A stretch of 64,000 nucleotides of DNA from Eledone cirrhosa (lineage: Eukaryota). The translations under genes were made by a program, and so were the position numbers. Positions 1 to 64,000 of the stretch are shown here, in pieces (the stretch's first letter is position 1; every line of letters begins with the position of its first letter). The notes beneath the pieces are model-generated. The model was given only the letters and a program-made list of their open reading frames with translations, did not search any database and had not been told where the DNA came from. Location of the stretch: contig OZ024740.1 of NCBI GenBank assembly GCA_964016885.1, positions 279,620,001 through 279,684,000 on the forward strand. Reading direction: 5' to 3'.

Positions 1-3000
1 ATCCATTTTTTATTTGGTGATCCATTTTTTATTTGGGGGATCCATTTTTTATTTGGGTGATCCATTTTTTATTTGGGTGATCCATTTTTTATTTGGGTGA
101 TCCATTTTTTATTTGGGTGATCCATTTTTTATTTGGGGGATCCATTTTTTATTTGGGTGATCCATTTTTTATTTGGGGGATCCATTTTTTATTTGGGGGA
201 TCCATTTTTTATTTGGTGGATCCATTTTTTATTTGGGGGATCCATTTTTTATCTGGGGGATCCATTTTTTGGGGGGGGATCCATTTTATATTTGGGTGAT
301 CCATTTTTTATTTGGGTGATCCATTTTTTATTTGGGGGATCCATTTTTTATTTGGGTGATCCATTTTTTATTTGGGCGATCCATTTTTTATTTGGGTGAT
401 CCAATTTTTTATTTGGGTGATCCATTTTTTATTTGGGGGATCAATTTTTTATTTGGGTGATCCATTTTTTATTTGGGTGATCCATTTTTTATTTGGTGAT
501 CCATTTTTTATTTGGGGGATCCATTTTTTATTTGGGTGATCCATTTTTTATTTGGGTGATCCATTTTTTATTTTGGGAATCCATTTTTAATTTGGGTGAT
601 CCATTTTTTATTTGGGTGATCCATTTTTTATTTGGGTGATCCATTTTTTATTTGGGTGATCCATTTTTTATTTGGGGGATCCATTTTTTATTTGGGTGAT
701 CCATTTTTTATTTAGGGGATCCATTTTTTATTTGGGCCATCCATTTTTTATTTGGGGGATCCATTTTTTATTTGGTGGATCCATTTTTTATTTGGGGGAT
801 CCATTTTTTATTTGGGGGATCCATTTTTTATTTTGGGGATCCATTTTATATTTGGGTGATCCATTTTTTATTTGGGTGATCCATTTTTTATTTGGGGGAT
901 CCATTTTTTATTTGGGTGATCCATTTTTTATTTGGGGGATCCATTTTTTATTTCGGTGATCCATTTTTTATTTGGGGGATCCATTTTTTATTTGGGGGTT
1001 CCATTTTTTATTTGGGGGATCCATCAAACAAAAAATGGATCACCCAAATAAAAAGTGGATCACCTAAATAAAAAATGGATCACCCAAATAAAAAATGGAT
1101 CCACCAAATAAAAAATGGATCCCCCAAATAAAAAATAGATCACACAAATAAAAAATGGATCCCCCAATTAAAAAATGGATCACCCAAATAAAAAATGGAT
1201 CACCCAAATAAAAAATGGATAACCCAAATAAAAAATGGATCCCCCAAATAAAAAATGGATCACCCAAATAAAAAATGGATCCCCCAAATAAAAAAGGGAT
1301 CCATTTTTTATTTGGGTGATCCATTTTTTATTTGGGGGATCCATTTTTTATTTGGCTTATCCATTTTTATTTGGGTGATCCATTTTTTATTTGGGTGATC
1401 CATTTTTTATTTGGGTGATTCATTTTTTATTTGGGTGATCCATTTTTAATTTTTGGGATCCATTTTTTATTTGGTGGATCCATTTTTTATTTGGGTGATC
1501 CATTTTTTATTTGGGTGATCCATTTTTTATTTGGGTGATCCATTTTTTATTTGATGGATCCCCAAATAAAAAATGGAACCCCCAAATAAAAAATGGATCC
1601 CCCAAATAAAAAATGGATCACCCAAATAAAAAATGGATCCCCCAAATAAAAAATGGATCCCCCAAATAAAAAATGAATCCCTGAAATAAAAAATGGATCC
1701 CCCAAATAAAAAAGGGATCCATTTTTTATTTGGGTGATCCATTTTTTATTTGGGGGGATCCGTTTTTTATTTGGGCGATCCATTTTTTATTTGGGTGATC
1801 CATTTTTTATTTGGGTGATCCATTTTTTATTTGGGGGATCCATTTTTTATTTGGGCGATCCATTTTTTATTTGGGTGATCCATTTTTTATTTGGGGGATC
1901 CATTTTTTATTTGGGGGATCCATTTTTTATTTGGGGGATCCATTTTTTATTTACGGGATCCATTTTTTATTTGGGTGATCCATTTTTTATTTGGGGGATC
2001 CAGTTTTTATTTGGGTGATCCATTTTTTGTTTGGGTGATCCATTTTTATTTTTTGGATCCATTTTTTATTTGGGCGATCCATTTTTTATTTGGTGATCCA
2101 TTTTGTATTTGGGGGATCCATTTTTTATTTGGGTGATCCATTTTTTATTTGGGGGATCCATTTTTTATTTGGGTGATCCATTTTTTATTTGGTGATCCAT
2201 TTTGTATTTGGGGGATCCATTTTTTATTTGGGTGATCCATTTTTTATTTGGGTGATCCATTTTTTATTTGAGGGATCCATTTTTTATTTGGGGGATCCAT
2301 TTTTTATTTGATGGATCTCCCAAATAAAAAATACATCACCCAAATAAAAAATGGATCCCCCAAATAAAAAATGGATCACCCAAATAAAAAATGGATCCCC
2401 CAAATAAAAAATGGATCACACAAATAAAAAATGGATCACCCAAATAAAAAATGAATCACCCAAATATAAAATAGATCACCCAAATAAAAAATGGATCCCC
2501 CAAATAAAAAATGGATCCCTTTTTTATTTGTCGGATCCATTTTTTATTTGGGGGATCCATTATCTATTTGAGTGATCCATTTTTTATTTGTGGGATCCAT
2601 TTTTTATTTGGGTGATCCATTTTTTATTTGGGGGATCCATTTTTTATTTGGGTGATCCATTTTCTATTTGGTGATCCATTTTTTATTTGGGGGATCCATT
2701 TTTTATTTGGGTGATCCATTTTTTATTTGGGTGATCCATTTTTTATTTGAGGGATCCATTTTTTATTTGGGGGATCCATTTTTTATTTGATGGATCTCCC
2801 AAATAAAAAATAGATCACCCAAATAAAAAATGGATCCCCCAAATAAAAAATGGATCACCCACATAGAAACTGGATCCCCCAAATAGAAAATGGATCCCCC
2901 CAAATAAAAAATGGATCCCCCAAATAAAAAATGGGTCACCCAAATAAAAATGGATCACCCAAATAAAAAATGGATCCCCCAAATAATAAAAAGAAACACC

Positions 3001-6000
3001 CAAATAAAAAATGGATCACCCAAATAAAAAATGCATCCTCCAAATAAAAAATGGATTACCCAAATAAAAAAAATCCTCCAAATAAAAAATGGATCACCCA
3101 AATAAAAAATGGATCACCCAAATAAAAAATGGATCCCCCAAATAAAAAATGGATCCCCCAAATAAAAAACGGATCCCCCAAATAAAAAATGGATCACCCA
3201 AATAAAAAATGGATCACCCAAATAAAAAATGGATCACCCAAATAAAAATTGGATCGCCCAAATAAAAAATGGATCCCCCAAATAAAAAATGGATCGCCCA
3301 AATAAAAAATGGATCCCCCAAATAAAAAATGGATCACCCAAATAAAAAATGGATCACCCAAATAAAAAATGGATCCCCAAAATAAAAAATGGATCACCCA
3401 AATAAAAAATGGATCCCTCAAATAAAAAAGGGATCACCCAAATAGAAAATGGATCACCCAAATAAAAAATGGATCCCCCAAATAAAAAATTGATCACCCA
3501 AATAAAAAATGGATCACCCAAATAACAAATGGATCCCCCAAATAAAAAATGGTTCACGAAATAAAAAATGGATCACCCAAATAAAAAATGGATCCCCCCA
3601 AATAAAAAATGGATCACCCAAATAAAAAATGGATCCCTTTTTTATTTAGCGGATCCATTTTTTATTTCGGGGATCCATTCTTTATCTGGGGGATCCATTT
3701 TTTATTTGGGTGATCCATTTTTTATTTGGGGGATCCATTTTTTATTTCGGTGATCCATTTTTTATTTGGGTGATCCATTTTTTATTTGGGGTTCCATTTT
3801 TTATTTGGGTGATCCATTTTTTATTTGGTGGATCCATTTTTTATTTGGGGGATCCATTTCTTATTTGGGTGATCCATTTTTTATTTGGGTGATCCATTTT
3901 TTATTTGGGGGATCAATTTTTTATTTGGGCGATCCATTTTTTATTTGGGTGACCCATTTTTTATTTGGTGATCCATTTTTTATTTGGGGGATCCATTTTT
4001 TATTTGGGTGATCCATTTTTTATTTGGGTGACCCATTTTTTATTTGGTGATCCATTTTTTATTTGGGTGATCCATTTTTTATTTGGGTGATCCATTTTTT
4101 ATTTGGGGGATCCGTTTTTTATTTGGGTGATCCATTTTTTATTTGGGGGATCCATTTTTTATTTGGGGGATCCATTTTTTATTTGGTGGATCCATTTTTT
4201 ATTTGGGGGATCCATTTTTTATTTGGGGGATCCATTTTTTGGGGGGGATCCATTTTATATTTGGGTGATCCATTTTTTATTTGGGTGATCCATTTTTTAT
4301 TTGGGGGATCCATTTTTTATTTGGGTGATCCATTTTTTATTTGGGCGATCCATTTTTTATTTGGGTGATCCAATTTTTTATTTGGGTGATCCATTTTTTA
4401 TTTGGGGGATCAATTTTTTATTTGGGTGATCCATTTTTTATTTGGGTGATCCATTTTTTATTTGGTGATCCATTTTTTATTTGGGGGATCCATTTTTTAT
4501 TTGGGTGATCCATTTTTTATTTGGGTGATCCATTTTTTATTTTGGGTATCCATTTTTAATTTGGGTTATCCATTTTTTATTTGGGTGATCCATTTTTTAT
4601 TTGGGTGATCCATTTTTTATTTGGGTGATCCATTTTTTATTTGGGGGATCCATTTTTTATTTGGGTGATCCATTTTTTATTTAGGGGATCCATTTTTTAT
4701 TTGGGCCATCCATTTTTTATTTGGGGGATCCATTTTTTATTTGGTGGATCCATTTATTATTTGGGGGATCCATTTTTTATTTGGGGGATCCATTTTTTAT
4801 TTTGGGGATCCATTTTATATTTGGGTGATCCATTTTTTATTTGGGTGATCCATTTTTTATTTGGGGGATCCATTTTTTATTTGGGTGATCCATTTTTTAT
4901 TTGGGGGATCCATTTTTTATTTCGGTGATCCATTTTTTATTTGGGGGATCCATTTTTTATTTGGGGGTTCCATTTTTTATTTGGGGGATCCATCAAACAA
5001 AAAATGGATCACCCAAATAAAAAATGGATCCCCCAAATAAAAAAGGGATCCATTTTTTATTTGGGTGATCCATTTTTTATTTGGGGGATCCATTTTTTAT
5101 TTGGCTTATCCATTTTTTATTTGGGTGATCCATTTTTTATTTGGGTGATCCATTTTTTATTTGGGTGATTCATTTTTTATTTGGGTGATCCATTTTTAAT
5201 TTTTGGGATCCATTTTTTATTTGGTGGATCCATTTTTTATTTGGGTGATCCATTTTTTATTTGGGTGATCCATTTTTTATTTGATGGATCCCCAAATAAA
5301 AAATGGAACCCCCAAATAAAAAATGGATCCCCCAAATAAAAAATGGATCACCCAAATAAAAAATGGATCCCCCAAATAAAAAATGGATCCCCCAAATAAA
5401 AAATGAATCCCTGAAATAAAAAATGGATCCCCCAAATAAAAAAGGGATCCATTTTTTATTTGGGTGATCCATTTTTTATTTGGGGGGATCCGTTTTTTAT
5501 TTGGGCGATCCATTTTTTATTTGGGTGATCCATTTTTTATTTGGGTGATCCATTTTTTATTTGGGGGATCCATTTTTTATTTGGGTGATCCATTTTTTAT
5601 TTGGGGGATCCATTTTTTATTTGGGGGATCCATTTTTTATTTGGGGGATCCATTTTTTATTTACGGGATCCATTTTTTATTTGGGTGATCCATTTTTTAT
5701 TTGGGGGATCCAGTTTTTATTTGGGTGATCCATTTTTTGTTTGGGTGATCCATTTTTATTTTTTGGATCCATTTTTTATTTGGGCGATCCATTTTCTATT
5801 TGGTGATCCATTTTGTATTTGGGGGATCCATTTTTTATTTGGGTGATCCATTTTTTATTTGGGGGATCCATTTTTTATTTGGGTGATCCATTTTTTATTT
5901 GGTGATCCATTTTGTATTTGGGGGATCCATTTTTTATTTGGGTGATCCATTTTTTATTTGGGTGATCCATTTTTTATTTGAGGGATCCATTTTTTATTTG

Positions 6001-7640
6001 GGGGATCCATTTTTTATTTGATGGATCTCCCAAATAAAAAATACATCACCCAAATAAAAAATGGATCCCCCAAATAAAAAATGGATCACCCAAATAAAAA
6101 ATGGATCCCCCAAATAAAAAAAAAATGGATCACACAAATAAAAAATGGATCACCCAAATAAAAAATGAATCACCCAAATATAAAATAGATCACCCAAATA
6201 AAAAATGGATCCCCCAAATAAAAAATGGATCCCTTTTTTATTTGTCGGATCCATTTTTTATTTGGGGGATCCATTATCTATTTGAGTGATCCATTTTTTA
6301 TTTGTGGGATCCATTTTTTATTTGGGTGATCCATTTTTTATTTGGGGGATCCATTTTTTATTTGGGTGATCCATTTTCTATTTGGTGATCCATTTTTTAT
6401 TTGGGGGATCCATTTTTTATTTGGGTGATCCATTTTTTATTTGGGTGATCCATTTTTTATTTGAGGGATCCATTTTTTATTTGGGGGATCCATTTTTTAT
6501 TTGATGGATCTCCCAAATAAAAAATAGATCACCCAAATAAAAAATGGATCCCCCAAATAAAAAATGGATCACCCACATAGAAACTGGATCCCCCAAATAG
6601 AAAATGGATCCCCCCAAATAAAAAATGGATCCCCCAAATAAAAAATGGATCACCCAAATAAAAATGGATCACCCAAATAAAAAATGGATCCCCCAAATAA
6701 TAAAAAGAAACACCCAAATAAAAAATGGATCACCCAAATAAAAAATGCATCCTCCAAATAAAAAATGGATTACCCAAATAAAAAAAAATCCTCCAAATAA
6801 AAAATGGATCACCCAAATAAAAAATGGATCACCCAAATAAAAAATGGATCCCCCAAATAAAAAATGGATCCCCCAAATAAAAAACGGATCCCCCAAATAA
6901 AAAATGGATCACCCAAATAAAAAATGGATCACCCAAATAAAAAATGGATCACCCAAATAAAAATTGGATCGCCCAAATAAAAAATGGATCCCCCAAATAA
7001 AAAATGGATCGCCCAAATAAAAAATGGATCCCCCAAATAAAAAATGGATCACCCAAATAAAAAATGGATCACCCAAATAAAAAATGGATCCCCCAAATAA
7101 AAAATGGATCACCCAAATAAAAAATGGATCCCTCAAATAAAAAATGGATCACCCAAATAAAAAATGGATCACCCAAATAAAAAATGGATCCCCCAAATAA
7201 AAAATTGATCCCCCCAAATAAAAAATGGATCACCCAAATAAAAAATGGATCCCTTTTTTATTTAGCGGATCCATTTTTTATTTCGGGGATCCATTCTTTA
7301 TCTGGGGGATCCATTTTTTATTTGGGTGATCCATTTTTTATTTGGGGGATCCATTTTTTATTTCGGTGATCCATTTTTTATTTGGGTGATCCATTTTTTA
7401 TTTGGGGTTCCATTTTTTATTTGGGTGATCCATTTTTTATTTGGTGGATCCATTTTTTATTTGGGGGATCCATTTCTTATTTGGGTGATCCATTTTTTAT
7501 TTGGGTGATCCATTTTTTATTTGGGGGATCAATTTTTTATTTGGGCGATCCATTTTTTATTTGGGTGACCCATTTTTTATTTGGTGATCCATTTTTTATT
7601 TGGGGGATCCATTTTTTATTTGGGTGATCCATTTTTTATT
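1..7640. repeat. Higher-order repeat, two copies of a ~3.6-4.0 kb unit containing four inverted blocks each
   Basis: Same ordered variants and near-identical ORF strings recur: 672/4641, 1527/5257, 1891/5601, 2815/6529, 3710/7326. The offset shrinks from 3969 to 3616 through internal monomer deletions. Confidence 0.9.
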
Positions 7641-10600
7641 TCGGTGATCCATTTTTTATTTGGGTGATCCATTTTTTATTTGGGTGATCCATTTTTTATT
7701 TGGGGGATCCATTTTTTATTTGGGTGATCCATTTTTTATTTGGGGGATCCATTTTTTATTTGGGGGATCCATTTTTTATTTGGTGGATCCATTTTTTATT
7801 TGGGGGATCCATTTTTTATTTGGGGGATCCATTTTTTGGGGGGATCCATTTTATATTTGGGTGATCCATTTTTTATTTGGGTGATCCATTTTTTATTTGG
7901 GGGATCCATTTTTTATTTGGGTGATCCATTTTTTATTTGGGCGATCCATTTTTTATTTGGGTGATCCAATTTTTTATTTGGGTGATCCATTTTTTATTTG
8001 GGGGATCAATTTTTTATTTGGATGATCCATTTTTTATTTGGGTGATCCATTTTTTATTTGGTGATCCATTTTTTATTTGGGGGATCCATTTTTTATTTGG
8101 GTGATCCATTTTTTATTTGGGTGATCCATTTTTTATTTTGGGTATCCATTTTTAATTTGGGTGATCCATTTTTTATTTGGGTGATCCATTTTTTATTTGG
8201 GTGATCCATTTTTTATTTGGGTGATCCATTTTTTATTTGGGGGATCCATTTTTTATTTGGGTGATCCATTTTTTATTTAGGGGATCCATTTTTTATTTGG
8301 GCCATCCATTTTTTATTTGGGGGATCCATTTTTTATTTGGTGGATCCATTTATTATTTGGGGGATCCATTTTTTATTTGGGGGATCCATTTTTTATTTTG
8401 GGGATCCATTTTATATTTGGGTGATCCATTTTTTATTTGGGTGATCCATTTTTTATTTGGGGGATCCATTTTTTATTTGGGTGATCCATTTTTTATTTGG
8501 GGGATCCATTTTTTATTTCGGTGATCCATTTTTTATTTGGGGGATCCATTTTTTATTTGGGGGTTCCATTTTTTATTTGGGGGATCCATCAAACAAAAAG
8601 TGGATCACCTAAATAAAAAATGGATCACCCAAATAAAAAATGGATCCACCAAATAAAAAATGGATCCCCCAAATAAAAAATAGATCACACAAATAAAAAA
8701 TGGATCCCCCAATTAAAAAATGGATCACCCAAATAAAAAATGGATCACCCAAATAAAAAATGGATAACCCAAATAAAAAATGGATCCCCCAAATAAAAAA
8801 TGGATCACCCAAATAAAAAATGGATCCCCCAAATAAAAAAGGGATCCATTTTTTATTTGGGTGATCCATTTTTTATTTGGGGGATCCATTTTTTATTTGG
8901 CTTATCCATTTTTTATTTGGGTGATCCATTTTTTATTTGGGTGATCCATTTTTTATTTGGGTGATTCATTTTTTATTTGGGTGATCCATTTTTAATTTTT
9001 GGGATCCATTTTTTATTTGGTGGATCCATTTTTTATTTGGGTGATCCATTTTTTATTTGGGTGATCCATTTTTTATTTGGGTGATCCATTTTTTATTTGA
9101 TGGATCCCCAAATAAAAAATGGAACCCCCAAATAAAAATGGATCCCCCAAATAAAAAATGGATCACCCAAATAAAAAATGGATCCCCCAAATAAAAAATG
9201 GATCCCCCAAATAAAAAATGAATCCCTGAAATAAAAAATGGATCCCCCAAATAAAAAAGGGATCCATTTTTTATTTGGGTGATCCATTTTTTATTTGGGG
9301 GGATCCGTTTTTTATTTGGGCGATCCATTTTTTATTTGGGTGATCCATTTTTTATTTGGGTGATCCATTTTTTATTTGGGGGATCCATTTTTTATTTGGG
9401 CGATCTATTTTTTATTTGGGTGATCCATTTTTTATTTGGGGGATCCATTTTTTATTTGGGGGATCCATTTTTTATTTGGGGGATCCATTTTTTATTTAGG
9501 GGATCCATTTTTTATTTGGGTGATCCATTTTTTATTTGGGGGATCCAGTTTTTATTTGGGTGATCCATTTTTTGTTTGGGTGATCCATTTTTATTTTTTG
9601 GATCCATTTTTTATTTGGGCGATCCATTTTTTATTTGGGGGATCCATTTTTTATTTGGGGGATCCATTTTTTATTTGGTGATCCATTTTTTATTTGGGGG
9701 ATCCATTTTTTATTTGGGTGATCCATTTTTTATTTGGGTGATCCATTTTTTATTTTGGGTATCCATTTTTAATTTGGGTGATCCATTTTTTATTTGGGTG
9801 ATCCATTTTTTATTTGGGTGATCCATTTTTTATTTGGGTGATCCATTTTTTATTTGGGGGATCCATTTTTTATTTGGGTGATCCATTTTTTATTTAGGGG
9901 ATCCATTTTTTATTTGGGCCATCCATTTTTTATTTGGGGGATCCATTTTTTATTTGGTGGATCCATTTATTATTTGGGGGATCCATTTTTTATTTGGGGG
10001 ATCCATTTTTTATTTTGGGGATCCATTTTATATTTGGGTGATCCATTTTTTATTTGGGTGATCCATTTTTTATTTGGGGGATCCATTTTTTATTTGGGTG
10101 ATCCATTTTTTATTTGGGGGATCCATTTTTTATTTCGGTGATCCATTTTTTATTTGGGGGATCCATTTTTTATTTGGGGGTTCCATTTTTTATTTGGGGG
10201 ATCCATCAAACAAAAAATGGATCACCCAAATAAAAAGTGGATCACCTAAATAAAAAATGGATCACCCAAATAAAAAATGGATCCACCAAATAAAAAATGG
10301 ATCCCCCAAATAAAAAATAGATCACACAAATAAAAAATGGATCCCCCAATTAAAAAATGGATCACCCAAATAAAAAATGGATCACCCAAATAAAAAATGG
10401 ATAACCCAAATAAAAAATGGATCCCCCAAATAAAAAATGGATCACCCAAATAAAAAAGGGATCACCCAAATAAAAAAGGGATCCATTTTTTATTTGGGTG
10501 ATCCATTTTTTATTTGGGGGATCCATTTTTTATTTGGCTTATCCATTTTTTATTTGGGTGATCCATTTTTTATTTGGGTGATCCATTTTTTATTTGGGTG

Positions 10601-13600
10601 ATTCATTTTTTATTTGGGTGATCCATTTTTAATTTTTGGGATCCATTTTTTATTTGGTGGATCCATTTTTTATTTGGGTGATCCATTTTTTATTTGGGTG
10701 ATCCATTTTTTATTTGGGTGATCCATTTTTTATTTGATGGATCCCCAAATAAAAAATGGAACCCCCAAATAAAAAATGGATCCCCCAAATAAAAAATGGA
10801 TCACCCAAATAAAAAATGGATCCCCCAAATAAAAAATGGATCCCCCAAATAAAAAATGAATCCCAGAAATAAAAAATGGATCCCCCAAATAAAAAAGGGA
10901 TCCATTTTTTATTTGGGGGATCCATTTTTTATTTGGGGGATCCATTTTTTATTTAGGGGATCCATTTTTTATTTGGGTGATCCATTTTTTATTTGGGGGA
11001 TCCAGTTTTTATTTGGGTGATCCATTTTTTGTTTGGGTGATCCATTTTTATTTTTTGGATCCATTTTTTATTTGGGCGATCCATTTTTTATTTGGGGGAT
11101 CCATTTTTTATTTGGGGGATCCATTTTTTATTTGGGGGATCCATTTTTTATTTGGGTGATCAATTTTTTATTTGGTGATCCATTTTGTATTTGGGGGATC
11201 CATTTTTTATTTGGGTGATCCATTTTTTATTTGGGGGATCCATTTTTTATTTGGGTGATCCATTTTTTATTTGGTGATCCATTTTGTATTTGGGGGATCC
11301 ATTTTTTATTTGGGTGATCCATTTTTTATTTGGGTGATCCATTTTTTATTTGAGGGATCCATTTTTTATTTGGGGGATCCATTTTTTATTTGGGGGATCC
11401 ATTTTTTATTTGATGGATCTCCCAAATAAAAAATACATCACCCAAATAAAAAATGGATCCCCCAAATAAAAAATGGATCACCCAAATAAAAAATGGATCC
11501 CCCAAATAAAAAATGGATCACACAAATAAAAAATGGATCACCCAAATAAAAAATGAATCACCCAAATATAAAATAGATCACCCAAATAAAAAATGGATCC
11601 CCCAAATAAAAAATGGATCCCTTTTTTATTTGGCGGATCCATTTTTTATTTGGGGGATCCATTATCTATTTGAGTGATCCATTTTTTATTTGTGGGATCC
11701 ATTTTTTATTTGGGTGATCCATTTTTTATTTGGGGGATCCATTTTTTATTTGGGTGATCCATTTTTTATTTGGTGATCCATTTTTTATTTGGGGGATCCA
11801 TTTTTTATTTGGGCGATCCATTTTTTATTTGGGTGACCCATTTTTTATTTGGTGATCCATTTTTTATTTGGGGGATCCATTTTTTATTTGGGTGATCCAT
11901 TTTTTATTTGGGTGATCCATTTTTTATTTGGGTGATCCATTTTTTATTTGGGTGATCCATTTTTTATTTGGGGGATCCATTTTTTATTTGGGTGATCCAT
12001 TTTTTATTTGGGGGATCCATTTTTTATTTGGGGGATCCATTTTTTATTTGGTGGATCCATTTTTTATTTGGGGGATCCATTTTTTATTTGGGGGATCCAT
12101 TTTTTGGGGGGGATCCATTTTATATTTGGGTGATCCATTTTTTATTTGGGTGATCCATTTTTTATTTGGGGGATCCATTTTTTATTTGGGTGATCCATTT
12201 TTTATTTGGGCGATCCATTTTTTATTTGGGTGATCCAATTTTTTATTTGGGTGATCCATTTTTTATTTGGGGGATCAATTTTTTATTTGGATGATCCATT
12301 TTTTATTTGGGTGATCCATTTTTTATTTGGTGATCCATTTTTTATTTGGGGGATCCATTTTTTATTTGGGTGATCCATTTTTTATTTGGGTGATCCATTT
12401 TTTATTTTGGGTATCCATTTTTAATTTGGGTGATCCATTTTTTATTTGGGTGATCCATTTTTTATTTGGGTGATCCATTTTTTATTTGGGTGATCCATTT
12501 TTTATTTGGGGGATCCATTTTTTATTTGGGTGATCCATTTTTTATTTAGGGGATCCATTTTTTATTTGGGCCATCCATTTTTTATTTGGGGGATCCATTT
12601 TTTATTTGGTGGATCCATTTATTATTTGGGGGATCCATTTTTTATTTGGGGGATCCATTTTTTATTTTGGGGATCCATTTTATATTTGGGTGATCCATTT
12701 TTTATTTGGGTGATCCATTTTTTATTTGGGGGATCCATTTTTTATTTGGGTGATCCATTTTTTATTTGGGGGATCCATTTTTTATTTCGGTGATCCATTT
12801 TTTATTTGGGGGATCCATTTTTTATTTGGGGGTTCCATTTTTTATTTGGGGGATCCATCAAACAAAAAATGGATCACCCAAATAAAAAGTGGATCACCTA
12901 AATAAAAAATGGATCACCCAAATAAAAAATGGATCCACCAAATAAAAAATGGATCCCCCAAATAAAAAATAGATCACACAAATAAAAAATGGATCCCCCA
13001 ATTAAAAAATGGATCACCCAAATAAAAAATGGATCACCCAAATAAAAAATGGATAACCCAAATAAAAAATGGATCCCCCAAATAAAAAATGGATCACCCA
13101 AATAAAAAATGGATCCCCCAAATAAAAAAGGGATCCATTTTTTATTTGGGTGATCCATTTTTTATTTGGGGGATCCATTTTTTATTTGGCTTATCCATTT
13201 TTTATTTGGGTGATCCATTTTTTATTTGGGTGATCCATTTTTTATTTGGGTGATTCATTTTTTATTTGGGTGATCCATTTTTAATTTTTGGGATCCATTT
13301 TTTATTTGGTGGATCCATTTTTTATTTGGGTGATCCATTTTTTATTTGGGTGATCCATTTTTTATTTGGGTGATCCATTTTTTATTTGATGGATCCCCAA
13401 ATAAAAAATGGAACCCCCAAATAAAAAATGGATCCCCCAAATAAAAAATGGATCACCCAAATAAAAAATGGATCCCCCAAATAAAAAATGGATCCCCCAA
13501 ATAAAAAATGAATCCCTGAAATAAAAAATGGATCCCCCAAATAAAAAAGGGATCCATTTTTTATTTGGGTGATCCATTTTTTATTTGGGGGGATCCGTTT

Positions 13601-16600
13601 TTTATTTGGGCGATCCATTTTTTATTTGGGTGATCCATTTTTTATTTGGGTGATCCATTTTTTATTTGGGGGATCCATTTTTTATTTGGGCGATCTATTT
13701 TTTATTTGGGTGATCCATTTTTTATTTGGGGGATCCATTTTTTATTTGGGGGATCCATTTTTTATTTGGGGGATCCATTTTTTATTTAGGGGATCCATTT
13801 TTTATTTGGGTGATCCATTTTTTATTTGGGGGATCCAGTTTTTATTTGGGTGATCCATTTTTTGTTTGGGTGATCCATTTTTATTTTTTGGATCCATTTT
13901 TTATTTGGGCGATCCATTTTTTATTTGGGGGATCCATTTTTTATTTGGGGGATCCATTTTTTATTTGGTGATCCATTTTTTATTTGGGGGATCCATTTTT
14001 TATTTGGGTGATCCATTTTTTATTTGGGTGATCCATTTTTTATTTTGGGTATCCATTTTTAATTTGGGTGATCCATTTTTTATTTGGGTGATCCATTTTT
14101 TATTTGGGTGATCCATTTTTTATTTGGGTGATCCATTTTTTATTTGGGGGATCCATTTTTTATTTGGGTGATCCATTTTTTATTTAGGGGATCCATTTTT
14201 TATTTGGGCCATCCATTTTTTATTTGGGGGATCCATTTTTTATTTGGTGGATCCATTTATTATTTGGGGGATCCATTTTTTATTTGGGGGATCCATTTTT
14301 TATTTTGGGGATCCATTTTATATTTGGGTGATCCATTTTTTATTTGGGTGATCCATTTTTTATTTGGGGGATCCATTTTTTATTTGGGTGATCCATTTTT
14401 TATTTGGGGGATCCATTTTTTATTTCGGTGATCCATTTTTTATTTGGGGGATCCATTTTTTATTTGGGGGTTCCATTTTTTATTTGGGGGATCCATCAAA
14501 CAAAAAATGGATCACCCAAATAAAAAGTGGATCACCTAAATAAAAAATGGATCACCCAAATAAAAAATGGATCCACCAAATAAAAAATGGATCCCCCAAA
14601 TAAAAAATAGATCACACAAATAAAAAATGGATCCCCCAATTAAAAAATGGATCACCCAAATAAAAAATGGATCACCCAAATAAAAAATGGATAACCCAAA
14701 TAAAAAATGGATCCCCCAAATAAAAAATGGATCACCCAAATAAAAAAGGGATCACCCAAATAAAAAAGGGATCCATTTTTTATTTGGGTGATCCATTTTT
14801 TATTTGGGGGATCCATTTTTTATTTGGCTTATCCATTTTTTATTTGGGTGATCCATTTTTTATTTGGGTGATCCATTTTTTATTTGGGTGATTCATTTTT
14901 TATTTGGGTGATCCATTTTTAATTTTTGGGATCCATTTTTTATTTGGTGGATCCATTTTTTATTTGGGTGATCCATTTTTTATTTGGGTGATCCATTTTT
15001 TATTTGGGTGATCCATTTTTTATTTGATGGATCCCCAAATAAAAAATGGAACCCCCAAATAAAAAATGGATCCCCCAAATAAAAAATGGATCACCCAAAT
15101 AAAAAATGGATCCCCCAAATAAAAAATGGATCCCCCAAATAAAAAATGAATCCCAGAAATAAAAAATGGATCCCCCAAATAAAAAAGGGATCCATTTTTT
15201 ATTTGGGGGATCCATTTTTTATTTGGGGGATCCATTTTTTATTTAGGGGATCCATTTTTTATTTGGGTGATCCATTTTTTATTTGGGGGATCCAGTTTTT
15301 ATTTGGGTGATCCATTTTTTGTTTGGGTGATCCATTTTTATTTTTTGGATCCATTTTTTATTTGGGCGATCCATTTTTTATTTGGGGGATCCATTTTTTA
15401 TTTGGGGGATCCATTTTTTATTTGGGTGATCCATTTTTTATTTGGGTGATCCATTTTTTATTTGGGTGATCCATTTTTTATTTGGGTGATCCATTTTTTA
15501 TTTGGGGGATCCATTTTTTATTTGGGTGATCCATTTTTTATTTGGGGGATCCATTTTTTATTTGGGGGATCCATTTTTTATTTGGTGGATCCATTTTTTA
15601 TTTGGGGGATCCATTTTTTATTTGGGGGATCCATTTTTTGGGGGGGATCCATTTTATATTTGGGTGATCCATTTTTTATTTGGGTGATCCATTTTTTATT
15701 TGGGGGATCCATTTTTTATTTGGGTGATCCATTTTTTATTTGGGCGATCCATTTTTTATTTGGGTGATCCAATTTTTTATTTGGGTGATCCATTTTTTAT
15801 TTGGGGGATCAATTTTTTATTTGGATGATCCATTTTTTATTTGGGTGATCCATTTTTTATTTGGTGATCCATTTTTTATTTGGGGGATCCATTTTTTATT
15901 TGGGTGATCCATTTTTTATTTGGGTGATCCATTTTTTATTTTGGGTATCCATTTTTAATTTGGGTGATCCATTTTTTATTTGGGTGATCCATTTTTTATT
16001 TGGGTGATCCATTTTTTATTTGGGTGATCCATTTTTTATTTGGGGGATCCATTTTTTATTTGGGTGATCCATTTTTTATTTAGGGGATCCATTTTTTATT
16101 TGGGCCATCCATTTTTTATTTGGGGGATCCATTTTTTATTTGGTGGATCCATTTATTATTTGGGGGATCCATTTTTTATTTGGGGGATCCATTTTTTATT
16201 TTGGGGATCCATTTTATATTTGGGTGATCCATTTTTTATTTGGGTGATCCATTTTTTATTTGGGGGATCCATTTTTTATTTGGGTGATCCATTTTTTATT
16301 TGGGGGATCCATTTTTTATTTCGGTGATCCATTTTTTATTTGGGGGATCCATTTTTTATTTGGGGGTTCCATTTTTTATTTGGGGGATCCATCAAACAAA
16401 AAATGGATCACCCAAATAAAAAGTGGATCACCTAAATAAAAAATGGATCACCCAAATAAAAAATGGATCCACCAAATAAAAAATGGATCCCCCAAATAAA
16501 AAATAGATCACACAAATAAAAAATGGATCCCCCAATTAAAAAATGGATCACCCAAATAAAAAATGGATCACCCAAATAAAAAATGGATAACCCAAATAAA

Positions 16601-18955
16601 AAATGGATCCCCCAAATAAAAAATGGATCACCCAAATAAAAAATGGATCCCCCAAATAAAAAAGGGATCCATTTTTTATTTGGGTGATCCATTTTTTATT
16701 TGGGGGATCCATTTTTTATTTGGCTTATCCATTTTTTATTTGGGTGATCCATTTTTTATTTGGGTGATCCATTTTTTATTTGGGTGATTCATTTTTTATT
16801 TGGGTGATCCATTTTTAATTTTTGGGATCCATTTTTTATTTGGTGGATCCATTTTTTATTTGGGTGATCCATTTTTTATTTGGGTGATCCATTTTTTATT
16901 TGGGTGATCCATTTTTTATTTGATGGATCCCCAAATAAAAAATGGAACCCCCAAATAAAAAATGGATCCCCCAAATAAAAAATGGATCACCCAAATAAAA
17001 AATGGATCCCCCAAATAAAAAATGGATCCCCCAAATAAAAAATGAATCCCTGAAATAAAAAATGGATCCCCCAAATAAAAAAGGGATCCATTTTTTATTT
17101 GGGTGATCCATTTTTTATTTGGGGGGATCCGTTTTTTATTTGGGCGATCCATTTTTTATTTGGGTGATCCATTTTTTATTTGGGTGATCCATTTTTTATT
17201 TGGGGGATCCATTTTTTATTTGGGCGATCTATTTTTTATTTGGGTGATCCATTTTTTATTTGGGGGATCCATTTTTTATTTGGGGGATCCATTTTTTATT
17301 TGGGGGATCCATTTTTTATTTAGGGGATCCATTTTTTATTTGGGTGATCCATTTTTTATTTGGGGGATCCAGTTTTTATTTGGGTGATCCATTTTTTGTT
17401 TGGGTGATCCATTTTTATTTTTTGGATCCATTTTTTATTTGGGCGATCCATTTTTTATTTGGGGGATCCATTTTTTATTTGGGGGATCCATTTTTTATTT
17501 GGTGATCCATTTTTTATTTGGGGGATCCATTTTTTATTTGGGTGATCCATTTTTTATTTGGGTGATCCATTTTTTATTTTGGGTATCCATTTTTAATTTG
17601 GGTGATCCATTTTTTATTTGGGTGATCCATTTTTTATTTGGGTGATCCATTTTTTATTTGGGTGATCCATTTTTTATTTGGGGGATCCATTTTTTATTTG
17701 GGTGATCCATTTTTTATTTAGGGGATCCATTTTTTATTTGGGCCATCCATTTTTTATTTGGGGGATCCATTTTTTATTTGGTGGATCCATTTATTATTTG
17801 GGGGATCCATTTTTTATTTGGGGGATCCATTTTTTATTTTGGGGATCCATTTTATATTTGGGTGATCCATTTTTTATTTGGGTGATCCATTTTTTATTTG
17901 GGGGATCCATTTTTTATTTGGGTGATCCATTTTTTATTTGGGGGATCCATTTTTTATTTCGGTGATCCATTTTTTATTTGGGGGATCCATTTTTTATTTG
18001 GGGGTTCCATTTTTTATTTGGGGGATCCATCAAACAAAAAATGGATCACCCAAATAAAAAGTGGATCACCTAAATAAAAAATGGATCACCCAAATAAAAA
18101 ATGGATCCACCAAATAAAAAATGGATCCCCCAAATAAAAAATAGATCACACAAATAAAAAATGGATCCCCCAATTAAAAAATGGATCACCCAAATAAAAA
18201 ATGGATCACCCAAATAAAAAATGGATAACCCAAATAAAAAATGGATCCCCCAAATAAAAAATGGATCACCCAAATAAAAAAGGGATCACCCAAATAAAAA
18301 AGGGATCCATTTTTTATTTGGGTGATCCATTTTTTATTTGGGGGATCCATTTTTTATTTGGCTTATCCATTTTTTATTTGGGTGATCCATTTTTTATTTG
18401 GGTGATCCATTTTTTATTTGGGTGATTCATTTTTTATTTGGGTGATCCATTTTTAATTTTTGGGATCCATTTTTTATTTGGTGGATCCATTTTTTATTTG
18501 GGTGATCCATTTTTTATTTGGGTGATCCATTTTTTATTTGGGTGATCCATTTTTTATTTGATGGATCCCCAAATAAAAAATGGAACCCCCAAATAAAAAA
18601 TGGATCCCCCAAATAAAAAATGGATCACCCAAATAAAAAATGGATCCCCCAAATAAAAAATGGATCCCCCAAATAAAAAATGAATCCCAGAAATAAAAAA
18701 TGGATCCCCCAAATAAAAAAGGGATCCATTTTTTATTTGGGGGATCCATTTTTTATTTGGGGGATCCATTTTTTATTTAGGGGATCCATTTTTTATTTGG
18801 GTGATCCATTTTTTATTTGGGGGATCCAGTTTTTATTTGGGTGATCCATTTTTTGTTTGGGTGATCCATTTTTATTTTTTGGATCCATTTTTTATTTGGG
18901 CGATCCATTTTTTATTTGGGGGATCCATTTTTTATTTGGGGGATCCATTTTTTAT
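7640..18955. repeat. Higher-order repeat, three copies of a ~3.5-kb unit (~7640-11130, ~11900-15420, ~15430-18955), each a dimer of ~1.6-1.9 kb subunits
   Basis: ORF offsets are ~4290 (9279/13569, 10977/15267) and exactly 3534 (11928/15462, 12506/16040, 14144/17678, 15267/18801). The subunit marker TTTGGGCCATCC lies at ~8297, 9914, 12567, 14204, 16100 and 17737. Confidence 0.92.
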
Positions 18956-19959
18956 TTGGGGGATCCATTTTTTATTTGGGTGATCAATTTTTTATTTGGT
19001 GATCCATTTTGTATTTGGGGGATCCATTTTTTATTTGGGTGATCCATTTTTTATTTGGGGGATCCATTTTTTATTTGGGTGATCCATTTTTTATTTGGTG
19101 ATCCATTTTGTATTTGGGGGATCCATTTTTTATTTGGGTGATCCATTTTTTATTTGGGTGATCCATTTTTTATTTGAGGGATCCATTTTTTATTTGGGGG
19201 ATCCATTTTTTATTTGGGGGATCCATTTTTTATTTGATGGATCTCCCAAATAAAAAATACATCACCCAAATAAAAAATGGATCCCCCAAATAAAAAATGG
19301 ATCACCCAAATAAAAAATGGATCCCCCAAATAAAAAATGGATCACACAAATAAAAAATGGATCACCCAAATAAAAAATGAATCACCCAAATATAAAATAG
19401 ATCACCCAAATAAAAAATGGATCCCCCAAATAAAAAATGGATCCCTTTTTTATTTGGCGGATCCATTTTTTATTTGGGGGATCCATTATCTATTTGAGTG
19501 ATCCATTTTTTATTTGTGGGATCCATTTTTTATTTGGGTGATCCATTTTTTATTTGGGGGATCCATTTTTTATTTGGGTGATCCATTTTTTATTTGGTGA
19601 TCCATTTTTTATTTGGGGGATCCATTTTTTATTTGGGTGATCCATTTTTTATTTGGGTGATCCATTTTTTATTTGAGGGATCCATTTTTTATTTGGGGGA
19701 TCCATTTTTTATTTGATGGATCTCCCAAATAAAAAATAGATCACCCAAATAAAAAATGGATCCCCCAAATAAAAAATGGATCACCCACATAGAAACTGGA
19801 TCCCCCAAATAGAAAATGGATCCCCCCAAATAAAAAATGGATCCCCCAAATAAAAAATGGATCCCCCAAATAAAAAATGGATCCCCCAAATAAAAAATGG
19901 ATCCCCTAAATAAAAAATGGATCACCCAAATAAAAAATGGATCACCCAAATAAAAAATG

Positions 19960-22900
19960 GATCACCCAAATAAAAAATGGATCGCCCAAATAAAAAATGG
20001 ATCCAAAAAATAAAAAATGGATCACCCAAATAAAAAATGGATCGCCCAAATAAAAAATGGATCACCCAAATAAAAAATGGATCACCCAAATAAAAAATGG
20101 ACCCCCAAATAAAAAATGGACCACCCAAATAAAAAATGGATCACCCAAATAAAAAATGGATCCCCGAAATAAAAAATGGATCCGCCAAATAAAAAAATGG
20201 ATCCATTTTTTATTTGGGTGATCCATTTTTTATTTAGGGTGATCCGTTTTTTATTTGGGTGATCCATTTTTTATTTGGGTGATTCCTTTTTTATTTGGGT
20301 GATCCATTTTTCATTTGGGTGATCCATTTTTATTTGAGTGATCCATTCTTTATTTGAGGGATCCATTTTTTATTTGGGTGATCCATTTTTTATTTGGGGG
20401 ATCCATTTTTTATTTGGGCGATCCATTTTTTATTTGGGTGATCCATTTTTTATTTGGGTGATCAATTTTTTATTTGGGTGATCCATTTTTTATTTGGGGG
20501 ATCCATTTTTTATTTTGGGGATCCATTTTTTATTTGGGTGATCCATTTTTTATTTGGGGGATCCATTTTTTTATTTGGGTGATCCATTTTTTATTTGGGT
20601 GATCCATTTTTTATTTGGGTGATCCATTTTTTATTTGAGGGATCCATTTTTTTTTGGGATCCATTTTTCATTTGGGGGATCCATTTTTTATTTGGGTGAT
20701 CCATTTTTTATTTGGGTGATCCATTCTTTATTTGGGGTATCCATTTTTTATTTCGGGTTTCCATTTTTTATTTGGGGGATCCATCAAATAAAAAATGGAT
20801 CACCCAAATAAAAAATGGATCATCCAAATAAAAACTGGATCCCCCAAATAAAAAATGGATCACCCAAATAAAAAATGGATAATCGAAATAAAAAATGGAT
20901 CCCCCCAAATAAAAAATGGATCACCCAGATAAAAAATGGATCCCTTTTTTATTTAGCGGATCCATTTTTTATTTCGGGGATCCATTCTTTATTTGGGGGA
21001 TCCATTTTTTATTTGGGTGATCCATTTTTCATGTGGGTGATCCATTTTTTATTTGGGGGATCCATTTTTTATTTGGGTGATCCATTTTTTATTTGGGGGA
21101 TCCATTTTTTATTTCGGTGATCCATTTTTTATTTGGGTGATCCATTTTTTATTTGGGGTTCCATTTTTTATTTGGGTGATCTATTTTTTATTTGTTGGAT
21201 CCATTTTTTATTTGGGGGATCCATTTTTTATTTGGGTGATCCATTTTTTATTTGGGTGATCCATTCTTTATTTGGGGGATCAATTTTTTATTTGGGTGAT
21301 CCATTTTTTATTTGGGTGATCCATTTTTTATTTGGTGATCCATTTTTTATTTGGGGGATCCATTTTTTATTTGGGTGATCCATTTTTTATTTGGGTGATC
21401 CCTTTTTATTTGGGGTATCCATATTTAATTTGGGTGATCCATTTTTTATTTGGGTGATCCATTTTTTATTTGGGTGATCCATTTTTTATTTGGGTGATCC
21501 ATTTTTTACTTGGGGGATCCATTTTTTATTTGGGTGATCCATTTTTTATTTGGGGGATCCATTTTTTATTTGGGGGATCCATTTTTTATTTGGTGGATCC
21601 ATTTTTTATTTGGGGGATCCATTTTTTATTTGGGGGATCATATTTTGGGGGGGATCCATTTTATATTTGGGGGATCCATTTTTTATTTGTGTGATCCATT
21701 TTTTATTTGGGGGATCAATTTTTTATTTGAGGGATCCATTTTTTATTTGGGGGATCCATTTTTTATTTGATGGATCTCCCAAATAAAAAATAGATCACAC
21801 AAATAAAAAATGGATCCCCCAAATAAAAAATGGATCACCCAAATAAAAACTGGATCCCCCAAATAAAAAATGGATACCCCCAAATAAAAAATGGATCCCC
21901 CAAATAAAAAATGAATCCCCCAAATAAAAAATGGATCCCCTAAATAAAAAATGGATCACCCAAATAAAAAATGGATCACCCAAATAAAAAATGGATCACC
22001 CAAATAAAAAATAGATCGCCCAAATAAAAAATGGATCCAAAAAATAAAAAATGGATCACCCAAATAAAAAATGGATCACCCCCCCCCAAAAAATCGATCC
22101 CCAAATAAAAAATGGATCACCCAAATAAAAAATGGATTACCCAAATAAAAAATGGATCCCCCAAATAAAAAATGGATCACCCAAATAAAAAATGGATCCC
22201 CCAAATAAAAAATGGATCCCCCAAATAAAACATGGATCCTCCCCAATAAAATATGGATCACCCCCCCAAAAAATGGATCACCCAAATAAAAAATGGATCA
22301 CCCAAATAAAAAATGGATCGCCCAAATAAAAAATGGATCAAAAAAATAAAAAATGGATCACCCAAATAAAAAATGGATCGCCCAAATAAAAAATGGATCA
22401 CCCAAATAAAAAATGGATCACCCAAATAAAAAATGGACCCCCAAATAAAAAATGGACCACCCAAATAAAAAATAGATCACCCAAATAAAAAATGGATCCC
22501 CGAAATAAAAAATGGATCCGCCAAATAAAAAAATGGATCCATTTTTTATTTGGGTGATCCATTTTTTATTTAGGGTGATCCGTTTTTTATTTGGGTGATC
22601 CATTTTTTATTTGGGTGATTCCTTTTTTATTTGGGTGATCCATTTTTCATTTGGGTGATCCATTTTTATTTGAGTGATCCATTCTTTATTTGAGGGATCC
22701 ATTTTTTATTTGGGTGATCCATTTTTTATTTGGGGGATCCATTTTTTATTTGGGCGATCCATTTTTTATTTGGGTGATCCATTTTTTATTTGGGGGATCC
22801 ATTTTTTATTTTGGGGATCCATTTTTTATTTGGGTGATCCATTTTTTATTTGGGGGATCCATTTTTTTATTTGGGTGATCCATTTTTTATTTGGGTGATC

Positions 22901-25900
22901 CATTTTTTATTTGGGTGATCCATTTTTTATTTGAGGGATCCATTTTTTTTTTGGATCCATTTTTCATTTGGGGGATCCATTTTTTATTTGGGTGATCCAT
23001 TTTTTATTTGGGTGATCCATTCTTTATTTGGGGTATCCATTTTTTATTTCGGGGTTCCATTTTTTATTTGGGGGATCCATCAAATAAAAAATGGATCACC
23101 CAAATAAAAAATGGATCATCCAAATAAAAACTGGATCCCCCAAATAAAAAATGGATCACCCAAATAAAAAATGGATAATCGAAATAAAAAATGGATCCCC
23201 CCAAATAAAAAATGGATCACCCAGATAAAAAATGGATCCCTTTTTTATTTAGCGGATCCATTTTTTATTTCGGGGATCCATTCTTTATTTGGGGGATCCA
23301 TTTTTTATTTGGGTGATCCATTTTTCATTTGGGTGATCCATTTTTTATTTGGGGGATCCATTTTTTATTTGGGTGATCCATTTTTTATTTGGGGGATCCA
23401 TTTTTTATTTCGGTGATCCATTTTTTATTTGGGTGATCCATTTTTTATTTGGGGTCCCATTTTTTATTTGGGTGATCTATTTTTTATTTGTTGGATCCAT
23501 TTTTTATTTGGGGGATCCATTTTTTATTTGGGTGATCCATTTTTTATTTGGGTGATCCATTCTTTATTTGGGGGATCAATTTTTTATTTGGGTGATCCAT
23601 TTTTTATTTGGGTGATCCATTTTTTATTTGGTGATCCATTTTTTATTTGGGGGATCCATTTTTTATTTGGGTGATCCATTTTTTATTTGGGTGATCCCTT
23701 TTTATTTGGGGTATCCATATTTAATTTGGGTGATCCATTTTTTATTTGGGTGATCCATTTTTTATTTGGGTGATCCATTTTTTATTTGGGTGATCCATTT
23801 TTTACTTGGGGGATCCATTTTTTATTTGGGTGATCCATTTTTTATTTGGGGGATCCATTTTTTATTTGGGGGATCCATTTTTTATTTGGTGGATCCATTT
23901 TTTATTTGGGGGATCCATTTTTTATTTGGGGGATCATATTTGGGGGGGGGGGGATCCATTTTATATTTGGGGGATCCATTTTTTATTTGGGTGATCCATT
24001 TTTTATTTGGGGGATCAATTTTTTATTTGAGGGATCCATTTTTTATTTGGGGGATCCATTTTTTATTTGATGGATCTCCCAAATAAAAAATAGATCACCC
24101 AAATAAAAAATGGATCCCCCAAATAAAAAATGGATCACCCAAATAAAAACTGGATCCCCCAAATAAAAAATGGATCCCCCCAAATAAAAAATGGATCCCC
24201 CAAATAAAAAATGGATCCCCCAAATAAAAAATGGATCCCCTAAATAAAAAATGGATCACCCAAATAAAAAATGGATCACCCAAATAAAAAATGGACCCCC
24301 AAATAAAAAATGGACCACCCAAATAAAAAATGGATCACCCAAATAAAAAATGGATCCCCGAAATAAAAAATGGATCCGCCAAATAAAAAAATGGATCCAT
24401 TTTTTATTTGGGTGATCCATTTTTTATTTAGGGTGATCCGTTTTTTATTTGGGTGATCCATTTTTTATTTGGGTGATTCCTTTTTTATTTGGGTGATCCA
24501 TTTTTCATTTGGGTGATCCATTTTTATTTGAGTGATCCATTCTTTATTTGAGGGATCCATTTTTTATTTGGGTGATCCATTTTTTATTTGGGGGATCCAT
24601 TTTTTATTTGGGCGATCCATTTTTTATTTGGGTGATCCATTTTTTATTTGGGTGATCCATTTTTTATTTGGGTGATCCATTTTTTATTTGGTGGATCCAT
24701 TTTTTATTTTGGGGATCCATTTTTTATTTGGGTGATCCATTTTTTATTTGGGGGATCCATTTTTTTATTTGGGTGATCCATTTTTTATTTGGGTGATCCA
24801 TTTTTTATTTGGGTGATCCATTTTTTATTTGAGGGATCCATTTTTTTTTTGGATCCATTTTTCATTTGGGGGATCCATTTTTTATTTGGGTGATCCATTT
24901 TTTATTTGGGTGATCCATTCTTTATTTGGGGTATCCATTTTTTATTTCGGGTTTCCATTTTTTATTTGGGGGATCCATCAAATAAAAAATGGATCACCCA
25001 AATAAAAAATGGATCATCCAAATAAAAACTGGATCCCCCAAATAAAAAATGGATCACCCAAATAAAAAATGGATAATCGAAATAAAAAATGGATCCCCCC
25101 AAATAAAAAATGGATCACCCAGATAAAAAATGGATCCCTTTTTTATTTAGCGGATCCATTTTTTATTTCGGGGATCCATTCTTTATTTGGGGGATCCATT
25201 TTTTATTTGGGTGATCCATTTTTCATGTGGGTGATCCATTTTTTATTTGGGGGATCCATTTTTTATTTGGGTGATCCATTTTTTATTTGGGGGATCCATT
25301 TTTTATTTCGGTGATCCATTTTTTATTTGGGTGATCCATTTTTTATTTGGGATTCCATTTTTTATTTGGGTGATCTATTTTTTATTTGTTGGATCCATTT
25401 TTTATTTGGGGGATCCATTTTTTATTTGGGTGATCCATTTTTTATTTGGGTGATCCATTCTTTATTTGGGGGATCAATTTTTTATTTGGGTGATCCATTT
25501 TTTATTTGGGTGATCCATTTTTTATTTGGTGATCCATTTTTTATTTGGGGGATCCATTTTTTATTTGGGTGATCCATTTTTTATTTGGGTGATCCCTTTT
25601 TATTTGGGGTATCCATATTTAATTTGGGTGATCCATTTTTTATTTGGGTGATCCATTTTTTATTTGGGTGATCCATTTTTTATTTGGGTGATCCATTTTT
25701 TACTTGGGGGATCCATTTTTTATTTGGGTGATCCATTTTTTATTTGGGGGATCCATTTTTTATTTGGGGGATCCATTTTTTATTTGGTGGATCCATTTTT
25801 TATTTGGGGGATCCATTTTTTATTTGGGGGATCATATTTTGGGGGGGGATCCATTTTATATTTGGGGGATCCATTTTTTATTTGGGTGATCCATTTTTTA

Positions 25901-28700
25901 TTTGGGGGATCAATTTTTTATTTGAGGGATCCATTTTTTATTTGGGGGATCCATTTTTTATTTGATGGATCTCCCAAATAAAAAATAGATCACACAAATA
26001 AAAAATGGATCCCCCAAATAAAAAATGGATCACCCAAATAAAAACTGGATCCCCCAAATAAAAAATGGATACCCCCAAATAAAAAATGGATCCCCCAAAT
26101 AAAAAATGGATCCCCCAAATAAAAAATGGATCCCCTAAATAAAAAATGGATCACCCAAATAAAAAATGGATCACCCAAATAGAAAATGGATCACCCAAAT
26201 AAAAAATAGATCGCCCAAATAAAAAATGGATCCAAAAAATAAAAAATGGATCACCCAAATAAAAAATGGATCACCCCCCCCAAAAAATCGATCCCCAAAT
26301 AAAAAATGGATCACCCAAATAAAAAATGGATTACCCAAATAAAAAATGGATCCCCCAAATAAAAAATGGATCACCCAAATAAAAAATGGATCCCCCAAAT
26401 AAAAAATGGATCCCCCAAATAAAACATGGATCCTCCCCAATAAAATATGGATCACCCCCCCAAAAAATGGATCACCCAAATAAAAAATGGATCACCCAAA
26501 TAAAAAATGGATCGCCCAAATAAAAAATGGATCCAAAAAATAAAAAATGGATCACCCAAATAAAAAATGGATCGCCCAAATAAAAAATGGATCACCCAAA
26601 TAAAAAATGGATCACCCAAATAAAAAATGGACCCCCAAATAAAAAATGGACCACCCAAATAAAAAATGGATCACCCAAATAAAAAATGGATCCCCGAAAT
26701 AAAAAATGGATCCGCCAAATAAAAAAATGGATCCATTTTTTATTTGGGTGATCCATTTTTTATTTAGGGTGATCCGTTTTTTATTTGGGTGATCCATTTT
26801 TTATTTGGGTGATTCCTTTTTTATTTGGGTGATCCATTTTTCATTTGGGTGATCCATTTTTATTTGAGTGATCCATTCTTTATTTGAGGGATCCATTTTT
26901 TATTTGGGTGATCCATTTTTTATTTGGGGGATCCATTTTTTATTTGGGCGATCCATTTTTTATTTGGGTGATCCATTTTTTATTTGGGTGATCCATTTTT
27001 TATTTGGGTGATCCATTTTTTATTTGGGGGATCCATTTTTTATTTTGGGGATCCATTTTTTATTTGGGTGATCCATTTTTTATTTGGGGGATCCATTTTT
27101 TTATTTGGGTGATCCATTTTTTATTTGGGTGATCCATTTTTTATTTGGGTGATCCATTTTTTATTTGAGGGATCCATTTTTTTTTTGGATCCATTTTTCA
27201 TTTGGGGGATCCATTTTTTATTTGGGTGATCCATTTTTTATTTGGGTGATCCATTCTTTATTTGGGGTATCCATTTTTTATTTCGGGGTTCCATTTTTTA
27301 TTTGGGGGATCCATCAAATAAAAAATGGATCACCCAAATAAAAAATGGATCATCCAAATAAAAACTGGATCCCCCAAATAAAAAATGGATCATCCAAATA
27401 AAAAATGGATAATCGAAATAAAAAATGGATCCCCCCAAATAAAAAATGGATCACCCAGATAAAAAATGGATCCCTTTTTTATTTAGCGGATCCATTTTTT
27501 ATTTCGGGGATCCATTCTTTATTTGGGGGATCCATTTTTTATTTGGGTGATCCATTTTTCATTTGGGTGATCCATTTTTTATTTGGGGGATCCATTTTTT
27601 ATTTGGGTGATCCATTTTTTATTTGGGGGATCCATTTTTTATTTCGGTGATCCATTTTTTATTTGGGTGATCCATTTTTTATTTGGGGTCCCATTTTTTA
27701 TTTGGGTGATCTATTTTTTATTTGTTGGATCCATTTTTTATTTGGGGGATCCATTTTTTATTTGGGTGATCCATTTTTTATTTGGGTGATCCATTCTTTA
27801 TTTGGGGGATCAATTTTTTATTTGGGTGATCCATTTTTTATTTGGGTGATCCATTTTTTATTTGGTGATCCATTTTTTATTTGGGGGATCCATTTTTTAT
27901 TTGGGTGATCCATTTTTTATTTGGGTGATCCCTTTTTATTTGGGGTATCCATATTTAATTTGGGTGATCCATTTTTTATTTGGGTGATCCATTTTTTATT
28001 TGGGTGATCCATTTTTTATTTGGGTGATCCATTTTTTACTTGGGGGATCCATTTTTTATTTGGGTGATCCATTTTTTATTTGGGGGATCCATTTTTTATT
28101 TGGGGGATCCATTTTTTATTTGGTGGATCCATTTTTTATTTGGGGGATCCATTTTTTATTTGGGGGATCATATTTTGGGGGGGGGATCCATTTTATATTT
28201 GGGGGATCCATTTTTTATTTGGGTGATCCATTTTTTATTTGGGGGATCAATTTTTTATTTGAGGGATCCATTTTTTCATTTGGGGGATCCATTTTTTATT
28301 TGATGGATCTCCCAAATAAAAAATAGATCACCCAAATAAAAAATGGATCCCCCAAATAAAAAATGGATCACCCAAATAAAAACTGGATCCCCCAAATAAA
28401 AAATGGATCCCCCCAAATAAAAAATGGATCCCCCAAATAAAAAATGGATCCCCCAAATAAAAAATGGATCCCCTAAATAAAAAATGGATCACCCAAATAA
28501 AAAATGGATCACCCAAATAAAAAATGGATCACCCAAATAAAAAATAGATCGCCCAAATAAAAAATGGATCCAAAAAATAAAAAATGGATCACCCAAATAA
28601 AAAATGGATCACCCCCCCAAAAAAATCGATCCCCAAATAAAAAATGGATCACCCAAATAAAAAATGGATTACCCAAATAAAAAATGGATCACCCAAATAA
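19960..28700. repeat. Higher-order repeat, four ~1.9-2.3 kb subunits arranged as two ~4.2-kb dimers
   Basis: The marker GGATAATCGAAAT ('MDNRNKK' ORF) occurs at 20875, 23171, 25069 and 27405. Offsets are 4194 (1st/3rd) and 4234 (2nd/4th). Confidence 0.88.
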
Positions 28701-28972
28701 AAAATGGATCCCCCAAATAAAAAATGGATCCCCCAAATAAAACATGGATCCTCCCCAATAAAATATGGATCACCCCCCCAAAAAATGGATCACCCAAATA
28801 AAAAATGGATCACCCAAATAAAAAATGGATCCCCCAAATAAAAAATGGATCACCCAAATAAAGAATGGATCACCCAAATAAAAAATGGACCCCCAAATAA
28901 AAAATGGATCACCCAAATAAAAAATGGATCACCCAAATAAAAAATGGATCCCCGAAATAAAAAATGGATCCG

Positions 28973-29004
28973 CCAAATAAAAAATGGATCCATTTTTTAT
29001 TTGG
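28973..29004. other. Perfect 32-bp palindrome CCAAATAAAAAATGGA|TCCATTTTTTATTTGG at a head-to-head junction (also 32627-32658, 38933-38964, 45580-45611, 49558-49589, 53818-53849)
   Basis: Read directly from the sequence. Copies with one extra A are centred at ~20201, 22537, 24395, 26731 and 30606. Confidence 0.92.
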
Positions 29005-29129
29005 GGGGATCCGTTTTTTATTTGGGCGATGCATTTTTTATTTGGGTGATCCATTTTTTATTTGGGTGATCCATTTTTTATTTGGGGGATCCATTTTTTA
29101 TTTGGGCGATCCATTTTTTATTTGGGTGA

Positions 29130-32100
29130 TCCATTTTTTATTTGGGGGATCCATTTTTTATTTGGGGGATCCATTTTTTATTTGGGGGATCCATTTTTTA
29201 TTTAGGGGATCCATTTTTTATTTGGGTGATCCATTTTTTATTTGGGGGATCCAGTTTTTATTTGGGTGATCCATTTTTTGTTTGGGTGATCCATTTTTAT
29301 TTTTTGGATCCATTTTTTATTTGGGCGATCCATTTTTTATTTGGGGGATCCATTTTTTATTTGGGGGATCCATTTTTTATTTGGGGGATCCATTTTTTAT
29401 TTGGGTGATCAATTTTTTATTTGGTGATCCATTTTGTATTTGGGGGATCCATTTTTTATTTGGGTGATCCATTTTTTATTTGGGGGATCCATTTTTTATT
29501 TGGGTGATCCATTTTTTATTTGGTGATCCATTTTGTATTTGGGGGATCCATTTTTTATTTGGGTGATCCATTTTTTATTTGGGTGATCCATTTTTTATTT
29601 GAGGGATCCATTTTTTATTTGGGGGATCCATTTTTTATTTGATGGATCTCCCAAATAAAAAATACATCACCCAAATAAAAAATGGATCCCCCAAATAAAA
29701 AATGGATCACCCAAATAAAAAATGGATCCCCCAAATAAAAAATGGATCACACAAATAAAAAATGGATCACCCAAATAAAAAATGAATCACCCAAATATAA
29801 AATAGATCACCCAAATAAAAAATGGATCCCCCAAATAAAAAATGGATCCCTTTTTTATTTGGCGGATCCATTTTTTATTTGGGGGATCCATTATCTATTT
29901 GAGTGATCCATTTTTTATTTGTGGGATCCATTTTTTATTTGGGTGATCCATTTTTTATTTGGGGGATCCATTTTTTATTTGGGTGATCCATTTTTTATTT
30001 GGTGATCCATTTTTTATTTGGGGGATCCATTTTTTATTTGGGTGATCCATTTTTTATTTGGGTGATCCATTTTTTATTTGAGGGATCCATTTTTTATTTG
30101 GGGGATCCATTTTTTATTTGATGGATCTCCCAAATAAAAAATAGATCACCCAAATAAAAAATGGATCCCCCAAATAAAAAATGGATCACCCACATAGAAA
30201 CTGGATCCCCCAAATAGAAAATGGATCCCCCCAAATAAAAAATGGATCCCCCAAATAAAAAATGGATCCCCCAAATAAAAAATGGATCCCCCAAATAAAA
30301 AATGGATCCCCTAAATAAAAAATGGATCACCCAAATAAAAAATGGATCACCCAAATAAAAAATGGATCACCCAAATAAAAAATGGATCGCCCAAATAAAA
30401 AATGGATCCAAAAAATAAAAAATGGATCACCCAAATAAAAAATGGATCGCCCAAATAAAAAATGGATCACCCAAATAAAAAATGGATCACCCAAATAAAA
30501 AATGGACCCCCAAATAAAAAATGGACCACCCAAATAAAAAATGGATCACCCAAATAAAAAATGGATCCCCGAAATAAAAAATGGATCCGCCAAATAAAAA
30601 AATGGATCCATTTTTTATTTGGGTGATCCATTTTTTATTTAGGGTGATCCGTTTTTTATTTGGGTGATCCATTTTTTATTTGGGTGATTCCTTTTTTATT
30701 TGGGTGATCCATTTTTCATTTGGGTGATCCATTTTTATTTGAGTGATCCATTCTTTATTTGAGGGATCCATTTTTTATTTGGGTGATCCATTTTTTATTT
30801 GTGGGATCCATTTTTTATTTGGGCGATCCATTTTTTATTTGGGTGATCCATTTTTTATTTGGGTGATCCATTTTTTATTTGGGTGATCCATTTTTTATTT
30901 GGGGGATCCATTTTTTATTTTGGGGATCCATTTTTTATTTGGGTGATCCATTTTTTATTTGGGGGATCCATTTTTTTATTTGGGTGATCCATTTTTTATT
31001 TGGGTGATCCATTTTTTATTTGGGTGATCCATTTTTTATTTGAGGGATCCATTTTTTTTTTGGATCCATTTTTCATTTGGGGGATCCATTTTTTATTTGG
31101 GTGATCCATTTTTTATTTGGGTGATCCATTCTTTATTTGGGGTATCCATTTTTTATTTCGGGGTTCCATTTTTTATTTGGGGGATCCATCAAATAAAAAA
31201 TGGATCACCCAAATAAAAAATGGATCATCCAAATAAAAACTGGATCCCCCAAATAAAAAATGGATCACCCAAATAAAAAATGGATAATCGAAATAAAAAA
31301 TGGATCCCCCCAAATAAAAAATGGATCACCCAGATAAAAAATGGATCCCTTTTTTATTTAGCGGATCCATTTTTTATTTCGGGGATCCATTCTTTATTTG
31401 GGGGATCCATTTTTTATTTGGGTGATCCATTTTTCATTTGGGTGATCCATTTTTTATTTGGGGGATCCATTTTTTATTTGGGTGATCCATTTTTTATTTG
31501 GGGGATCCATTTTTTATTTCGGTGATCCATTTTTTATTTGGGTGATCCATTTTTTATTTGGGGTTCCATTTTTTATTTGGGTGATCTATTTTTTATTTGT
31601 TGGATCCATTTTTTATTTGGGGGATCCATTTTTTATTTGGGTGATCCATTTTTTATTTGGGTGATCCATTCTTTATTTGGGGGATCAATTTTTTATTTGG
31701 GTGATCCATTTTTTATTTGGGTGATCCATTTTTTATTTGGTGATCCATTTTTTATTTGGGGGATCCATTTTTTATTTGGGTGATCCATTTTTTATTTGGG
31801 TGATCCCTTTTTATTTGGGGTATCCATATTTAATTTGGGTGATCCATTTTTTATTTGGGTGATCCATTTTTTTATTTGGGTGATCCATTTTTTATTTGGG
31901 TGATCCATTTTTTACTTGGGGGATCCATTTTCTATTTGGGTGATCCATTTTTTATTTGGGGGATCCATTTTTTATTTGGGGGATCCATTTTTTATTTGGT
32001 GGATCCATTTTTTATTTGGGGGATCCATTTTTTATTTGGGGGATCATATTTTGGGGGGGGATCCATTTTATATTTGGGGGATCCATTTTTTATTTGGGTG

Positions 32101-32580
32101 ATCCATTTTTTATTTGGGGGATCAATTTTTTATTTGAGGGATCCATTTTTTATTTGGGGGATCCATTTTTTATTTGATGGATCTCCCAAATAAAAAATAG
32201 ATCACCCAAATAAAAAATGGATCCCCCAAATAAAAAATGGATCACCCAAATAAAAACTGGATCCCCCAAATAAAAAATGGATCCCCCCAAATAAAAAATG
32301 GATCCCCCAAATAAAAAATGGATCCCCCAAATAAAAAATGGATCCCCTAAATAAAAAATGGATCACCCAAATAAAAAATGGATCACCCAAATAAAAAATG
32401 GATCACCCAAATAAAAAATAGATCGCCCAAATAAAAAATGGATCCAAAAAATAAAAAATGGATCACCCAAATAAAAAATGGATCACCCCCCCAAAAAAAT
32501 CGATCCCCAAATAAAAAATGGATCACCCAAATAAAAAATGGATTACCCAAATAAAAAATGGATCCCCCAAATAAAAAATG
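29130..32580. repeat. Direct copy of ~18730-22170 at ~10.4-kb offset
   Basis: Constant offset of 10405 for ORF pairs 19689/30094, 19922/30327, 20082/30487, 20875/31280 and 21053/31458. Both carry the rare variant CCCACATAGAAACTGG. Confidence 0.85.
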
Positions 32581-35500
32581 GATCACCCAAATAAAAAATG
32601 GATCCCCGAAATAAAAAATGGATCCGCCAAATAAAAAATGGATCCATTTTTTATTTGGGTGATCCATTTTTTATTTAGGGTGATCCGTTTTTATTTGGGT
32701 GATCCATTTTTTATTTTGGTGATTCCTTTTTTATTTGGGTGATCCATTTTTTATTTGGGTGATCCATTTTTTATTTGAGTGATCCATTCTTTATTTGAGG
32801 GATCCATTTTTTATTTGGGTGATCCATTTTTTATTTGGGGGATCCATTTTTTATTTGGGCGATCCATTTTTTATTTGGGTGATCCATTTTTTATTTGGGT
32901 GATCCATTTTTTATTTGGGTGATCCATTTTTTATTTGGGGGATCCATTTTTTATTTGGGGGATCCATTTTTTATTTGGGTGATCCATTTTTTATTTGGGG
33001 GATCCATTTTTTATTTGGGTGATCCATTTTTTATTTGGGTGATCCATTTTTTATTTGGGTGATCCATTTTTTATTTGAGGGATCCATTTTTTATTTTTTG
33101 GATCCATTTTTTATTTGGGGGATCCATTTTTTATTTGGGTGATCCATTTTTTATTTGGGTGATCCATTCTTTATTTGGGGTATCCATTTTTTATTTCGGG
33201 GTTCCATTTTTTATTTGGGGGATCCATCAAATAAAAAATGGATCACCCAAATAAAAAATGGATCGTCCAAATAAAAACTGGATCCCCCAAATAAAAAATG
33301 GATCACCCAAATAAAAAATGGATAACCGAAATAAAAAATGGACCCCCAAATAAAAAATGGATCACCCAAATAAAAAATGGATCACCCAAATAAAAAATGG
33401 ATCCCCCAAATAAAAAATGGATCACCCAAATAAAAAATGGATCCCCCAAATACAAAATGGATCCCCCAAATAAAAAATGGATCCCCCAAATAAAAAAGGG
33501 AACCATTTTTTATTTGGGTGATCCATTTTTTATTTGGGTGATCAATTTTTTATTTGGGTGATTCATTTTTTATTTGGGTGATCCATTTTTAATTTTTGGG
33601 ATCCATTTTTTATTTGGTGGATCCATTTTTTATTTGGGTGATCCATTTTTTATTTGGGTGATCCATTTTTTATTTGGGTGATCCATTTTTTATTTGGGTG
33701 ATCCATTTTTTATTTGATGGATCCCCCAAATAAAAAATGGAACCCCCAAATAAAAAATGGATCACGCAAATAAAAAATGGATCCCCCAAATAAAAAATGG
33801 ATCCCCCAAATAAAAAATGGATCCCCCAAATAAAAAATGAATCCCTGAAATAAAAAATGGATCCCCCAAATAAAAAAGGCATCCATTTTTTATTTGGGTG
33901 ATCCATTTTTTATTTGGGGGATCCATTTTTTATTTGGGGGATCCATTTTTTATTTTGGGGATCCATTTTTTATTTGGGGGATCCATTTTTTATTTGCGTG
34001 ATCCATTTTTTATTTGGGGGATCCATTTTTTATTTGGGTGATCCATTTTTTATTTGGGTGATCCATTTTTTATTTGGGGGTCCATTTTTTTATTTCGGTG
34101 ATCCATTTTTTATTTGGGTGATCCATTTTTTATTTTTTGGATCCATTTTTTATTTGGGCGATCCATTTTTTATTTGGGTGATCCATTTTTTATTTGGGTG
34201 ATCCATTTTTTATTTGGGTGATCCATTTTTTATTTGGGGGATCCATTTTTTATTTGGGTGATCCATTTTTTATTTGGGGGATCCATTTTTTATTTGGGGC
34301 TGCCATTTTTTATTTGGGGGATCCATCAAATAAAAAATGGATCACCCAAATAAAAACTGGATCCCCCAAATAAAAAATGGATCACCCAAATAAAAAATGG
34401 ATAATCGAAATAAAAAATGGACCCCCAAATAAAAAATGGATCACTCAAATAAAAAATGGATCCCGCAAATAAAAAATGAATCCCTGAAATAAAAAATGGA
34501 TCCCCCAAATAAAAAAGGGATCCATTTTTTATTTGGGTGATCCATTTTTTATTTGGGGGGATCCGTTTTTTATTTGGGCGATCCATTTTTTATTTGGGTG
34601 ATCCATTTTTTATTTGGGGGATCCATTTTTTATTTGGGGGATCCATTTTTTATTTGGGGGAACAATTTTTTATTTGGGTGATCCATTTTTTATTTGGGGG
34701 ATCCATTTTTTATTTGGGTGATCCATTTTTTGTTTGGGTGATCCATTTTTATTTGGGTGATCCATTTTTTATTTGGGGGATCCATTTTTTATTTGGGGGA
34801 TCCATTTTTTATTTGGGGGATCCATTTTGTATTTTTTGGGTCCATTTTTTATTTGGGGGATCCATTTTTTATTTTGGGGATCCATTTTTTATTTGGGGGA
34901 TCCATTTTTTATTTGGGTGATGCATTTTTTATTTGGGGGATCAATTTTTTTTACGGTGATCCATTTTGTATTTGGGGGATCCATTTTTTATTTGGGGGTT
35001 CCATTTTTTATTTGGGTGATCCATCAAACAAAAAATGTATCACCCAAATAAAAAGTGGAACACCTAAATAAAAAATGGATCCCCCAAATAAAAAATGTAT
35101 CACCCAAATAAAAAATGGATCACCCAAATAAAAAATGGATCCCCCCAAATAAAAAATGGATCACCCAGATAAAAAATGGATCCCTTTTTTATTTAGCGGA
35201 TCCATTTTTTATTTCGGGGATCCATTCTTTATTTGGTTGATCCATTTTTTATTTGGGTGATCCATTTTTCATTTGGGTGATCCATTTTTTATTTGGGGGA
35301 TCCATTTTTTATTTGGGTGATCCATTTTTTATTTGGGGGATCCATTTTTTATTTCGGTGATCCATTTTTTATTTGGGTGATCCATTTTTTATTTGGGGTT
35401 CCATTTTTTATTTGGGTGATCTATTTTTTATTTGGTGGATCCATTTTTTATTTGGGGGATCCATTTTTTATTTGGGTGATCCATTTTTTATTTGGGTGAT

Positions 35501-38500
35501 CCATTTTTTATTTGGGGGATCAATTTTTTATTTGGGTGATCCATTTTTTATTTGGGTGATCCATTTTTTATTTGGTGATCCATTTTTTATTTGGGGGATC
35601 CATTTTTTATTTGGGTGATCCATTTTTTATTTGGGTGATCCCTTTTTATTTGAGGTATCCATATTTAATTTGGGTGATCCATTTTTTATTTGGGTGATCC
35701 ATTTTTTATTTGGGTGATCCATTTTTTATTTGGGTGATCCATTTTTTATTTGGGGGATCCATTTTTTATTTGGGTGATCCATTTTTTATTTGGGGGATCC
35801 ATTTTTTATTTGGGGGATCCATTTTTTATTTGGTGGATCGATTTTTTATTTGGGGGATCCATTTTTTATCTGGGGGATCATATTTTTGGGGGGATCCATT
35901 TTATATTTGGGTGATCCATTTTTTATTTAGGTGATCCATTTTTTATTTGGGGGATCCATTTTTTATTTGGGTGATCCATTTTTTATTTGGGCGATCCATT
36001 TTTTATTTGGGTGATCCATTTTTTATTTGGGTGATCCATTTTTTATTTGGGGGATCAATTTTTTATTTGGGTGATCCATTTTTTATTTGGGTGATCCATT
36101 TTTTATTTGGGTAATCCATTTTTTATTTGGGGGATCCATTTTTTATTTGGGTGATCCATTTTTTATTTGGAGGATCCATTTTTTATTTGGGCGATCCATT
36201 TTTTATTTGGGGGATCCATTTTTTATTTGGTGGATCCATTTTTTATTTAGGGGATCCATTTTTTATTTAGGGGATCCATTTTTTATTTTGGGGATCCATT
36301 TTATATATGGGTGATCCATTTTTTATTTGGGTGATCCATTTTTTATTTGGGGGATCCATTTTTTATTTGGGTGATCCATTTTTTATTTGGGGGATCAATT
36401 TTTTTTTCGGTGATCCATTTTTTATTTGGGGGATCCATTTTTTATTTGGGGGTTCCATTTTTTATTTGGGGGATCCATCAAACAAAAAATGGATCACCCA
36501 AATAAAAAGTGGATCACCTAAATAAAAAATGGATCCCCCAAATTAAAAATGTATCACCCAAATAAAAAATGGATCACCCAAACAAAAAATGTATCACCCA
36601 AATAAAAAATGGATCACCCAAATAAAAAATGGATCCACCAAATAAAAAATGGATCCCCCAAATAAAAAATAGATCACACAAATAAAAAATGGATCCCCCA
36701 AATAAAAAATGGATCACCCAAATAAAAAATGGATCACCCAAATAAAAAATGGATAACCCAAATAAAAAATGGATCCCCCAAATAAAAAATAGATCACCCA
36801 AATAAAAAATGGATCACCCAAATAAAAAATGGATTCCCCAAATAAAAAATGGATCACCCAAATAAAAAATGGATCACCCAAATAAAAAATGGATCCCTTT
36901 TTTATTTGGGGGATCCATTTTTTATTTGGGTGATCAATTTTTTATTTGGGGGATCCATTTTTTATTTGGGGGATCCATATTATATTTGGGTGATCCATTT
37001 TTTATTTGGGTGATCCATTTTTTATTTGGGGGATCCATTTTTTTATTTGGGTGATCCATTTTTTATTTGGGTGATCCATTTTTTATTTGGGTGATCCATT
37101 TTTTATTTGAGGGATCCATTTTTTTTTTGGATCCATTTTTCATTTGGGGGATCCATTTTTTATTTGGGTGATCCATTTTTTATTTGGGTGATCCATTCTT
37201 TATTTGGGGTATCCATTTTTTATTTCGGGGTTCCATTTTTTATTTGGGGGACCCATCAAATAAAAAATGGATCACCCAAATAAAAAATGGATCATCCAAA
37301 TAAAAACTGGATCCCCCAAATAAAAAATGGATCACCCAAATAAAAAATGGATAATCGAAATAAAAAATGGATCCCCCCAAATAAAAAATGGATCACCCAG
37401 ATAAAAAATGGATCCCTTTTTTATTCAGCGGATCCATTTTTTATTTCGGGGATCCATTCTTTATTTGGGGGATCCATTTTTTATTTGGGTGATCCATTTT
37501 TCATTTGGGTGATCCATTTTTTATTTGGGGGATCCATTTTTTATTTGGGTGATCCATTTTTTATTTGGGGGATCCATTTTTTATTTCGGGGATCCATTTT
37601 TTATTTGGGTGATCTATTTTTTATTTGGGGTTCCATTTTTTATTTGGGTGATCTATTTTTTATTTGTTGGATCCATTTTTTATTTGGGGGATCCATTTTT
37701 TATTTGGGTGATCCATTTTTTATTTGGGTGATCCATTCTTTATTTGGGGGATCAATTTTTTATTTGGGTGATCCATTTTTTATTTGGGTGATCCATTTTT
37801 TATTTGGTGATCCATTTTTTATTTGGGGGATCCATTTTTTATTTGGGTGATCCATTTTTTATTTGGGTGATCCCTTTTTATTTGGGGTATCCATATTTAA
37901 TTTGGGTGATCCATTTTTTATTTGGGTGATCCATTTTTTATTTGGGTGATCCATTTTTTATTTGGGTGATCCATTTTTACTTGGGGGATCCATTTTTTAT
38001 TTGGGTGATCCATTTTTTATTTGGGGGATCCATTTTTTATTTGGGGGATCCATTTTTTATTTGGTGGATCCATTTTTTATTTGGGGGATCCATTTTTTAT
38101 TTGGGGGATCATATTTTGGGGGGGGGATCCATTTTATATTTGGGGGATCCATTTTTTATTTGGGTGATCCATTTTTTATTTGGGGGATCAATTTTTTATT
38201 TGAGGGATCCATTTTTTATTTGGGGGATCCATTTTTTATTTGATGGATCTCCCAAATAAAAAATAGATCACCCAAATAAAAAATGGATCCCCCAAATAAA
38301 AAATGGATCACCCAAATAAAAACTGGATCCCCCAAATAAAAAATGGATCCCCCCAAATAAAAAATGGATCCCCCAAATAAAAAATGGATCCCCCAAATAA
38401 AAAATGGATCCCCTAAATAAAAAATGGATCACCCAAATAAAAAATGGATCACCCAAATAAAAAATGGATCACCCAAATAAAAAATAGATCGCCCAAATAA

Positions 38501-41500
38501 AAAATGGATCCAAAAAATAAAAAATGGATCACCCAAATAAAAAATGGATCACCCCCCCAAAAAAATCGATCCCCAAATAAAAAATGGATCACCCAAATAA
38601 AAAATGGATTACCCAAATAAAAAATGGATCCCCCAAATAAAAAATGGATCACCCAAATAAAAAATGGATCCCCCAAATAAAAAATGGATCCCCCAAATAA
38701 AACATGGATCCTCCCCAATAAAATATGGATCACCCCCCCAAAAAATGGATCACCCAAATAAAAAATGGATCACCCAAATAAAAAATGGATCCCCCAAATA
38801 AAAAATGGATCACCCAAATAAAGAATGGATCACCCAAATAAAAAATGGACCCCCAAATAAAAAATGGATCACCCAAATAAAAAATGGATCACCCAAATAA
38901 AAAATGGATCCCCGAAATAAAAAATGGATCCGCCAAATAAAAAATGGATCCATTTTTTATTTGGGTGATCCATTTTTTATTTAGGGTGATCCGTTTTTAT
39001 TTGGGTGATCCATTTTTTATTTGGGTGATTCCTTTTTTATTTGGGTGATCCATTTTTTATTTGGGTGATCCATTTTTTATTTGAGTGATCCATTCTTTAT
39101 TTGAGGGATCCATTTTTTATTTGGGTGATCCATTTTTTATTTGGGGGATCCATTTTTTATTTGGGCGATCCATTTTTTATTTGGGTGATCCATTTTTTAT
39201 TTGGGTGATCCATTTTTTATTTGGGTGATCCATTTTTTATTTGGGGGATCCATTTTTTATTTGGGGGATCCATTTTTTATTTGGGTGATCCATTTTTTAT
39301 TTGGGGGATCCATTTTTTATTTGGGTGATCCATTTTTTATTTGGGTGATCCATTTTTTATTTGGGTGATCCATTTTTTATTTGAGGGATCCATTTTTTAT
39401 TTTTTGGATCCATTTTTTATTTGGGGGATCCATTTTTTATTTGGGTGATCCATTTTTTATTTGGGTGATCCATTCTTTATTTGGGGTATCCATTTTTTAT
39501 TTCGGGGTTCCATTTTTTATTTGGGGGATCCATCAAATAAAAAATGGATCACCCAAATAAAAAATGGATCATCCAAATAAAAACTGGATCCCCCAAATAA
39601 AAAATGGATCACCCAAATAAAAAATGGATAACCGAAATAGAAAATGGACCCCCAAATAAAAAATGGATCACCCAAATAAAAAATGGATCACCCAAATAAA
39701 AAATGGATCCCCAAATAAAAAATGGATCACCCAAATAAAAAATGGATCCCCCAAATACAAAATGGATCCCCCAAATAAAAAATGGATCCCCCAAATAAAA
39801 AAGGGAACCATTTTTTATTTGGGTGATCCATTTTTTATTTGGGTGATCAATTTTTTATTTGGGTGATTCATTTTTTATTTGGGTGATCCATTTTTAATTT
39901 TTGGGATCCATTTTTTATTTGGTGGATCCATTTTTTATTTGGGTGATCCATTTTTTATTTGGGTGATCCATTTTTTATTTGGGTGATCCATTTTTTATTT
40001 GGGTGATCCATTTTTTATTTGTTGGATCCCCCAAATAAAAAATGGAACCCCCAAATAAAAAATGGATCCCCCAAATAAAAAATGGATCACCCAAATAAAA
40101 AATGGATCCCCCCAAATAAAAAATGGATCACGCAAATAAAAAATGGATCCCCCAAATAAAAAATGGATCCCCCAAATAAAAAATGGATCCCCCAAATAAA
40201 AAATGAATCCCTGAAATAAAAAATGGATCCCCCAAATAAAAAAGGCATCCATTTTTTATTTGGGTGATCCATTTTTTATTTGGGGGATCCATTTTTTATT
40301 TGGGGGATCCATTTTTTATTTTGGGGATCCATTTTTTATTTGGGGGATCCATTTTTTATTTGCGTGATCCATTTTTTATTTGGGGGATCCATTTTTTATT
40401 TGGGTGATCCATTTTTTATTTGGGTGATCCATTTTTTATTTGGGGGTCCATTTTTTTATTTCGGTGATCCATTTTTTATTTGGGTGATCCATTTTTTATT
40501 TTTTGGATCCATTTTTTATTTGGGCGATCCATTTTTTATTTGGGTGATCCATTTTTTATTTGGGTGATCCATTTTTTATTTGGGTGATCCATTTTTTATT
40601 TGGGGGATCCATTTTTTATTTGGGTGATCCATTTTTTATTTGGGGGATCCATTTTTTATTTGGGGCTGCCATTTTTTATTTGGGGGATCCATCAAATAAA
40701 AAATGGATCACCCAAATAAAAACTGGATCCCCCAAATAAAAAATGGATCACCCAAATAAAAAATGGATAATCGAAATAAAAAATGGACCCCCAAATAAAA
40801 AATGGATCACTCAAATAAAAAATGGATCCCGCAAATAAAAAATGAATCCCTGAAATAAAAAATGGATCCCCCAAATAAAAAAGGGATCCATTTTTTATTT
40901 GGGTGATCCATTTTTTATTTGGGGGGATCCGTTTTTTATTTGGGCGATCCATTTTTTATTTGGGTGATCCATTTTTTATTTGGGGGATCCATTTTTTATT
41001 TGGGGGATCCATTTTTTATTTGGGGGATCCATTTTTTATTTGGGTGTTCCATTCTTTATTTGGGGGATCCAGTTTTTATTTGGGTGATCCATTTTTTGTT
41101 TGGGTGATCCATTTTTATTTGGGTGATCCATTTTTTATTTGGGGGATCCATTTTTTATTTGGGGGATCCATTTTTTATTTGGGGGATCCATTTTGTATTT
41201 TTTGGGTCCATTTTTTATTTGGGCGATCCATTTTTTATTTGGGTGATCCATTTTTTATTTGGGGGATCCATTTTTTATTTGGGGGATCCATTTTTTATTT
41301 TGGGGATCCATTTTTTATTTGGGGGATCCATTTTTTATTTGGGTGATTCATTTTTTATTTGGGGGATCAATTTTTTTACGGTGATCCATTTTGTATTTGG
41401 GGGATCCATTTTTTATTTGGGGGTTCCATTTTTTATTTGGGTGATCCATAAAAACAAAAAATGTATCACCCAAATAAAAAGTGGAACACCTAAATAAAAA

Positions 41501-43390
41501 ATGGATCCCCCCAAATAAAAAATGGATCACCCAGATAAAAAATGGATCCCTTTTTTATTTAGCGGATCCATTTTTTATTTCGGGGATCCATTCTTTATTT
41601 GGGGGATCCATTTTTTATTTGGGTGATCCATTTTTCATTTGGGTGATCCATTTTTTATTTGGGGGATCCATTTTTTATTTGGGTGATCCATTTTTTATTT
41701 GGGGGATCCATTTTTTATTTCGGTGATCCATTTTTTATTTGGGTGATCCATTTTTTATTTGGGGTTCCATTTTTTATTTGGGTGATCTATTTTTTATTTG
41801 GTGGATCCATTTTTTATTTGGGGGATCCATTTTTATTTGGGTGATCCATTTTTTATTTGGGTGATCCATTTTTTATTTGGGGGATCAATTTTTTATTTGG
41901 GTGATCCATTTTTTATTTGGGTGATCCATTTTTTATTTGGTGATCCATTTTTTATTTGGGGGATTCATTTTTTATTTGGGTGATCCATTTTTTATTTGGG
42001 TGATCCCTTTTTATTTGAGGTATCCATATTTAATTTGGGTGATCCATTTTTTATTTGGGTGATCCATTTTTTATTTGGGTGATCCATTTTTTATTTGGGT
42101 GATCCATTTTTTATTTGGGGGATCCATTTTTTATTTGGGTGATCCATTTTTTATTTGGGGGATCCATTTTTTATTTGGGGGATCCATTTTTTATTTGGTG
42201 GATCGATTTTTTATTTGGGGGATCCATTTTTTATTTGGGGGATCATATTTTTGGGGGGGATCCATTTTATATTTGGGTGATCCATTTTTTATTTAGGTGA
42301 TCCATTTTTTATTTGGGGGATCCATTTTTTATTTGGGTGATCCATTTTTTATTTGGGCGATCCATTTTTTATTTGGGTGATCCATTTTTTATTTGGGTGA
42401 TCCATTTTTTATTTGGGGGATCAATTTTTTATTTGGGTGATCCATTTTTTATTTGGGTGATCCATTCTTTATTTGGGTAATCCATTTTTTATTTGGGGGA
42501 TCCATTTTTTATTTGGGTGATCCATTTTTTATTTGGAGGATCCATTTTTTATTTGGGCGATCCATTTTTATATGGGGGATCCATTTTTTATTTGGTGGAT
42601 CCATTTTTTATTTAGGGGATCCATTTTTTATTTAGGGGATCCATTTTTTATTTTGGGGATCCATTTTATATTTGGGTGATCCATTTTTTATTTGGGTGAT
42701 CCATTTTTTATTTGGGGGATCCATTTTTTATTTGGGTGATCCATTTTTTATTTGGGGGATCAATTTTTTTTTCGGTGATCCATTTTTTATTTGGGGGATC
42801 CATTTTTTATTTGGGGGTTCCATTTTTTATTTGGGGGATCCATCAAACAAAAAATGGATCACCCAAATAAAAAGTGGATCACCTAAATAAAAAATGGATC
42901 CCCCAAATAAAAAATGTATCACCCAAATAAAAAATGGATCACCCAAACAAAAAATGTATCACCCAAATAAAAAATGGATCACCCAAATAAAAAATGGATC
43001 CACCAAATAAAAAATGGATCCCCCAAATAAAAAATAGATCACACAAATAAAAAATGGATCCCCCAAATAAAAAATGGATCACCCAAATAAAAAATGTATC
43101 ACCCAAATAAAAAATGGATAACCCAAATAAAAAATGGATCCCCCAAATAAAAAATAGATCACCCAAATAAAAATTGGATCACCCAAATAAAAAATGGATT
43201 CCCCAAATAAAAAATGGATCACCCAAATAAAAAATGGATCACCCAAATAAAAAATGGATCCCTTTTTTATTTGGGGGATCCATTTTTTATTTGGGTGATC
43301 AATTTTTTATTTGGGGGATCCATTTTTTATTTGGGGGATCCATATTATATTTGGGTGATCCATTTTTTATTTGGGTGATCCATTTTTTAT
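30950..43390. repeat. Higher-order repeat, two tandem copies of a ~6.1-6.4 kb unit (boundary ~37020)
   Basis: Offsets are 6066-6067 (31280/37347, 32202/38268) and then 6365-6366 (33914/40280, 34537/40903, 35710/42075, 36869/43234). Shared private variants include GGGGCTGCC, AAAGGCATCC and TTTACGGTG. Confidence 0.9.
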
Positions 43391-46300
43391 TTGGGCGATC
43401 CATTTTTTATTTGGGGGATACATTTTTTATTTGGGAGATCCATTTTTTATTTGGGTGATTCATTTTTTATTTGGGTGATCCATTTTTAATTTTTGGGATC
43501 CATTTTTTATTTGGTGGATCCATTTTTTATTTGGGTGATCCATTTTTTATTTGGGTGATCCATTTTTTATTTGGGTCATCCATTTTTTATTTGGGTGATC
43601 CATTTTTTATTTGGGTGATCCATTTTTTATTTGATGGATCCCCAAATATAAAATGGAACCCCCAAATAAAAAATGGATCCCCCAAACAAAAAATGGATCA
43701 CCCAAATAAAAAATGGATCCCCCAAATAAAAAATGGATCCCCCAAATAAAAAATGAATCCCTGAAATAAAAAATGGATCCCCCAAATAAAAAAGGGATCC
43801 ATTTTTTATTTGGGTGATCCATTTTTTATTTAGGGGGATCCGTTTTTTATTTGGGCGATCCATTTTTTATTTGGGTGATCCATTTTTTATTTGGGTGATC
43901 CATTTTTTATTTGGGGGATCCATTTTTTATTTGGGCGATCCATTTTTTATTTGGGTGATCCATTTTTTATTTGGGGGATCCATTTTTTATTGGGGGGATC
44001 CATTTTTTATTTGGGGGATCCATTTTTTATTTAGGGGATCCATTTTTTATTTGGGTGATCCATTTTTTATTTGGGGGATCCAGTTTTTATTTGGCTGATC
44101 CATTTTTTGTTTGGGTGATCCATTTTTATTTTTTGGATCCATTTTTTATTTGGGCGATCCATTTTTTATTTGGGTGATCCATTTTTTATTTGGGGGATCC
44201 ATTTTTTATTTGGGTGATCCATTTTTTATTTGGTGATCCATTTTGTATTTGGGGGATCCATTTTTTATTTGGGTGATCCATTTTTTATTTGGGGGATCCA
44301 TTTTTTATTTGGGTGATCCATTTTTTATTTGGTGATCCATTTTGTATTTGGGGGATCCATTTTTTATTTGGGTGATCCATTTTTTATTTGGGTGATCCAT
44401 TTTTTATTTGAGGGATCCATTTTTTATTTGGGGGATCCATTTTTTATTTGATGGATCTCCCAAATAAAAAATACATCACCCATATAAAAAATGGATCCCC
44501 CAAATAAAAAATGGATCACCCAAATAAAAAATGGATCCCCCAAATAAAAAATGGATCACCCAAATAAAAAGTGGATCACCCAAATAAAAAATGAATCACC
44601 CAAATATAAAATAGATCACCCAAATAAAAAATGGATCCCCCAAATAAAAAATGGATCCCTTTTTTATTTGGCGGATCCATTTTTTATTTGGGGGATCCAT
44701 TATCTATTTGAGTGATCCATTTTTTATTTGTGGGATCCATTTTTTATTTGGGTGATCCATTTTTTATTTGGGGGATCCATTTTTTATTTGGGTGATCCAT
44801 TTTTTATTTGGTGATCCATTTTTTATTTGGGGGATCCATTTTTTATTTGGGTGATCCATTTTTTATTTGGGTGATCCATTTTTTATTTGAGGGATCCATT
44901 TTTTATTTGGGGGATCCATTTTTTATTTGATGGATCTCCCAAATAAAAAATAGATCACCCAAATAAAAAATGGATCCCCCAAATAAAAAATGGATCACCC
45001 AAATAAAAACTGGATCCCCCAAATAAAAAATGGATCCCCCCAAATAAAAAATGGATCCCCCCAAATAAAAAATGGATCCCCTAAATAAAAAATGGATCAC
45101 CCAAATAAAAAATGGATCACCCAAATAAAAAATGGATCACCCAAATAAAAAATAGATCGCCCAAATAAAAAATGGATCCAAAAAATAAAAAATGGATCAC
45201 CCAAATAAAAAATGGATCACCCCCCAAAAAAATCGATCCCCAAATAAAAAATGGATCACCCAAATAAAAAATGGATCCCCCAAATAAAAAATGGATCACC
45301 CAAATAAAAAATGGATCCCCCAAATAAAAAATGGATACCCCAAATAAAAAATGGATCCCCCCCAATAAAAAATGGATCACCCCCCAAAAAAATGGATCAC
45401 CCAAATAAAAAATGGATCACCCAAATAAAAAATGGATCCCCCAAATAAAAAATGGATCACCCAAATAAAAAATGGATCACCCAAATAAAAAATGGACCCC
45501 CAAATAAAAAATGGATCACCCAAATAAAAAATGGATCACACAAATAAAAAATGGATCCCCGAAATAAAAAATGGATCCGCCAAATAAAAAATGGATCCAT
45601 TTTTTATTTGGGTGATCCATTTTTTATTTAGGGTGATCCGTTTTTATTTGGGTGATCCATTTTTTATTTGGGTGATTACTTTTTTATTTGGGTGATCCAT
45701 TTTTTATTTGGGTGATCCATTTTTTATTTGAGTGATCCATTCTTTATTTGAGGGATCCATTTTTTATTTGGGTGATCCATTTTTTATTTGGGGGATCCAT
45801 TTTTTATTTGGGCGATCCATTTTTTATTTGGGTGATCCATTTTTTATTTGGGTGATCCATTTTTTATTTGGGGAATCCATTTTTTATTTGGGGGATCCAT
45901 TTTTTATTTGGGTGATCCATTTTTTATTTGGGGGATCCATTTTTAATTTGGGTGATCCATTTTTTATTTGGGTGATCCATTTTTTATTTGGGTGATCCAT
46001 TTTTTATTTGAGGGATCCATTTTTTATTTTTTGGATCCATTTTTTATTTGGGGGATCCATTTTTTATTTGGGTGATCCATTTTTTATTTGGGTGATCCAT
46101 TCTTTATTTGGGGTATCCATTTTTTATTTCGGGGTTCCATTTTTTATTTGGGGGATCCATCAAATAAAAAATGGATCACCCAAATAAAAAATGGATCATC
46201 CAAATAAAAACTGGATCCCCCAAATAAAAAATGGATCACCCAAATAAAAAATGGATAACCGAAATAAAAAATGGACCCCCAAATAAAAAATGGATCACCC

Positions 46301-49300
46301 AAATAAAAAATGGATCACCCAAATAAAAAATGGATCCCCCAAATAAAAAATGGATCACCCAAATAAAAAATGGATCCCCCAAATACAAAATGGATCCCCC
46401 AAATAAAAAATGGATCCCCCAAATAAAAAAGGGAACCATTTTTTATTTGGGTGATCCATTTTTTATTTGGGTGATCAATTTTTTATTTGGGTGATTCATT
46501 TTTTATTTGGGTGATCCATTTTTAATTTTTGGGATCCATTTTTTATTTGGTGGATCCATTTTTTATTTGGGTGATCCATTTTTTATTTGGGTGATCCATT
46601 TTTTATTTGAGGGATCCATTTTTTATTTGGGGGATCCATTTTTTATTTGATGGATCTCCCAAATTAAAAATAGATCACCCAAATAAAAAATGGATCCCCC
46701 AAATAAAAAATGGATCACCCAAATAAAAACTGGATCCCCCAAATAAAAAATGGATCCCCCCAAATAAAAAATGGATCCCCCCAAATAAAAAATGGATCCC
46801 CTAAATAAAAAATGGATCACCCAAATAAAAAATGGATCACCCAAATAAAAAATGGATCACCCAAATAAAAAATAGATCGCCCAAATAAAAAATGGATCCA
46901 AAAAATAAAAAATGGATCGCCCAAATAAAAAATGGATCCCCCAAATAAAAAATGGATCACCCAAATAAAAAATGGATCACCCAAATAAAAAATGGATCGC
47001 CCAAATAAAAAACGGATCCCCCTAAATAAAAAATGGATCACCCAAATAAAAAATGGATCCCTTTTTTATTTGGGGGATCCATTTTTTATTTCAGGGATTC
47101 ATTTTTTATTTGGGGGATCCATTTTTTATTTGGTGGATCCATTTTTTATTTGGGTGATCCATTTTTTGTTTGGGGGATCCATTTTTTATTTGGGGGTTCC
47201 ATTTTATATTTGGGGATCCATCAAATAAAAAATGGATCACCCAAATAAAAAATGGATCACCCAAATAAAAAATGGATCCCCCAAATAAAAAATGGATCCC
47301 CCAAATAAAAAATGAATCCCTGAAATAAAAAATGGATCCCCCAAATAAAAAATGAATCCCTGAAATAAAAAATGGATCCCCCAAATAAAAAATGGATCCC
47401 CCAAATAAAAAATGGATCACCCAAATAAAAAATGGATCCCTTTTTTATTTGGGGGATCCATTTTTTATTTCAGGGATTCATTTTTTATTTGGGGGATCCA
47501 TTTTTTATTTCAGGGATTCATTTTTTATTTGGGGGATCCATTTTTTATTTGGGGGATCCATTTTTTATTTGGGTGATCCATTTTTTATTTGGGTGATCCA
47601 TTTTTTATTTGATGGATCCCCAAATATAAAATGGAACCCCCAAATAAAAAATGGATCCCCCAAACAAAAAATGGATCACCCAAATAAAAAATGGATCCCC
47701 CAAATAAAAAATGGATCCCCCAAATAAAAAATGAATCCCTGAAATAAAAAATGGATCCCCCAAATAAAAAAGGGATCCATTTTTTATTTGGGTGATCCAT
47801 TTTTTATTTAGGGGGATCCGTTTTTTATTTGGGCGATCCATTTTTTATTTGGGTGATCCATTTTTTATTTGGGTGATCCATTTTTTATTTGGGGGATCCA
47901 TTTTTTATTTGGGCGATCCATTTTTTATTTGGGTGATCCATTTTTTATTTGGGGGATCCATTTTTTATTGGGGGGATCCATTTTTTATTTGGGGGATCCA
48001 TTTTTTATTTAGGGGATCCATTTTTTATTTGGGTGATCCATTTTTTATTTGGGGGATCCAGTTTTTATTTGGCTGATCCATTTTTTGTTTGGGTGATCCA
48101 TTTTTATTTTTTGGATCCATTTTTTATTTGGGCGATCCATTTTTTATTTGGGTGATCCATTTTTTATTTGGGGGATCCATTTTTTATTTGGGTGATCCAT
48201 TTTTTATTTGGTGATCCATTTTGTATTTGGGGGATCCATTTTTTATTTGGGTGATCCATTTTTTATTTGGGGGATCCATTTTTTATTTGGGTGATCCATT
48301 TTTTATTTGGTGATCCATTTTGTATTTGGGGGATCCATTTTTTATTTGGGTGATCCATTTTTTATTTGGGTGATCCATTTTTTATTTGAGGGATCCATTT
48401 TTTATTTGGGGGATCCATTTTTTATTTGATGGATCTCCCAAATAAAAAATACATCACCCAAATAAAAAATGGATCCCCCAAATAAAAAATGGATCACCCA
48501 AATAAAAAATGGATCCCCCAAATAAAAAATGGATCACCCAAATAAAAAGTGGATCACCCAAATAAAAAATGAATCACCCAAATATAAAATAGATCACCCA
48601 AATAAAAAATGGATCCCCCAAATAAAAAATGGATCCCTTTTTTATTTGGCGGATCCATTTTTTATTTGGGGGATCCATTATCTATTTGAGTGATCCATTT
48701 TTTATTTGTGGGATCCATTTTTTATTTGGGTGATCCATTTTTTATTTGGGGGATCCATTTTTTATTTGGGTGATCCATTTTTTATTTGGTGATCCATTTT
48801 TTATTTGGGGGATCCATTTTTTATTTGGGTGATCCATTTTTTATTTGGGTGATCCATTTTTTATTTGAGGGATCCATTTTTTATTTGGGGGATCCATTTT
48901 TTATTTGATGGATCTCCCAAATAAAAAATAGATCACCCAAATAAAAAATGGATCCCCCAAATAAAAAATGGATCACCCAAATAAAAACTGGATCCCCCAA
49001 ATAAAAAATGGATCCCCCCAAATAAAAAATGGATCCCCCCAAATAAAAAATGGATCCCCTAAATAAAAAATGGATCACCCAAATAAAAAATGGATCACCC
49101 AAATAAAAAATGGATCACCCAAATAAAAAATAGATCGCCCAAATAAAAAATGGATCCAAAAAATAAAAAATGGATCACCCAAATAAAAAATGGATCACCC
49201 CCCCAAAAAATCGATCCCCAAATAAAAAATGGATCACCCAAATAATAAATGGATCCCCCAAATAAAAAATGGATCACCCAAATAAAAAATGGATCCCCCA

Positions 49301-49395
49301 AATAAAAAATGGATCCCCCAAATAAAAAATGGATCCCCCCCAATAAAAAATGGATCACCCCCCAAAAAAATGGATCACCCAAATAAAAAATGGAT
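40898..49395 (+). repeat. Left arm (~8.5 kb) of giant inverted duplication
   Basis: ORFs mirror those in 50012-58513 on the opposite strand with a near-constant coordinate sum of 99409-99430, e.g. 42672..42890+/56539..56757-, 43607..43822-/55607..55822+, 48881..49102-/50307..50528+. Confidence 0.93.
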
Positions 49396-50011
49396 CACCC
49401 AAATAAAAAATGGATCCCCCAAATAAAAAATGGATCACCCAAATAAAAAATGGATCACCCAAATAAAAAATGGACCCCCAAATAAAAAATGGATCACCCA
49501 AATAAAAAATGGATCACACAAATAAAAAATGGATCCCCGAAATAAAAAATGGATCCGCCAAATAAAAAATGGATCCATTTTTTATTTGGGTGATCCATTT
49601 TTTATTTAGGGTGATCCGTTTTTATTTGGGTGATCCATTTTTTATTTGGGTGATTCCTTTTTTATTTGGGTGATCCATTTTTTATTTGGGTGATCCATTT
49701 TTTATTTGAGTGATCCATTCTTTATTTGAGGGATCCATTTTTTATTTGGGTGATCCATTTTTTATTTGGGGGATCCATTTTTTATTTGGGCGATCCATTT
49801 TTTATTTGGGTGATCCATTTTTTATTTGGGTGATCCATTTTTTATTTGGGGGATCCATTTTTTATTTGGGGGATCCATTTTTTATTTGGGTGATCCATTT
49901 TTTATTTGGGGGATCCATTTTTAATTTGGGTGATCCATTTTTTATTTGGTTGATCCATTTTTTATTTGGGTGATCCATTTTTTATTTGAGGGATCCATTT
50001 TTTATTTTTTG
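43570..50011. repeat. Direct duplication with 3978-bp offset (~43570-46030 repeated at ~47550-50011)
   Basis: ORF pairs 43607/47585, 43814/47792, 44903/48881, 45117/49095 and 45732/49710 all differ by 3978. Confidence 0.9.
46903..47930. repeat. Near-perfect ~1-kb palindrome (arms ~490 bp, ~48-bp spacer, centre ~47416)
   Basis: Mirror ORF pairs sum to 94833: 46992..47228+/47605..47841-, 47033..47248+/47585..47800-, 47106-/47727+. The doubled TGAATCCCTG variant is mirrored as doubled CAGGGATTCA. Confidence 0.9.
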
Positions 50012-53000
50012 GATCCATTTTTTATTTGGGTGATCCATTTATTTGGGGGGTGATCCATTTTTTATTGGGGGGGGATCCATTTTTTATTTGGGGGATCCAT
50101 TTTTTATTTGGGGGATCCATTTTTTATTTGGGTGATCCATTTTTTATTTGGGGGATCCATTTTTTATTTGGGTGATCCATTTTTTATTTGGGGATCGATT
50201 TTTTTGGGGGGTGATCCATTTTTTATTTGGGTGATCCATTTTTTATTTTTTGGATCCATTTTTTATTTGGGCGATCTATTTTTTATTTGGGTGATCCATT
50301 TTTTATTTGGGTGATCCATTTTTTATTTGGGTGATCCATTTTTTATTTAGGGGATCCATCTTTTATTTGGGGGGATCCATTTTTTATTTGGGGGGATCCA
50401 TTTTTTATTTGGGGGATCCAGTTTTTATTTGGGTGATCCATTTTTTATTTGGGGGATCCATTTTTTATTTGGGTGATCTATTTTTTATTTGGGAGATCCA
50501 TCAAATAAAAAATGGATCCCCCAAATAAAAAATGGATCCCTCAAATAAAAAATGGATCACCCAAATAAAAAATGGATCACCCAAATAAAAAATGGATCCC
50601 CCAAATAAAAAATGGATAACCAAATAAAAAATGGATCACCCAAATAAAAAATGGATCCCCCAAATAAAAAATGGATCACCCAAATAAAAAATGGATCCCA
50701 CAAATAAAAAATGGATCACTCAAATAGATAATGGATCCCCCAAATAAAAAATGGATCCGCCAAATAAAAAAGGGATCCATTTTTTATTTGGGGGATCCAT
50801 TTTTTATTTGGGTGATCTATTTTATATTTGGGTGATTCATTTTTTATTTGGGTGATCCACTTTTTATTTGGGTGATCCATTTTTTATTTGGGGGATCCAT
50901 TTTTTATTTGGGTGATCCATTTTTTATTTGGGGGATCCATTTTTTATTTGGGTGATGTATTTTTTATTTGGGAGATCCATCAAATAAAAAATGGATCCCC
51001 CAAATAAAAAATGGATCCCTCAAATAAAAAATGGATCACCCAAATAAAAAATGGATCACCCAAATAAAAAATGGATCCCCCAAATACAAAATGGATCACC
51101 AAATAAAAAATGGATCACCCAAATAAAAAATGGATCCCCCAAATAAAAAATGGATCACCCAAATAAAAAATGGATCCCCCAAATACAAAATGGATCACCA
51201 AATAAAAAATGGATCACCCAAATAAAAAATGGATCCCCCAAATAAAAAATGGATCACCCAAATAAAAAATGGATCGCCCAAATAAAAAATGGATCCAAAA
51301 AATAAAAATGGATCACCCAAACAAAAAATGGATCAGCCAAATAAAAACTGGATCCCCCAAATAAAAAATGGATCACCCAAATAAAAAATGGATCCCCTAA
51401 ATAAAAAATGGATCCCCCAAATAAAAAATGGATCCCCCCAATAAAAAATGGATCCCCCAAATAAAAAATGGATCACCCAAATAAAAAATGGATCGCCCAA
51501 ATAAAAAATGGATCCCCCAAATAAAAAATGGATCACCCAAATAAAAAATGGATCACCCAAATAAAAAATGGATCGCCCAAATAAAAAACGGATCCCCCTA
51601 AATAAAAAATGGATCACCCAAATAAAAAATGGATCCCTTTTTTATTTGGGGGATCCATTTTTTATTTCAGGGATTCATTTTTTATTTGGGGGATCCATTT
51701 TTTATTTGGGGGATCCATTTTTTATTTGGGTGATCCATTTTTTGTTTGGGGGATCCATTTTTTATTTGGGGGTTCCATTTTATATTTGGGGATCCATCAA
51801 ATAAAAAATGGATCACCCAAATAAAAAATGGATCACCCAAATAAAAAATGGATCCCCCAAATAAAAAATGGATCCCCCAAATAAAAAATGAATCCCTGAA
51901 ATAAAAAATGGATCCCCCAAATAAAAAATGAATCCCTGAAATAAAAAATGGATCCCCCAAATAAAAAAGGGATCCATTTTTTATTTGGGTGATCCATTTT
52001 TTATTTGGGGGATCCATTTTTTATTTGGGGGATCCATTTTTTATTTCAGGGATTCATTTTTTATTTGGGGGATCCATTTTTTATTTCAGGGATTCATTTT
52101 TTATTTGGGGGATCCATTTTTTATTTGGGGGATCCATTTTTTATTTGGGTGATCCATTTTTTATTTGGGTGATCCATTTTTTATTTGATGGATCCCCAAA
52201 TATAAAATGGAACCCCCAAATAAAAAATGGATCCCCCAAACAAAAAATGGATCACCCAAATAAAAAATGGATCCACCAAATAAAAAATGGATCCCCCAAA
52301 TAAAAAATGAATCCCTGAAATAAAAAATGGATCCCCCAAATAAAAAAGGGATCCATTTTTTATTTGGGTGATCCATTTTTTATTTAGGGGGATCCGTTTT
52401 TTATTTGGGCGATCCATTTTTTATTTGGGTGATCCATTTTTTATTTGGGTGATCCATTTTTTATTTGGGGGATCCATTTTTTATTTGGGCGATCCATTTT
52501 TTATTTTTTGGATCCATTTTTTATTTGGGCGATCTATTTTTTATTTGGGTGATCCATTTTTTATTTGGGTGATCCATTTTTTATTTGGGTGATCCATTTT
52601 TTATTTAGGGGATCCATTTTTTATTTGGGGGGATCCATTTTTTATTTGGGGGGATCCATTTTTTATTTGGGGGATCCAGTTTTTATTTGGGTGATCCATT
52701 TTTTATTTGGGGGATCCATTTTTTATTTGGGTGATCTATTTTTAATTTGGGAGATCCATCAAATAAAAAATGGATCCCCCAAATAAAAAATGGATCCCTC
52801 AAATAAAAAATGGATCACCCAAATAAAAAATGGATCACCCAAATAAAAAATGGATCACCCAAATAAAAAATGGATCCACCAAATAAAAAATGGATCCCAA
52901 AAATTAAAAATGGATCACCCAAATAAAAAATGAATCACCCAAATAAAAAATTGATCACCCAAATAAAAAATGGATCACCCAAATAAAAAATGGTTCCCTT

Positions 53001-56000
53001 TTTTATTTGGGGGATCCATTTTTTATTTGGGGGATCCATTTTGTATTTGGGGGATCCATTTTTTATTTGGGTGATCCATTTTTTATTTGGGGGATCCATT
53101 TTTTATTTGGGTGATCCATTTTTTATTTGGGTGATCCATTTTTTATTTGGGGGTCCATTTTTTATTTCGGTTATCCATTTTTTATTTGGGTGATCCATTT
53201 TTTATTTGGGGGATCCAGTTTTTATTTGGATGATCCATTTTTTATTTGGGTGATCCATTTTTTATTTGATGGATCCCCCAAATAAAAAATGGAACCCCGA
53301 AATAAAAAATGGATACCCCAAATAAAGAATGGATCACCCAAATAAAAAATGGATCACCCAAATAAAAAATGGATCCCCCAAATAAAAAATGGATCCAAAA
53401 AATAAAAAATGGATCCCTCAAATAAAAAATGGATCACCCAAATAAAAAATGGATCACCCAAATAAAAAATGGATCACCCAAATTAAAAATGGATCCCCCA
53501 AATAAAAAATGGATCACCCAAATAAAAAATGGATCCCCCAAATAAAAAATGGATCCCCCAAATAAAAAATGGATCACCCAAATAAAAAATGGATCACCCA
53601 AATAAAAAATGGATCGCCCAAATAAAAAATGGATCCCCCAAATAAAAAATGGATCACCCAAATAAAAAATGGATCCCTCAAATAAAGAATGGATCACTCA
53701 AATAAAAAATGGATCACCCAAATAAAAAATGGATCACCCAAATAAAAAAGGAATCACCCAAATAAAAAATGGATCACCCAAATAAAAACGGATCACCCTA
53801 AATAAAAAATGGATCACCCAAATAAAAAATGGATCCATTTTTTATTTGGCGGATCCATTTTTTATTTCGGGGATCCATTTTTTATTTGTGTGATCCATTT
53901 TTTATTTGGGTGATCCATTTTTTATTTGGGGGTCCATTTTTTATTTGGGTGATCCCGTTTTTATTTGGGTGATCCATTGTTTATTTGGGGGATCCATTTT
54001 TTATTTGGGTGATCCATTTTTTATTTGGGTGATCCATTTTTTGGGGGGGTGATCCATTTTTTATTGGGGGGGATCCATTTTTTATTTGGGGTATCCATTT
54101 TTTATTTGGGGGATCCATTTTTTATTTGGGTGATCCATTTTTTATTTGGGGGATCCATTTTTTATTTGGGTGATCCATTTTTTATTTGGGGATCGATTTT
54201 TTGGGGGGGTGATCCATTTTTTATTTGGGTGATCCATTTTTTATTTTTTGGATCCATTTTTTATTTGGGCGATCTATTTTTTATTTGGGTGATCCATTTT
54301 TTATTTGGGTGATCCATTTTTTATTTGGGTGATCCATTTTTTATTTAGGGGATCCATTTTTTATTTGGGGGGATCCATTTTTTATTTGGGGGGATCCATT
54401 TTTTATTTGGGGGATCCAGTTTTTATTTGGGTGATCCATTTTTTATTTGGGGGATCCATTTTTTATTTGGGTGATCTATTTTTTATTTGGGAGATCCATC
54501 AAATAAAAAATGGATCCCCCAAATAAAAAATGGATCCCTCAAATAAAAAATGGATCACCCAAATAAAAAATGGATCACCCAAATAAAAAATGGATCCCCC
54601 AAATAAAAAATGTATCACCAAATAAAAAATGGATCACCCAAATAAAAAATGGATCCCCCAAATAAAAAATGGATCACCCAAATAAAAAATGGATCCCACA
54701 AATAAAAAATGGATCACTCAAATAGATAATGGATCCCCCAAATAAAAAATGGATCCGCCAAATAAAAAAAGGATCCATTTTTTATTTGGGGGATCCATTT
54801 TTTATTTGGGTGATCTATTTAATATTTGGGTGATTCATTTTTTATTTGGGTGATCCACTTTTTATTTGGGTGATCCATTTTTTATTTGGGGGATCCATTT
54901 TTTATTTGGGTGATCCATTTTTTATTTGGGGGATCCATTTTTTATATGGGTGATGTATTTTTTATTTGGGAGATCCATCAAATAAAAAATGGATCCCCCA
55001 AATAAAAAATGGATCCCTCAAATAAAAAATGGATCACCCAAATAAAAAATGGATCACCCAAATAAAAAATGGATCCCCCAAATACAAAATGGATCACCAA
55101 ATAAAAAATGGATCACCCAAATAAAAAATGGATCCCCCAAATAAAAAATGGATCACCCAAATAAAAAATGGATCCCCCAAATACAAAATGGATCACCAAA
55201 TAAAAAATGGATCACCCAAATAAAAAATGGATCCCCCAAATAAAAAATGGATCACCCAAATAAAAAATGGATCGCCCAAATAAAAAATGGATCCAAAAAA
55301 TAAAAATGGATCACCCAAACAAAAAATGGATCAGCCAAATAAAAACTGGATCCCCCAAATAAAAAATGGATCACCCAAATAAAAAATGGATCCCCTAAAT
55401 AAAAAATGGATCCCCCAAATAAAAAATGGATCCCCCCAATAAAAAATGGATCCCCCAAATAAAAAATGGATCACCCAAATAAAAAATGGATCGCCCAAAT
55501 AAAAAATGGATCCCCCAAATAAAAAATGGATCACCCAAATAAAAAATGGATCACCCAAATAAAAAATGGATCGCCCAAATAAAAAACGGATCCCCCTAAA
55601 TAAAAAATGGATCACCCAAATAAAAAATGGATCCCTTTTTTATTTGGGGGATCCATTTTTTATTTCAGGGATTCATTTTTTATTTGGGGGATCCATTTTT
55701 TATTTGGGGGATCCATTTTTTATTTGGGTGATCCATTTTTTGTTTGGGGGATCCATTTTTTATTTGGGGGTTCCATTTTATATTTGGGGATCCATCAAAT
55801 AAAAAATGGATCACCCAAATAAAAAATGGATCACCCAAATAAAAAATGGATGACCCAAATAAAAAATGGATCACCCAAATAAAAAATGGATCACCCAAAT
55901 AAAAAATGGATCCACCAAATAAAAAATGGATCCCAAAAATTAAAAATGGATCACCCAAATAAAAAATGAATCACCCAAATAAAAAATGGATCTCCCAAAT

Positions 56001-58513
56001 AAAAAATGTATCCCCCAAATAAAAAATGGATCGCCCAAATAAAAAATGGATCACCCAAATAAAAAATGGATCACCCAAATATAATATGGATCCCCCAAAT
56101 AAAAAATGGATCCCCCAAATAAAAAATTGATCACCCAAATAAAAAATGGATCCCCCAAATAAAAAAGGGATCCATTTTTTATTTGGGTGATCCATTTTTT
56201 ATTTGGGTGATCCATTTTTTATTTGGGGAATCCATTTTTTATTTGGGTGATCCAATTTTTATTTGGGTGATCTATTTTTTATTTGGGGGATCCATTTTTT
56301 ATTTGGGTTATCCATTTTTTATTTGGGTGATCCATTTTTTATTTGGGTGATCCATTTTTTATTTGGGGGATCCATTTTTTATTTGTGTGATCTATTTTTT
56401 ATTTGGGGGATCCATTTTTTATTTGGTGGATCCATTTTTTATTTGGGTGATCCATTTTTTATTTGGGTGATACATTTTTTGTTTGGGTGATCCATTTTTT
56501 ATTTGGGTGATACATTTTTTATTTGGGGGATCCATTTTTTATTTAGGTGATCCACTTTTTATTTGGGTGATCCATTTTTTGTTTGATGGATCCCCCAAAT
56601 AAAAAATGGAACCCCCAAATAAAAAATGGATCCCCCAAATAAAAAATGGATCACCGAAAAAAAAATTGATCCCCCAAATAAAAAATGGATCACCCAAATA
56701 AAAAATGGATCCCCCAAATAAAAAATGGATCACCCAAATAAAAAATGGATCACCCAAATATAAAATGGATCCCCAAAATAAAAAATGGATCCCCTAAATA
56801 AAAAATGGATCCCCTAAATAAAAAATGGATCCACCAAATAAAAAATGGATCCCCCATATAAAAATGGATCGCCCAAATAAAAAATGGATCCTCCAAATAA
56901 AAAATGGATCACCCAAATAAAAAATGGATCCCCCAAATAAAAAATGGATTACCCAAATAAAAAATGGATCACCCAAATAAAAAATGGATCACCCAAATAA
57001 AAAATTGATCCCCCAAATAAAAAATGGATCACCCAAATAAAAAATGGATCACCCAAATAAAAAATGGATCGCCCAAATAAAAAATGGATCACCCAAATAA
57101 AAAATGGATCCCCCAAATAAAAAATGGATCACCTAAATAAAAAATGGATCACCCAAATATAAAATGGATCCCCCCCAAAAATATGATCCCCCAAATAAAA
57201 AATGGATCCCCCAAATAAAAAATCGATCCACCAAATAAAAAATGGATCCCCCAAATAAAAAATGGATCCCCCAAATAAAAAATGGATCACCCAAATAAAA
57301 AATGAATCCCCCAAATAAAAAATGGATCACCCAAATAAAAAATGGATCACCCAAATAAAAAATGGATCACCCAAATAAAAAATGGATCACCCAAATTAAA
57401 TATGGATACCTCAAATAAAAAGGGATCACCCAAATAAAAAATGGATCACCCAAATAAAAAATGAATCCCCCAAATAAAAAATGGATCACCAAATAAAAAA
57501 TGGATCACCCAAATAAAAAATGGATCACCCAAATAAAAAATTGATCCCCCAAATAAAAAATGGATCACCCAAATAAAAAATGGATCACCCAAATAAAAAA
57601 TGGATCCCCCAAATAAAAAATGGATCCACCAAATAAAAAATAGATCACCCAAATAAAAAATGGAACCCCAAATAAAAAATGGATCACCCAAATAAAAAAT
57701 GGATCACCGAAATAAAAAATGGATCCCCCAAATAAAAAATGGATCACCCAAATAAAAAATGGATCCCCCAAATAAAAAATGGATCACCCAAATGAAAAAT
57801 GGATCACCCAAATAAAAAATGGATCCCCCAAATAAAGAATGGATCCCCGAAATAAAAAATGGATCCGCTAAATAAAAAAGGGATCCATTTTTTATCTGGG
57901 TGATCCATTTTTTATTTGGGGGGATCCATTTTTTATTTAGGTGTTCCACTTTTTATTTGGGTGATACATTTTTTGTTTTTATGGATCACCCAAATAAAAA
58001 ATGGAACCCCCAAATAAAAAATGGATCCCCCAAATACAAAATGGATCACCGTAAAAAAAATTGATCCCCCAAATAGAAAATGAATCACCCAAATAAAAAA
58101 TGGATCCCCCAAATAAAAAATGGATCCCCAAAATAAAAAATGGATCCCCCAAATAAAAAATGGATCCCCCAAATAAAAAATGGATCACCCAAATAAAAAA
58201 TGGATCGCCCAAATAAAAAATGGACCCCAAAAATACAAAATGGATCCCCCAAATAAAAAATGGATCCCCCAAATAAAAAATGGATCACCCAAATAAAAAT
58301 GGATCACCCAAACAAAAAATGGATCACCCAAATAAAAACTGGATCCCCCAAATAAAGAATGGAACACCCAAATAAAAAATGGATCCCCCAAATAAAAAAT
58401 GGATCCCCCAAATAAAAAATGGATCCCCCAAATAAAAAATGGATCACCCAAATAAAAAATGGATCGCCCAAATAAAAAACGGATCCCCCCAAATAAAAAA
58501 TGGATCACCCAAA
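50012..58513 (-). repeat. Right arm (~8.5 kb) of giant inverted duplication
   Basis: Reverse complement of 40898-49395 including private variants: GGGTCATCC ~43563 / GGATGACCC ~55848, CCCATATAAAA ~44479 / TTTTATATGGG ~54940, GATCCATAAAAACAAA ~41443 / TTTGTTTTTATGGATC ~57972. Confidence 0.93.
51479..52506. repeat. Second copy of the ~1-kb palindrome (centre ~51992) inside the right giant arm
   Basis: Mirror ORF pairs sum to 103985: 51568..51804+/52181..52417- and 51609..51824+/52161..52376-. Confidence 0.9.
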
Positions 58514-61500
58514 CAAAAACTGGATCACCCAAATAAAAAATGGATCACCCAAATAAAAAATGGATCCCCCAAATAAAAAATGGATCACCCAAATAAAAAA
58601 TGGATCCCCCAAATAAAAAATGGATCTGCCAAATAAAAAATGGATCACACAAATAAAAAATGGATCCCCCAAATAAAAATGGATCCGCCAAATAAAAAAT
58701 GGATCACACAAATAAAAAATGGATCCCCCCCAAAAAATGGATCACCCAACTAAAAAATGGATCACCTAAATAAAAAATGGATCCCCCAAATAAAAAATGG
58801 ATCACCCAAACAAAAACTGGATCACCCAAATAAAAAATGGATCACCCAAATAAAAAATGGATCCCCCAAATAAAAAATGGATCACCCAAATAAAAAATGG
58901 ATCACCCAAATGTAAAATGGATCCCCCAAATAAAAAATGGAACCCCCAAATAAAAAATGGATCCCCCAAATAAAAAATGGATCCAACAAATAAAAAATGG
59001 ATCACCCAAATAAAAAATGGATCACCCAAATAAAAAATGGATCACCCAAATAAAAAATGGATCCCCCAAATAAAAAATGGATCACCCAAATAAAAAATGG
59101 ATACCCCAAATAAAAAATGGATCCACCAAATAAAAAATGGATCACCCAAATAAAAAATGGATCACCCAAATGTAAAATGGATCCCCCAAATAAAAATAGG
59201 GTCCCCCAAATAAAAATAGATCCCCCAAATAAAAAATGGATCCAACAAATAAAAAATGGATCACCAAAATAAAAAATGGGTCACCAAAATAAAAAATGGA
59301 TCTCCCAAATAAAAAATGGATCACCCAAATAAAAAATGGATCACCCAAATAAAAAATGGATCCCCCAAATAAAAAATGGATCACCCAAATCAAAAATGGA
59401 TCACCCAAATAAAAAATGGATCACCCAAATAAAAAATGGATCACCCAAATAAAAAATGTATCACCCAAATAAAAAATGGATCCGCCAAATAAAAAATGGA
59501 TCACCCAAATAAAAAATGGTTCCCCCAAATAAAAAATGGATCTGCCAAATAAAAAATGGATCACAAATAAAAAATGGATCCCCCAAATAAAAATGGATCC
59601 GCCAAATAAAAAATGGATCACACAAATAAAAAATGGATCCCCCAAATAAAAATGGATCACCCAACTAAAAAATGGATCACCTAAATAAAAAATGGATCCC
59701 CAAATAAAAAATGGATCCTCCAAATGTAAAATGGATCCGCCAAATAAAAAATGGAACCCCCAAATAAAAAATGGATCCCCCAAATAAAAAATGGATCCAA
59801 CAAATAAAAAATGGATCACCCAAATGTAAAATGGATCCCCCAAATAAAAAATGGAACCCCCAAATAAAAAATGGATCCCACAAATAAAAAATGGATCCAA
59901 CAAATAAAAAATGGATCACCCAAATAAAAAATGGATCACCCAAATAAAAAATGGATCACCCAAATAAAAAATGGATCCCCCAAATAAAGAATGATCACCC
60001 AAATAAAAAATGGATACCCCAAATAAAAAATGGATCCACCAAATAAAAAATGGATCACCCAAATAAAAAATGGATTACCCAAATGTAAAATGGATCCCCC
60101 AAATAAAAATAGGGTCCCCCAAATAAAAATGGATCCCGCAAATAAAAAATGGATCCAACAAATAAAAAATGAATCACCCAAATAAAAAATGGATCACCCA
60201 AATCAAAAATGGATCTCCCAAATAAAAAATGGATCCCCCAAATAAAAAATGGATCACCCAAATAAAAAATGGATCCCCCAAATAAAAAATGGATCACCCA
60301 AATCAAAAATGGATCACCCAAATAAAAAATGGATCCCCCAAATAAAAAATGGATCACCCAAATAAAAAATGGATCACCCAAATAAAAAATGGATCACCCA
60401 AATAAAAAATTGGATCACCCAAATAAAAAATGGATCCCCCAAATAAAAAATGGATCACACAAATAAAATATGGATCACCCAAATAAAAAATGGATCACCC
60501 AAATAAAAAATGGATCCCCCAAATAAAAAATGGATCACCCAAATAAAAAATGGATCCCCCAAATAAAAAATGGATCACCCAAATAAAAAATGGATCGCCC
60601 AAATAAAAAACGGATCCCCCCAAATAAAAAATGGATCACCCAAACAAAAACTGGATCACCCAAATAAAAAATGGATCGCCCAAATAAAAAACGGATCCCC
60701 CCAAATAAAAAATGGATCACCCAAACAAAAACTGGATCTGCCAAATAAAAAATGGATCACACAAATAAAAAATGGATCCCCCAAATAAAAATGGATCCGC
60801 CAAATAAAAAATGGATCACACAAATAAAAAATGGATCCCCCCCCAAAAAATGGATCACCCAACTAAAAAATGGATCACCTAAATAAAAAATGGATCCCCC
60901 AAATAAAAAATGGATCACCCAAACAAAAACTGGATCACCCAAATAAAAAATGGATCACCCAAATAAAAAATGGATCCCCCAAATAAAAAATGGATCACCC
61001 AAATAAAAAATGGATCACCCAAATGTAAAATGGATCCCCCAAATAAAAAATGGAACCCCCAAATAAAAAATGGATCCCCCAAATAAAAAATGGATCCAAC
61101 AAATAAAAAATGGATCACCCAAATAAAAAATGGATCACCCAAATAAAAAATGGATCACCCAAATAAAAAATGGATCCCCCAAATAAAAAATGGATCACCC
61201 AAATAAAAAATGGATACCCCAAATAAAAAATGAATCCACCAAATAAAAAATGGATCACCCAAATAAAAAATGGATCACCCAAATGTAAAATGGATCCCCC
61301 AAATAAAAATAGGGTCCCCCAAATAAAAATAGATCCCCCAAATAAAAAATGGATCCAACAAATAAAAAATGGATCACCAAAATAAAAAATGGGTCACCAA
61401 AATAAAAAATGGATCTCCCAAATAAAAAATGGATCACCCAAATAAAAAATGGATCACCCAAATAAAAAATGGATCCCCCAAATAAAAAATGGATCACCCA

Positions 61501-64000
61501 AATCAAAAATGGATCACCCAAATAAAAAATGGATCACCCAAATAAAAAATGGATCACCCAAATAAAAAATGTATCACCCAAATAAAAAATGGATCCGCCA
61601 AATAAAAAATGGATCACCCAAATAAAAAATGGTTCCCCCAAATAAAAAATGGATCTGCCAAATAAAAAATGGATCACAAATAAAAAATGGATCCCCCAAA
61701 TAAAAATGGATCCGCCAAATAAAAAATGGATCACACAAATAAAAAATGGATCCCCCAAATAAAAATGGATCACCCAACTAAAAAATGGATCACCTAAATA
61801 AAAAATGGATCCCCAAATAAAAAATGGATCCTCCAAATGTAAAATGGATCCGCCAAATAAAAAATGGAACCCCCAAATAAAAAATGGATCCCCCAAATAA
61901 AAAATGGATCCAACAAATAAAAAATGGATCACCCAAATGTAAAATGGATCCCCCAAATAAAAAATGGAACCCCCAAATAAAAAATGGATCCCACAAATAA
62001 AAAATGGATCCAACAAATAAAAAATGGATCACCCAAATAAAAAATGGATCACCCAAATAAAAAATGGATCACCCAAATAAAAAATGGATCCCCCAAATAA
62101 AGAATGGATCACCCAAATAAAAAATGGATACCCCAAATAAAAAATGGATCCACCAAATAAAAAATGGATCACCCAAATAAAAAATGGATTACCCAAATGT
62201 AAAATGGATCCCCCAAATAAAAATAGGGTCCCCCAAATAAAAATGGATCCCGCAAATAAAAAATGGATCCAACAAATAAAAAATGAATCACCCAAATAAA
62301 AAATGGATCACCCAAATCAAAAATGGATCTCCCAAATAAAAAATGGATCCCCCAAATAAAAAATGGATCACCCAAATAAAAAATGGATCCCCCAAATAAA
62401 AAATGGATCACCCAAATCAAAAATGGATCACCCAAATAAAAAATGGATCCCCCAAATAAAAAATGGATCACCCAAATAAAAAATGGATCACCCAAATAAA
62501 AAATGGATCACCCAAATAAAAAATTGGATCACCCAAATAAAAAATGGATCCCCCAAATAAAAAATGGATCACACAAATAAAATATGGATCACCCAAATAA
62601 AAAATGGATCACCCAAATAAAAAATGGATCCCCCAAATAAAAAATGGATCACCCAAATAAAAAATGGATCCCCCAAATAAAAAATGGATCTGCCAAATAA
62701 AAAATGGATCACACAAATAAAAAATGGATCCCCCAAATAAAAATGGATCCGCCAAATAAAAAATGGATCACACAAATAAAAAATGGATCCCCCAAATAAA
62801 AATGGATCACCCAACTAAAAAATGGATCAGCTAAATAAAAAATGGATCCCCCAAATAAAAAATGGATCACCCAAATAAAAAATGGATCCCCCAAATAAAA
62901 AATGGATCCCCCAAATAAAAAATGGAACCCCAAATAAAAAATGGATCCCCCAAATAAAAAATGGATCCCCCAAATAAAAAATGGATCCAACAAATAAAAA
63001 ATGGATCACCCAAATAAAAAATGGATCCCCCAAATAAAAAATGGATCACCCAAACAAAAACTGGATCACCCAAATAAAAAATGGATCACCCAAATAAAAA
63101 ATGGATCCCCCAAATAAAAAATGGATCACCCAAATAAAAAATGGATCACCCAAATGTAAAATGGATCCCCCAAATAAAAAATGGAACCCCCAAATAAAAA
63201 ATAGATCCCCCAAATAAAAAATGGATCCAACAAATAAAAAATGGATCACCCAAATAAAAAATGGATCACCCAAATAAAAAATGGATCACCCAAATAAAAA
63301 ATGGATCACCCAAATAAAAAATGGATCCCCCAAATAAAAAATGGATCACCCAAATAAAAAATGGATACCCCAAATAAAAAATGGATCCACCAAATAAAAA
63401 ATGGATCACCCAAATAAAAAATGGATCACCCAAATGTAAAATGGATCACCCAAATGTAAAATGGACCCCCCAAATAAAAATAGGTTCCCCCAAATAAAAA
63501 TAGATCCCCCAAATAAAAAATGGATCCAACAAATAAAAAATGGATCACCAAAATAAAAAATGGGTCACCAAAATAAAAAATGGATCTCCCAAATAAAAAA
63601 TGGATCACCCAAATAAAAAATGGATCACCCAAATAAAAAATGGATCCCCCAAATAAAAAATGTATCACCCAAATAAAAAATGGATCCCCCAAATAAAAAA
63701 TGGATCACCCAAATAAAAAATGGTTCCCCCAAATAAAAAATGTATCTGCCAAATAAAAAATGGATCACACAAATAAAAAATGGATCCCCCAAATAAAAAT
63801 GGATCCGCCAAATAAAAAATGGATCACACAAATAAAAAATGGATCCCCCAAATAAAAATGGATCACCCAACTAAAAAATGGATCACCTAAATAAAAAATG
63901 GATCCCCAAATAAAAAATGGATCCCCCAAATAAAAAATGGATCCGCCAAATAAAAAATGGATCACACAAATAAAAAATGGATCCCCCAAATAAAAATGGA
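57985..64000 (-). repeat. Unidirectional (A-rich on +) satellite domain; from ~58513 a distinct subfamily with a ~2.1-kb higher-order repeat (~2.6 copies)
   Basis: No orientation switch in 6 kb. ORF offsets are 2113-2114 (58802/60915, 59142/61255, 59421/61534, 60055/62169) and 2131 (60915/63046). Characteristic variants are AAATGTAAAA, CCAACTAAAA, AAATCAAAAA, GGATCTGCC and AATAGGGTCCCC. Confidence 0.92.

Follow-up and report, generated by a model that had tools for sequence, protein, structure and literature searches.

We propose that the 133 orientation switches in this array, which use one tail-to-tail joint and one head-to-head joint, probably go back to one founding inversion, or two at most, whose products were then duplicated and flipped by events that reused the old joints. 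The window, meaning the whole 64-kb stretch analysed, decomposes over its full length into 3,204 monomers of a 20-bp satellite in 134 blocks of alternating orientation, and contains no other sequence. Two independent segmentations agree on 67 forward-to-reverse (tail-to-tail) and 66 reverse-to-forward (head-to-head) switches, and all junction counts given here refer to this one window. Switches occur about once per 430 bp in a mixed-orientation domain, next to which lie 5.5 kb of array with none.

1..64000, no strand assigned: 20-bp satellite array with two main variants, one base apart (962 and 662 copies).
1019..57985, no strand assigned: mixed-orientation domain with 133 switches; inner blocks hold 3 to 68 monomers (median 14).
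58505..64000, minus strand: switch-free array built of the same monomer; it has variants of its own, and its higher-order period is about 2,113 bp.

The window has the long run of similar tandem monomers typical of satellite DNA, with 2,646 of the 3,204 monomers within one edit of either main type. Exact direct repeats reach 3,573 bp, and higher-order repeats are present. A full-text motif search and a scan of titles and abstract beginnings, together covering few subscription papers, found no published match for the monomer family, and no Rfam match at the gathering threshold occurs in the window, so that a structured RNA is not supported. In raw reads the summed contig depth on satellite consensus positions exceeds 1 million, a depth that does not represent copy number. 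Reads that join the satellite to unique flanks occur elsewhere in the genome.

All 67 tail-to-tail switches belong to a single junction class. The exact core, TTTGATGGATC, is present in 63 of them (34 plus, 29 minus), and the other four are point variants at 37251, 40026, 41444 and 57985; overall, 36 tail junctions point one way and 31 the other. Monomers ending in ATGGA number 65 in the window, every one at a tail junction. The first-pass annotation had described one stereotyped tail junction and the absence of a symmetric counterpart. Both observations are borne out, as four symmetric 10-mers searched across the window gave 0 matches each, and the 11 junction coordinates it quoted, along with GATC at 1537 and 1557, read as it gave them. 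When 400 inversions were simulated in pure satellite array, only 2 breakpoint pairs yielded the exact tail joint, and the uniformity of 67/67 is therefore not due to chance; yet these joints represent copies and not separate occurrences. Breaks simulated in pure monomers reproduce the joints base for base, with no foreign sequence at the switches.

The head-to-head switches (n = 66), which the first-pass annotation missed, are likewise stereotyped.

1708..1727, no strand assigned: head junction of the asymmetric class (55/66), the near-reciprocal partner of the tail junction.
45580..45611, no strand assigned: head junction of the palindromic class (11/66), linked to the asymmetric class by common rare flank markers.

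Such rare markers connect 51 of the 66 head joints, while the remaining 15 carry none. Judged against the 400 simulated inversions, head and tail joints are reciprocal to within one base, as products of a single inversion beside a GGATCC dyad. This reciprocity is weak once in-register breaks are assumed, since half of the in-register pairs, 10 of 20, yield a head joint no more than one base from that observed.

Flank markers divide the tail junctions into two lineages, alpha (42 copies) and beta (25 copies).

1550..1560, plus strand: tail junction of lineage alpha (16 copies plus, 26 minus); the partner monomer here is 19 bp.
1018..1028, minus strand: tail junction of lineage alpha.
2307..2317, plus strand: tail junction of lineage beta (20 copies plus, 5 minus).
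50495..50505, minus strand: tail junction of lineage beta; all 5 minus copies sit in the right arm of an 8.5-kb inverted duplication.

The alpha marker is found in 42/42 alpha copies vs 21 of the 2,411 monomers that do not lie near junctions, and the beta marker in 25/25 beta copies vs 0 of the same 2,411; the beta lineage forms a clade with support of 100/99. Because a comparison of flanks over the 67 tail junctions found no derived marker common to alpha and beta, we regard a single founder ancestral to both as plausible rather than established.

Two recent palindromes bear on how joints change orientation.

40907..49394, plus strand: left arm of the inverted duplication, 425 monomers long, with 11 tail junctions and 10 head junctions.
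49395..50013, no strand assigned: unmirrored spacer; the large palindrome turns at the old head junction within it (49573).
50014..58504, minus strand: right arm, likewise of 425 monomers; 402 of its pairs with the left arm are identical.
49574..50496, plus strand: chimeric forward block, which matches the block at 45596 over its first 22 monomers and mirrors the block at 48913 over its last 24 or so.
46917..47916, no strand assigned: nested palindrome; its arms measure about 480 bp and its spacer 40 bp, and it turns at an existing head junction (47436).

Among 424 aligned monomer pairs of the 8.5-kb duplication 402 are identical, and each arm carries 21 joints. Between the arms there are 22 monomer changes, most of them substitutions, each arm having private variants, and also two whole-monomer gaps. 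The duplication reversed 21 junctions; both of its ends fall within runs of monomers of one sense, and it therefore made no new joint. Within such a run, near 50014, falls the inner switch of the chimeric block.

These data bear on the two origins offered by the first-pass annotation. Descent by copying in both orientations is supported by the flank-marker lineages and by the 8.5-kb duplication, while its single ancestral event stays at the strength given above for alpha and beta. Repeated formation of the same joint by a sequence-specific mechanism is contradicted within lineages, where shared markers indicate copying, and retains room only at the alpha/beta split, with no mirror signal of the kind that fold-back would leave.

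The proposed history of the domain comprises three steps. First, a segment would have inverted between two GGATCC dyads, its two breaks leaving the tail and the head joint; the dyad, as the longest inverted self-match, would fix the register without selection. Second, blocks bearing these joints appear to have been multiplied as part of higher-order repeats 1.6 to 10 kb long, a pattern visible in the array, with block length apparently changing by whole monomers. The joints likely spread by tandem duplication and were likely flipped by homology-directed template switches. Third, as the pattern of the two palindromes suggests, once both orientations are present a strand would jump from a monomer in one block to a monomer of the same sense in a block of opposite orientation, turning at an old joint, so that kilobases invert and every enclosed joint is turned while no new breakpoint sequence would arise.

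A more specific version, which we put forward tentatively and consider doubtful, derives the whole 57-kb domain from one three-monomer (60-bp) micro-inversion, with the un-inverted allele surviving in the switch-free array and the joints propagating themselves as the points where later fold-back duplications turn. Seven sites in the switch-free array have a monomer one change from the hybrid and the alpha marker two monomers later.

61035..61154, minus strand: candidate pre-inversion allele, one of the 7 sites; this reading of it is putative.

Alternatively, a fold-back or ODIRA-like template switch at neighbouring GGATCC dyads may have formed the tail joint on two or more independent occasions, at the least for alpha and for beta. 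We consider this unlikely. The tail joint does form an interrupted inverted repeat of short length: near 67/67 tail joints, perfect stems 4 to 15 bp long enclose loops of 9 to 12 nt, and for most joints the longest of these stems has a loop of 10 nt. The alpha and beta flanks are unrelated, and a common in-block monomer (59 copies) is only one base away from the hybrid monomer. However, the mirror arms that fold-back predicts are absent, with a mean edit distance at the predicted offset of 1.86 vs 1.89 for random pairs; over five offsets and both joint types no mirror signal was found (means 1.67 to 2.01 vs 1.89, the copies not being independent). Mirror-copy arms are present only in the two recent palindromes and not across the joints as a set. 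Mirror symmetry also breaks down at the nearest informative monomer in most copies: a t-type monomer precedes the hybrid in 42/42 alpha copies, with a g-type partner in 39/42. The markers common within each lineage show copying. Moreover, a switch within the dyad would yield a symmetric joint, and 0 were found.

It is also improbable that the joints are maintained by selection, whether for helical phasing or as hairpin or cruciform tips with a role in chromatin, as the authors of work on Tribolium macro-dyads propose in the text available (PMC13081366, PMC12581902). In favour of such a role, 100-nt junction windows are predicted to fold at -31.6 to -37.8 kcal/mol, far more strongly than two in-block windows (-5.1 and -8.8), the symmetric tail joint is absent, and the hybrid monomer is 20 bp in 65/67 tail junctions. 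The 20-bp GATC register reported by the first-pass annotation thus holds for the hybrid monomer. It does not hold for the partner, which is 19 bp in 14/67 cases, including the annotation's own example at 1551, so that both sides are 20 bp in just 51/67. Nor is the suggested phasing constraint supported: off-length monomers make up 22/266 of those adjoining junctions vs 279/2,938 within blocks (9.5%), monomer starts occupy all 20 phases, and the spacing of A/T tracts, 20 bp in blocks, is 26 bp over most tail joints and 14 bp over head joints, a shift of 6 bp. Point changes are tolerated in the joint cores, 11/66 head joints are centrally palindromic, and the adjoining 5.5 kb does without any switch. 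As for folding, any inverted satellite junction would fold strongly. The alignment in register is no more than that in which the monomer matches its own inverse over the greatest length, the 6-bp GGATCC dyad.

Fold-back reads can generate large near-perfect palindromes; it is most improbable that library amplification, such reads or assembly produced the switches artificially: although the contig depth of run X4 is zero over joint positions 4991 to 4993, and the best-matching read runs may come from the window's own source sample, the joints bear nested lineage markers, their breakpoints form one class rather than being random or sample-specific, the palindrome arms diverge at the 22 monomers and two gaps described above, and two other samples, which belong to a second study, show the joint's diagnostic bases in their raw reads, a result that concerns the joint and not the large palindrome. 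The read comparison covered four of seven runs, leaving out X2, X3 and X7. Three opposite-strand joints in read contigs were rejected as new switch types, each being a single low-depth contig in which the same monomer sense continues through the reversed block.

Descent from a founding inversion with reuse of its joints can be compared with known systems. Foldback transposons have inverted arms of tandem short repeats, and the array resembles them in this respect. A Foldback transposon or MITE was nevertheless rejected, as the 64 kb contain no unique interior, symmetric termini or target-site duplication and the head joint is asymmetric in 55/66. ODIRA likewise gives an inverted duplication with an asymmetric turning point, and the two recent palindromes resemble such products. 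ODIRA acts in unique DNA, where short inverted repeats give rise to new junctions; the recent events here instead rely on long stretches of homology between monomers and on a joint already in place, and no mirror arms flank the founder joints.

The closest parallels come from beetles. In the available text on Tribolium freemani, TfSat01 has six joint types and kilobase subarrays, mostly two per array, on several chromosomes, with minor-satellite cassettes (PMC12581902). Both arrays have subarrays of opposite orientation and few conserved joint types of truncated monomers without foreign sequence, the predicted loops of TfSat01 being 9 to 27 bp (PMC12581902). In contrast to TfSat01 as described there, the monomer here is 20 bp, tail and head joints are near-reciprocal, switches are far closer together, and no second satellite is present (PMC12581902). 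In Tribolium madens, TmSat1 and TmSat2 have monomers of 225 and 704 bp, and their junction subunits are degenerate, 10.7 to 23.5% diverged; the accessible sections name the sites of inversion INV_1a, INV_1b and INV_2, leave function vs spread open, and describe macro-dyads as documented only in Tribolium (PMC13081366). These arrays share with ours a kilobase palindrome-like layout and highly conserved inversion sites, and the two main major-satellite types resemble alpha and beta; unlike our analysis, the T. madens account, in those sections, traces no inversion that reuses old junctions (PMC13081366). The window thus has the few conserved joint types, the lack of foreign sequence and the multi-kilobase dyad symmetry (8.5-kb arms) of the Tribolium type; its blocks of one orientation, at a median of 14 monomers, are far shorter. 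It works like the Tribolium macro-dyads but belongs to a different family, because the whole of it is one monomer family without minor-satellite cassettes.

Conserved inversion sites in satellites are already published for Tribolium; this array is a denser new example, and it records how such sites spread, its variant monomers logging each copying step. Conserved inversion points in macro-dyads were previously taken as a hint of function. Here, the uniform joint is most likely a record of descent and not of function, a neutrality suggested by the absence of constraint. The neutral model predicts that new large inversions end within same-sense runs and add no joint, as both traceable cases do, and the same mapping of ends could be applied to the published beetle arrays. 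If the 60-bp founder were true, one neutral accident would suffice to produce the macro-dyad architecture for which a role as centromere signal has been put forward in Tribolium.

The orientation switches in this stretch are real and are carried by a single 20-bp satellite that fills all 64,000 bases (32% G+C), with 2,890 GATC sites spaced mostly 20 bp apart. Monomers were cut at the centre of GATC by dynamic-programming segmentation, which gave 3,204 monomers of 226 types across the window, the two commonest (962 and 662 copies) being one base apart. They are arranged in 134 blocks of alternating orientation, of which the 132 inner ones range from 3 to 68 monomers in size (median 14). Beyond position 57,985 there are zero switches to the window end. 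The array at 58505-64000 is built from this monomer too; it has a variant set of its own and a ~2,113-bp period, and it connects to the switch-bearing domain via the end of an inverted duplication. An Rfam search of the window returned zero family matches, and a full-text literature search with monomer motifs found zero papers with a match in the collection covered.

Two methods agree on 67 tail-to-tail and 66 head-to-head switches. The first-pass annotation had described one stereotyped tail junction, and every junction coordinate it listed reads as given: the exact core is present in 63 of the 67 (34 plus, 29 minus), with point variants in the other four. All 65 monomers ending in ATGGA lie at tail joints and none elsewhere in the window, and four symmetric tail-junction patterns had 0 occurrences each. 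The claim that the 20-bp register is kept across the junction stands for this hybrid monomer, which is 20 bp in 65/67 joints, but not throughout for the partner that it meets, which is 19 bp in 14/67; both are 20 bp in 51/67.

It had also been proposed that one ancestral event was copied in both orientations. Descent with flank lineages and flipped copies is supported; a common origin is plausible, though the two lineages of tail joint lack a common derived marker. Orienting the flanks yields 23 distinct 120-bp tail contexts. The alpha lineage has 42 copies, all with the next GGATCC dyad on the partner side mutated, and its marker ending occurs in 21 of 2,411 monomers away from junctions. The beta lineage has 25 copies, its partner monomer is found in 0 of the same 2,411, and its clade support in the flank tree is 100/99, the bootstrap being not fully settled. 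No derived flank marker common to alpha and beta was found in the oriented tail flanks. Fold-back origin, for which ODIRA is a comparison system (PMC10766183), would make the arms mirror copies, but no mirror-copy signal is seen across the joints. We regard descent with junction reuse as the best reading and a probable one.

Higher-order duplication is evident from exact direct repeats that reach 3,573 bp, and two inverted duplications show how joints could be turned:

40,907-49,394 and 50,014-58,504, opposite orientations: arms of a large inverted duplication in the assembled sequence
47,436: old head joint at which a nested palindrome turns, with arms of ~480 bp and a spacer of 40 bp

The large arms contain 425 monomers each; in their alignment 402 monomer pairs are identical, 22 differ by 1-2 bases, and two gaps comprise whole monomers. 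Each arm carries 11 tail and 10 head joints, and the 619-bp spacer contains the old head joint 49,573. The inner end falls within a chimeric forward block, whose first 22 monomers equal the block at 45,596 and whose remainder mirrors the block at 48,913, and the outer end lies within a same-sense run extending into the switch-free array. Because both ends fall inside same-sense blocks or runs, the event would have reversed 21 joints and created none. All 5 minus-orientation beta copies are accounted for by it. The pattern is plain in the assembly; we infer that it may have arisen by recombination or a template switch from a monomer in one block to a same-sense monomer in a block of opposite orientation.

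Blocks 46435-46654 and 52755-52994 combine a head part like that of the alpha-tailed block type at 33502 with a tail that is the beta hybrid side, which from their sequence would be in-block recombination between lineages. The shortest inverted block, 4989-5048 (three monomers), seems to derive by deletion from the 14-monomer block 1020-1299, with both joints retained.

Head joints are stereotyped too, a point overlooked in the first-pass annotation. The asymmetric class accounts for 55/66 (52 start TCCC, 3 are point variants) and a centrally palindromic class for 11/66. Three rare markers tie together 51/66, all 11 palindromic joints included; the remaining 15/66 have no rare flank marker. 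In five of the 11 palindromic joints (20201, 22537, 24395, 26731 and 30606) a one-base insertion in one arm spoils the perfect palindrome; the other six are without it.

We simulated simple inversion at all 400 breakpoint pairs for every pairing of the two main monomers (g-type and t-type). Breaks yielding the exact tail joint reproduce the head joint except at one base, and the converse is also true. For the g-type, 11/400 pairs produce a joint that differs from the head joint by at most one base; because 10 of these 11 belong to the 20 in-register pairs, reciprocity is suggestive, and strong solely against unconstrained breaks. The in-register alignment is the monomer's longest inverted self-match (6 bp g-type, 4 bp t-type; ≤3 bp at all other offsets), so this self-match explains the register and selection is not needed.

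The switch-free array offers a possible founder of alpha. At 58900-63300, all seven exact alpha-marker-ending monomers away from block tails stand two places after a near-hybrid monomer (one base from the hybrid), and 7 of the 19 near-hybrid monomers in the array precede the marker; inverting the three monomers that follow would give the alpha context. The pattern was found post hoc, and the seven sites are related by higher-order duplication, perhaps tracing back to one or two ancestors. This pre-inversion reading costs two base changes, against one for the reciprocal reading, and we consider it unlikely that these sites are the pre-inversion allele.

The suggestion of a phasing constraint found no support: off-length monomers number 22/266 beside junctions and 279/2,938 inside blocks, and monomer starts spread over all 20 phases. 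A/T-tract centres are 20 bp apart within blocks, 26 bp across tail joints (48/67) and 14 bp across head joints (60/66), so the spacing relevant to curvature is disrupted at joints by about half a turn. Junction windows fold strongly, as any inverted satellite junction must.

Reads and contigs of four of the seven listed sequencing runs were compared with 4900 to 5140. In raw reads of X5 (second study), each of five changes among the differences listed (4984, 4985, 4991, 4992 and 4993), which jointly spell out the plus-orientation beta joint, appears in 10 to 11 of ~20 to 30 reads, with only 2 or 3 start points; a change at 4986, marking minus-orientation beta, appears in 8/23 reads (6 starts). 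X6 repeats these changes, at 2 to 5 reads out of 8 to 19. The matching counts, with changes unphased per read, point to the beta joint in both runs. In X1, possibly the window's own sample, such changes sit 19 and 27 letters inside contig ends, so its contigs span the joint; X4 has zero depth at 4991 to 4993. Of the compared reads, 63% in X5 and 73% in X6 continue into unlike sequence, which suggests that they come from the edges of arrays or from short copies scattered over other parts of the genome; among the loose ends listed, those of X5 and X6 cluster at 5045 to 5059, perhaps a preferred end.

In T. freemani, TfSat01 switches orientation at six conserved types, with truncated monomers and without foreign sequence; the authors judge that inversion events by themselves do not explain such widespread switching, and suggest structure or circular DNA (PMC12581902). 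In T. madens, two conserved inversion types predominate in the major satellite and the minor satellite has one; its authors leave function versus spread undecided (PMC13081366). The present array resembles the Tribolium macro-dyads in how it works, but it has no minor-satellite cassettes and belongs to a separate family. It is a further example of arrays with conserved inversion sites, with an unusually clear internal record.

Follow-up and report, generated by a model that had tools for sequence, protein, structure and literature searches.

The 133 strand switches in the window (the whole 64-kb stretch of DNA analysed here) are very probably copies of two junctions, which are likely to derive from one ~80-bp inversion and to have multiplied through duplication and through later inversions between monomers that face opposite ways. 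The flip-dense domain is likely to record how the repeat has turned over, and not to be a hairpin lattice built for a purpose, with the lattice itself probably a by-product of turnover that feeds on its own products.

Monomer-by-monomer strand annotation resolved the window into 3,170 copies of a 20-bp satellite, 1,808 in forward and 1,362 in reverse orientation, arranged in 134 blocks (Table 1). There are two main monomer variants which contrast at the base preceding GATC, and one of these yields the 6-bp self-complementary GGATCC, the longest self-complementary word in the monomer. The original prediction of about 130 orientation reversals, one every ~430 bp, agrees with our count and with a mean switch spacing of 432 bp (median 282 bp, range 63–1,352 bp); the shorter flank at a switch has a median of 203 bp and a 90th percentile of 483 bp. 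The largest gap between monomer anchors is no more than 42 bp, and foreign DNA is therefore absent at the switches, as had also been proposed, while the three junction k-mers named at that time have 63, 48 and 11 occurrences. The claim that the pivot always lies at GATC holds for the window, where GATC is unbroken in 126 of the 133 junctions, but not for the surrounding 224-kb array (381 junctions in total, no gap >60 bp), in which 21 junctions pivot at A/T runs; furthermore, the crossover at tail-to-tail switches is 3 nt beyond GATC, in a register set by the GATC dyad. The domain first described as spanning positions 1–57,984 is indeed flip-dense but is part of this larger array, as switching resumes after a one-way tract of ~7.5 kb.

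Table 1. Coordinates of the satellite features in the window (positions are those of the window; strand as annotated).
Feature	Position	Strand	Details
20-bp satellite, part of larger array	1..64000	.	224-kb array, G000:C1:279,476,352-279,700,118
Flip-dense domain	1014..57991	.	133 switches (the first and last at these positions), tail-to-tail (67) alternating with head-to-head (66); monomer annotation
One-way tract	57991..64000	-	299 monomers in window and 76 beyond; internal control for folding
T junction example, tail-to-tail founder	1014..1025	+	Orientation b (...GGATCCAT/CAAAT...), 31/67; window annotation
T junction example, reverse complement	1553..1563	-	Orientation a, 36/67; window annotation
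H junction example, head-to-head	1297..1302	+	Symmetry-breaking T>G beside apex; 54/66 (30 and 24 per orientation); window annotation
S junction example, head-to-head	49571..49576	.	Perfect apex ATGGATCCAT; 11/66; window annotation
Exact tandem duplication	11854..18960	+	3,573 bp at offset 3,534, 100% identical, several junctions per copy
Direct duplication	43578..50030	+	2,475 bp at offset 3,978, 99.7% identical
Macro-palindrome left arm	40890..49400	+	~8.5 kb, both ends inside ordinary monomers
Macro-palindrome spacer	49400..50010	.	~0.6 kb, satellite alone, one S junction off-centre
Macro-palindrome right arm	50010..58510	-	17 mismatches and one 20-bp indel across 7.5 kb aligned globally

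All of the tail-to-tail junctions in the window (67/67) carry one derived 2-nt signature (type T), which is found in both orientations and has 391 exact matches in the 3.0-Gb assembly; the symmetric GATC tail-to-tail pivot has no exact match in the same assembly and is seen in none of the 67. Over 120 bp, 115 of the 133 junctions have an identical twin elsewhere in the window, and the T and H/S types together account for 360 of the 381 junctions in the 224-kb array. The same T and H junctions make up 12 of the 13 found at C5:64.41–64.44 Mb, and all 67 junctions sampled at C1:296.30–296.60 Mb are either T (33) or S (34). In four 10-kb stretches of this last locus, T and S bound 2–4 inverted monomers in a single orientation, and the right end of the 224-kb array is a mirror image of this arrangement; we regard these cassettes as the surviving founder-like state. 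Nested variant lineages of the junctions are common to C1 loci 16 Mb apart and to C5. We infer that S came before H, and as the S copies in the window have a flank variant in common with H copies, they may be reversions. About six rarer junction types indicate that a new junction occasionally forms; two or three of these, and both array borders, are at or beside GATC, with other rare types at A/T-run sites.

The 224-kb array has a 19-bp satellite upstream and a 196-bp satellite downstream. At C1:295.3 and 296.2 Mb the 20-bp satellite alternates with a 22-bp satellite, a mixing that is not found in the 224-kb array, and since this second satellite forms the spacer of the interrupted arrays at C1:295.3 Mb, a reading of these arrays as a Foldback-type transposon was abandoned. 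A further ~1.2 Mb of the 20-bp satellite on C5 is head-to-tail, and here no switches were seen among 6,149 sampled monomers (~40% of them G-type), which provides a control for chance. Head-to-tail copies make up the bulk of the family, with three loci on C1 and C5 holding roughly 35,000 of 37,243 forward dimers (extrapolated counts, among the matches listed). Among the matches listed, the family appears to be restricted to these three loci on the two contigs, which makes it a poor fit to a repeat common to all centromeres. A literature search with two 16–17-letter pieces of the monomer gave no match, and the family is left without a name here; the two border loci had no matches in Rfam. Among public sequencing runs, four from one study contain 0.29–0.44 of the sampled words and may come from the source sample; they do not enter the evidence here.

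The duplications listed in Table 1 carry junctions with them, though duplicates which are 100% identical could in part be assembly duplication. The macro-palindrome is 17.6 kb long with 99.8% identity and its arms are themselves orientation mosaics; a monomer-by-monomer comparison of its ends shows that it was left by one inversion whose ends are hidden inside ordinary monomers.

A founding event of the following kind would account for both junctions. A 3' end in GGATCCAT may have paired by fold-back with the GGATCC in a monomer upstream of it and been copied onward over about four monomers before rejoining the template at another GGATCC, which would leave an asymmetric tail-to-tail junction and a symmetric head-to-head one. 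A natural sequence of head-to-tail monomers that stops at GGATCCAT is predicted to fold at GGATCC with a 14-nt loop (MFE −5.1 kcal/mol), so that microhomology permitting intrastrand priming is present at the junction, and the next templated bases after this fold are CAAAT, matching the junction. Against this, extension would have to start from an end with a 2-nt mismatch, a geometry predicted at only −2.8 kcal/mol, and the expected mirror pattern was found in just 1 of 51 cassettes (using a two-state marker only, and with flanks that have turned over), with the G-type partner monomer present in 35 of 51. A clean in-place inversion was rejected as the founding event, since outside the microhomology the tail-to-tail joint has a hybrid sequence. 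Spread would then have continued by kb-scale duplication of junction-bearing segments, as is seen directly in the window and in the copies at other C1 and C5 loci, and by exchange or template switching between forward and reverse monomers. The latter would invert the DNA between them without making a new junction, turning junctions round and lengthening minority blocks, as is evident for the macro-palindrome and probable in general. A toy token model, in which no new junctions arise by construction, produced both junction orientations in 6 of 6 runs with silent inversions and 0 of 2 without (block median 4–28 monomers), and speaks to sufficiency only.

The original prediction that each switch is a spacer-less quasi-palindrome is supported, and single strands are predicted to fold strongly: the 45 junctions modelled, out of 133, gave ~−84 kcal/mol for every 200 nt, versus ~−12 kcal/mol for 14 one-way pieces. 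The further suggestion of a cruciform lattice is weakened by apex structure, with perfect symmetry of ≤3 bp at 122 of the 133 junctions (best 16 bp). For 14 of the 67 tail-to-tail junctions the computed centre fell away from GATC, mostly where 1 bp is deleted, which did not lengthen the perfect arms. In a mirror-copy test at small junctions, monomers at mirror positions were 0.85–0.94 alike versus 0.90 for random monomers, which likewise weakens the lattice, and recent fold-back at every switch was rejected for this reason. Single-stranded DNA is where hairpins are chiefly predicted.

The possibility that the lattice is under selection, with hairpins or cruciforms organising centromeric or heterochromatic chromatin, is in our view very improbable. 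The strong predicted folding and the position of the C1 array within a satellite cluster are what one might expect, and dyad-rich or mixed-orientation satellites are described, in the sections available to us, as CENH3-bound in Chionographis (PMC10264360) and as putatively (peri)centromeric in Tribolium. Selection could also be reflected in the association of short arms with perfect apexes (34/34) and of long arms with broken ones (55/66), but two or three lineages underlie this pattern, and long arms also accompany the 11 perfect apexes of the window. The family is restricted as described above and runs mostly head-to-tail, apexes have little perfect symmetry, and copying accounts for the conservation of the junctions. 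A broader version, in which replication hairpins lead to silent inversions, broken apexes are favoured with long arms, and sub-kb dyads have a chromatin role on C1, making a self-propagating fold-back lattice under selection, is very unlikely. If true, the full series of stages, beginning with a one-way array and passing by way of a single cassette to a dense lattice, would be present in one genome, and C5 would be a built-in control for dyad structure versus sequence in recruiting centromeric or heterochromatin proteins.

The idea that flips recur at GATC as a hot spot, with most switches independent fold-backs, gains something from both founder junctions being in the GATC register and from the rare junctions and array borders found at or beside it. 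However, symmetric pivots would then be expected often, yet none of the tail-to-tail junctions is symmetric, the arms are not mirror copies, other rare junctions lie at A/T runs, and the sampled C5 monomers include no flips despite their G-type content. We consider this very improbable and largely refuted already, and the implied ~130 separate flips give way to copies of two founders. GATC is also the site of enzymes in common Hi-C use, and this coincidence, together with the fully identical duplicates, might suggest that the switches are artefacts of amplification chimeras, religation after GATC cutting (Hi-C or cloning) or misassembly. This is extremely doubtful: chimeras should give scattered positions and religation symmetric or doubled-GATC joints, neither of which occurs among the 133 spacers, and the symmetric form has no exact match in the assembly. 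Junction lineages nested across distant loci also argue against artefacts, as does a large palindrome whose 0.6-kb spacer and 17 mismatches are unlike a mirrored read. Copying of two junctions remains our preferred explanation.

Short satellites in mixed orientation are known from Chionographis japonica, where, in the material seen, Chio1 and Chio2 (23- and 28-bp monomers) are CENH3-bound on all 12 chromosomes (PMC10264360, PMC12722358). They resemble the 20-bp satellite in having short monomers with a short dyad and frequently alternating mixtures of forward and reverse arrays; in contrast, the 20-bp family is found on C1 and C5 among the matches listed. Small inverted triplications and inversions templated by fold-back (PMC11724301, PMC13334657), to which ODIRA (PMC10766183) may be added as a related process, reportedly have a 6-bp breakpoint junction and a ~160-bp inverted part, and are likewise short inverted copies made at microhomology, with GGATCC and the ~80-bp cassette of a comparable size order. 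These are single events in yeast or tumours, whereas the product here has been fixed, amplified and become a substrate for larger silent inversions. The parts of PMC8091179 and PMC5932611 available to us describe other arrangements than this one.

The closest precedent is provided by the macro-dyad satellites of Tribolium freemani and T. madens (PMC12581902, PMC13081366). According to the portions consulted, these have opposite-orientation subarrays of several kb, mostly two per array, with two satellites intermingled in the (peri)centromeric regions of nearly all chromosomes. Their inversion-site types are few and highly conserved, and in T. freemani these types are common to non-homologous chromosomes and there is no extraneous sequence at the switch; the sites are seen as possibly functional or as reflecting how repeats spread, and a hairpin or cruciform role is a proposal only. 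PMC13427858 does no more than cite the Tribolium work. The array described here is similarly uninterrupted, with a few conserved junction types across chromosomes, but differs in its much shorter blocks (median 282 bp and at most 1,352 bp between switches), the 381 switches in one array, the 20-bp monomer, the mostly one-way family and the preserved founder-like cassette, and satellites are mixed at C1:295.3 and 296.2 Mb rather than in the 224-kb array. A Tribolium-like pattern can be traced here to a single small inversion that was multiplied by copying and whose intermediate stages persist in the genome; conserved inversion sites therefore require no selection. As one monomer here has two architectures (224 kb flip-dense and ~1.2 Mb one-way), it offers a natural control for dyad symmetry versus chromatin, fragility and CENP-A loading. 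What is new compared with Tribolium is the sub-kb scale and the preservation of intermediate stages.

The 20-bp satellite fills the entire window, where annotation by monomer core gave 1,808 forward-facing monomers and 1,362 reverse-facing ones, grouped into 134 blocks with 133 switches between them (the first at 1,014 and the last at 57,991, with a mean spacing of 432 bp, a median of 282 and a range of 63–1,352). Monomer anchors lie no more than 42 bp apart, so no foreign DNA is present, and 126 of the 133 junctions retain an intact GATC; the switch number, spacing, lack of foreign DNA and GATC pivot described in the original prediction are accurate for the window.

These switches are copies. 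A pure GATC pivot is expected to leave a symmetric tail-to-tail joint, and this form was found at none of the 67 tail-to-tail junctions in the window and had no exact match genome-wide. All 67 carry an identical 2-nt signature (T junctions), reading ...GGATCCAT with CAAAT directly across the joint (31 copies) or the reverse complement of this (36 copies), and the signature form has 391 matches in the genome, 135 of them within the array that includes the window. The 66 head-to-head joints comprise 54 with T>G beside the apex (H junctions), one with T>A and 11 that are perfect (S junctions). An identical twin over 120 bp exists within the window for 56 of the tail-to-tail and 59 of the head-to-head junctions, and direct duplications of 1–3.6 kb with 95–100% identity are scattered across it. 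We note that two duplications are mismatch-free (3,573 bp, window 11,854–18,960, and 2,680 bp, window 9,134–19,637) and are either very recent or assembly duplications.

Features of the 20-bp satellite family and neighbouring sequences (C1, C2 and C5 are contigs)
Feature	Location	Characteristics
20-bp satellite array including the window	C1:279,476,352-279,700,118	11,101 monomers, 381 junctions
Further 20-bp family loci	C1:295.25-296.6 Mb; C5:64.3-65.63 Mb	
Palindrome, 17.6 kb	window 40,890-58,510	arms about 40,890-49,400 and 50,010-58,510, spacer 0.6 kb
19-bp satellite	C1:279.460-279.476 Mb	50% GC; directly adjoins the 20-bp array
196-bp satellite, one-way	C1:279,700,123 to 280.0 Mb or further, and C2:244.32-244.33 Mb	48% GC; now and then interrupted by a ~100-bp insert of unrelated sequence; shares a GATC with the 20-bp array where the two join
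Composite units	C1:295.27-295.36 and 296.16-296.21 Mb	20-bp satellite in alternation with an A/T-rich satellite of 22 bp and a short 14–15-bp repeat; fixed transition points
Diverged 20-bp monomers without GATC	C1 ~296.6 Mb; C5 ~64.33-64.44 Mb	GC-richer; at array edges
Simple satellite, ~10 bp	C5:65.63-65.69 Mb	19% GC; directly follows the C5 array

We consider one micro-inversion followed by turnover to be the best explanation and a likely one, and the strand-switching feature is likely to be real. Amplification chimeras or cutting and religation at GATC do not fit, as the asymmetric junctions recur on two contigs, where their variants form nested lineages, and no doubled GATC occurs among the 133 junction spacers of the window. 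The assembly of 100%-identical duplicates may affect exact copy numbers. The micro-inversion itself, we infer, arose by fold-back at GGATCC; this word occurs in the G-type monomer, and the repeat contains no longer self-complementary one. A natural head-to-tail stretch ending GGATCCAT folds onto the GGATCC of the preceding monomer with a 14-nt loop, and the bases templated next are CAAAT, matching the T junction. A 3' end in this sequence would fold back and extend to produce the T junction, and if the strand rejoined its template about four monomers on, at a further GGATCC, the result would be a perfect head-to-head joint. It should be noted that this requires extension from an end with a 2-nt mismatch, and that a mirror-copy comparison recovered the exact pattern in one of 51 cassettes (the ~4 inverted monomers between two junctions). 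Fold-back inversions at microhomology have precedents in yeast and tumours (PMC11724301, PMC13334657).

Intermediate stages survive in the genome. At C1:296.30–296.60 Mb, T (33) and S (34) junctions account for all 67 sampled, and in four 10-kb stretches T–S pairs flank 2–4 inverted monomers in a single orientation; the right end of the window array is the mirror image of this pattern, with cassette variants in common. Twelve of 13 junctions at C5:64.33–64.45 Mb (92 kb) are the T and H types of the window, and the remaining ~1.2 Mb of the C5 array had no junctions among 6,149 monomers; the 144 kb sampled includes 21 kb past the array end. Moving from the C5 bulk to the window, junctions per 1,000 monomers number 0, 3, 22, 34 and 42. 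A/T-run sites carry 12 and 9 junction copies in the array around the window, and there are a few other rare independent junctions, some at GATC. Because such rarer junctions exist, switching 'always at GATC' holds as a description of the window but is a founder effect.

Once both orientations are present, any forward monomer forms an inverted repeat with any reverse one, and exchange within such a pair inverts the intervening sequence without a new junction. The 17.6-kb palindrome, absent from the original prediction, shows one such silent inversion: its arms are ~99.8% identical (17 mismatches and one 20-bp indel over 7.5 kb aligned) and both ends lie within ordinary monomers. In the window T and H combine in each of the four possible orientation pairs (16, 14, 14 and 10), and a toy model with silent inversions reproduces this mixing, which shows no more than that such inversions suffice.

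The proposed lattice of hairpins or cruciforms is upheld for strong predicted single-strand folding (about -84 kcal/mol per 200 nt across the 45 of 133 junctions folded, and about -12 for the one-way, head-to-tail tract) but weakened for standing cruciforms. Cruciforms extrude from duplex DNA most readily where the centre is near-perfect, and perfect central symmetry here is at most 3 bp at 67/67 tail-to-tail and 55/66 head-to-head apexes (10–16 bp at the other 11), with monomers at mirror positions about as similar as random pairs; hairpins in single-stranded DNA are therefore more plausible than standing cruciforms. Short arms have perfect apexes (34/34) and long arms broken ones (55/66), which hints that perfect long palindromes were lost, a pattern resting on two or three lineages and countered by 11 window copies.

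The window occupies C1:279,620,001-279,684,000. Within the 3.0-Gb assembly (C1 is 443 Mb) an exact dimer pattern matched 37,243 times forward and 4,883 times in reverse, and extrapolation from sampled rates places an estimated ~35,000 forward matches at the three loci of the 20-bp family. The 224-kb array on C1 lies between the 19-bp satellite upstream and the 196-bp satellite downstream, with GATC at or beside both borders. The ~50% GC of the 19-bp satellite continues back to C1:279.41 Mb, and stretch L021 holds a 200-N assembly gap. The GATC-less edge variants may represent an earlier layer of the family, and a 53%-GC stretch at C1:296.65 Mb resembles, by eye, a LINE-type reverse transcriptase region.

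Titles and opening abstracts, with few subscription journals covered, disclosed no sub-kb lattice traced to one inversion. In Chionographis, centromeric satellites of 23 and 28 bp combine arrays of both orientations (PMC10264360, PMC12722358), and their block sizes could be close to those here. Tribolium satellites have macro-dyad symmetries with conserved inversion sites, which in T. freemani are without spacer and common to several chromosomes, and such arrays are documented only in this genus according to the 2026 paper of the pair (PMC12581902, PMC13081366). Our composite 20-bp/22-bp units recall the intermingled cassettes of Tribolium, and the Eledone lattice works like the macro-dyad arrays, with blocks below their size.

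Follow-up and report, generated by a model that had tools for sequence, protein, structure and literature searches.

How does an 8.5-kb segment of a satellite array come to lie beside a nearly perfect, reverse-complemented copy of itself? This question is raised by a 64,000-nucleotide stretch of Eledone cirrhosa DNA (hereafter, the window). Satellite arrays usually run head to tail on one strand, according to excerpts of 10.64898/2026.09.17.752431. A sequence-only reading had noted a giant inverted duplication within the array and attributed it to a recent fold-back or template switch resembling the products of breakage-fusion-bridge cycles. We examined the array, the two arms, and the junctions that join them.

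A 20-bp satellite that changes strand at its palindromic hinge

Analysis with TRF and tokenizing by orientation block showed that the whole window (positions 1–64000) consists of a single family of AT-rich 20-bp satellite. Each monomer is made of a palindromic hinge (GATC/GGATCC) and a 16-bp spacer, which can lie in either orientation. Among the 3,204 units, 3,141 are at most 3 edits from one of the four commonest units, and the maximum is 9 edits, indicating that the window holds no non-satellite insert.

The monomers are arranged in 134 orientation blocks with a median of 14 monomers (~280 bp), separated by 133 strand switches, a density of ~2,100 per Mb over the 64 kb. Every one of the 133 switches lies at the GATC hinge and keeps the 20-bp lattice register. 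It is also at this hinge that the monomer aligns best with its own reverse complement (a run of 6; next best, 3). The resulting lattice presents a hinge each 20 bp on whichever strand and a potential hairpin tip each ~480 bp, where perfect palindromes are mostly interrupted.

One plus-to-minus type and two related minus-to-plus types cover all 133 switches. A rare neighboring hinge variant is common to 40 of 67 plus-to-minus junctions and, outside the two inverted repeats described below, is found in both orientations (12 and 21). Similarly, a rare second monomer is common to 22 minus-to-plus junctions of the two types, in opposite orientations. With the two inverted repeats set aside, none of 38 exact 76-bp two-sided junction modules was found in both orientations, and exact inverted matches within 1–46902 reach at most 136 bp; it is thus one-sided markers only that speak for older inversions. 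Taken as a set, the 133 switches are probably descended from two founder junctions through repeated duplication and inversion.

A search with 17-base monomer motifs gave no match in the main texts of PMC and bioRxiv, a scope that leaves figures and supplements aside, so that a published name may exist. The repeat was also absent among the matches listed for the octopus satellite literature. We draw no link to the 20-bp SatW20 of parrots (10.1101/2021.03.08.434498).

Two arms nearly identical at the level of private variants

The left arm, the putative template, occupies 40898–49396 on the plus strand (8,499 bp, 426 monomers, 21 strand switches). The right arm, the putative copy, occupies 50012–58513 on the minus strand (8,502 bp) and is the reverse complement of the left arm with 99.76% identity, so that the source segment and its adjacent inverted copy form a structure of 17.6 kb. 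A global alignment of the left arm with the reverse-complemented right arm, as assembled, gave 8,459 identical columns of 8,479 and 5 gaps, bearing out the claim that the arms match down to their private variants. The longest exact inverted match in 40898–58513 measures 2,238 bp, compared with 106–141 bp in 10 of 10 shuffles in which monomer order was permuted and orientation blocks were preserved; the similarity of the arms is therefore not due to chance.

The arms differ by 20 substitutions (0.236%), two whole-monomer indels, and three 1-bp indels. The whole-monomer indels, which had been placed at ~41150 and ~46580, are 20-bp gaps at ~41125, inside a run of identical monomers, and at ~46553; the 1-bp indels at 41371, 41830, and 49335 are additional. 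Four arm-private variants singled out earlier are all present, with substituted bases at 45678, 45874, 53956–53957, and 53979. Runs of at least 5 number 553 in the left arm, compared with just three 1-bp indels between the arms.

By our own reading of polarity, 6 derived changes fall in the left arm and 13 in the right. We do not claim error-prone copying of the right arm, as neither this difference (p = 0.17) nor the clustering of differences (p = 0.18–0.58) reached significance. The pair 45226/49204 lies at the boundary of a C-run and an A-run, and its polarity is uncertain. One stretch of 2,238 bp is free of arm differences (p = 0.016), which could reflect later conversion between the arms or mixing during assembly.

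The duplication had also been said to reverse an overall T-rich versus A-rich bias. The arms do mirror a mild AT skew (−0.12 in the left, +0.12 in the right), but the strong bias toward A (+0.54) is a property of the single-orientation domain 58514–64000, outside the duplication.

Spacer and junctions

The spacer between the arms (49397–50011, plus strand) is exactly 615 bp, in agreement with the earlier estimate of ~615 bp; the partner of 50012 is 49396, which moves the end of the left arm by one base from 49395. The spacer was not duplicated with the arms. Its native continuation was defined from an older direct duplication with an offset of 3978 (43597–46033 versus 47575–50011, within 43597–50011 on the plus strand; 7 substitutions in 2,437 bp), and the sequence tracks this paralogue (−3978), not the arm, up to 50011. 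It contains one pre-existing strand switch, a minus-to-plus junction at 49558–49589 that forms a perfect 32-bp palindrome with 16-bp arms. The spacer is self-complementary, with a single-stranded fold of −194.9 kcal/mol that none of 20 shuffles equaled in stability.

Inverted homology is found at the spacer edges. At the inner junction, 19 bp (50012–50030) are identical in both donors, the forward continuation and the reverse complement of 49378–49396, and lie inside a tract matching at 183 of 195 positions in the product register. The joint is seamless and in monomer register, and its sequence is single-copy.

A second homology-mediated junction closes the structure on the other side. Here, 28 bp (58486–58513) are identical between the reversed start of the left arm and the native distal context, inside a tract matching at 188 of 198 positions, and this joint is also seamless and in register; similarity in the two tracts is ~94–95%. 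Three native copies of the 28-bp sequence are present, at 58800, 60913, and 63044. Beyond it, 58514–64000 (minus strand) is a single-orientation domain of the same satellite, with 274 monomers, no switches, and a higher-order period of ~2.1 kb; 19 of its 44 monomer types are missing from 1–50011. A 61-bp outer-junction sequence, in which left-domain markers are joined to a monomer found only in the distal domain, occurs three times in all, with the two further copies at 60593–60653 and 60674–60734 (together spanning 60593–60734, minus strand), and the outer junction shares 107 bp with a copy at 60538–60644. These three copies could represent older homology instead. The distal 2.1-kb repeat shows 1 substitution in 1,950 bp, making it seemingly younger than the arms, a difference that is not significant (Fisher p = 0.16).

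A nested inverted repeat and the relative age of the event

Within the left arm, a smaller inverted duplication (46903–47930) has 490-bp arms at 46903–47392 and 47441–47930 that differ by 1 mismatch in 490; it is mirrored in the right arm near 51.5–52.5 kb. Its 48-bp spacer holds one pre-existing strand switch, and its geometry is thus that of the giant repeat, a short spacer containing one old switch. We rejected an eroded triplication as the origin of this small repeat because the block beside it, 47435–47594, is not copied from the start of the 3978-bp duplicate (43257–43596).

The event had been called recent, which holds in a relative sense only. The window also contains two directly repeated segments (3,554 and 3,192 bp) whose copies are free of substitutions, whereas the arms have diverged by 0.236%. 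The giant inverted duplication is therefore not the youngest event in the window.

A large-loop fold-back as the probable origin

Our favored explanation, which we hold to be probable, is that a large-loop fold-back gave rise to the giant repeat and that a distal satellite tract was then captured by homology. The fold-back or template switch proposed from the sequence is backed by the single-copy spacer, the inverted homology at its edges (19 bp; 183 of 195), and the second homologous junction (28 bp). The nested repeat of like geometry, the restriction of switches to the hinge, and the excess of substitutions (20) over 1-bp indels (3) point in the same direction. Folding back should be easy in this array, since its monomers already reverse direction at 133 points over 64 kb, each one at the hinge palindrome. 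The sequence-only reading had mentioned neither this ready supply of inverted homology, nor the self-complementarity of the spacer, nor the nested fold-back. The proposed route matches the large-loop fold-back with homology-mediated secondary rearrangement described for yeast in excerpts of PMC7467729, and a spacer with inverted homology is the signature of human inverted duplications in those of PMC3907307.

In this model, a break or stalled fork would leave a free 3′ end at 50012–50030, which would fold onto the inverted monomer tract at 49378–49573 and prime ~8.5 kb of reverse copying. The copied end would then rejoin the co-oriented distal tract through the homology at 58486–58513, and a single repair event would likely yield the whole 17.6-kb structure. 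Since then, 19 substitution events and 5 indels would have separated the arms. Break-induced fold-back, template switching at a fork, and long inverted gene conversion give an identical product. On a longer time scale, the GGATCC palindrome of the monomer may have seeded the founder junctions, and repeated homologous switching likely spread these two strand-switch junctions to 133 copies in both orientations, with each event adding inverted homology for those that followed. A fold-back predicts a deletion of sequence beyond 50030 relative to the ancestral allele.

Alternative explanations

A different route, which we judge unlikely, dispenses with the fold-back: an older dispersed direct duplicate of 40898–49396 beside the distal tract would have been inverted later by a crossover between opposed monomer tracts. 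The window is rich in direct duplications of 1–3.5 kb, with copies offset by as much as 16 kb, junction modules in both orientations indicate that inversions have occurred, and the all-minus distal domain could begin a large inverted block. However, this route requires two events and an inversion breakpoint at most 615 bp from where the duplicate stops. Among direct duplicates in the window, none extends without gaps beyond 3.6 kb, and the nested repeat shows the same short-spacer geometry over again.

We consider it somewhat less likely still that the structure is an assembly artifact. The mirror image would then stem from a read that folded back or was chimeric, or from a haplotype switch at the inner junction, and the arm differences would be errors or heterozygosity. 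The inner junction is single-copy and known from the assembly alone, and 0.24% is plausible as an allelic distance. Of seven sequencing runs listed for one organism, four, all from one study, contain part of 44900–54500 (shares 0.24–0.37, none above half); one may stem from the source sample, and our argument makes no use of them. In excerpts of PMC12870357, fold-backs account for ~0.55–0.6% of genomic ONT reads, with recurrence at a single site possible, and AT-rich satellites with inverted repeats are reported in part of 10.64898/2026.07.13.738322 to bias long-read sequencing. Nevertheless, the 20 to 3 ratio of substitutions to 1-bp indels shows that the differences are not mainly run-length errors. 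Were 0.236% the level of noise, zero differences in the 3,554-bp direct pair would have P = 2e-4, an argument that loses force should that pair be over-expanded in turn. Rather than leading back through 1–40897, the right arm joins a different sub-domain through a junction sequence that occurs three times, and the joint keeps monomer register exactly, with just 19 bp of exact overlap. A long-read fold-back artifact would have arms from one molecule, differing by sequencing errors, and a second segment within ~200 bp; as far as the assembled sequence goes, the 615-bp spacer, the preponderance of substitutions, and the whole-monomer indels speak against it. The excerpts of PMC12870357 also describe fold-backs as virtually absent from HiFi reads, a point that counts if the present assembly was built from such reads.

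The resemblance to breakage-fusion-bridge products was not upheld. A fold-back giving a dicentric, a break 8.5 kb away, and healing by recombination into the satellite would be an unlikely course, although a spacer with inverted homology is its first step in the human inverted duplications of PMC3907307 (in part). There is a single extra copy, and the window shows neither a second fold-back nor a telomere at 58513; likewise, stepped-copy repeated fold-backs and telomere or translocation healing were not found within it. The outer joint is homologous, in register, and into the same satellite, and a break only 8.5 kb from the fusion would be very close. As argued in excerpts of PMC10766186, inverted variants that are interstitial and leave the chromosome end intact call for another explanation. 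Breakage-fusion-bridge is not needed to explain the structure.

Least probable among these routes is an eroded ODIRA-type inverted triplication, generated by leading-to-lagging switches at two forks and reintegration, with later loss of one junction. The 48-bp spacer of the nested repeat falls within the 40–80-nt ODIRA range (PMC10766186, in part), and in Aspergillus the AT-rich centromeric DNA is where inverted triplications cluster (10.1101/2025.01.14.632981, in part), but the third, direct-orientation copy is lacking after 58513, and the giant spacer measures 615 bp. A foldback transposon with satellite-bearing termini, such as Tetris or Rehavkus, was rejected, since the 3,204 units (maximum, 9 edits) include no non-satellite internal region and the arm ends merge into monomer tracts.

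Comparison with other fold-backs and satellites

All comparisons below refer to excerpts of the cited reports. Human (Hermetz et al., PMC3907307) and yeast (PMC7467729) fold-backs share with the present case the adjacent inverted copy, the unduplicated spacer, the inverted homology at its edges, and a second junction made by homology. Unlike them, the E. cirrhosa case is interstitial, 8.5 kb long, in pure satellite, and apparently inherited long enough for 0.24% divergence. Its self-complementary 615-bp spacer compares with a human range of 766–70,466 bp (PMC3907307), and its homology comes from opposed monomer tracts, not from stretches of 2–8 bp or from Alu/LINE pairs. As a rearrangement, the duplication taken by itself is of an ordinary kind. 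The array around it, whose 20-bp monomers switch strand 133 times, each time in register at a GATC hinge, is the more unusual of the two.

The macro-dyad satellites of Tribolium (T. madens, PMC13081366; T. freemani, 10.1101/2024.12.02.626372) also consist of opposed sub-arrays joined by a few highly conserved, many-times-reused inversion-site types, matching the three types that serve 133 switches here. In contrast to the mostly two multi-kb sub-arrays per ~12-kb Tribolium array, we found 134 blocks with a median of 14 monomers (~2,100 switches per Mb). The present monomer is 20 bp, its switches lie at an internal palindrome with the 20-bp lattice kept, no second satellite is intermingled, and the giant repeat is a copy at the variant level, beyond monomer-level symmetry. 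A (peri)centromeric location further marks the Tribolium type; the window itself is satellite throughout. The conserved inversion sites of Tribolium have been interpreted as possibly functional (PMC13081366). The window offers a base-level neutral route to such a pattern, in which seamless fold-backs, together with tandem duplications, would multiply two founder junctions; one putative 8.5-kb and one putative 0.5-kb fold-back event are still legible. If the structure is confirmed by reads, the choice between a selected structure and a by-product of copying becomes testable, and a 99.8% identical 8.5-kb inverted repeat would persist in an AT-rich satellite. More speculatively, and on balance doubtfully, the array might be a self-propagating flip-flop satellite, in which a 6-bp palindrome in a 20-bp monomer seeds two junctions, fold-backs multiply them, and selection keeps the lattice as a structural cue to chromatin of the centromeric or heterochromatic kind. 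It would then lie outside the insects, the group in which such arrays have been described.

The centromeric minisatellites Chio1 and Chio2 of Chionographis (PMC10264360) resemble the present repeat in their short monomers (23 and 28 bp), internal dyad symmetry, and mixed-orientation arrays, a likeness of description, not of compared sequence; they are centromeric, whereas the present array is known from the window alone. Strand switches within arrays are likewise known from human satellites, with >200 inversion breakpoints in HSat3B5 and beta-satellite and a 1.7-Mb inversion in chromosome 1 alpha satellite (10.1101/2021.07.12.452052), and from cichlid centromeres (PMC13652916), where blocks alternate and inverted centroids occur. 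In E. cirrhosa, by comparison, 133 switches fall within 64 kb, all of them free of non-satellite elements.

Results

The stretch contains a 17.6-kb inverted duplication with a left arm at 40898–49396, a 615-bp spacer at 49397–50011, and a right arm at 50012–58513. It is present in the assembly, is probably present in the genome too, and is a member of a known rearrangement class. Alignment of the left arm with the reverse complement of the right arm gave 8,459 matches in 8,479 columns; the arms are separated by 20 substitutions and five gaps, two of 20 bp and three of 1 bp. This confirmed the arm coordinates and the two whole-monomer indels proposed in an earlier sequence-only reading, and all four arm-private variants named there were also found. 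Within the duplicated region, exact inverted matches reached 2,238 bp, compared with 106–141 bp in 10 controls in which monomer order was shuffled and orientation blocks were kept. The same reading had the duplication reversing a T-rich/A-rich bias; the arms do mirror a mild skew (−0.12 and +0.12), but the strong A-rich bias lies in the distal all-minus domain, 58514–64000.

A smaller inverted duplication is nested in the left arm (arms 46903–47392 and 47441–47930, one mismatch in 490) and is mirrored near 51.5–52.5 kb. Its 48-bp spacer holds one old switch of monomer orientation, and its outer end has a 16-bp overlap with a direct donor. All inverted matches of at least 300 bp in the window involve the giant or the nested repeat.

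The window is wholly one 20-bp satellite (32% GC). Cutting at GATC yielded 3,204 units of 17–24 bp, 3,141 of them within three edits of the four commonest units; because no unit lies more than nine edits from these four, the window holds no transposon or unique insert. The monomers form 134 orientation blocks (median 14 monomers) with 133 strand switches, ∼2,100 per Mb, every one located at the GATC hinge with the lattice kept. Units of 20 bp flank 109 switches on both sides, and the other 24 have one 19- or 21-bp unit. The hinge is the monomer's best inverted self-alignment (a run of 6 in the G variant; next best, 3). All 133 switches lie in 1–58000, where they hold the 20-bp lattice with approximately two founder types; the central palindrome is interrupted at most 3 bp from its center in 122 and is perfect over 10–16 bp per arm in 11. 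An abrupt shift leads to the switch-free sub-domain at 58514–64000, in which 64 of the 273 monomers belong to types that do not occur in 1–50011.

One boundary, two bases from GGATCC, is common to all 67 plus-to-minus junctions, and 40 share a rare neighboring hinge variant; with the two inverted repeats set aside, this variant is seen 12 times in one orientation and 21 times in the other. A search with four motifs returned no perfect-palindrome plus-to-minus junctions. Among the 66 minus-to-plus junctions, 11 are perfect palindromes and the remaining 55 are offset by one base; a rare second monomer is common to the 11 perfect and 11 of the offset junctions, in opposite orientations. From sequence, we infer two putative founder junctions, multiplied through duplication and inversion. 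Their spread should not be over-read, because, beyond the two inverted repeats, not one of 38 exact two-sided 76-bp modules is present in both orientations, and inside 1–46902 no exact inverted match is longer than 136 bp.

At the inner, fold-back junction, the spacer tracks an older direct paralogue (offset 3978) as far as 50030 and reversed-arm identity begins at 50012, placing the switch within 19 shared bases. In the product register, the minus tract 49378–49573 and the plus tract 49835–50030 match at 183 of 195 positions. A strong fold is predicted for the spacer in single-stranded form (−194.9 kcal/mol, a stability reached by 0 of 20 shuffles), as expected for inverted monomers.

At the outer junction, 28 bp (58486–58513) are common to the reversed arm start and a native distal context that occurs three times, and the surrounding tracts match at 188 of 198 positions. 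A 61-bp sequence joining left-domain markers to a distal-only monomer is found at 58462, 60593, and 60674; the markers occur seven times in the left domain. Most simply, this would mean that the junction was twice re-copied afterwards. Alternatively, the three copies represent older, pre-existing homology, with which the 107 bp shared with the copy near 60.6 kb is consistent. At 60573–60734, an 81-bp piece spanning the outer-junction sequence lies twice in tandem at a distal 2.1-kb repeat boundary, ∼2.1 kb from its likely source.

Substitution divergence between the arms is 0.236%, within the range of nine direct duplicate pairs (0.000–0.534%); the event, previously described as recent, is therefore intermediate in age and not the youngest. 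The two pairs with no substitutions (3,554 bp in 11854–18941; 3,192 bp in 8603–11794 versus 16426–19618) are either very young events or assembly over-expansion. Polarity, assigned from context counts and paralogues with one pair uncertain, put 6 events in the left arm and 13 in the right (p = 0.17), and clustering of arm differences was not significant (p = 0.18–0.58). The single 2,238-bp difference-free stretch (46553–48790 versus its right-arm partner) gave p = 0.016 assuming uniform placement; later conversion or read mixing is possible there. The paralogous sites 45226, 49204, 50205, and 54203, located where a C-run meets an A-run, carry A, C, A, and C, a crossed pattern that needs two changes or inter-copy conversion.

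Discussion

Directly observed are the two arms of the giant repeat, its spacer, and two homologous junctions that keep register, along with a nested repeat built in the same way and a lattice whose switches can be reused. We favor, with somewhat better than even confidence, a route in which a resected or stalled 3′ end would fold back via the ∼195-bp imperfect stem and copy 8.5 kb, after which the copied end would anneal to or invade a distal minus tract. This route would be that of the yeast large-loop fold-back with homology-mediated secondary rearrangement (PMC7467729), and the repeat shows the kind of spacer signature described for inverted duplications in humans (spacer range 766–70,466 bp; PMC3907307).

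Duplication followed by inversion would be a separate route to the repeat, and we regard it as improbable. Slightly less probable is an assembly artefact (PMC12870357; 10.64898/2026.07.13.738322): the arms show three 1-bp indels, whereas runs of at least five identical bases number 553 in the left arm, and a zero-difference 3,554-bp direct pair would have P = 2e-4 if 0.236% were noise, which together argue for real divergence unless that pair is itself over-expanded. Because allelic difference would look identical, the inner junction may instead mark a switch between haplotypes. The breakage-fusion-bridge origin to which the sequence-only reading had likened the event seems to us quite unlikely, and an eroded ODIRA triplication (PMC10766186; 10.1101/2025.01.14.632981), whose fit is not clean, marginally more so.

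The array has partial counterparts elsewhere. Tribolium macro-dyad satellites have conserved, reused inversion sites (PMC13081366; 10.1101/2024.12.02.626372), and the Eledone array likewise reuses few junctions; because it lacks their size and two-satellite features, we keep it out of that class. Mixed orientation with internal dyads is described in Chionographis (PMC10264360), many inversion breakpoints in human HSat3 and beta satellite (10.1101/2021.07.12.452052), and alternating blocks in cichlids (PMC13652916), while a 325-genome survey reports a tendency of satellites to form on one strand (10.64898/2026.09.17.752431). The monomer sequence was not found in main texts, although figures or supplements may hold it. 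What might surprise a specialist is the density and phase-locking of the switches, together with the legible record of their multiplication.

Follow-up and report, generated by a model that had tools for sequence, protein, structure and literature searches.

The 64,000-nt stretch analysed here (the window, positions 1..64000) consists throughout of a 20-bp satellite arranged in 134 blocks of alternating orientation (F and R). The monomer reads CATTTTTTATTTGGG[T/G]GATC and contains a GATC/GGATCC dyad. The window belongs to a 224-kb array (382 blocks of ~0.6 kb on average, 381 orientation switches), which sits among several satellites on a 443-Mb contig (C1). Two sister arrays of the same 20-mer lie on this contig at ~295 and ~296 Mb; in both, the 20-mer borders other minisatellites in a constant R-insert-F order, the inserts being tandem repeats themselves. 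The 20-mer is not pan-centromeric, since about 95% of the genome matches to three motifs (348/364, 100/107, and 400/415) fall within these three arrays of a single contig. At most about 5% lie elsewhere, and C1 before 279.47 Mb yielded no dispersed motif matches. Table 1 lists the features of the window and of its surroundings.

Table 1. Coordinates of the satellite array, the nested palindromes, and the associated duplications (window positions unless preceded by C1).
Feature	Position	Orientation	Remark
Satellite array	C1:279,476,348-279,700,123	both orientations	224 kb; includes the window
Giant palindrome	40898-58513		17,616 bp
Giant left arm	40898-49396	+	putative template arm
Giant spacer	49397-50011		615 bp; one perfect R-to-F junction
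Giant right arm	50012-58513	-	putative derived arm
Giant-tip switch	within 50012-50030		19-bp overlap
Rejoining of giant right arm with distal domain	58486-58513		28-bp overlap
Later ~2.1-kb direct duplication	58407-62690	+	takes in last ~107 bp of giant right arm; recopied at 60538-60677
1-kb palindrome, left arm	46903-47392	-	putative inverted, derived copy; private G>T at 47134
1-kb palindrome, unpaired spacer	47393-47440		48 bp; inherited R-to-F junction
1-kb palindrome, right arm	47441-47930	+	from 47556, start of second ~4-kb-unit copy
Mirror copy of 1-kb palindrome	51479-52506	-	exact reverse complement; within giant right arm
Inner mini-palindrome	47403-47586 vs 47666-47809		first part includes 40-bp slippage duplication; 79-bp spacer; borderline score
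Segment S, copy 1 of 3 in giant left arm	43578-43952	+	
Segment S, copy 2	46903-47277	inverted	
Segment S, copy 3	47556-47930	+	
H1, copy of direct duplication	43578-46052	+	offset 3,978 to H2
H2, copy of direct duplication	47556-50030	+	offset 3,978 to H1
Direct copy of 44832-45198	46552-46918	+	runs into inverted arm; private change at 46665

A first-pass annotation had described 46903-47930 as a near-perfect palindrome with one mismatch, whose arms contain older inversion junctions. This description holds, with the addition of the unpaired spacer: the 490-bp arms pair on the mirror sum 94833, the sole mismatch being T47134 vs C47699. Two strand-switch junctions, one in each direction (R-to-F and F-to-R), lie in each arm, and a third lies in the spacer. 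As a single strand, the sequence folds into one long hairpin at -594 kcal/mol. A local mirror scan gives the palindrome 93 bits, whereas the best of 6 shuffles yields 22.9. Reverse-complemented, the left arm differs from its own right arm at 1 position, from six older relatives at 14-20, and from everything else in the 224-kb array at 68 or more; the match is not due to chance. Copies 1 and 3 of segment S are identical and the inverted copy has one mismatch, while 43953-46052 is present twice at the same offset of 3,978. A templated 367-bp piece (46552-46918) overlaps its neighbours by 58 bp at its left end and 16 bp at its right end. Between 46552 and 47586, at least four template switches can be placed, all in short overlaps. 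On this layout, S would have undergone an inverted triplication tied to the 4-kb direct duplication, with the 1-kb palindrome as its tip. The inner mini-palindrome may belong to the same event.

The 17.6-kb palindrome within which this structure had been described as nested was recovered as well, with the 1-kb palindrome and its copy (0 differences over 1028 positions) in opposite arms. The giant arms, 8.5 kb each, are about 99.7% alike (20 substitutions and 5 indels). Past the right arm comes a distal domain unrelated to it, and a third copy is absent; the giant palindrome would thus be an inverted duplication rather than a triplication. Beyond this arm, the array and about 163 Mb of contig go on, so the distal loss that characterizes a breakage-fusion-bridge fold-back is not seen here. 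The longest perfect arms found in a scan of the window for perfect palindromes are 16 bp, every one at a junction; the window therefore contains no long zero-spacer palindrome. The nested tips lie in the part of the array densest in switches (2.5 per kb).

The proposal that the 1-kb palindrome predates the giant one stands, as both copies show its private mismatch in mirrored form. Ranking palindromes by arm divergence, as had been suggested, has no power here (0.20% vs 0.22%, with overlapping intervals), and the order of events was therefore taken from shared variants. The reverse order, a giant palindrome formed first and the 1-kb structure carried across by conversion, needs a 4-kb insertion-type tract; it was rejected since every 3,978-bp window to be carried has at least 7 arm differences. 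A 2.2-kb stretch around the 1-kb palindrome has zero arm differences (largest-gap P=0.017), which may point to a degree of conversion or assembly smoothing. One site is crossed among the four 4-kb-unit copies (45226/49204, with H1=H2' and H2=H1'); it falls where a C-run meets an A-run and is not expected from simple copying.

Unequal crossover and segmental duplication generate higher-order repeats, and on their own produce neither inverted copies nor flip junctions. Direct duplications, of 1.6-14 kb, predominate here too: 81-90% of bases lie within a direct 200-mer repeat, exact direct repeats reach 7.3 kb, and exact matches of at least 200 bp number 1,864 direct vs 67 inverted. Masking the two inverted arms reduces inverted cover from 11.3% to 1.3%. 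The claim that the array grows by iterated mirror duplication thus survives in part. Mirror duplication does recur, with 8 local events in about 750 kb over the three arrays (at a scan reach of 55 monomers), but it is a minor growth mode, head-to-tail duplication being behind most of the array's repeated structure. An independent 5.8-kb palindrome (C1:296,491,713-296,497,524), 16.8 Mb away, has 2.8-kb arms, a 79-bp spacer, and the same layout; old junctions are reused, and the in-register overlaps are 50 and 10 bp. The spacers of the 8 events measure 48, 79, 79, 126, about 415-835, 435, 615, and 665 bp. Old junctions lie inside all three nested spacers and inside those of 4 of the 5 other events. 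The inverted copy lies at most about 1 kb from its template in 8/8 events, and at 48-79 bp in three, although this closeness is partly built in, as the scan reached 55 monomers only. Each long palindrome is recent and occurs once, and the higher-order repeats do not carry any of them. The first 200 kb of the 296-Mb array contained no inverted match and its extension contained one, so that absence from part of an array means little. A 200-bp 'palindrome' in the 295-Mb array proved to be an N gap and was dropped.

The five-level, self-similar hierarchy proposed for this locus is not supported. Its lower levels (GATC/GGATCC, 32-bp junction palindromes, and block stems) are real, but they follow from the existence of opposite-facing blocks rather than from separate mirror duplications: adjacent opposite-facing block pairs reach 15 bits or more in 7 of 381 cases vs 4 in a reversed-order control, with the same median. 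A paired test was slightly positive (p=0.004) but was discounted because the medians do not differ and the block pairs, being mutual copies, are not independent; block-level stems were accordingly rejected as mirror events. The F-to-R switches, which are asymmetric, use one shared breakpoint in 525 of 557 cases over the three arrays (179/191 in the 224-kb array), and are therefore likely inherited copies rather than fresh fold-backs. The motif expected of a perfect F-to-R fold-back is matched nowhere in the genome (0 matches), whereas the inherited type has 364. Around R blocks, the commonest pairing is the reciprocal one (81/190), and the exact predicted reciprocal junction occurs three times, at the left edge of the 224-kb array. 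The R-to-F junction is one base off the reciprocal prediction and also one base off a perfect fold-back, so that a single seed is preferred for economy only. Two further small junction pairs, if not more, are of separate origin. These counts suggest that about one junction pair can be the ancestor of hundreds of switches. New mirror copies would escape junction counting, since they appear to reuse old junctions.

We propose, with a probability of roughly two in three, that the nested palindromes arose by two successive inverted duplications through ODIRA/FoSTeS-type in-register template switching between opposite-facing satellite blocks. In the basic move, synthesis would jump in register from a monomer block to the opposite strand of a nearby, opposite-facing block. 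A parse of the donors gives the overlaps at the switches: for the 1-kb outer end 16 bp, for the mini-palindrome tip 31 bp, for the giant tip 19 bp, and for the giant outer end 28 bp. In both palindromes, the switches are in register, at overlaps of 16-31 bp, and create no new junction. The history would begin with one ancient inversion aligned on the GGATCC dyad, giving a reciprocal junction pair that head-to-tail duplication then spread to hundreds. An inverted copy of ~144 bp with 40-bp slippage (47403-47586) would have been followed by a U-turn with a 48-bp tip, producing both the 4-kb direct duplication and the triplicated S with its inverted middle copy; the two steps were possibly a single multi-switch event. 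The change at 47134 would come next, then a U-turn with a 615-bp tip, in which 8.5 kb were copied backwards, the distal domain rejoined, and the intervening DNA lost. Finally, the 2.1-kb direct duplication would have recopied the giant outer junction. Most likely, the palindromes are a neutral by-product of replication or repair, for which function is not needed. A more far-reaching version is that one seed inversion makes the satellite its own switching substrate, each palindrome provoking the next beside it in a self-feeding recursion. We hold this only tentatively, and doubt it on balance. Its trace would be the three nested tips (79-, 48-, and 615-bp spacers), which lie within 3 kb in the switch-densest part; the nesting is one locus among 8 events, too few to decide, and its rough chance of about 8.5/215 = 4% is post hoc. 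If true, such a mode would leave no new junctions, and the conserved inversion sites of macro-dyads would be explained without function.

Break repair or ectopic recombination (SDSA/BIR or a double exchange), with an opposite-facing block on the sister or homologue as donor and no fork U-turn, would also suit the giant palindrome, which has a long spacer and whose inverted duplication was accompanied by a deletion. Fixed differences at 44483 and 45337 separate H1 from H2, and the rearranged block is missing from H1, consistent with a contribution from a second chromatid; some older inverted copies are also remote from their donors (window -138,283 and -31,181). However, the 8 local events all lie within about 1 kb of the template, a closeness partly built into the scan, and three tips below 80 bp are not what random donors would be likely to give; we consider such repair unlikely. 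From sequence alone, template switching at the fork and break repair off an inverted donor are indistinguishable. Weighing against the preferred reading, the giant palindrome has no third forward copy, and 5/8 spacers (126, about 415-835, 435, 615, and 665 bp) exceed the ODIRA range. A more trivial explanation is that the giant palindrome, and hence the second 1-kb copy, is an assembly or library artefact, either a fold-back chimera or a haplotype misjoin. Three arm differences do lie at homopolymer boundaries, and public contig sets, maybe from the same source sample, share no more than 0.41 of the sampled words of 46500-50600 (0.28-0.41 in one study), a figure given no weight as evidence here. 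An artefact is nevertheless improbable given the 20 arm substitutions, for 19 of which the rarer allele was counted (left 5, right 11, tied 3), and which have a spectrum (6 transitions, 14 transversions) and a level like those between direct duplicates (23:54, 0.29%). In addition, the length of the exact direct repeats suggests low consensus error, the tip overlap is merely 19 bp, the outer junction is recopied 2.1 kb downstream in copies differing at 7 sites, and the array contains no N.

Could the palindromes and conserved inversion sites instead be selected structures, such as hairpins or cruciforms, that organise centromeric or heterochromatic chromatin, as has been suggested for Tribolium macro-dyads? 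The stability of the 1-kb fold is compatible with this, as are junction sequences common to arrays 16-17 Mb apart, a pattern also described in the available text on Tribolium (PMC13081366, PMC12581902). Copying from one ancestor also gives shared junctions, however, and the long palindromes are recent, solitary, and absent from the higher-order repeats; one 200-kb stretch of the same satellite is free of them, and the three motifs are concentrated on one contig. Selection therefore seems very improbable as their source. We give equally little credence to relics of a Foldback-type transposon with inverted ends made of the 20-mer. The accessible part of one report presents a Foldback element as the source of a satellite (PMC4079207), and the fixed R-insert-F order in the sister arrays would suit such an element, but no dispersed copies were seen among the genome matches (at most about 5% of which lie outside the three arrays), the F-to-R junction is asymmetric instead of having two matching ends that enclose a target duplication, the inserts consist of tandem repeats, and the variant-exact arms would be left unexplained.

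In-register template switching thus remains the preferred reading, and the array offers a base-level mutation record bearing on a wider question, as conserved inversion sites in satellites have been taken as a sign of function. It demonstrates neither a new molecular machine nor a function; it provides a neutral null model and a cheap test, by variant-level mirror scoring and spacer lengths, for finished satellite assemblies. Among the papers listed by a search of titles and abstract starts, with subscription papers and supplements mostly outside its reach, none described nested variant-exact palindromes in a satellite, and four satellite motifs had no literature match among mostly open papers. 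This does not show that such a structure is unpublished.

The closest known systems are described here from the available parts of their reports. In yeast, ODIRA junctions prefer spacers of 40-80 bp (PMC10766183), a range that includes the spacers of 3 of the 8 events (48, 79, and 79 bp), the other five, among them the giant's 615 bp, being longer. The forward-inverted-forward layout of the ODIRA inverted triplication at SUL1 (PMC10766183, PMC10766186) is shared by the 1-kb locus only. As in ODIRA and in small inverted triplications (PMC13334657, bioRxiv 10.1101/2025.01.14.632981), the palindromic tip has an unpaired spacer, and interrupted inverted repeats were already present where the tips sit; the accessible ODIRA-type accounts also describe how such products can erode to inverted duplications with deletion. 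The overlaps are 10-50 bp of satellite monomers here vs 2-14 bp in yeast, and the products, known from assembled sequence, appear inherited, further mutated, and nested, unlike those of yeast. Whereas both ODIRA junctions would be palindromic, S copy 1 and its inverted copy lie 2,950 bp apart, a gap that probably reflects later erosion or unequal exchange. Human DUP-TRP/INV-DUP rearrangements, which the available text attributes to iterative template switches at inverted repeats (PMC11293582), likewise have a triplicated segment with an inverted middle copy inside a duplication. Here, the scale is 375 bp inside 4 kb, with the extra 367-bp templated piece and no genes, and the overlaps are 16-58 bp instead of identical repeats of 2.2-5.5 kb. 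The two junctions of the human type, one in kilobase-long inverted repeats, contrast with the four or more short-overlap switches counted above. These likenesses suggest that the replication-type inverted triplication of yeast and human disease loci acts in satellite DNA too. Duplications and inversions are also reported, as far as the accessible text goes, at Cuscuta CUS-TR24 loci (PMC8091179). The macro-dyads of Tribolium (PMC13081366, PMC12581902) also show frequent switches, few types of conserved inversion site common to arrays, and intermingling with other satellites. As described in the available sections, they occur on most or all chromosomes, mostly with two subarrays of several kb in each array, in contrast to blocks of ~0.6 kb in one region here. 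These sections propose a functional reading and were found to contain no variant-level test of inherited junctions against mirror copies; in the present array, it is variant-level analysis that parts inherited junctions from true mirror copies.

The first-pass annotation had placed a near-perfect 1-kb palindrome, with a mirror copy, inside a giant palindrome of 17.6 kb, and both copies are present as described, with arms that differ at one site. Apart from its partner, the inverted 1-kb arm is matched most closely by six older relatives, with 14-20 mismatches, and unrelated places have at least 68; a chance origin of these arms is excluded. The locus was parsed by longest donors (Table). A 375-bp segment, S (43578-43952), occurs there as a forward, then an inverted, then a forward copy, and the locus is thus an inverted triplication within a 4-kb direct duplication. 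In the giant palindrome, which lacks a third copy, the second 4-kb copy extends to 50030 and would have switched, in a 19-bp overlap, to the opposite strand of an R block 615 bp behind (F and R being the two orientations of the 20-bp monomer). About 8.5 kb would then have been copied backwards before the distal domain was joined in a 28-bp overlap. The last ~107 bp of the giant arm and the outer junction recur 2.1 kb downstream, the 2.1-kb copies differing at 7 sites, and the two-monomer motif of this junction is confined, in its R orientation, to positions 58470, 60601, and 60682. Direct duplication thus likely acted before as well as after the giant event. The distal domain (58514-64000 and the sequence beyond, to the right array edge) has its own variants, a 374-monomer unbroken R block, and very small F blocks whose limits are perfect R-to-F junctions; in the types of junction present, it is similar to the 296.3-296.5-Mb array.

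Features of the array and donor parse of the 1-kb palindrome (window coordinates, or contig coordinates where prefixed C1)
Feature	Position	Detail
Full array of the 20-bp satellite	C1:279,476,348 to ~279,700,123	224 kb, gap-free
19-bp satellite	left border of array, C1:279,476,348	abuts without spacer
196-bp satellite	right border of array, C1:279,700,123	direct join via shared GATC
Sister arrays of the same 20-mer	C1 ~295.24-295.37 Mb and ~296.15-296.55+ Mb	
Giant palindrome	40898-58513	8.5-kb arms, 20 substitutions and 5 indels, 615-bp spacer
1-kb palindrome	arms 46903-47392 and 47441-47930	single difference (47134/47699), 48-bp spacer
Mirror copy	51479-52506	exact reverse complement of 46903-47930
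Native sequence	up to 46609	donor parse
Copy of 44832-45198	after native sequence	direct jump, 58-bp overlap
Left arm of 1-kb palindrome	after the 44832-45198 copy	opposite-strand switch, 16-bp overlap
Spacer, then inverted copy	47403-47586	neighbouring R block and its junction, includes 40-bp slip
Forward copy of 43578 onward	after 47403-47586	offset 3,978, 31-bp overlap

That the 1-kb palindrome predates the giant one, as had been proposed, is borne out by the 47134 mismatch, which is mirrored in both 1-kb copies. The 2.2-kb stretch holding this mismatch has zero arm differences (P=0.017), which leaves room for local conversion; that conversion moved the 4-kb insertion in its entirety is unsupported, any such window containing at least 7 differences. 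Ranking by arm divergence, the suggested route to the order of events, did not discriminate between them (0.20% vs 0.22%). An assembly artefact would be another way to obtain the giant palindrome. However, private alleles are present on both giant arms, the transition/transversion ratio and level of their differences equal those of direct duplicates (6:14 vs 23:54), the tip overlap is just 19 bp, and the outer junction has been recopied. A single crossed site at a homopolymer boundary counsels caution: the 4-kb unit is present four times, and at 45226, 49204, 50205, and 54203 these copies carry crossed alleles at a C-run/A-run boundary, which may be due to consensus error, recurrent slippage, or conversion. 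Differences between direct duplicate pairs are transversion-rich array-wide (54/77). From the assembled sequence, the palindromes appear to be real, and the two events correctly located and ordered.

The proposed recursion over five levels is true for the 1-kb and giant levels, and a third is possible; GGATCC, the 30-32-bp junction palindromes, and the block stems are not separate events. Each monomer includes GGATCC, and every junction of an R block with an F block at this site creates a palindrome of 30-32 bp. Encoding monomers as variant symbols, the check that had been suggested, we compared adjacent opposite blocks (blocks being runs of one orientation) with a reversed-order control of the same blocks. 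The medians were equal (3.26 bits), and 7/381 pairs reached at least 15 bits vs 4 in the control, so that block stems in general are not mirror copies; the seven are the giant tip, the two 1-kb tips with the inner stem of each, and two pairs from a single older event. Three of the five levels thus follow from the presence of opposite-facing blocks. A breakpoint region is common to the 1-kb tip and its inner stem, which may both derive from a single multi-switch event, hence two nested levels are certain. A local mirror scan detected six segments in this array, counted as four events because the 1-kb palindrome and the inner stem each appear twice, three in the 296-Mb array, and one in the 295-Mb array. 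Shuffled controls gave no hits in 17/18 cases; the remaining shuffle had a single hit of 22.9 bits, which makes the inner stem, at 22.2 bits, a borderline case. About four older inverted copies were detected between distant blocks. An older, partly decayed mirror copy lies at C1:279,571,965-279,573,730, where F-to-R junction orientation flips at the domain level; at ~C1:296,293,100, the array shifts from R-dominated to F-dominated with no matching long palindrome.

Inverted duplication is not confined to this locus. At C1:296,491,713-296,497,524 (5.8 kb), a 79-bp spacer separates a template from its 2.8-kb inverted copy, with 0 substitutions and one ~120-bp indel between the arms. Its tip and outer end reuse old junctions (overlaps of 50, 7, and 10 bp), the local mirror scan found no palindrome nested inside it, and it is independent of the 1-kb/giant locus. 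Growth by mirror duplication, as had been suggested, is upheld as a repeated process, but a minor one: the 1-kb and giant events contributed ~9 kb out of 224 kb, and direct matches dominate. Exact matches of at least 200 bp number 1,864 direct vs 67 inverted in the 224-kb array; for the sister arrays, the counts are 8,123 vs 112 and 589 vs 7. Direct 200-mer repeats make up 83% of the array and inverted ones 11.3%, or 1.3% without the two derived arms. The locus clearly documents what was likely inverted template switching, more than once, within a satellite.

The strand switches themselves appear, on sequence grounds, to be inherited. Across the three arrays, 525/557 F-to-R switches are nearer one breakpoint (F to GGATCCAT, R from CAAAT) than a perfect fold-back; the remainder comprise 2 nearer the perfect form, 1 tie, 17 in other registers, and 12 spanning >120 bp. 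The perfect F-to-R fold-back motif had 0 genome matches vs 364 for the inherited type, although a search without matches does not prove that the motif is absent. The switches could have been seeded by a single inversion that broke the monomer after positions 3 and 13, in register with its GGATCC dyad. The R-to-F partner predicted by this model is one base off the common R-to-F junction, its exact form occurs three times, at the left array edge, and the reciprocal pairing is the most frequent around R blocks (81/190). Because the common junction is also just one base off a perfect fold-back, we only infer a single seed. No fewer than two other small junction pairs are separate from it, with 12 + 9 copies in this array and 3 + 3 in the 296-Mb array. 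The lineage with 12 + 9 copies, the second in this array, lies within C1:279,479,626-279,567,111 and consists of a short inverted segment that folds back on the T-run/A-run axis.

The satellite fills the entire window (G000:C1:279,620,001-279,684,000) as 134 blocks alternating F/R, and the full array, on a 443-Mb contig of a 3.0-Gb genome, has 11,101 monomer cores and 381 strand switches. The sequence analysed over the three arrays (~750 kb) contains 348/364, 100/107, and 400/415 of the genome matches of three motifs. The left-flanking 19-bp satellite is ~50% GC and in a single orientation in the edge stretch, with similar GC for at least 56 kb upstream. The motif joining the 20-bp and 196-bp satellites occurs once genome-wide, and the 196-bp array, which also contains a longer variant unit, persists at 280.05 Mb. 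Minisatellites of ~21 bp and ~13 bp alternate with the 20-mer at C1:295.24-295.37 and at 296.15-296.21 Mb, always in the order R-insert-F and with the same sequences at the transitions. These regions resemble direct copies of one another; each is bordered by a 200-N gap, and their scaffolding may be uncertain. A diverged relative, a T-rich ~20-bp repeat in a single orientation, lies at C1:296,600,001-296,610,000, the GATC dyad being absent from the 200 bases seen.

Among known systems, the palindromes behave like ODIRA and iterative template-switch inverted triplication, as portrayed in PMC10766183, PMC10766186, PMC11293582, PMC13334657, and bioRxiv 10.1101/2025.01.14.632981, which include erosion to inverted duplication with deletion. 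Pre-existing interrupted inverted repeats are used here as in yeast ODIRA, which prefers a spacing of 40-80 bp (PMC10766183, PMC10766186). We do not class the Eledone palindromes as ODIRA, because just 3/8 spacers fall within that range and the giant palindrome is an inverted duplication rather than a triplication. At the array level, the likeness is to the Tribolium macro-dyads with conserved inversion sites, which PMC13081366 and PMC12581902 present as possibly functional or as an outcome of the mode of repeat spreading; in the Eledone array, copying alone suffices for conserved inversion sites. The cichlid centromere layout differs, being built, according to PMC13652916, on inverted non-satellite elements. 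Comparable dot plots may exist in the supplements of the cited papers.

Follow-up and report, generated by a model that had tools for sequence, protein, structure and literature searches.

The stretch analysed here is a 64-kb window of Eledone cirrhosa contig OZ024740.1, and the whole of it is a tandem repeat of a single 20-bp unit with a GC content of 32% (Table 1). A two-strand Viterbi parse resolves 3206 monomers of 228 types, all between 17 and 24 bp long, in 134 orientation blocks separated by 133 strand switches. The inner blocks have a median length of 270 bp, and the array is further organised in higher-order repeats with a period of about 1.6-6.4 kb; exact direct matches of at least 200 bp number 214 in the window. 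The spacing of GATC holds to multiples of about 20 bp across the switches (2886 of the 2889 intervals are listed, all of them -3 to +4 off a multiple), and the one place where the parse jumps within a strand, 6120, is a lengthened A run. An Rfam scan of the window returned 0 matches, the two-monomer motif has no exact match in bacterial and archaeal genomes, and text searches of the literature gave no match to the satellite motif. A 160-aa open frame at 59421-59903 (- strand) lies within the repeat and was taken as spurious. At 11854-15426 and 15388-18960 there is a 3573-bp direct repeat with 0 mismatches, which reflects either duplication in the very recent past or an expansion made in assembly. 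At the distal end, 22 of the 43 monomer types found in 58514-64000 are private to that array. The giant palindrome described below sits where this distal reverse array meets a mixed domain biased towards forward blocks (24-38% reverse per 8 kb).

Table 1. Features of the satellite array, in window coordinates
Feature	Position	Strand	Basis or remark
20-bp satellite array	1..64000	.	TRF, two-strand Viterbi parse, direct matches, monomer strings
Left arm, giant inverted duplication	40898..49396	+	Exact inverted matches, painting
615-bp spacer	49397..50011	+	Unrearranged higher-order repeat continuation
Right arm, inverted copy of 40898-49396	50012..58513	-	Exact inverted matches
Inner join, 19 bp common to both templates, pairs with 49378-49396	50012..50030	+	Template comparison
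Outer join to distal reverse array, 28 bp common	58486..58513	-	Template comparison
Left arm, 1-kb palindrome (0.5-kb arms)	46903..47392	+	Exact inverted matches
Centre, 48 bp, ends in reused B junction	47393..47440	.	Exact repeat match
Right arm, 1-kb palindrome	47441..47930	+	Exact inverted matches
Join, inverted piece back to forward higher-order repeat, 31 bp common	47556..47586	+	Templates reconstructed
Distal single-orientation array	58514..64000	-	Own variants; 2113-2114 bp repeat

Three near-identical types of inversion site, which we call A, B, and C, cover all 133 switches. The 67 forward-to-reverse switches all share a single junction, A, which is 20 bp long and asymmetric (31 A+, 36 A-); a symmetric, perfect forward-to-reverse junction was found at 0 of the 67. 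Among the 66 reverse-to-forward switches, 55 are B (24 B+ and 31 B-, point variants included) and 11 are C. The region 1-40880 alone holds 89 of the switches, with A and B each present in both orientations. C is a perfect palindrome centre; since it differs from B by a single base and shares with one B lineage the rare GCGGA monomer and neighbour 17, C would most simply be a reverted B. In both founder junctions the GATC phase is preserved, and one or two base changes separate them from a perfect palindrome centre. If perfect centres are unstable, the perfect form is expected to be rare, as it is in the census (C at 11/66, the perfect forward-to-reverse form at 0/67). The predicted hairpin energy at the junctions is -31.5 to -37.8 kcal/mol per 100 nt versus -5.1 in a uniform block, and B and C are predicted to form near-perfect hairpins.

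The A+ and A- lineages have in common a rare family, that of monomer 8, two places upstream of the junction. Taken together with the B-lineage markers on C, this flank sharing suggests that a single founder inversion, through its two ends, is the likely ancestor of all 133 switches. An asymmetric junction that occurs in both orientations also implies that later inversion-type events took place and left no third junction type behind. There are only two junction lineages, each flipped both ways, and tandem duplication alone cannot give that. This argument from two-way junctions is the strongest support for the idea of scarless inverted duplication, and is independent of the coordinates in the first-pass annotation.

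That annotation had proposed that in-register homologous template switching between opposite-facing blocks generates inverted duplications without a scar, and that such switching would explain many inversions with few junction types. We used copy painting, in which each stretch is assigned to earlier sequence as a direct or an inverted copy. Painted in this way, 95 of the 133 switches are direct copies, 25 are inverted copies, and 13 have no earlier template. Head-to-tail duplication of higher-order repeats has thus spread most of the switches, and the count does not support the explanatory reach claimed for inversion. What does stand of in-register switching is the register itself, the lack of any new junction, and the two-way junctions; it is not the main source of switches. 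Six painting runs (two template sets by three penalty settings) returned the identical two large inverted copies, and none of the six contained a further inverted copy of at least eight monomers. The painting also contained inverted pieces only 3-7 monomers long; these were set aside as not significant, except for two at 47377-47556. In 1-40880, no inverted segment scored 14 or more, i.e., none rose above the shuffle background (one of five shuffles gave 3). We take it that old flips in that region have eroded and that its switch numbers come from tandem amplification.

The logic of junction persistence was explored with a toy model that starts with one founder inversion; its parameters were chosen by us, and its 300 replicates show logic and not rates. 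With tandem events only, junctions survived in 6/300 replicates and both orientations of A were present in 0/300. When scarless inverted duplication was added at three rates, junctions survived in 18, 31, and 55 of 300, and both orientations were found in 9, 18, and 20. Mean junction density rose from 0.9 per 1000 monomers (tandem only) to 2.1, 2.3, and 1.8, and was thus not monotonic with rate. The claim that the process is self-reinforcing therefore holds for survival in the toy model, but the effect is modest and tandem-only survivors reached densities of up to 81 per 1000 monomers; in an earlier simulation of 40 replicates, the effect was absent at the lowest rate. The predicted outcome is a weak positive feedback on the persistence of junctions, which would not be the chief source of their number. 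In a non-homologous version of the model, new junction types build up, to a median of 3-5. These simulations also bear on the proposal that new junction types do arise and are removed, with selection keeping A and B as cruciform or protein-binding sites. The stable hairpins predicted at the junctions speak for such a role, as does the reading of conserved inversion sites in Tribolium as possibly functional (PMC13081366). However, the neutral model, which has no selection, yields both orientations of two junction types, and the point variants in junction monomers resemble those in other monomers, so that we regard selection for A and B as highly improbable.

The larger of the two inverted copies is the 8.5-kb duplication. 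Its inner join sits within the forward block 49574-50496, with the nearest switch 450 bp off: the direct template (offset 3978) is exact through 50030, and the inverted template (partner 49396) is exact from 50012. Over its 615 bp, the spacer between the arms is colinear with the direct repeat copy that lies at offset 3978, from which it differs by 3 mismatches, and it contains one reverse-to-forward switch, a C junction at about 49571-49574. To the right of C, from 49574, the sequence follows the direct repeat without mirroring; an ungapped mirror test gave 86/326 mismatches, a figure that indels inflate and that carries no weight here. The right arm is exact to 58513, within the reverse block 57979-64000, where the 28 bp of the outer join are common with the distal-array template. 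An alternative outer template at offset 4064 was rejected, there being no overlap at the join. The outer end of the template falls 15 bp short of the B junction at 40883. The large dyads of this array are copied blocks of mixed orientation, and their centres lie off any switch. The outer join is spanned by four monomers, and about one repeat period downstream, at 60555-60736, this group of four is inserted twice, which suggests that the outer join predates this insertion.

The 1-kb palindrome has its left join at 46903-46918, a window of 16 bp common to both templates within the reverse block 46650-47061. Its centre reuses a B junction, 47403-47510 being identical to 47024-47131 over 108 bp. 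The centre is scarless, yet a 10-bp gap, filled by the second commonest monomer, parts two exact matches, and it is not a clean two-template join. The inner template end coincides exactly with the B junction at 47441. Position 47556 is the start of the direct duplicate at offset 3978 (43578-46052 to 47556-50030), and between 46.9 and 47.9 kb an inverted piece lies between two direct copies at that offset. The templates of the 47556 join and of the centre were assigned by reconstruction, using the two short inverted pieces at 47377-47556. These results locate four features much as the first-pass annotation had them, namely the start of the right giant arm near 50012 in the middle of a forward block, the giant outer edge near 58513 and the left edge of the 1-kb palindrome near 46903, both inside uniform reverse blocks, and the central repeat of 47032-47120 at 47411-47500, which proved longer than the 90 bp claimed. 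A rare T-rich monomer (21/3206) adjoins both the left join of the 1-kb palindrome (46897-46916) and the giant inner join (49994-50013); this is partly detection bias, because rare variants bound the join windows.

Together, these two large events in one window provide five mapped joins. Both inverted duplications start and end in monomer register and within uniform blocks, and at four of the five joins the templates share windows of 19, 16, 31, and 28 bp. For comparison, in-register pairing of opposite-facing monomers gives a median of 19 bp of perfect homology (quartiles 13-29), pairing at any register gives a median of 1 bp, and same-facing fold-back pairings with at least 10 bp of homology make up 0.02% of 20,000 draws. 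Opposite-facing blocks thus provide homology that is absent from a uniform array and, since the shared lengths match the in-register null, the joins require register and nothing more. The five join windows are covered by 11 monomers, ten of them 20 bp long and one 21 bp; each belongs to an ordinary type with 6-961 copies. A homogeneous array makes any homology-based exchange scarless, and seamless joins therefore show a dependence on homology and no particular pathway. The non-trivial facts are that there is no new junction type among 133 switches and no odd-length monomer among 3206.

The joins lie 152, 44, 41, 450, and 520 bp from the nearest switch, compared to a random median of 110 bp. 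Of the expectation that breakpoints fall in monomer register and away from switches, the first half holds at these joins, whereas the distances are not measurably above random. Likewise, the claim of seamless breakpoints with no new switch agrees with the ordinary monomers and the absence of a new junction, save for the 10-bp gap at the 1-kb centre; and what had been called large inversions do have seamless joins that can be located, but are inverted duplications, not inversions. Two of the ten template ends fall within 20 bp of a B junction, as do 4.9% of positions (binomial p of about 0.08, worked by hand and post hoc). As a lead only, this excess hints at junction-triggered stalling instead of position-free switching.

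The proximity of two template ends to B junctions could also be cited for a different view, in which inversions arise afresh at the GATC core or at a hairpin-capped junction, their centres are trimmed later, and the few junction types reflect a sequence hotspot. Both junction types do hold the GATC phase and have long predicted hairpins, and C is a perfect palindrome centre. Fresh joins at GATC, however, predict the symmetric forward-to-reverse junctions that the census lacks; C bears the markers of a B lineage, and beyond C at 49574 it is the direct repeat that goes on and not its mirror. We consider repeated origin at such a hotspot distinctly improbable.

Pure satellite is error-prone material for assembly, and the perfect 3573-bp direct repeat at 11854-15426 is a reminder of that. 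The palindromes could in principle be library or assembly artefacts, be they fold-back reads, amplification chimeras, or mis-joined repeat copies, and polymerase chimeras likewise form at inverted homology. The two giant arms, however, differ by 20 substitutions in ~8500 sites, two whole-monomer indels, and three 1-bp indels. Polarised against older copies in 1-40880, 10 of the 20 substitutions are derived on the right arm and 6 on the left, with 4 unpolarised. With private changes on both arms, a mirrored read appears unlikely as the source of the giant palindrome. The arm divergence of 0.24% is near that of the adjacent direct duplicate (7/2455), and the giant arm carries a copy of the 1-kb palindrome. 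A mis-join of two genuinely distinct copies would be compatible with the arm divergence; taking these points together, we give an artefactual origin very little credence. In a comparison of four 1.8-kb unit copies, two shared sites pair as a single duplication and a single subsequent inversion would predict, whereas site 45226 and its partners do not. At 45226, 49204, 50205, and 54203, which mark a G/T-run boundary, the alleles are swapped relative to the expected pairing, through either slippage or arm-to-arm conversion.

We consider that the recent inverted copies were probably made by homology-primed fold-back or template switching between opposite-facing blocks, a reading from sequence to which we assign a probability of about 0.68. 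Junctions A and B would go back to one founder inversion whose ends were joined in phase at the self-complementary GATC core of the monomer, and head-to-tail duplication of higher-order repeats then spread them, as the copy painting shows. With both orientations present, random in-register pairing of opposite-facing monomers offers the homology measured above. A strand end that broke or stalled could pair some hundreds of bases back, in a block of the other orientation, and copy that block in reverse. For the giant duplication, a 3′ end at about 50012-50030 would fold over a 615-nt loop containing junction C and prime at 49378-49396; fold-back needs an orientation change in the spacer, and the single C switch supplies it. 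After copying 8.5 kb, the primed end would re-enter the reverse-facing array at 58486-58513, either by switching templates in register once more or through repair of a break. The expected product contains hybrid monomers and zero new switches, with old junctions flipped (A+ to A-, B+ to B-).

An alternative route to the same arrangement is a tandem duplication followed by a reciprocal crossover of opposite-facing blocks that flips one copy, a later deletion removing the reciprocal join. Such flipping is likewise scarless and in register, direct duplications are plentiful (the 214 matches mentioned above), and small events of this kind could well account for the old A+/A- and B+/B- pairs. We therefore looked for reciprocal joins: none was present in the window for the two joins tested (2/2), while positive controls, i.e., real joins, were recovered. 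In addition, the giant arm enters a different array instead of the expected remainder of the broken block, and each event would require one additional deletion. Because of the missing reciprocal joins and the arm's end in a different array, single-ended fold-back or template switching is favoured over reciprocal flipping, which we think unlikely for the recent copies.

Fold-back and template-switch duplication is a known mechanism, and what differs here is the scarless satellite setting. Human fold-back inverted duplications have spacers of 766-70,466 bp together with inverted homology, and at 3/21 human junctions a switch between oppositely oriented Alu or L1 copies, at homologous positions, gave a hybrid repeat (Hermetz et al. 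2014, PMC3907307). The giant duplication resembles these cases in its unduplicated 615-bp spacer (49397-50011), in the 19-bp inverted homology at the spacer edges (50012-50030 with 49378-49396), and in its hybrid repeat. The human cases, as described there, are single events in unique DNA with a terminal deletion and a dicentric step, whereas here the events are nested in satellite, the homology derives from copies that descend from an earlier inversion, and the far end rejoins an array in register. That the far end joins a different array is compatible with a break, a dicentric, and distal loss, yet is no proof of them. In yeast, ODIRA involves a template switch at closely spaced inverted repeats, which yields interrupted palindromes (PMC10766186). 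The layout at 46.9-47.9 kb, with an inverted piece flanked by direct copies, would fit ODIRA (PMC10766186) and DUP-TRP/INV-DUP (PMC11293582); the giant arm, in contrast, has one such junction and no second direct copy within the window. Its spacer could later have been widened by in-register deletion, as ODIRA predicts (PMC10766186).

Among satellites, the main text on Tribolium madens describes thousands of inversion sites of few types that are perhaps functional, with spread mechanisms as an alternative (PMC13081366). The Tribolium macro-dyad satellites share with the present array many orientation changes and very few, highly similar types of inversion site. Their unit, however, is ~110 bp and their dyads reach tens of kb, whereas here the unit is 20 bp and the median block 270 bp, and multi-kb direct and inverted subarrays that meet at an inversion site, as defined there, are absent from this array. 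The term "template switch" does not occur in the main text of that paper, which does not appear to map scarless secondary breakpoints. Forward and reverse blocks are also mixed in the 23- and 28-bp Chio1/2 satellites of Chionographis (PMC10264360, PMC12722358), and human HSat3 and beta satellite have hundreds of strand switches, termed stochastic by-products of expansion (10.1101/2021.07.12.452052, 10.64898/2026.07.22.740206). The likeness to these mixed-orientation arrays is one of description, and the passages cited give counts or mixtures where we trace junction lineages. For Arabidopsis centromeres, period-preserving indels are reported and inversion goes unmentioned in the main text (10.1101/2025.06.02.657473). 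Within the titles and opening parts of abstracts that our literature searches covered, we found no array whose switches had been traced to one junction pair, and no mapping of scarless secondary breakpoints in satellites.

Strand-switch counts are often taken as inversion counts, and a close likeness among inversion sites is often taken to indicate function. In this array, the 133 switches probably go back to about one junction-making event, and the recent inverted duplications are unmarked at the switches and visible solely in the variant strings. If this is general, counting switches gives a wrong picture of how many rearrangements occurred and where, and conserved junctions have to be judged against a neutral null; scarless fold-back would account neutrally for the "conserved inversion sites" of satellites, without any function of the junction. 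The combination of junction lineages, the two-way asymmetric junction, and variant-string painting is applicable to finished human, beetle, and plant arrays. A broader and more speculative idea, which we hold only tentatively and think rather doubtful as a whole, is that one chance inversion makes its own substrate for scarless fold-back, that the frozen junctions spread selfishly with the B hairpin triggering switches, and that this explains the Tribolium, Chionographis, HSat3, and beta-satellite arrays. If true, one neutral process would lie behind the conserved sites and macro-dyads of Tribolium, the mixed arrays of Chionographis, and the strand switches of human HSat3 and beta satellite.
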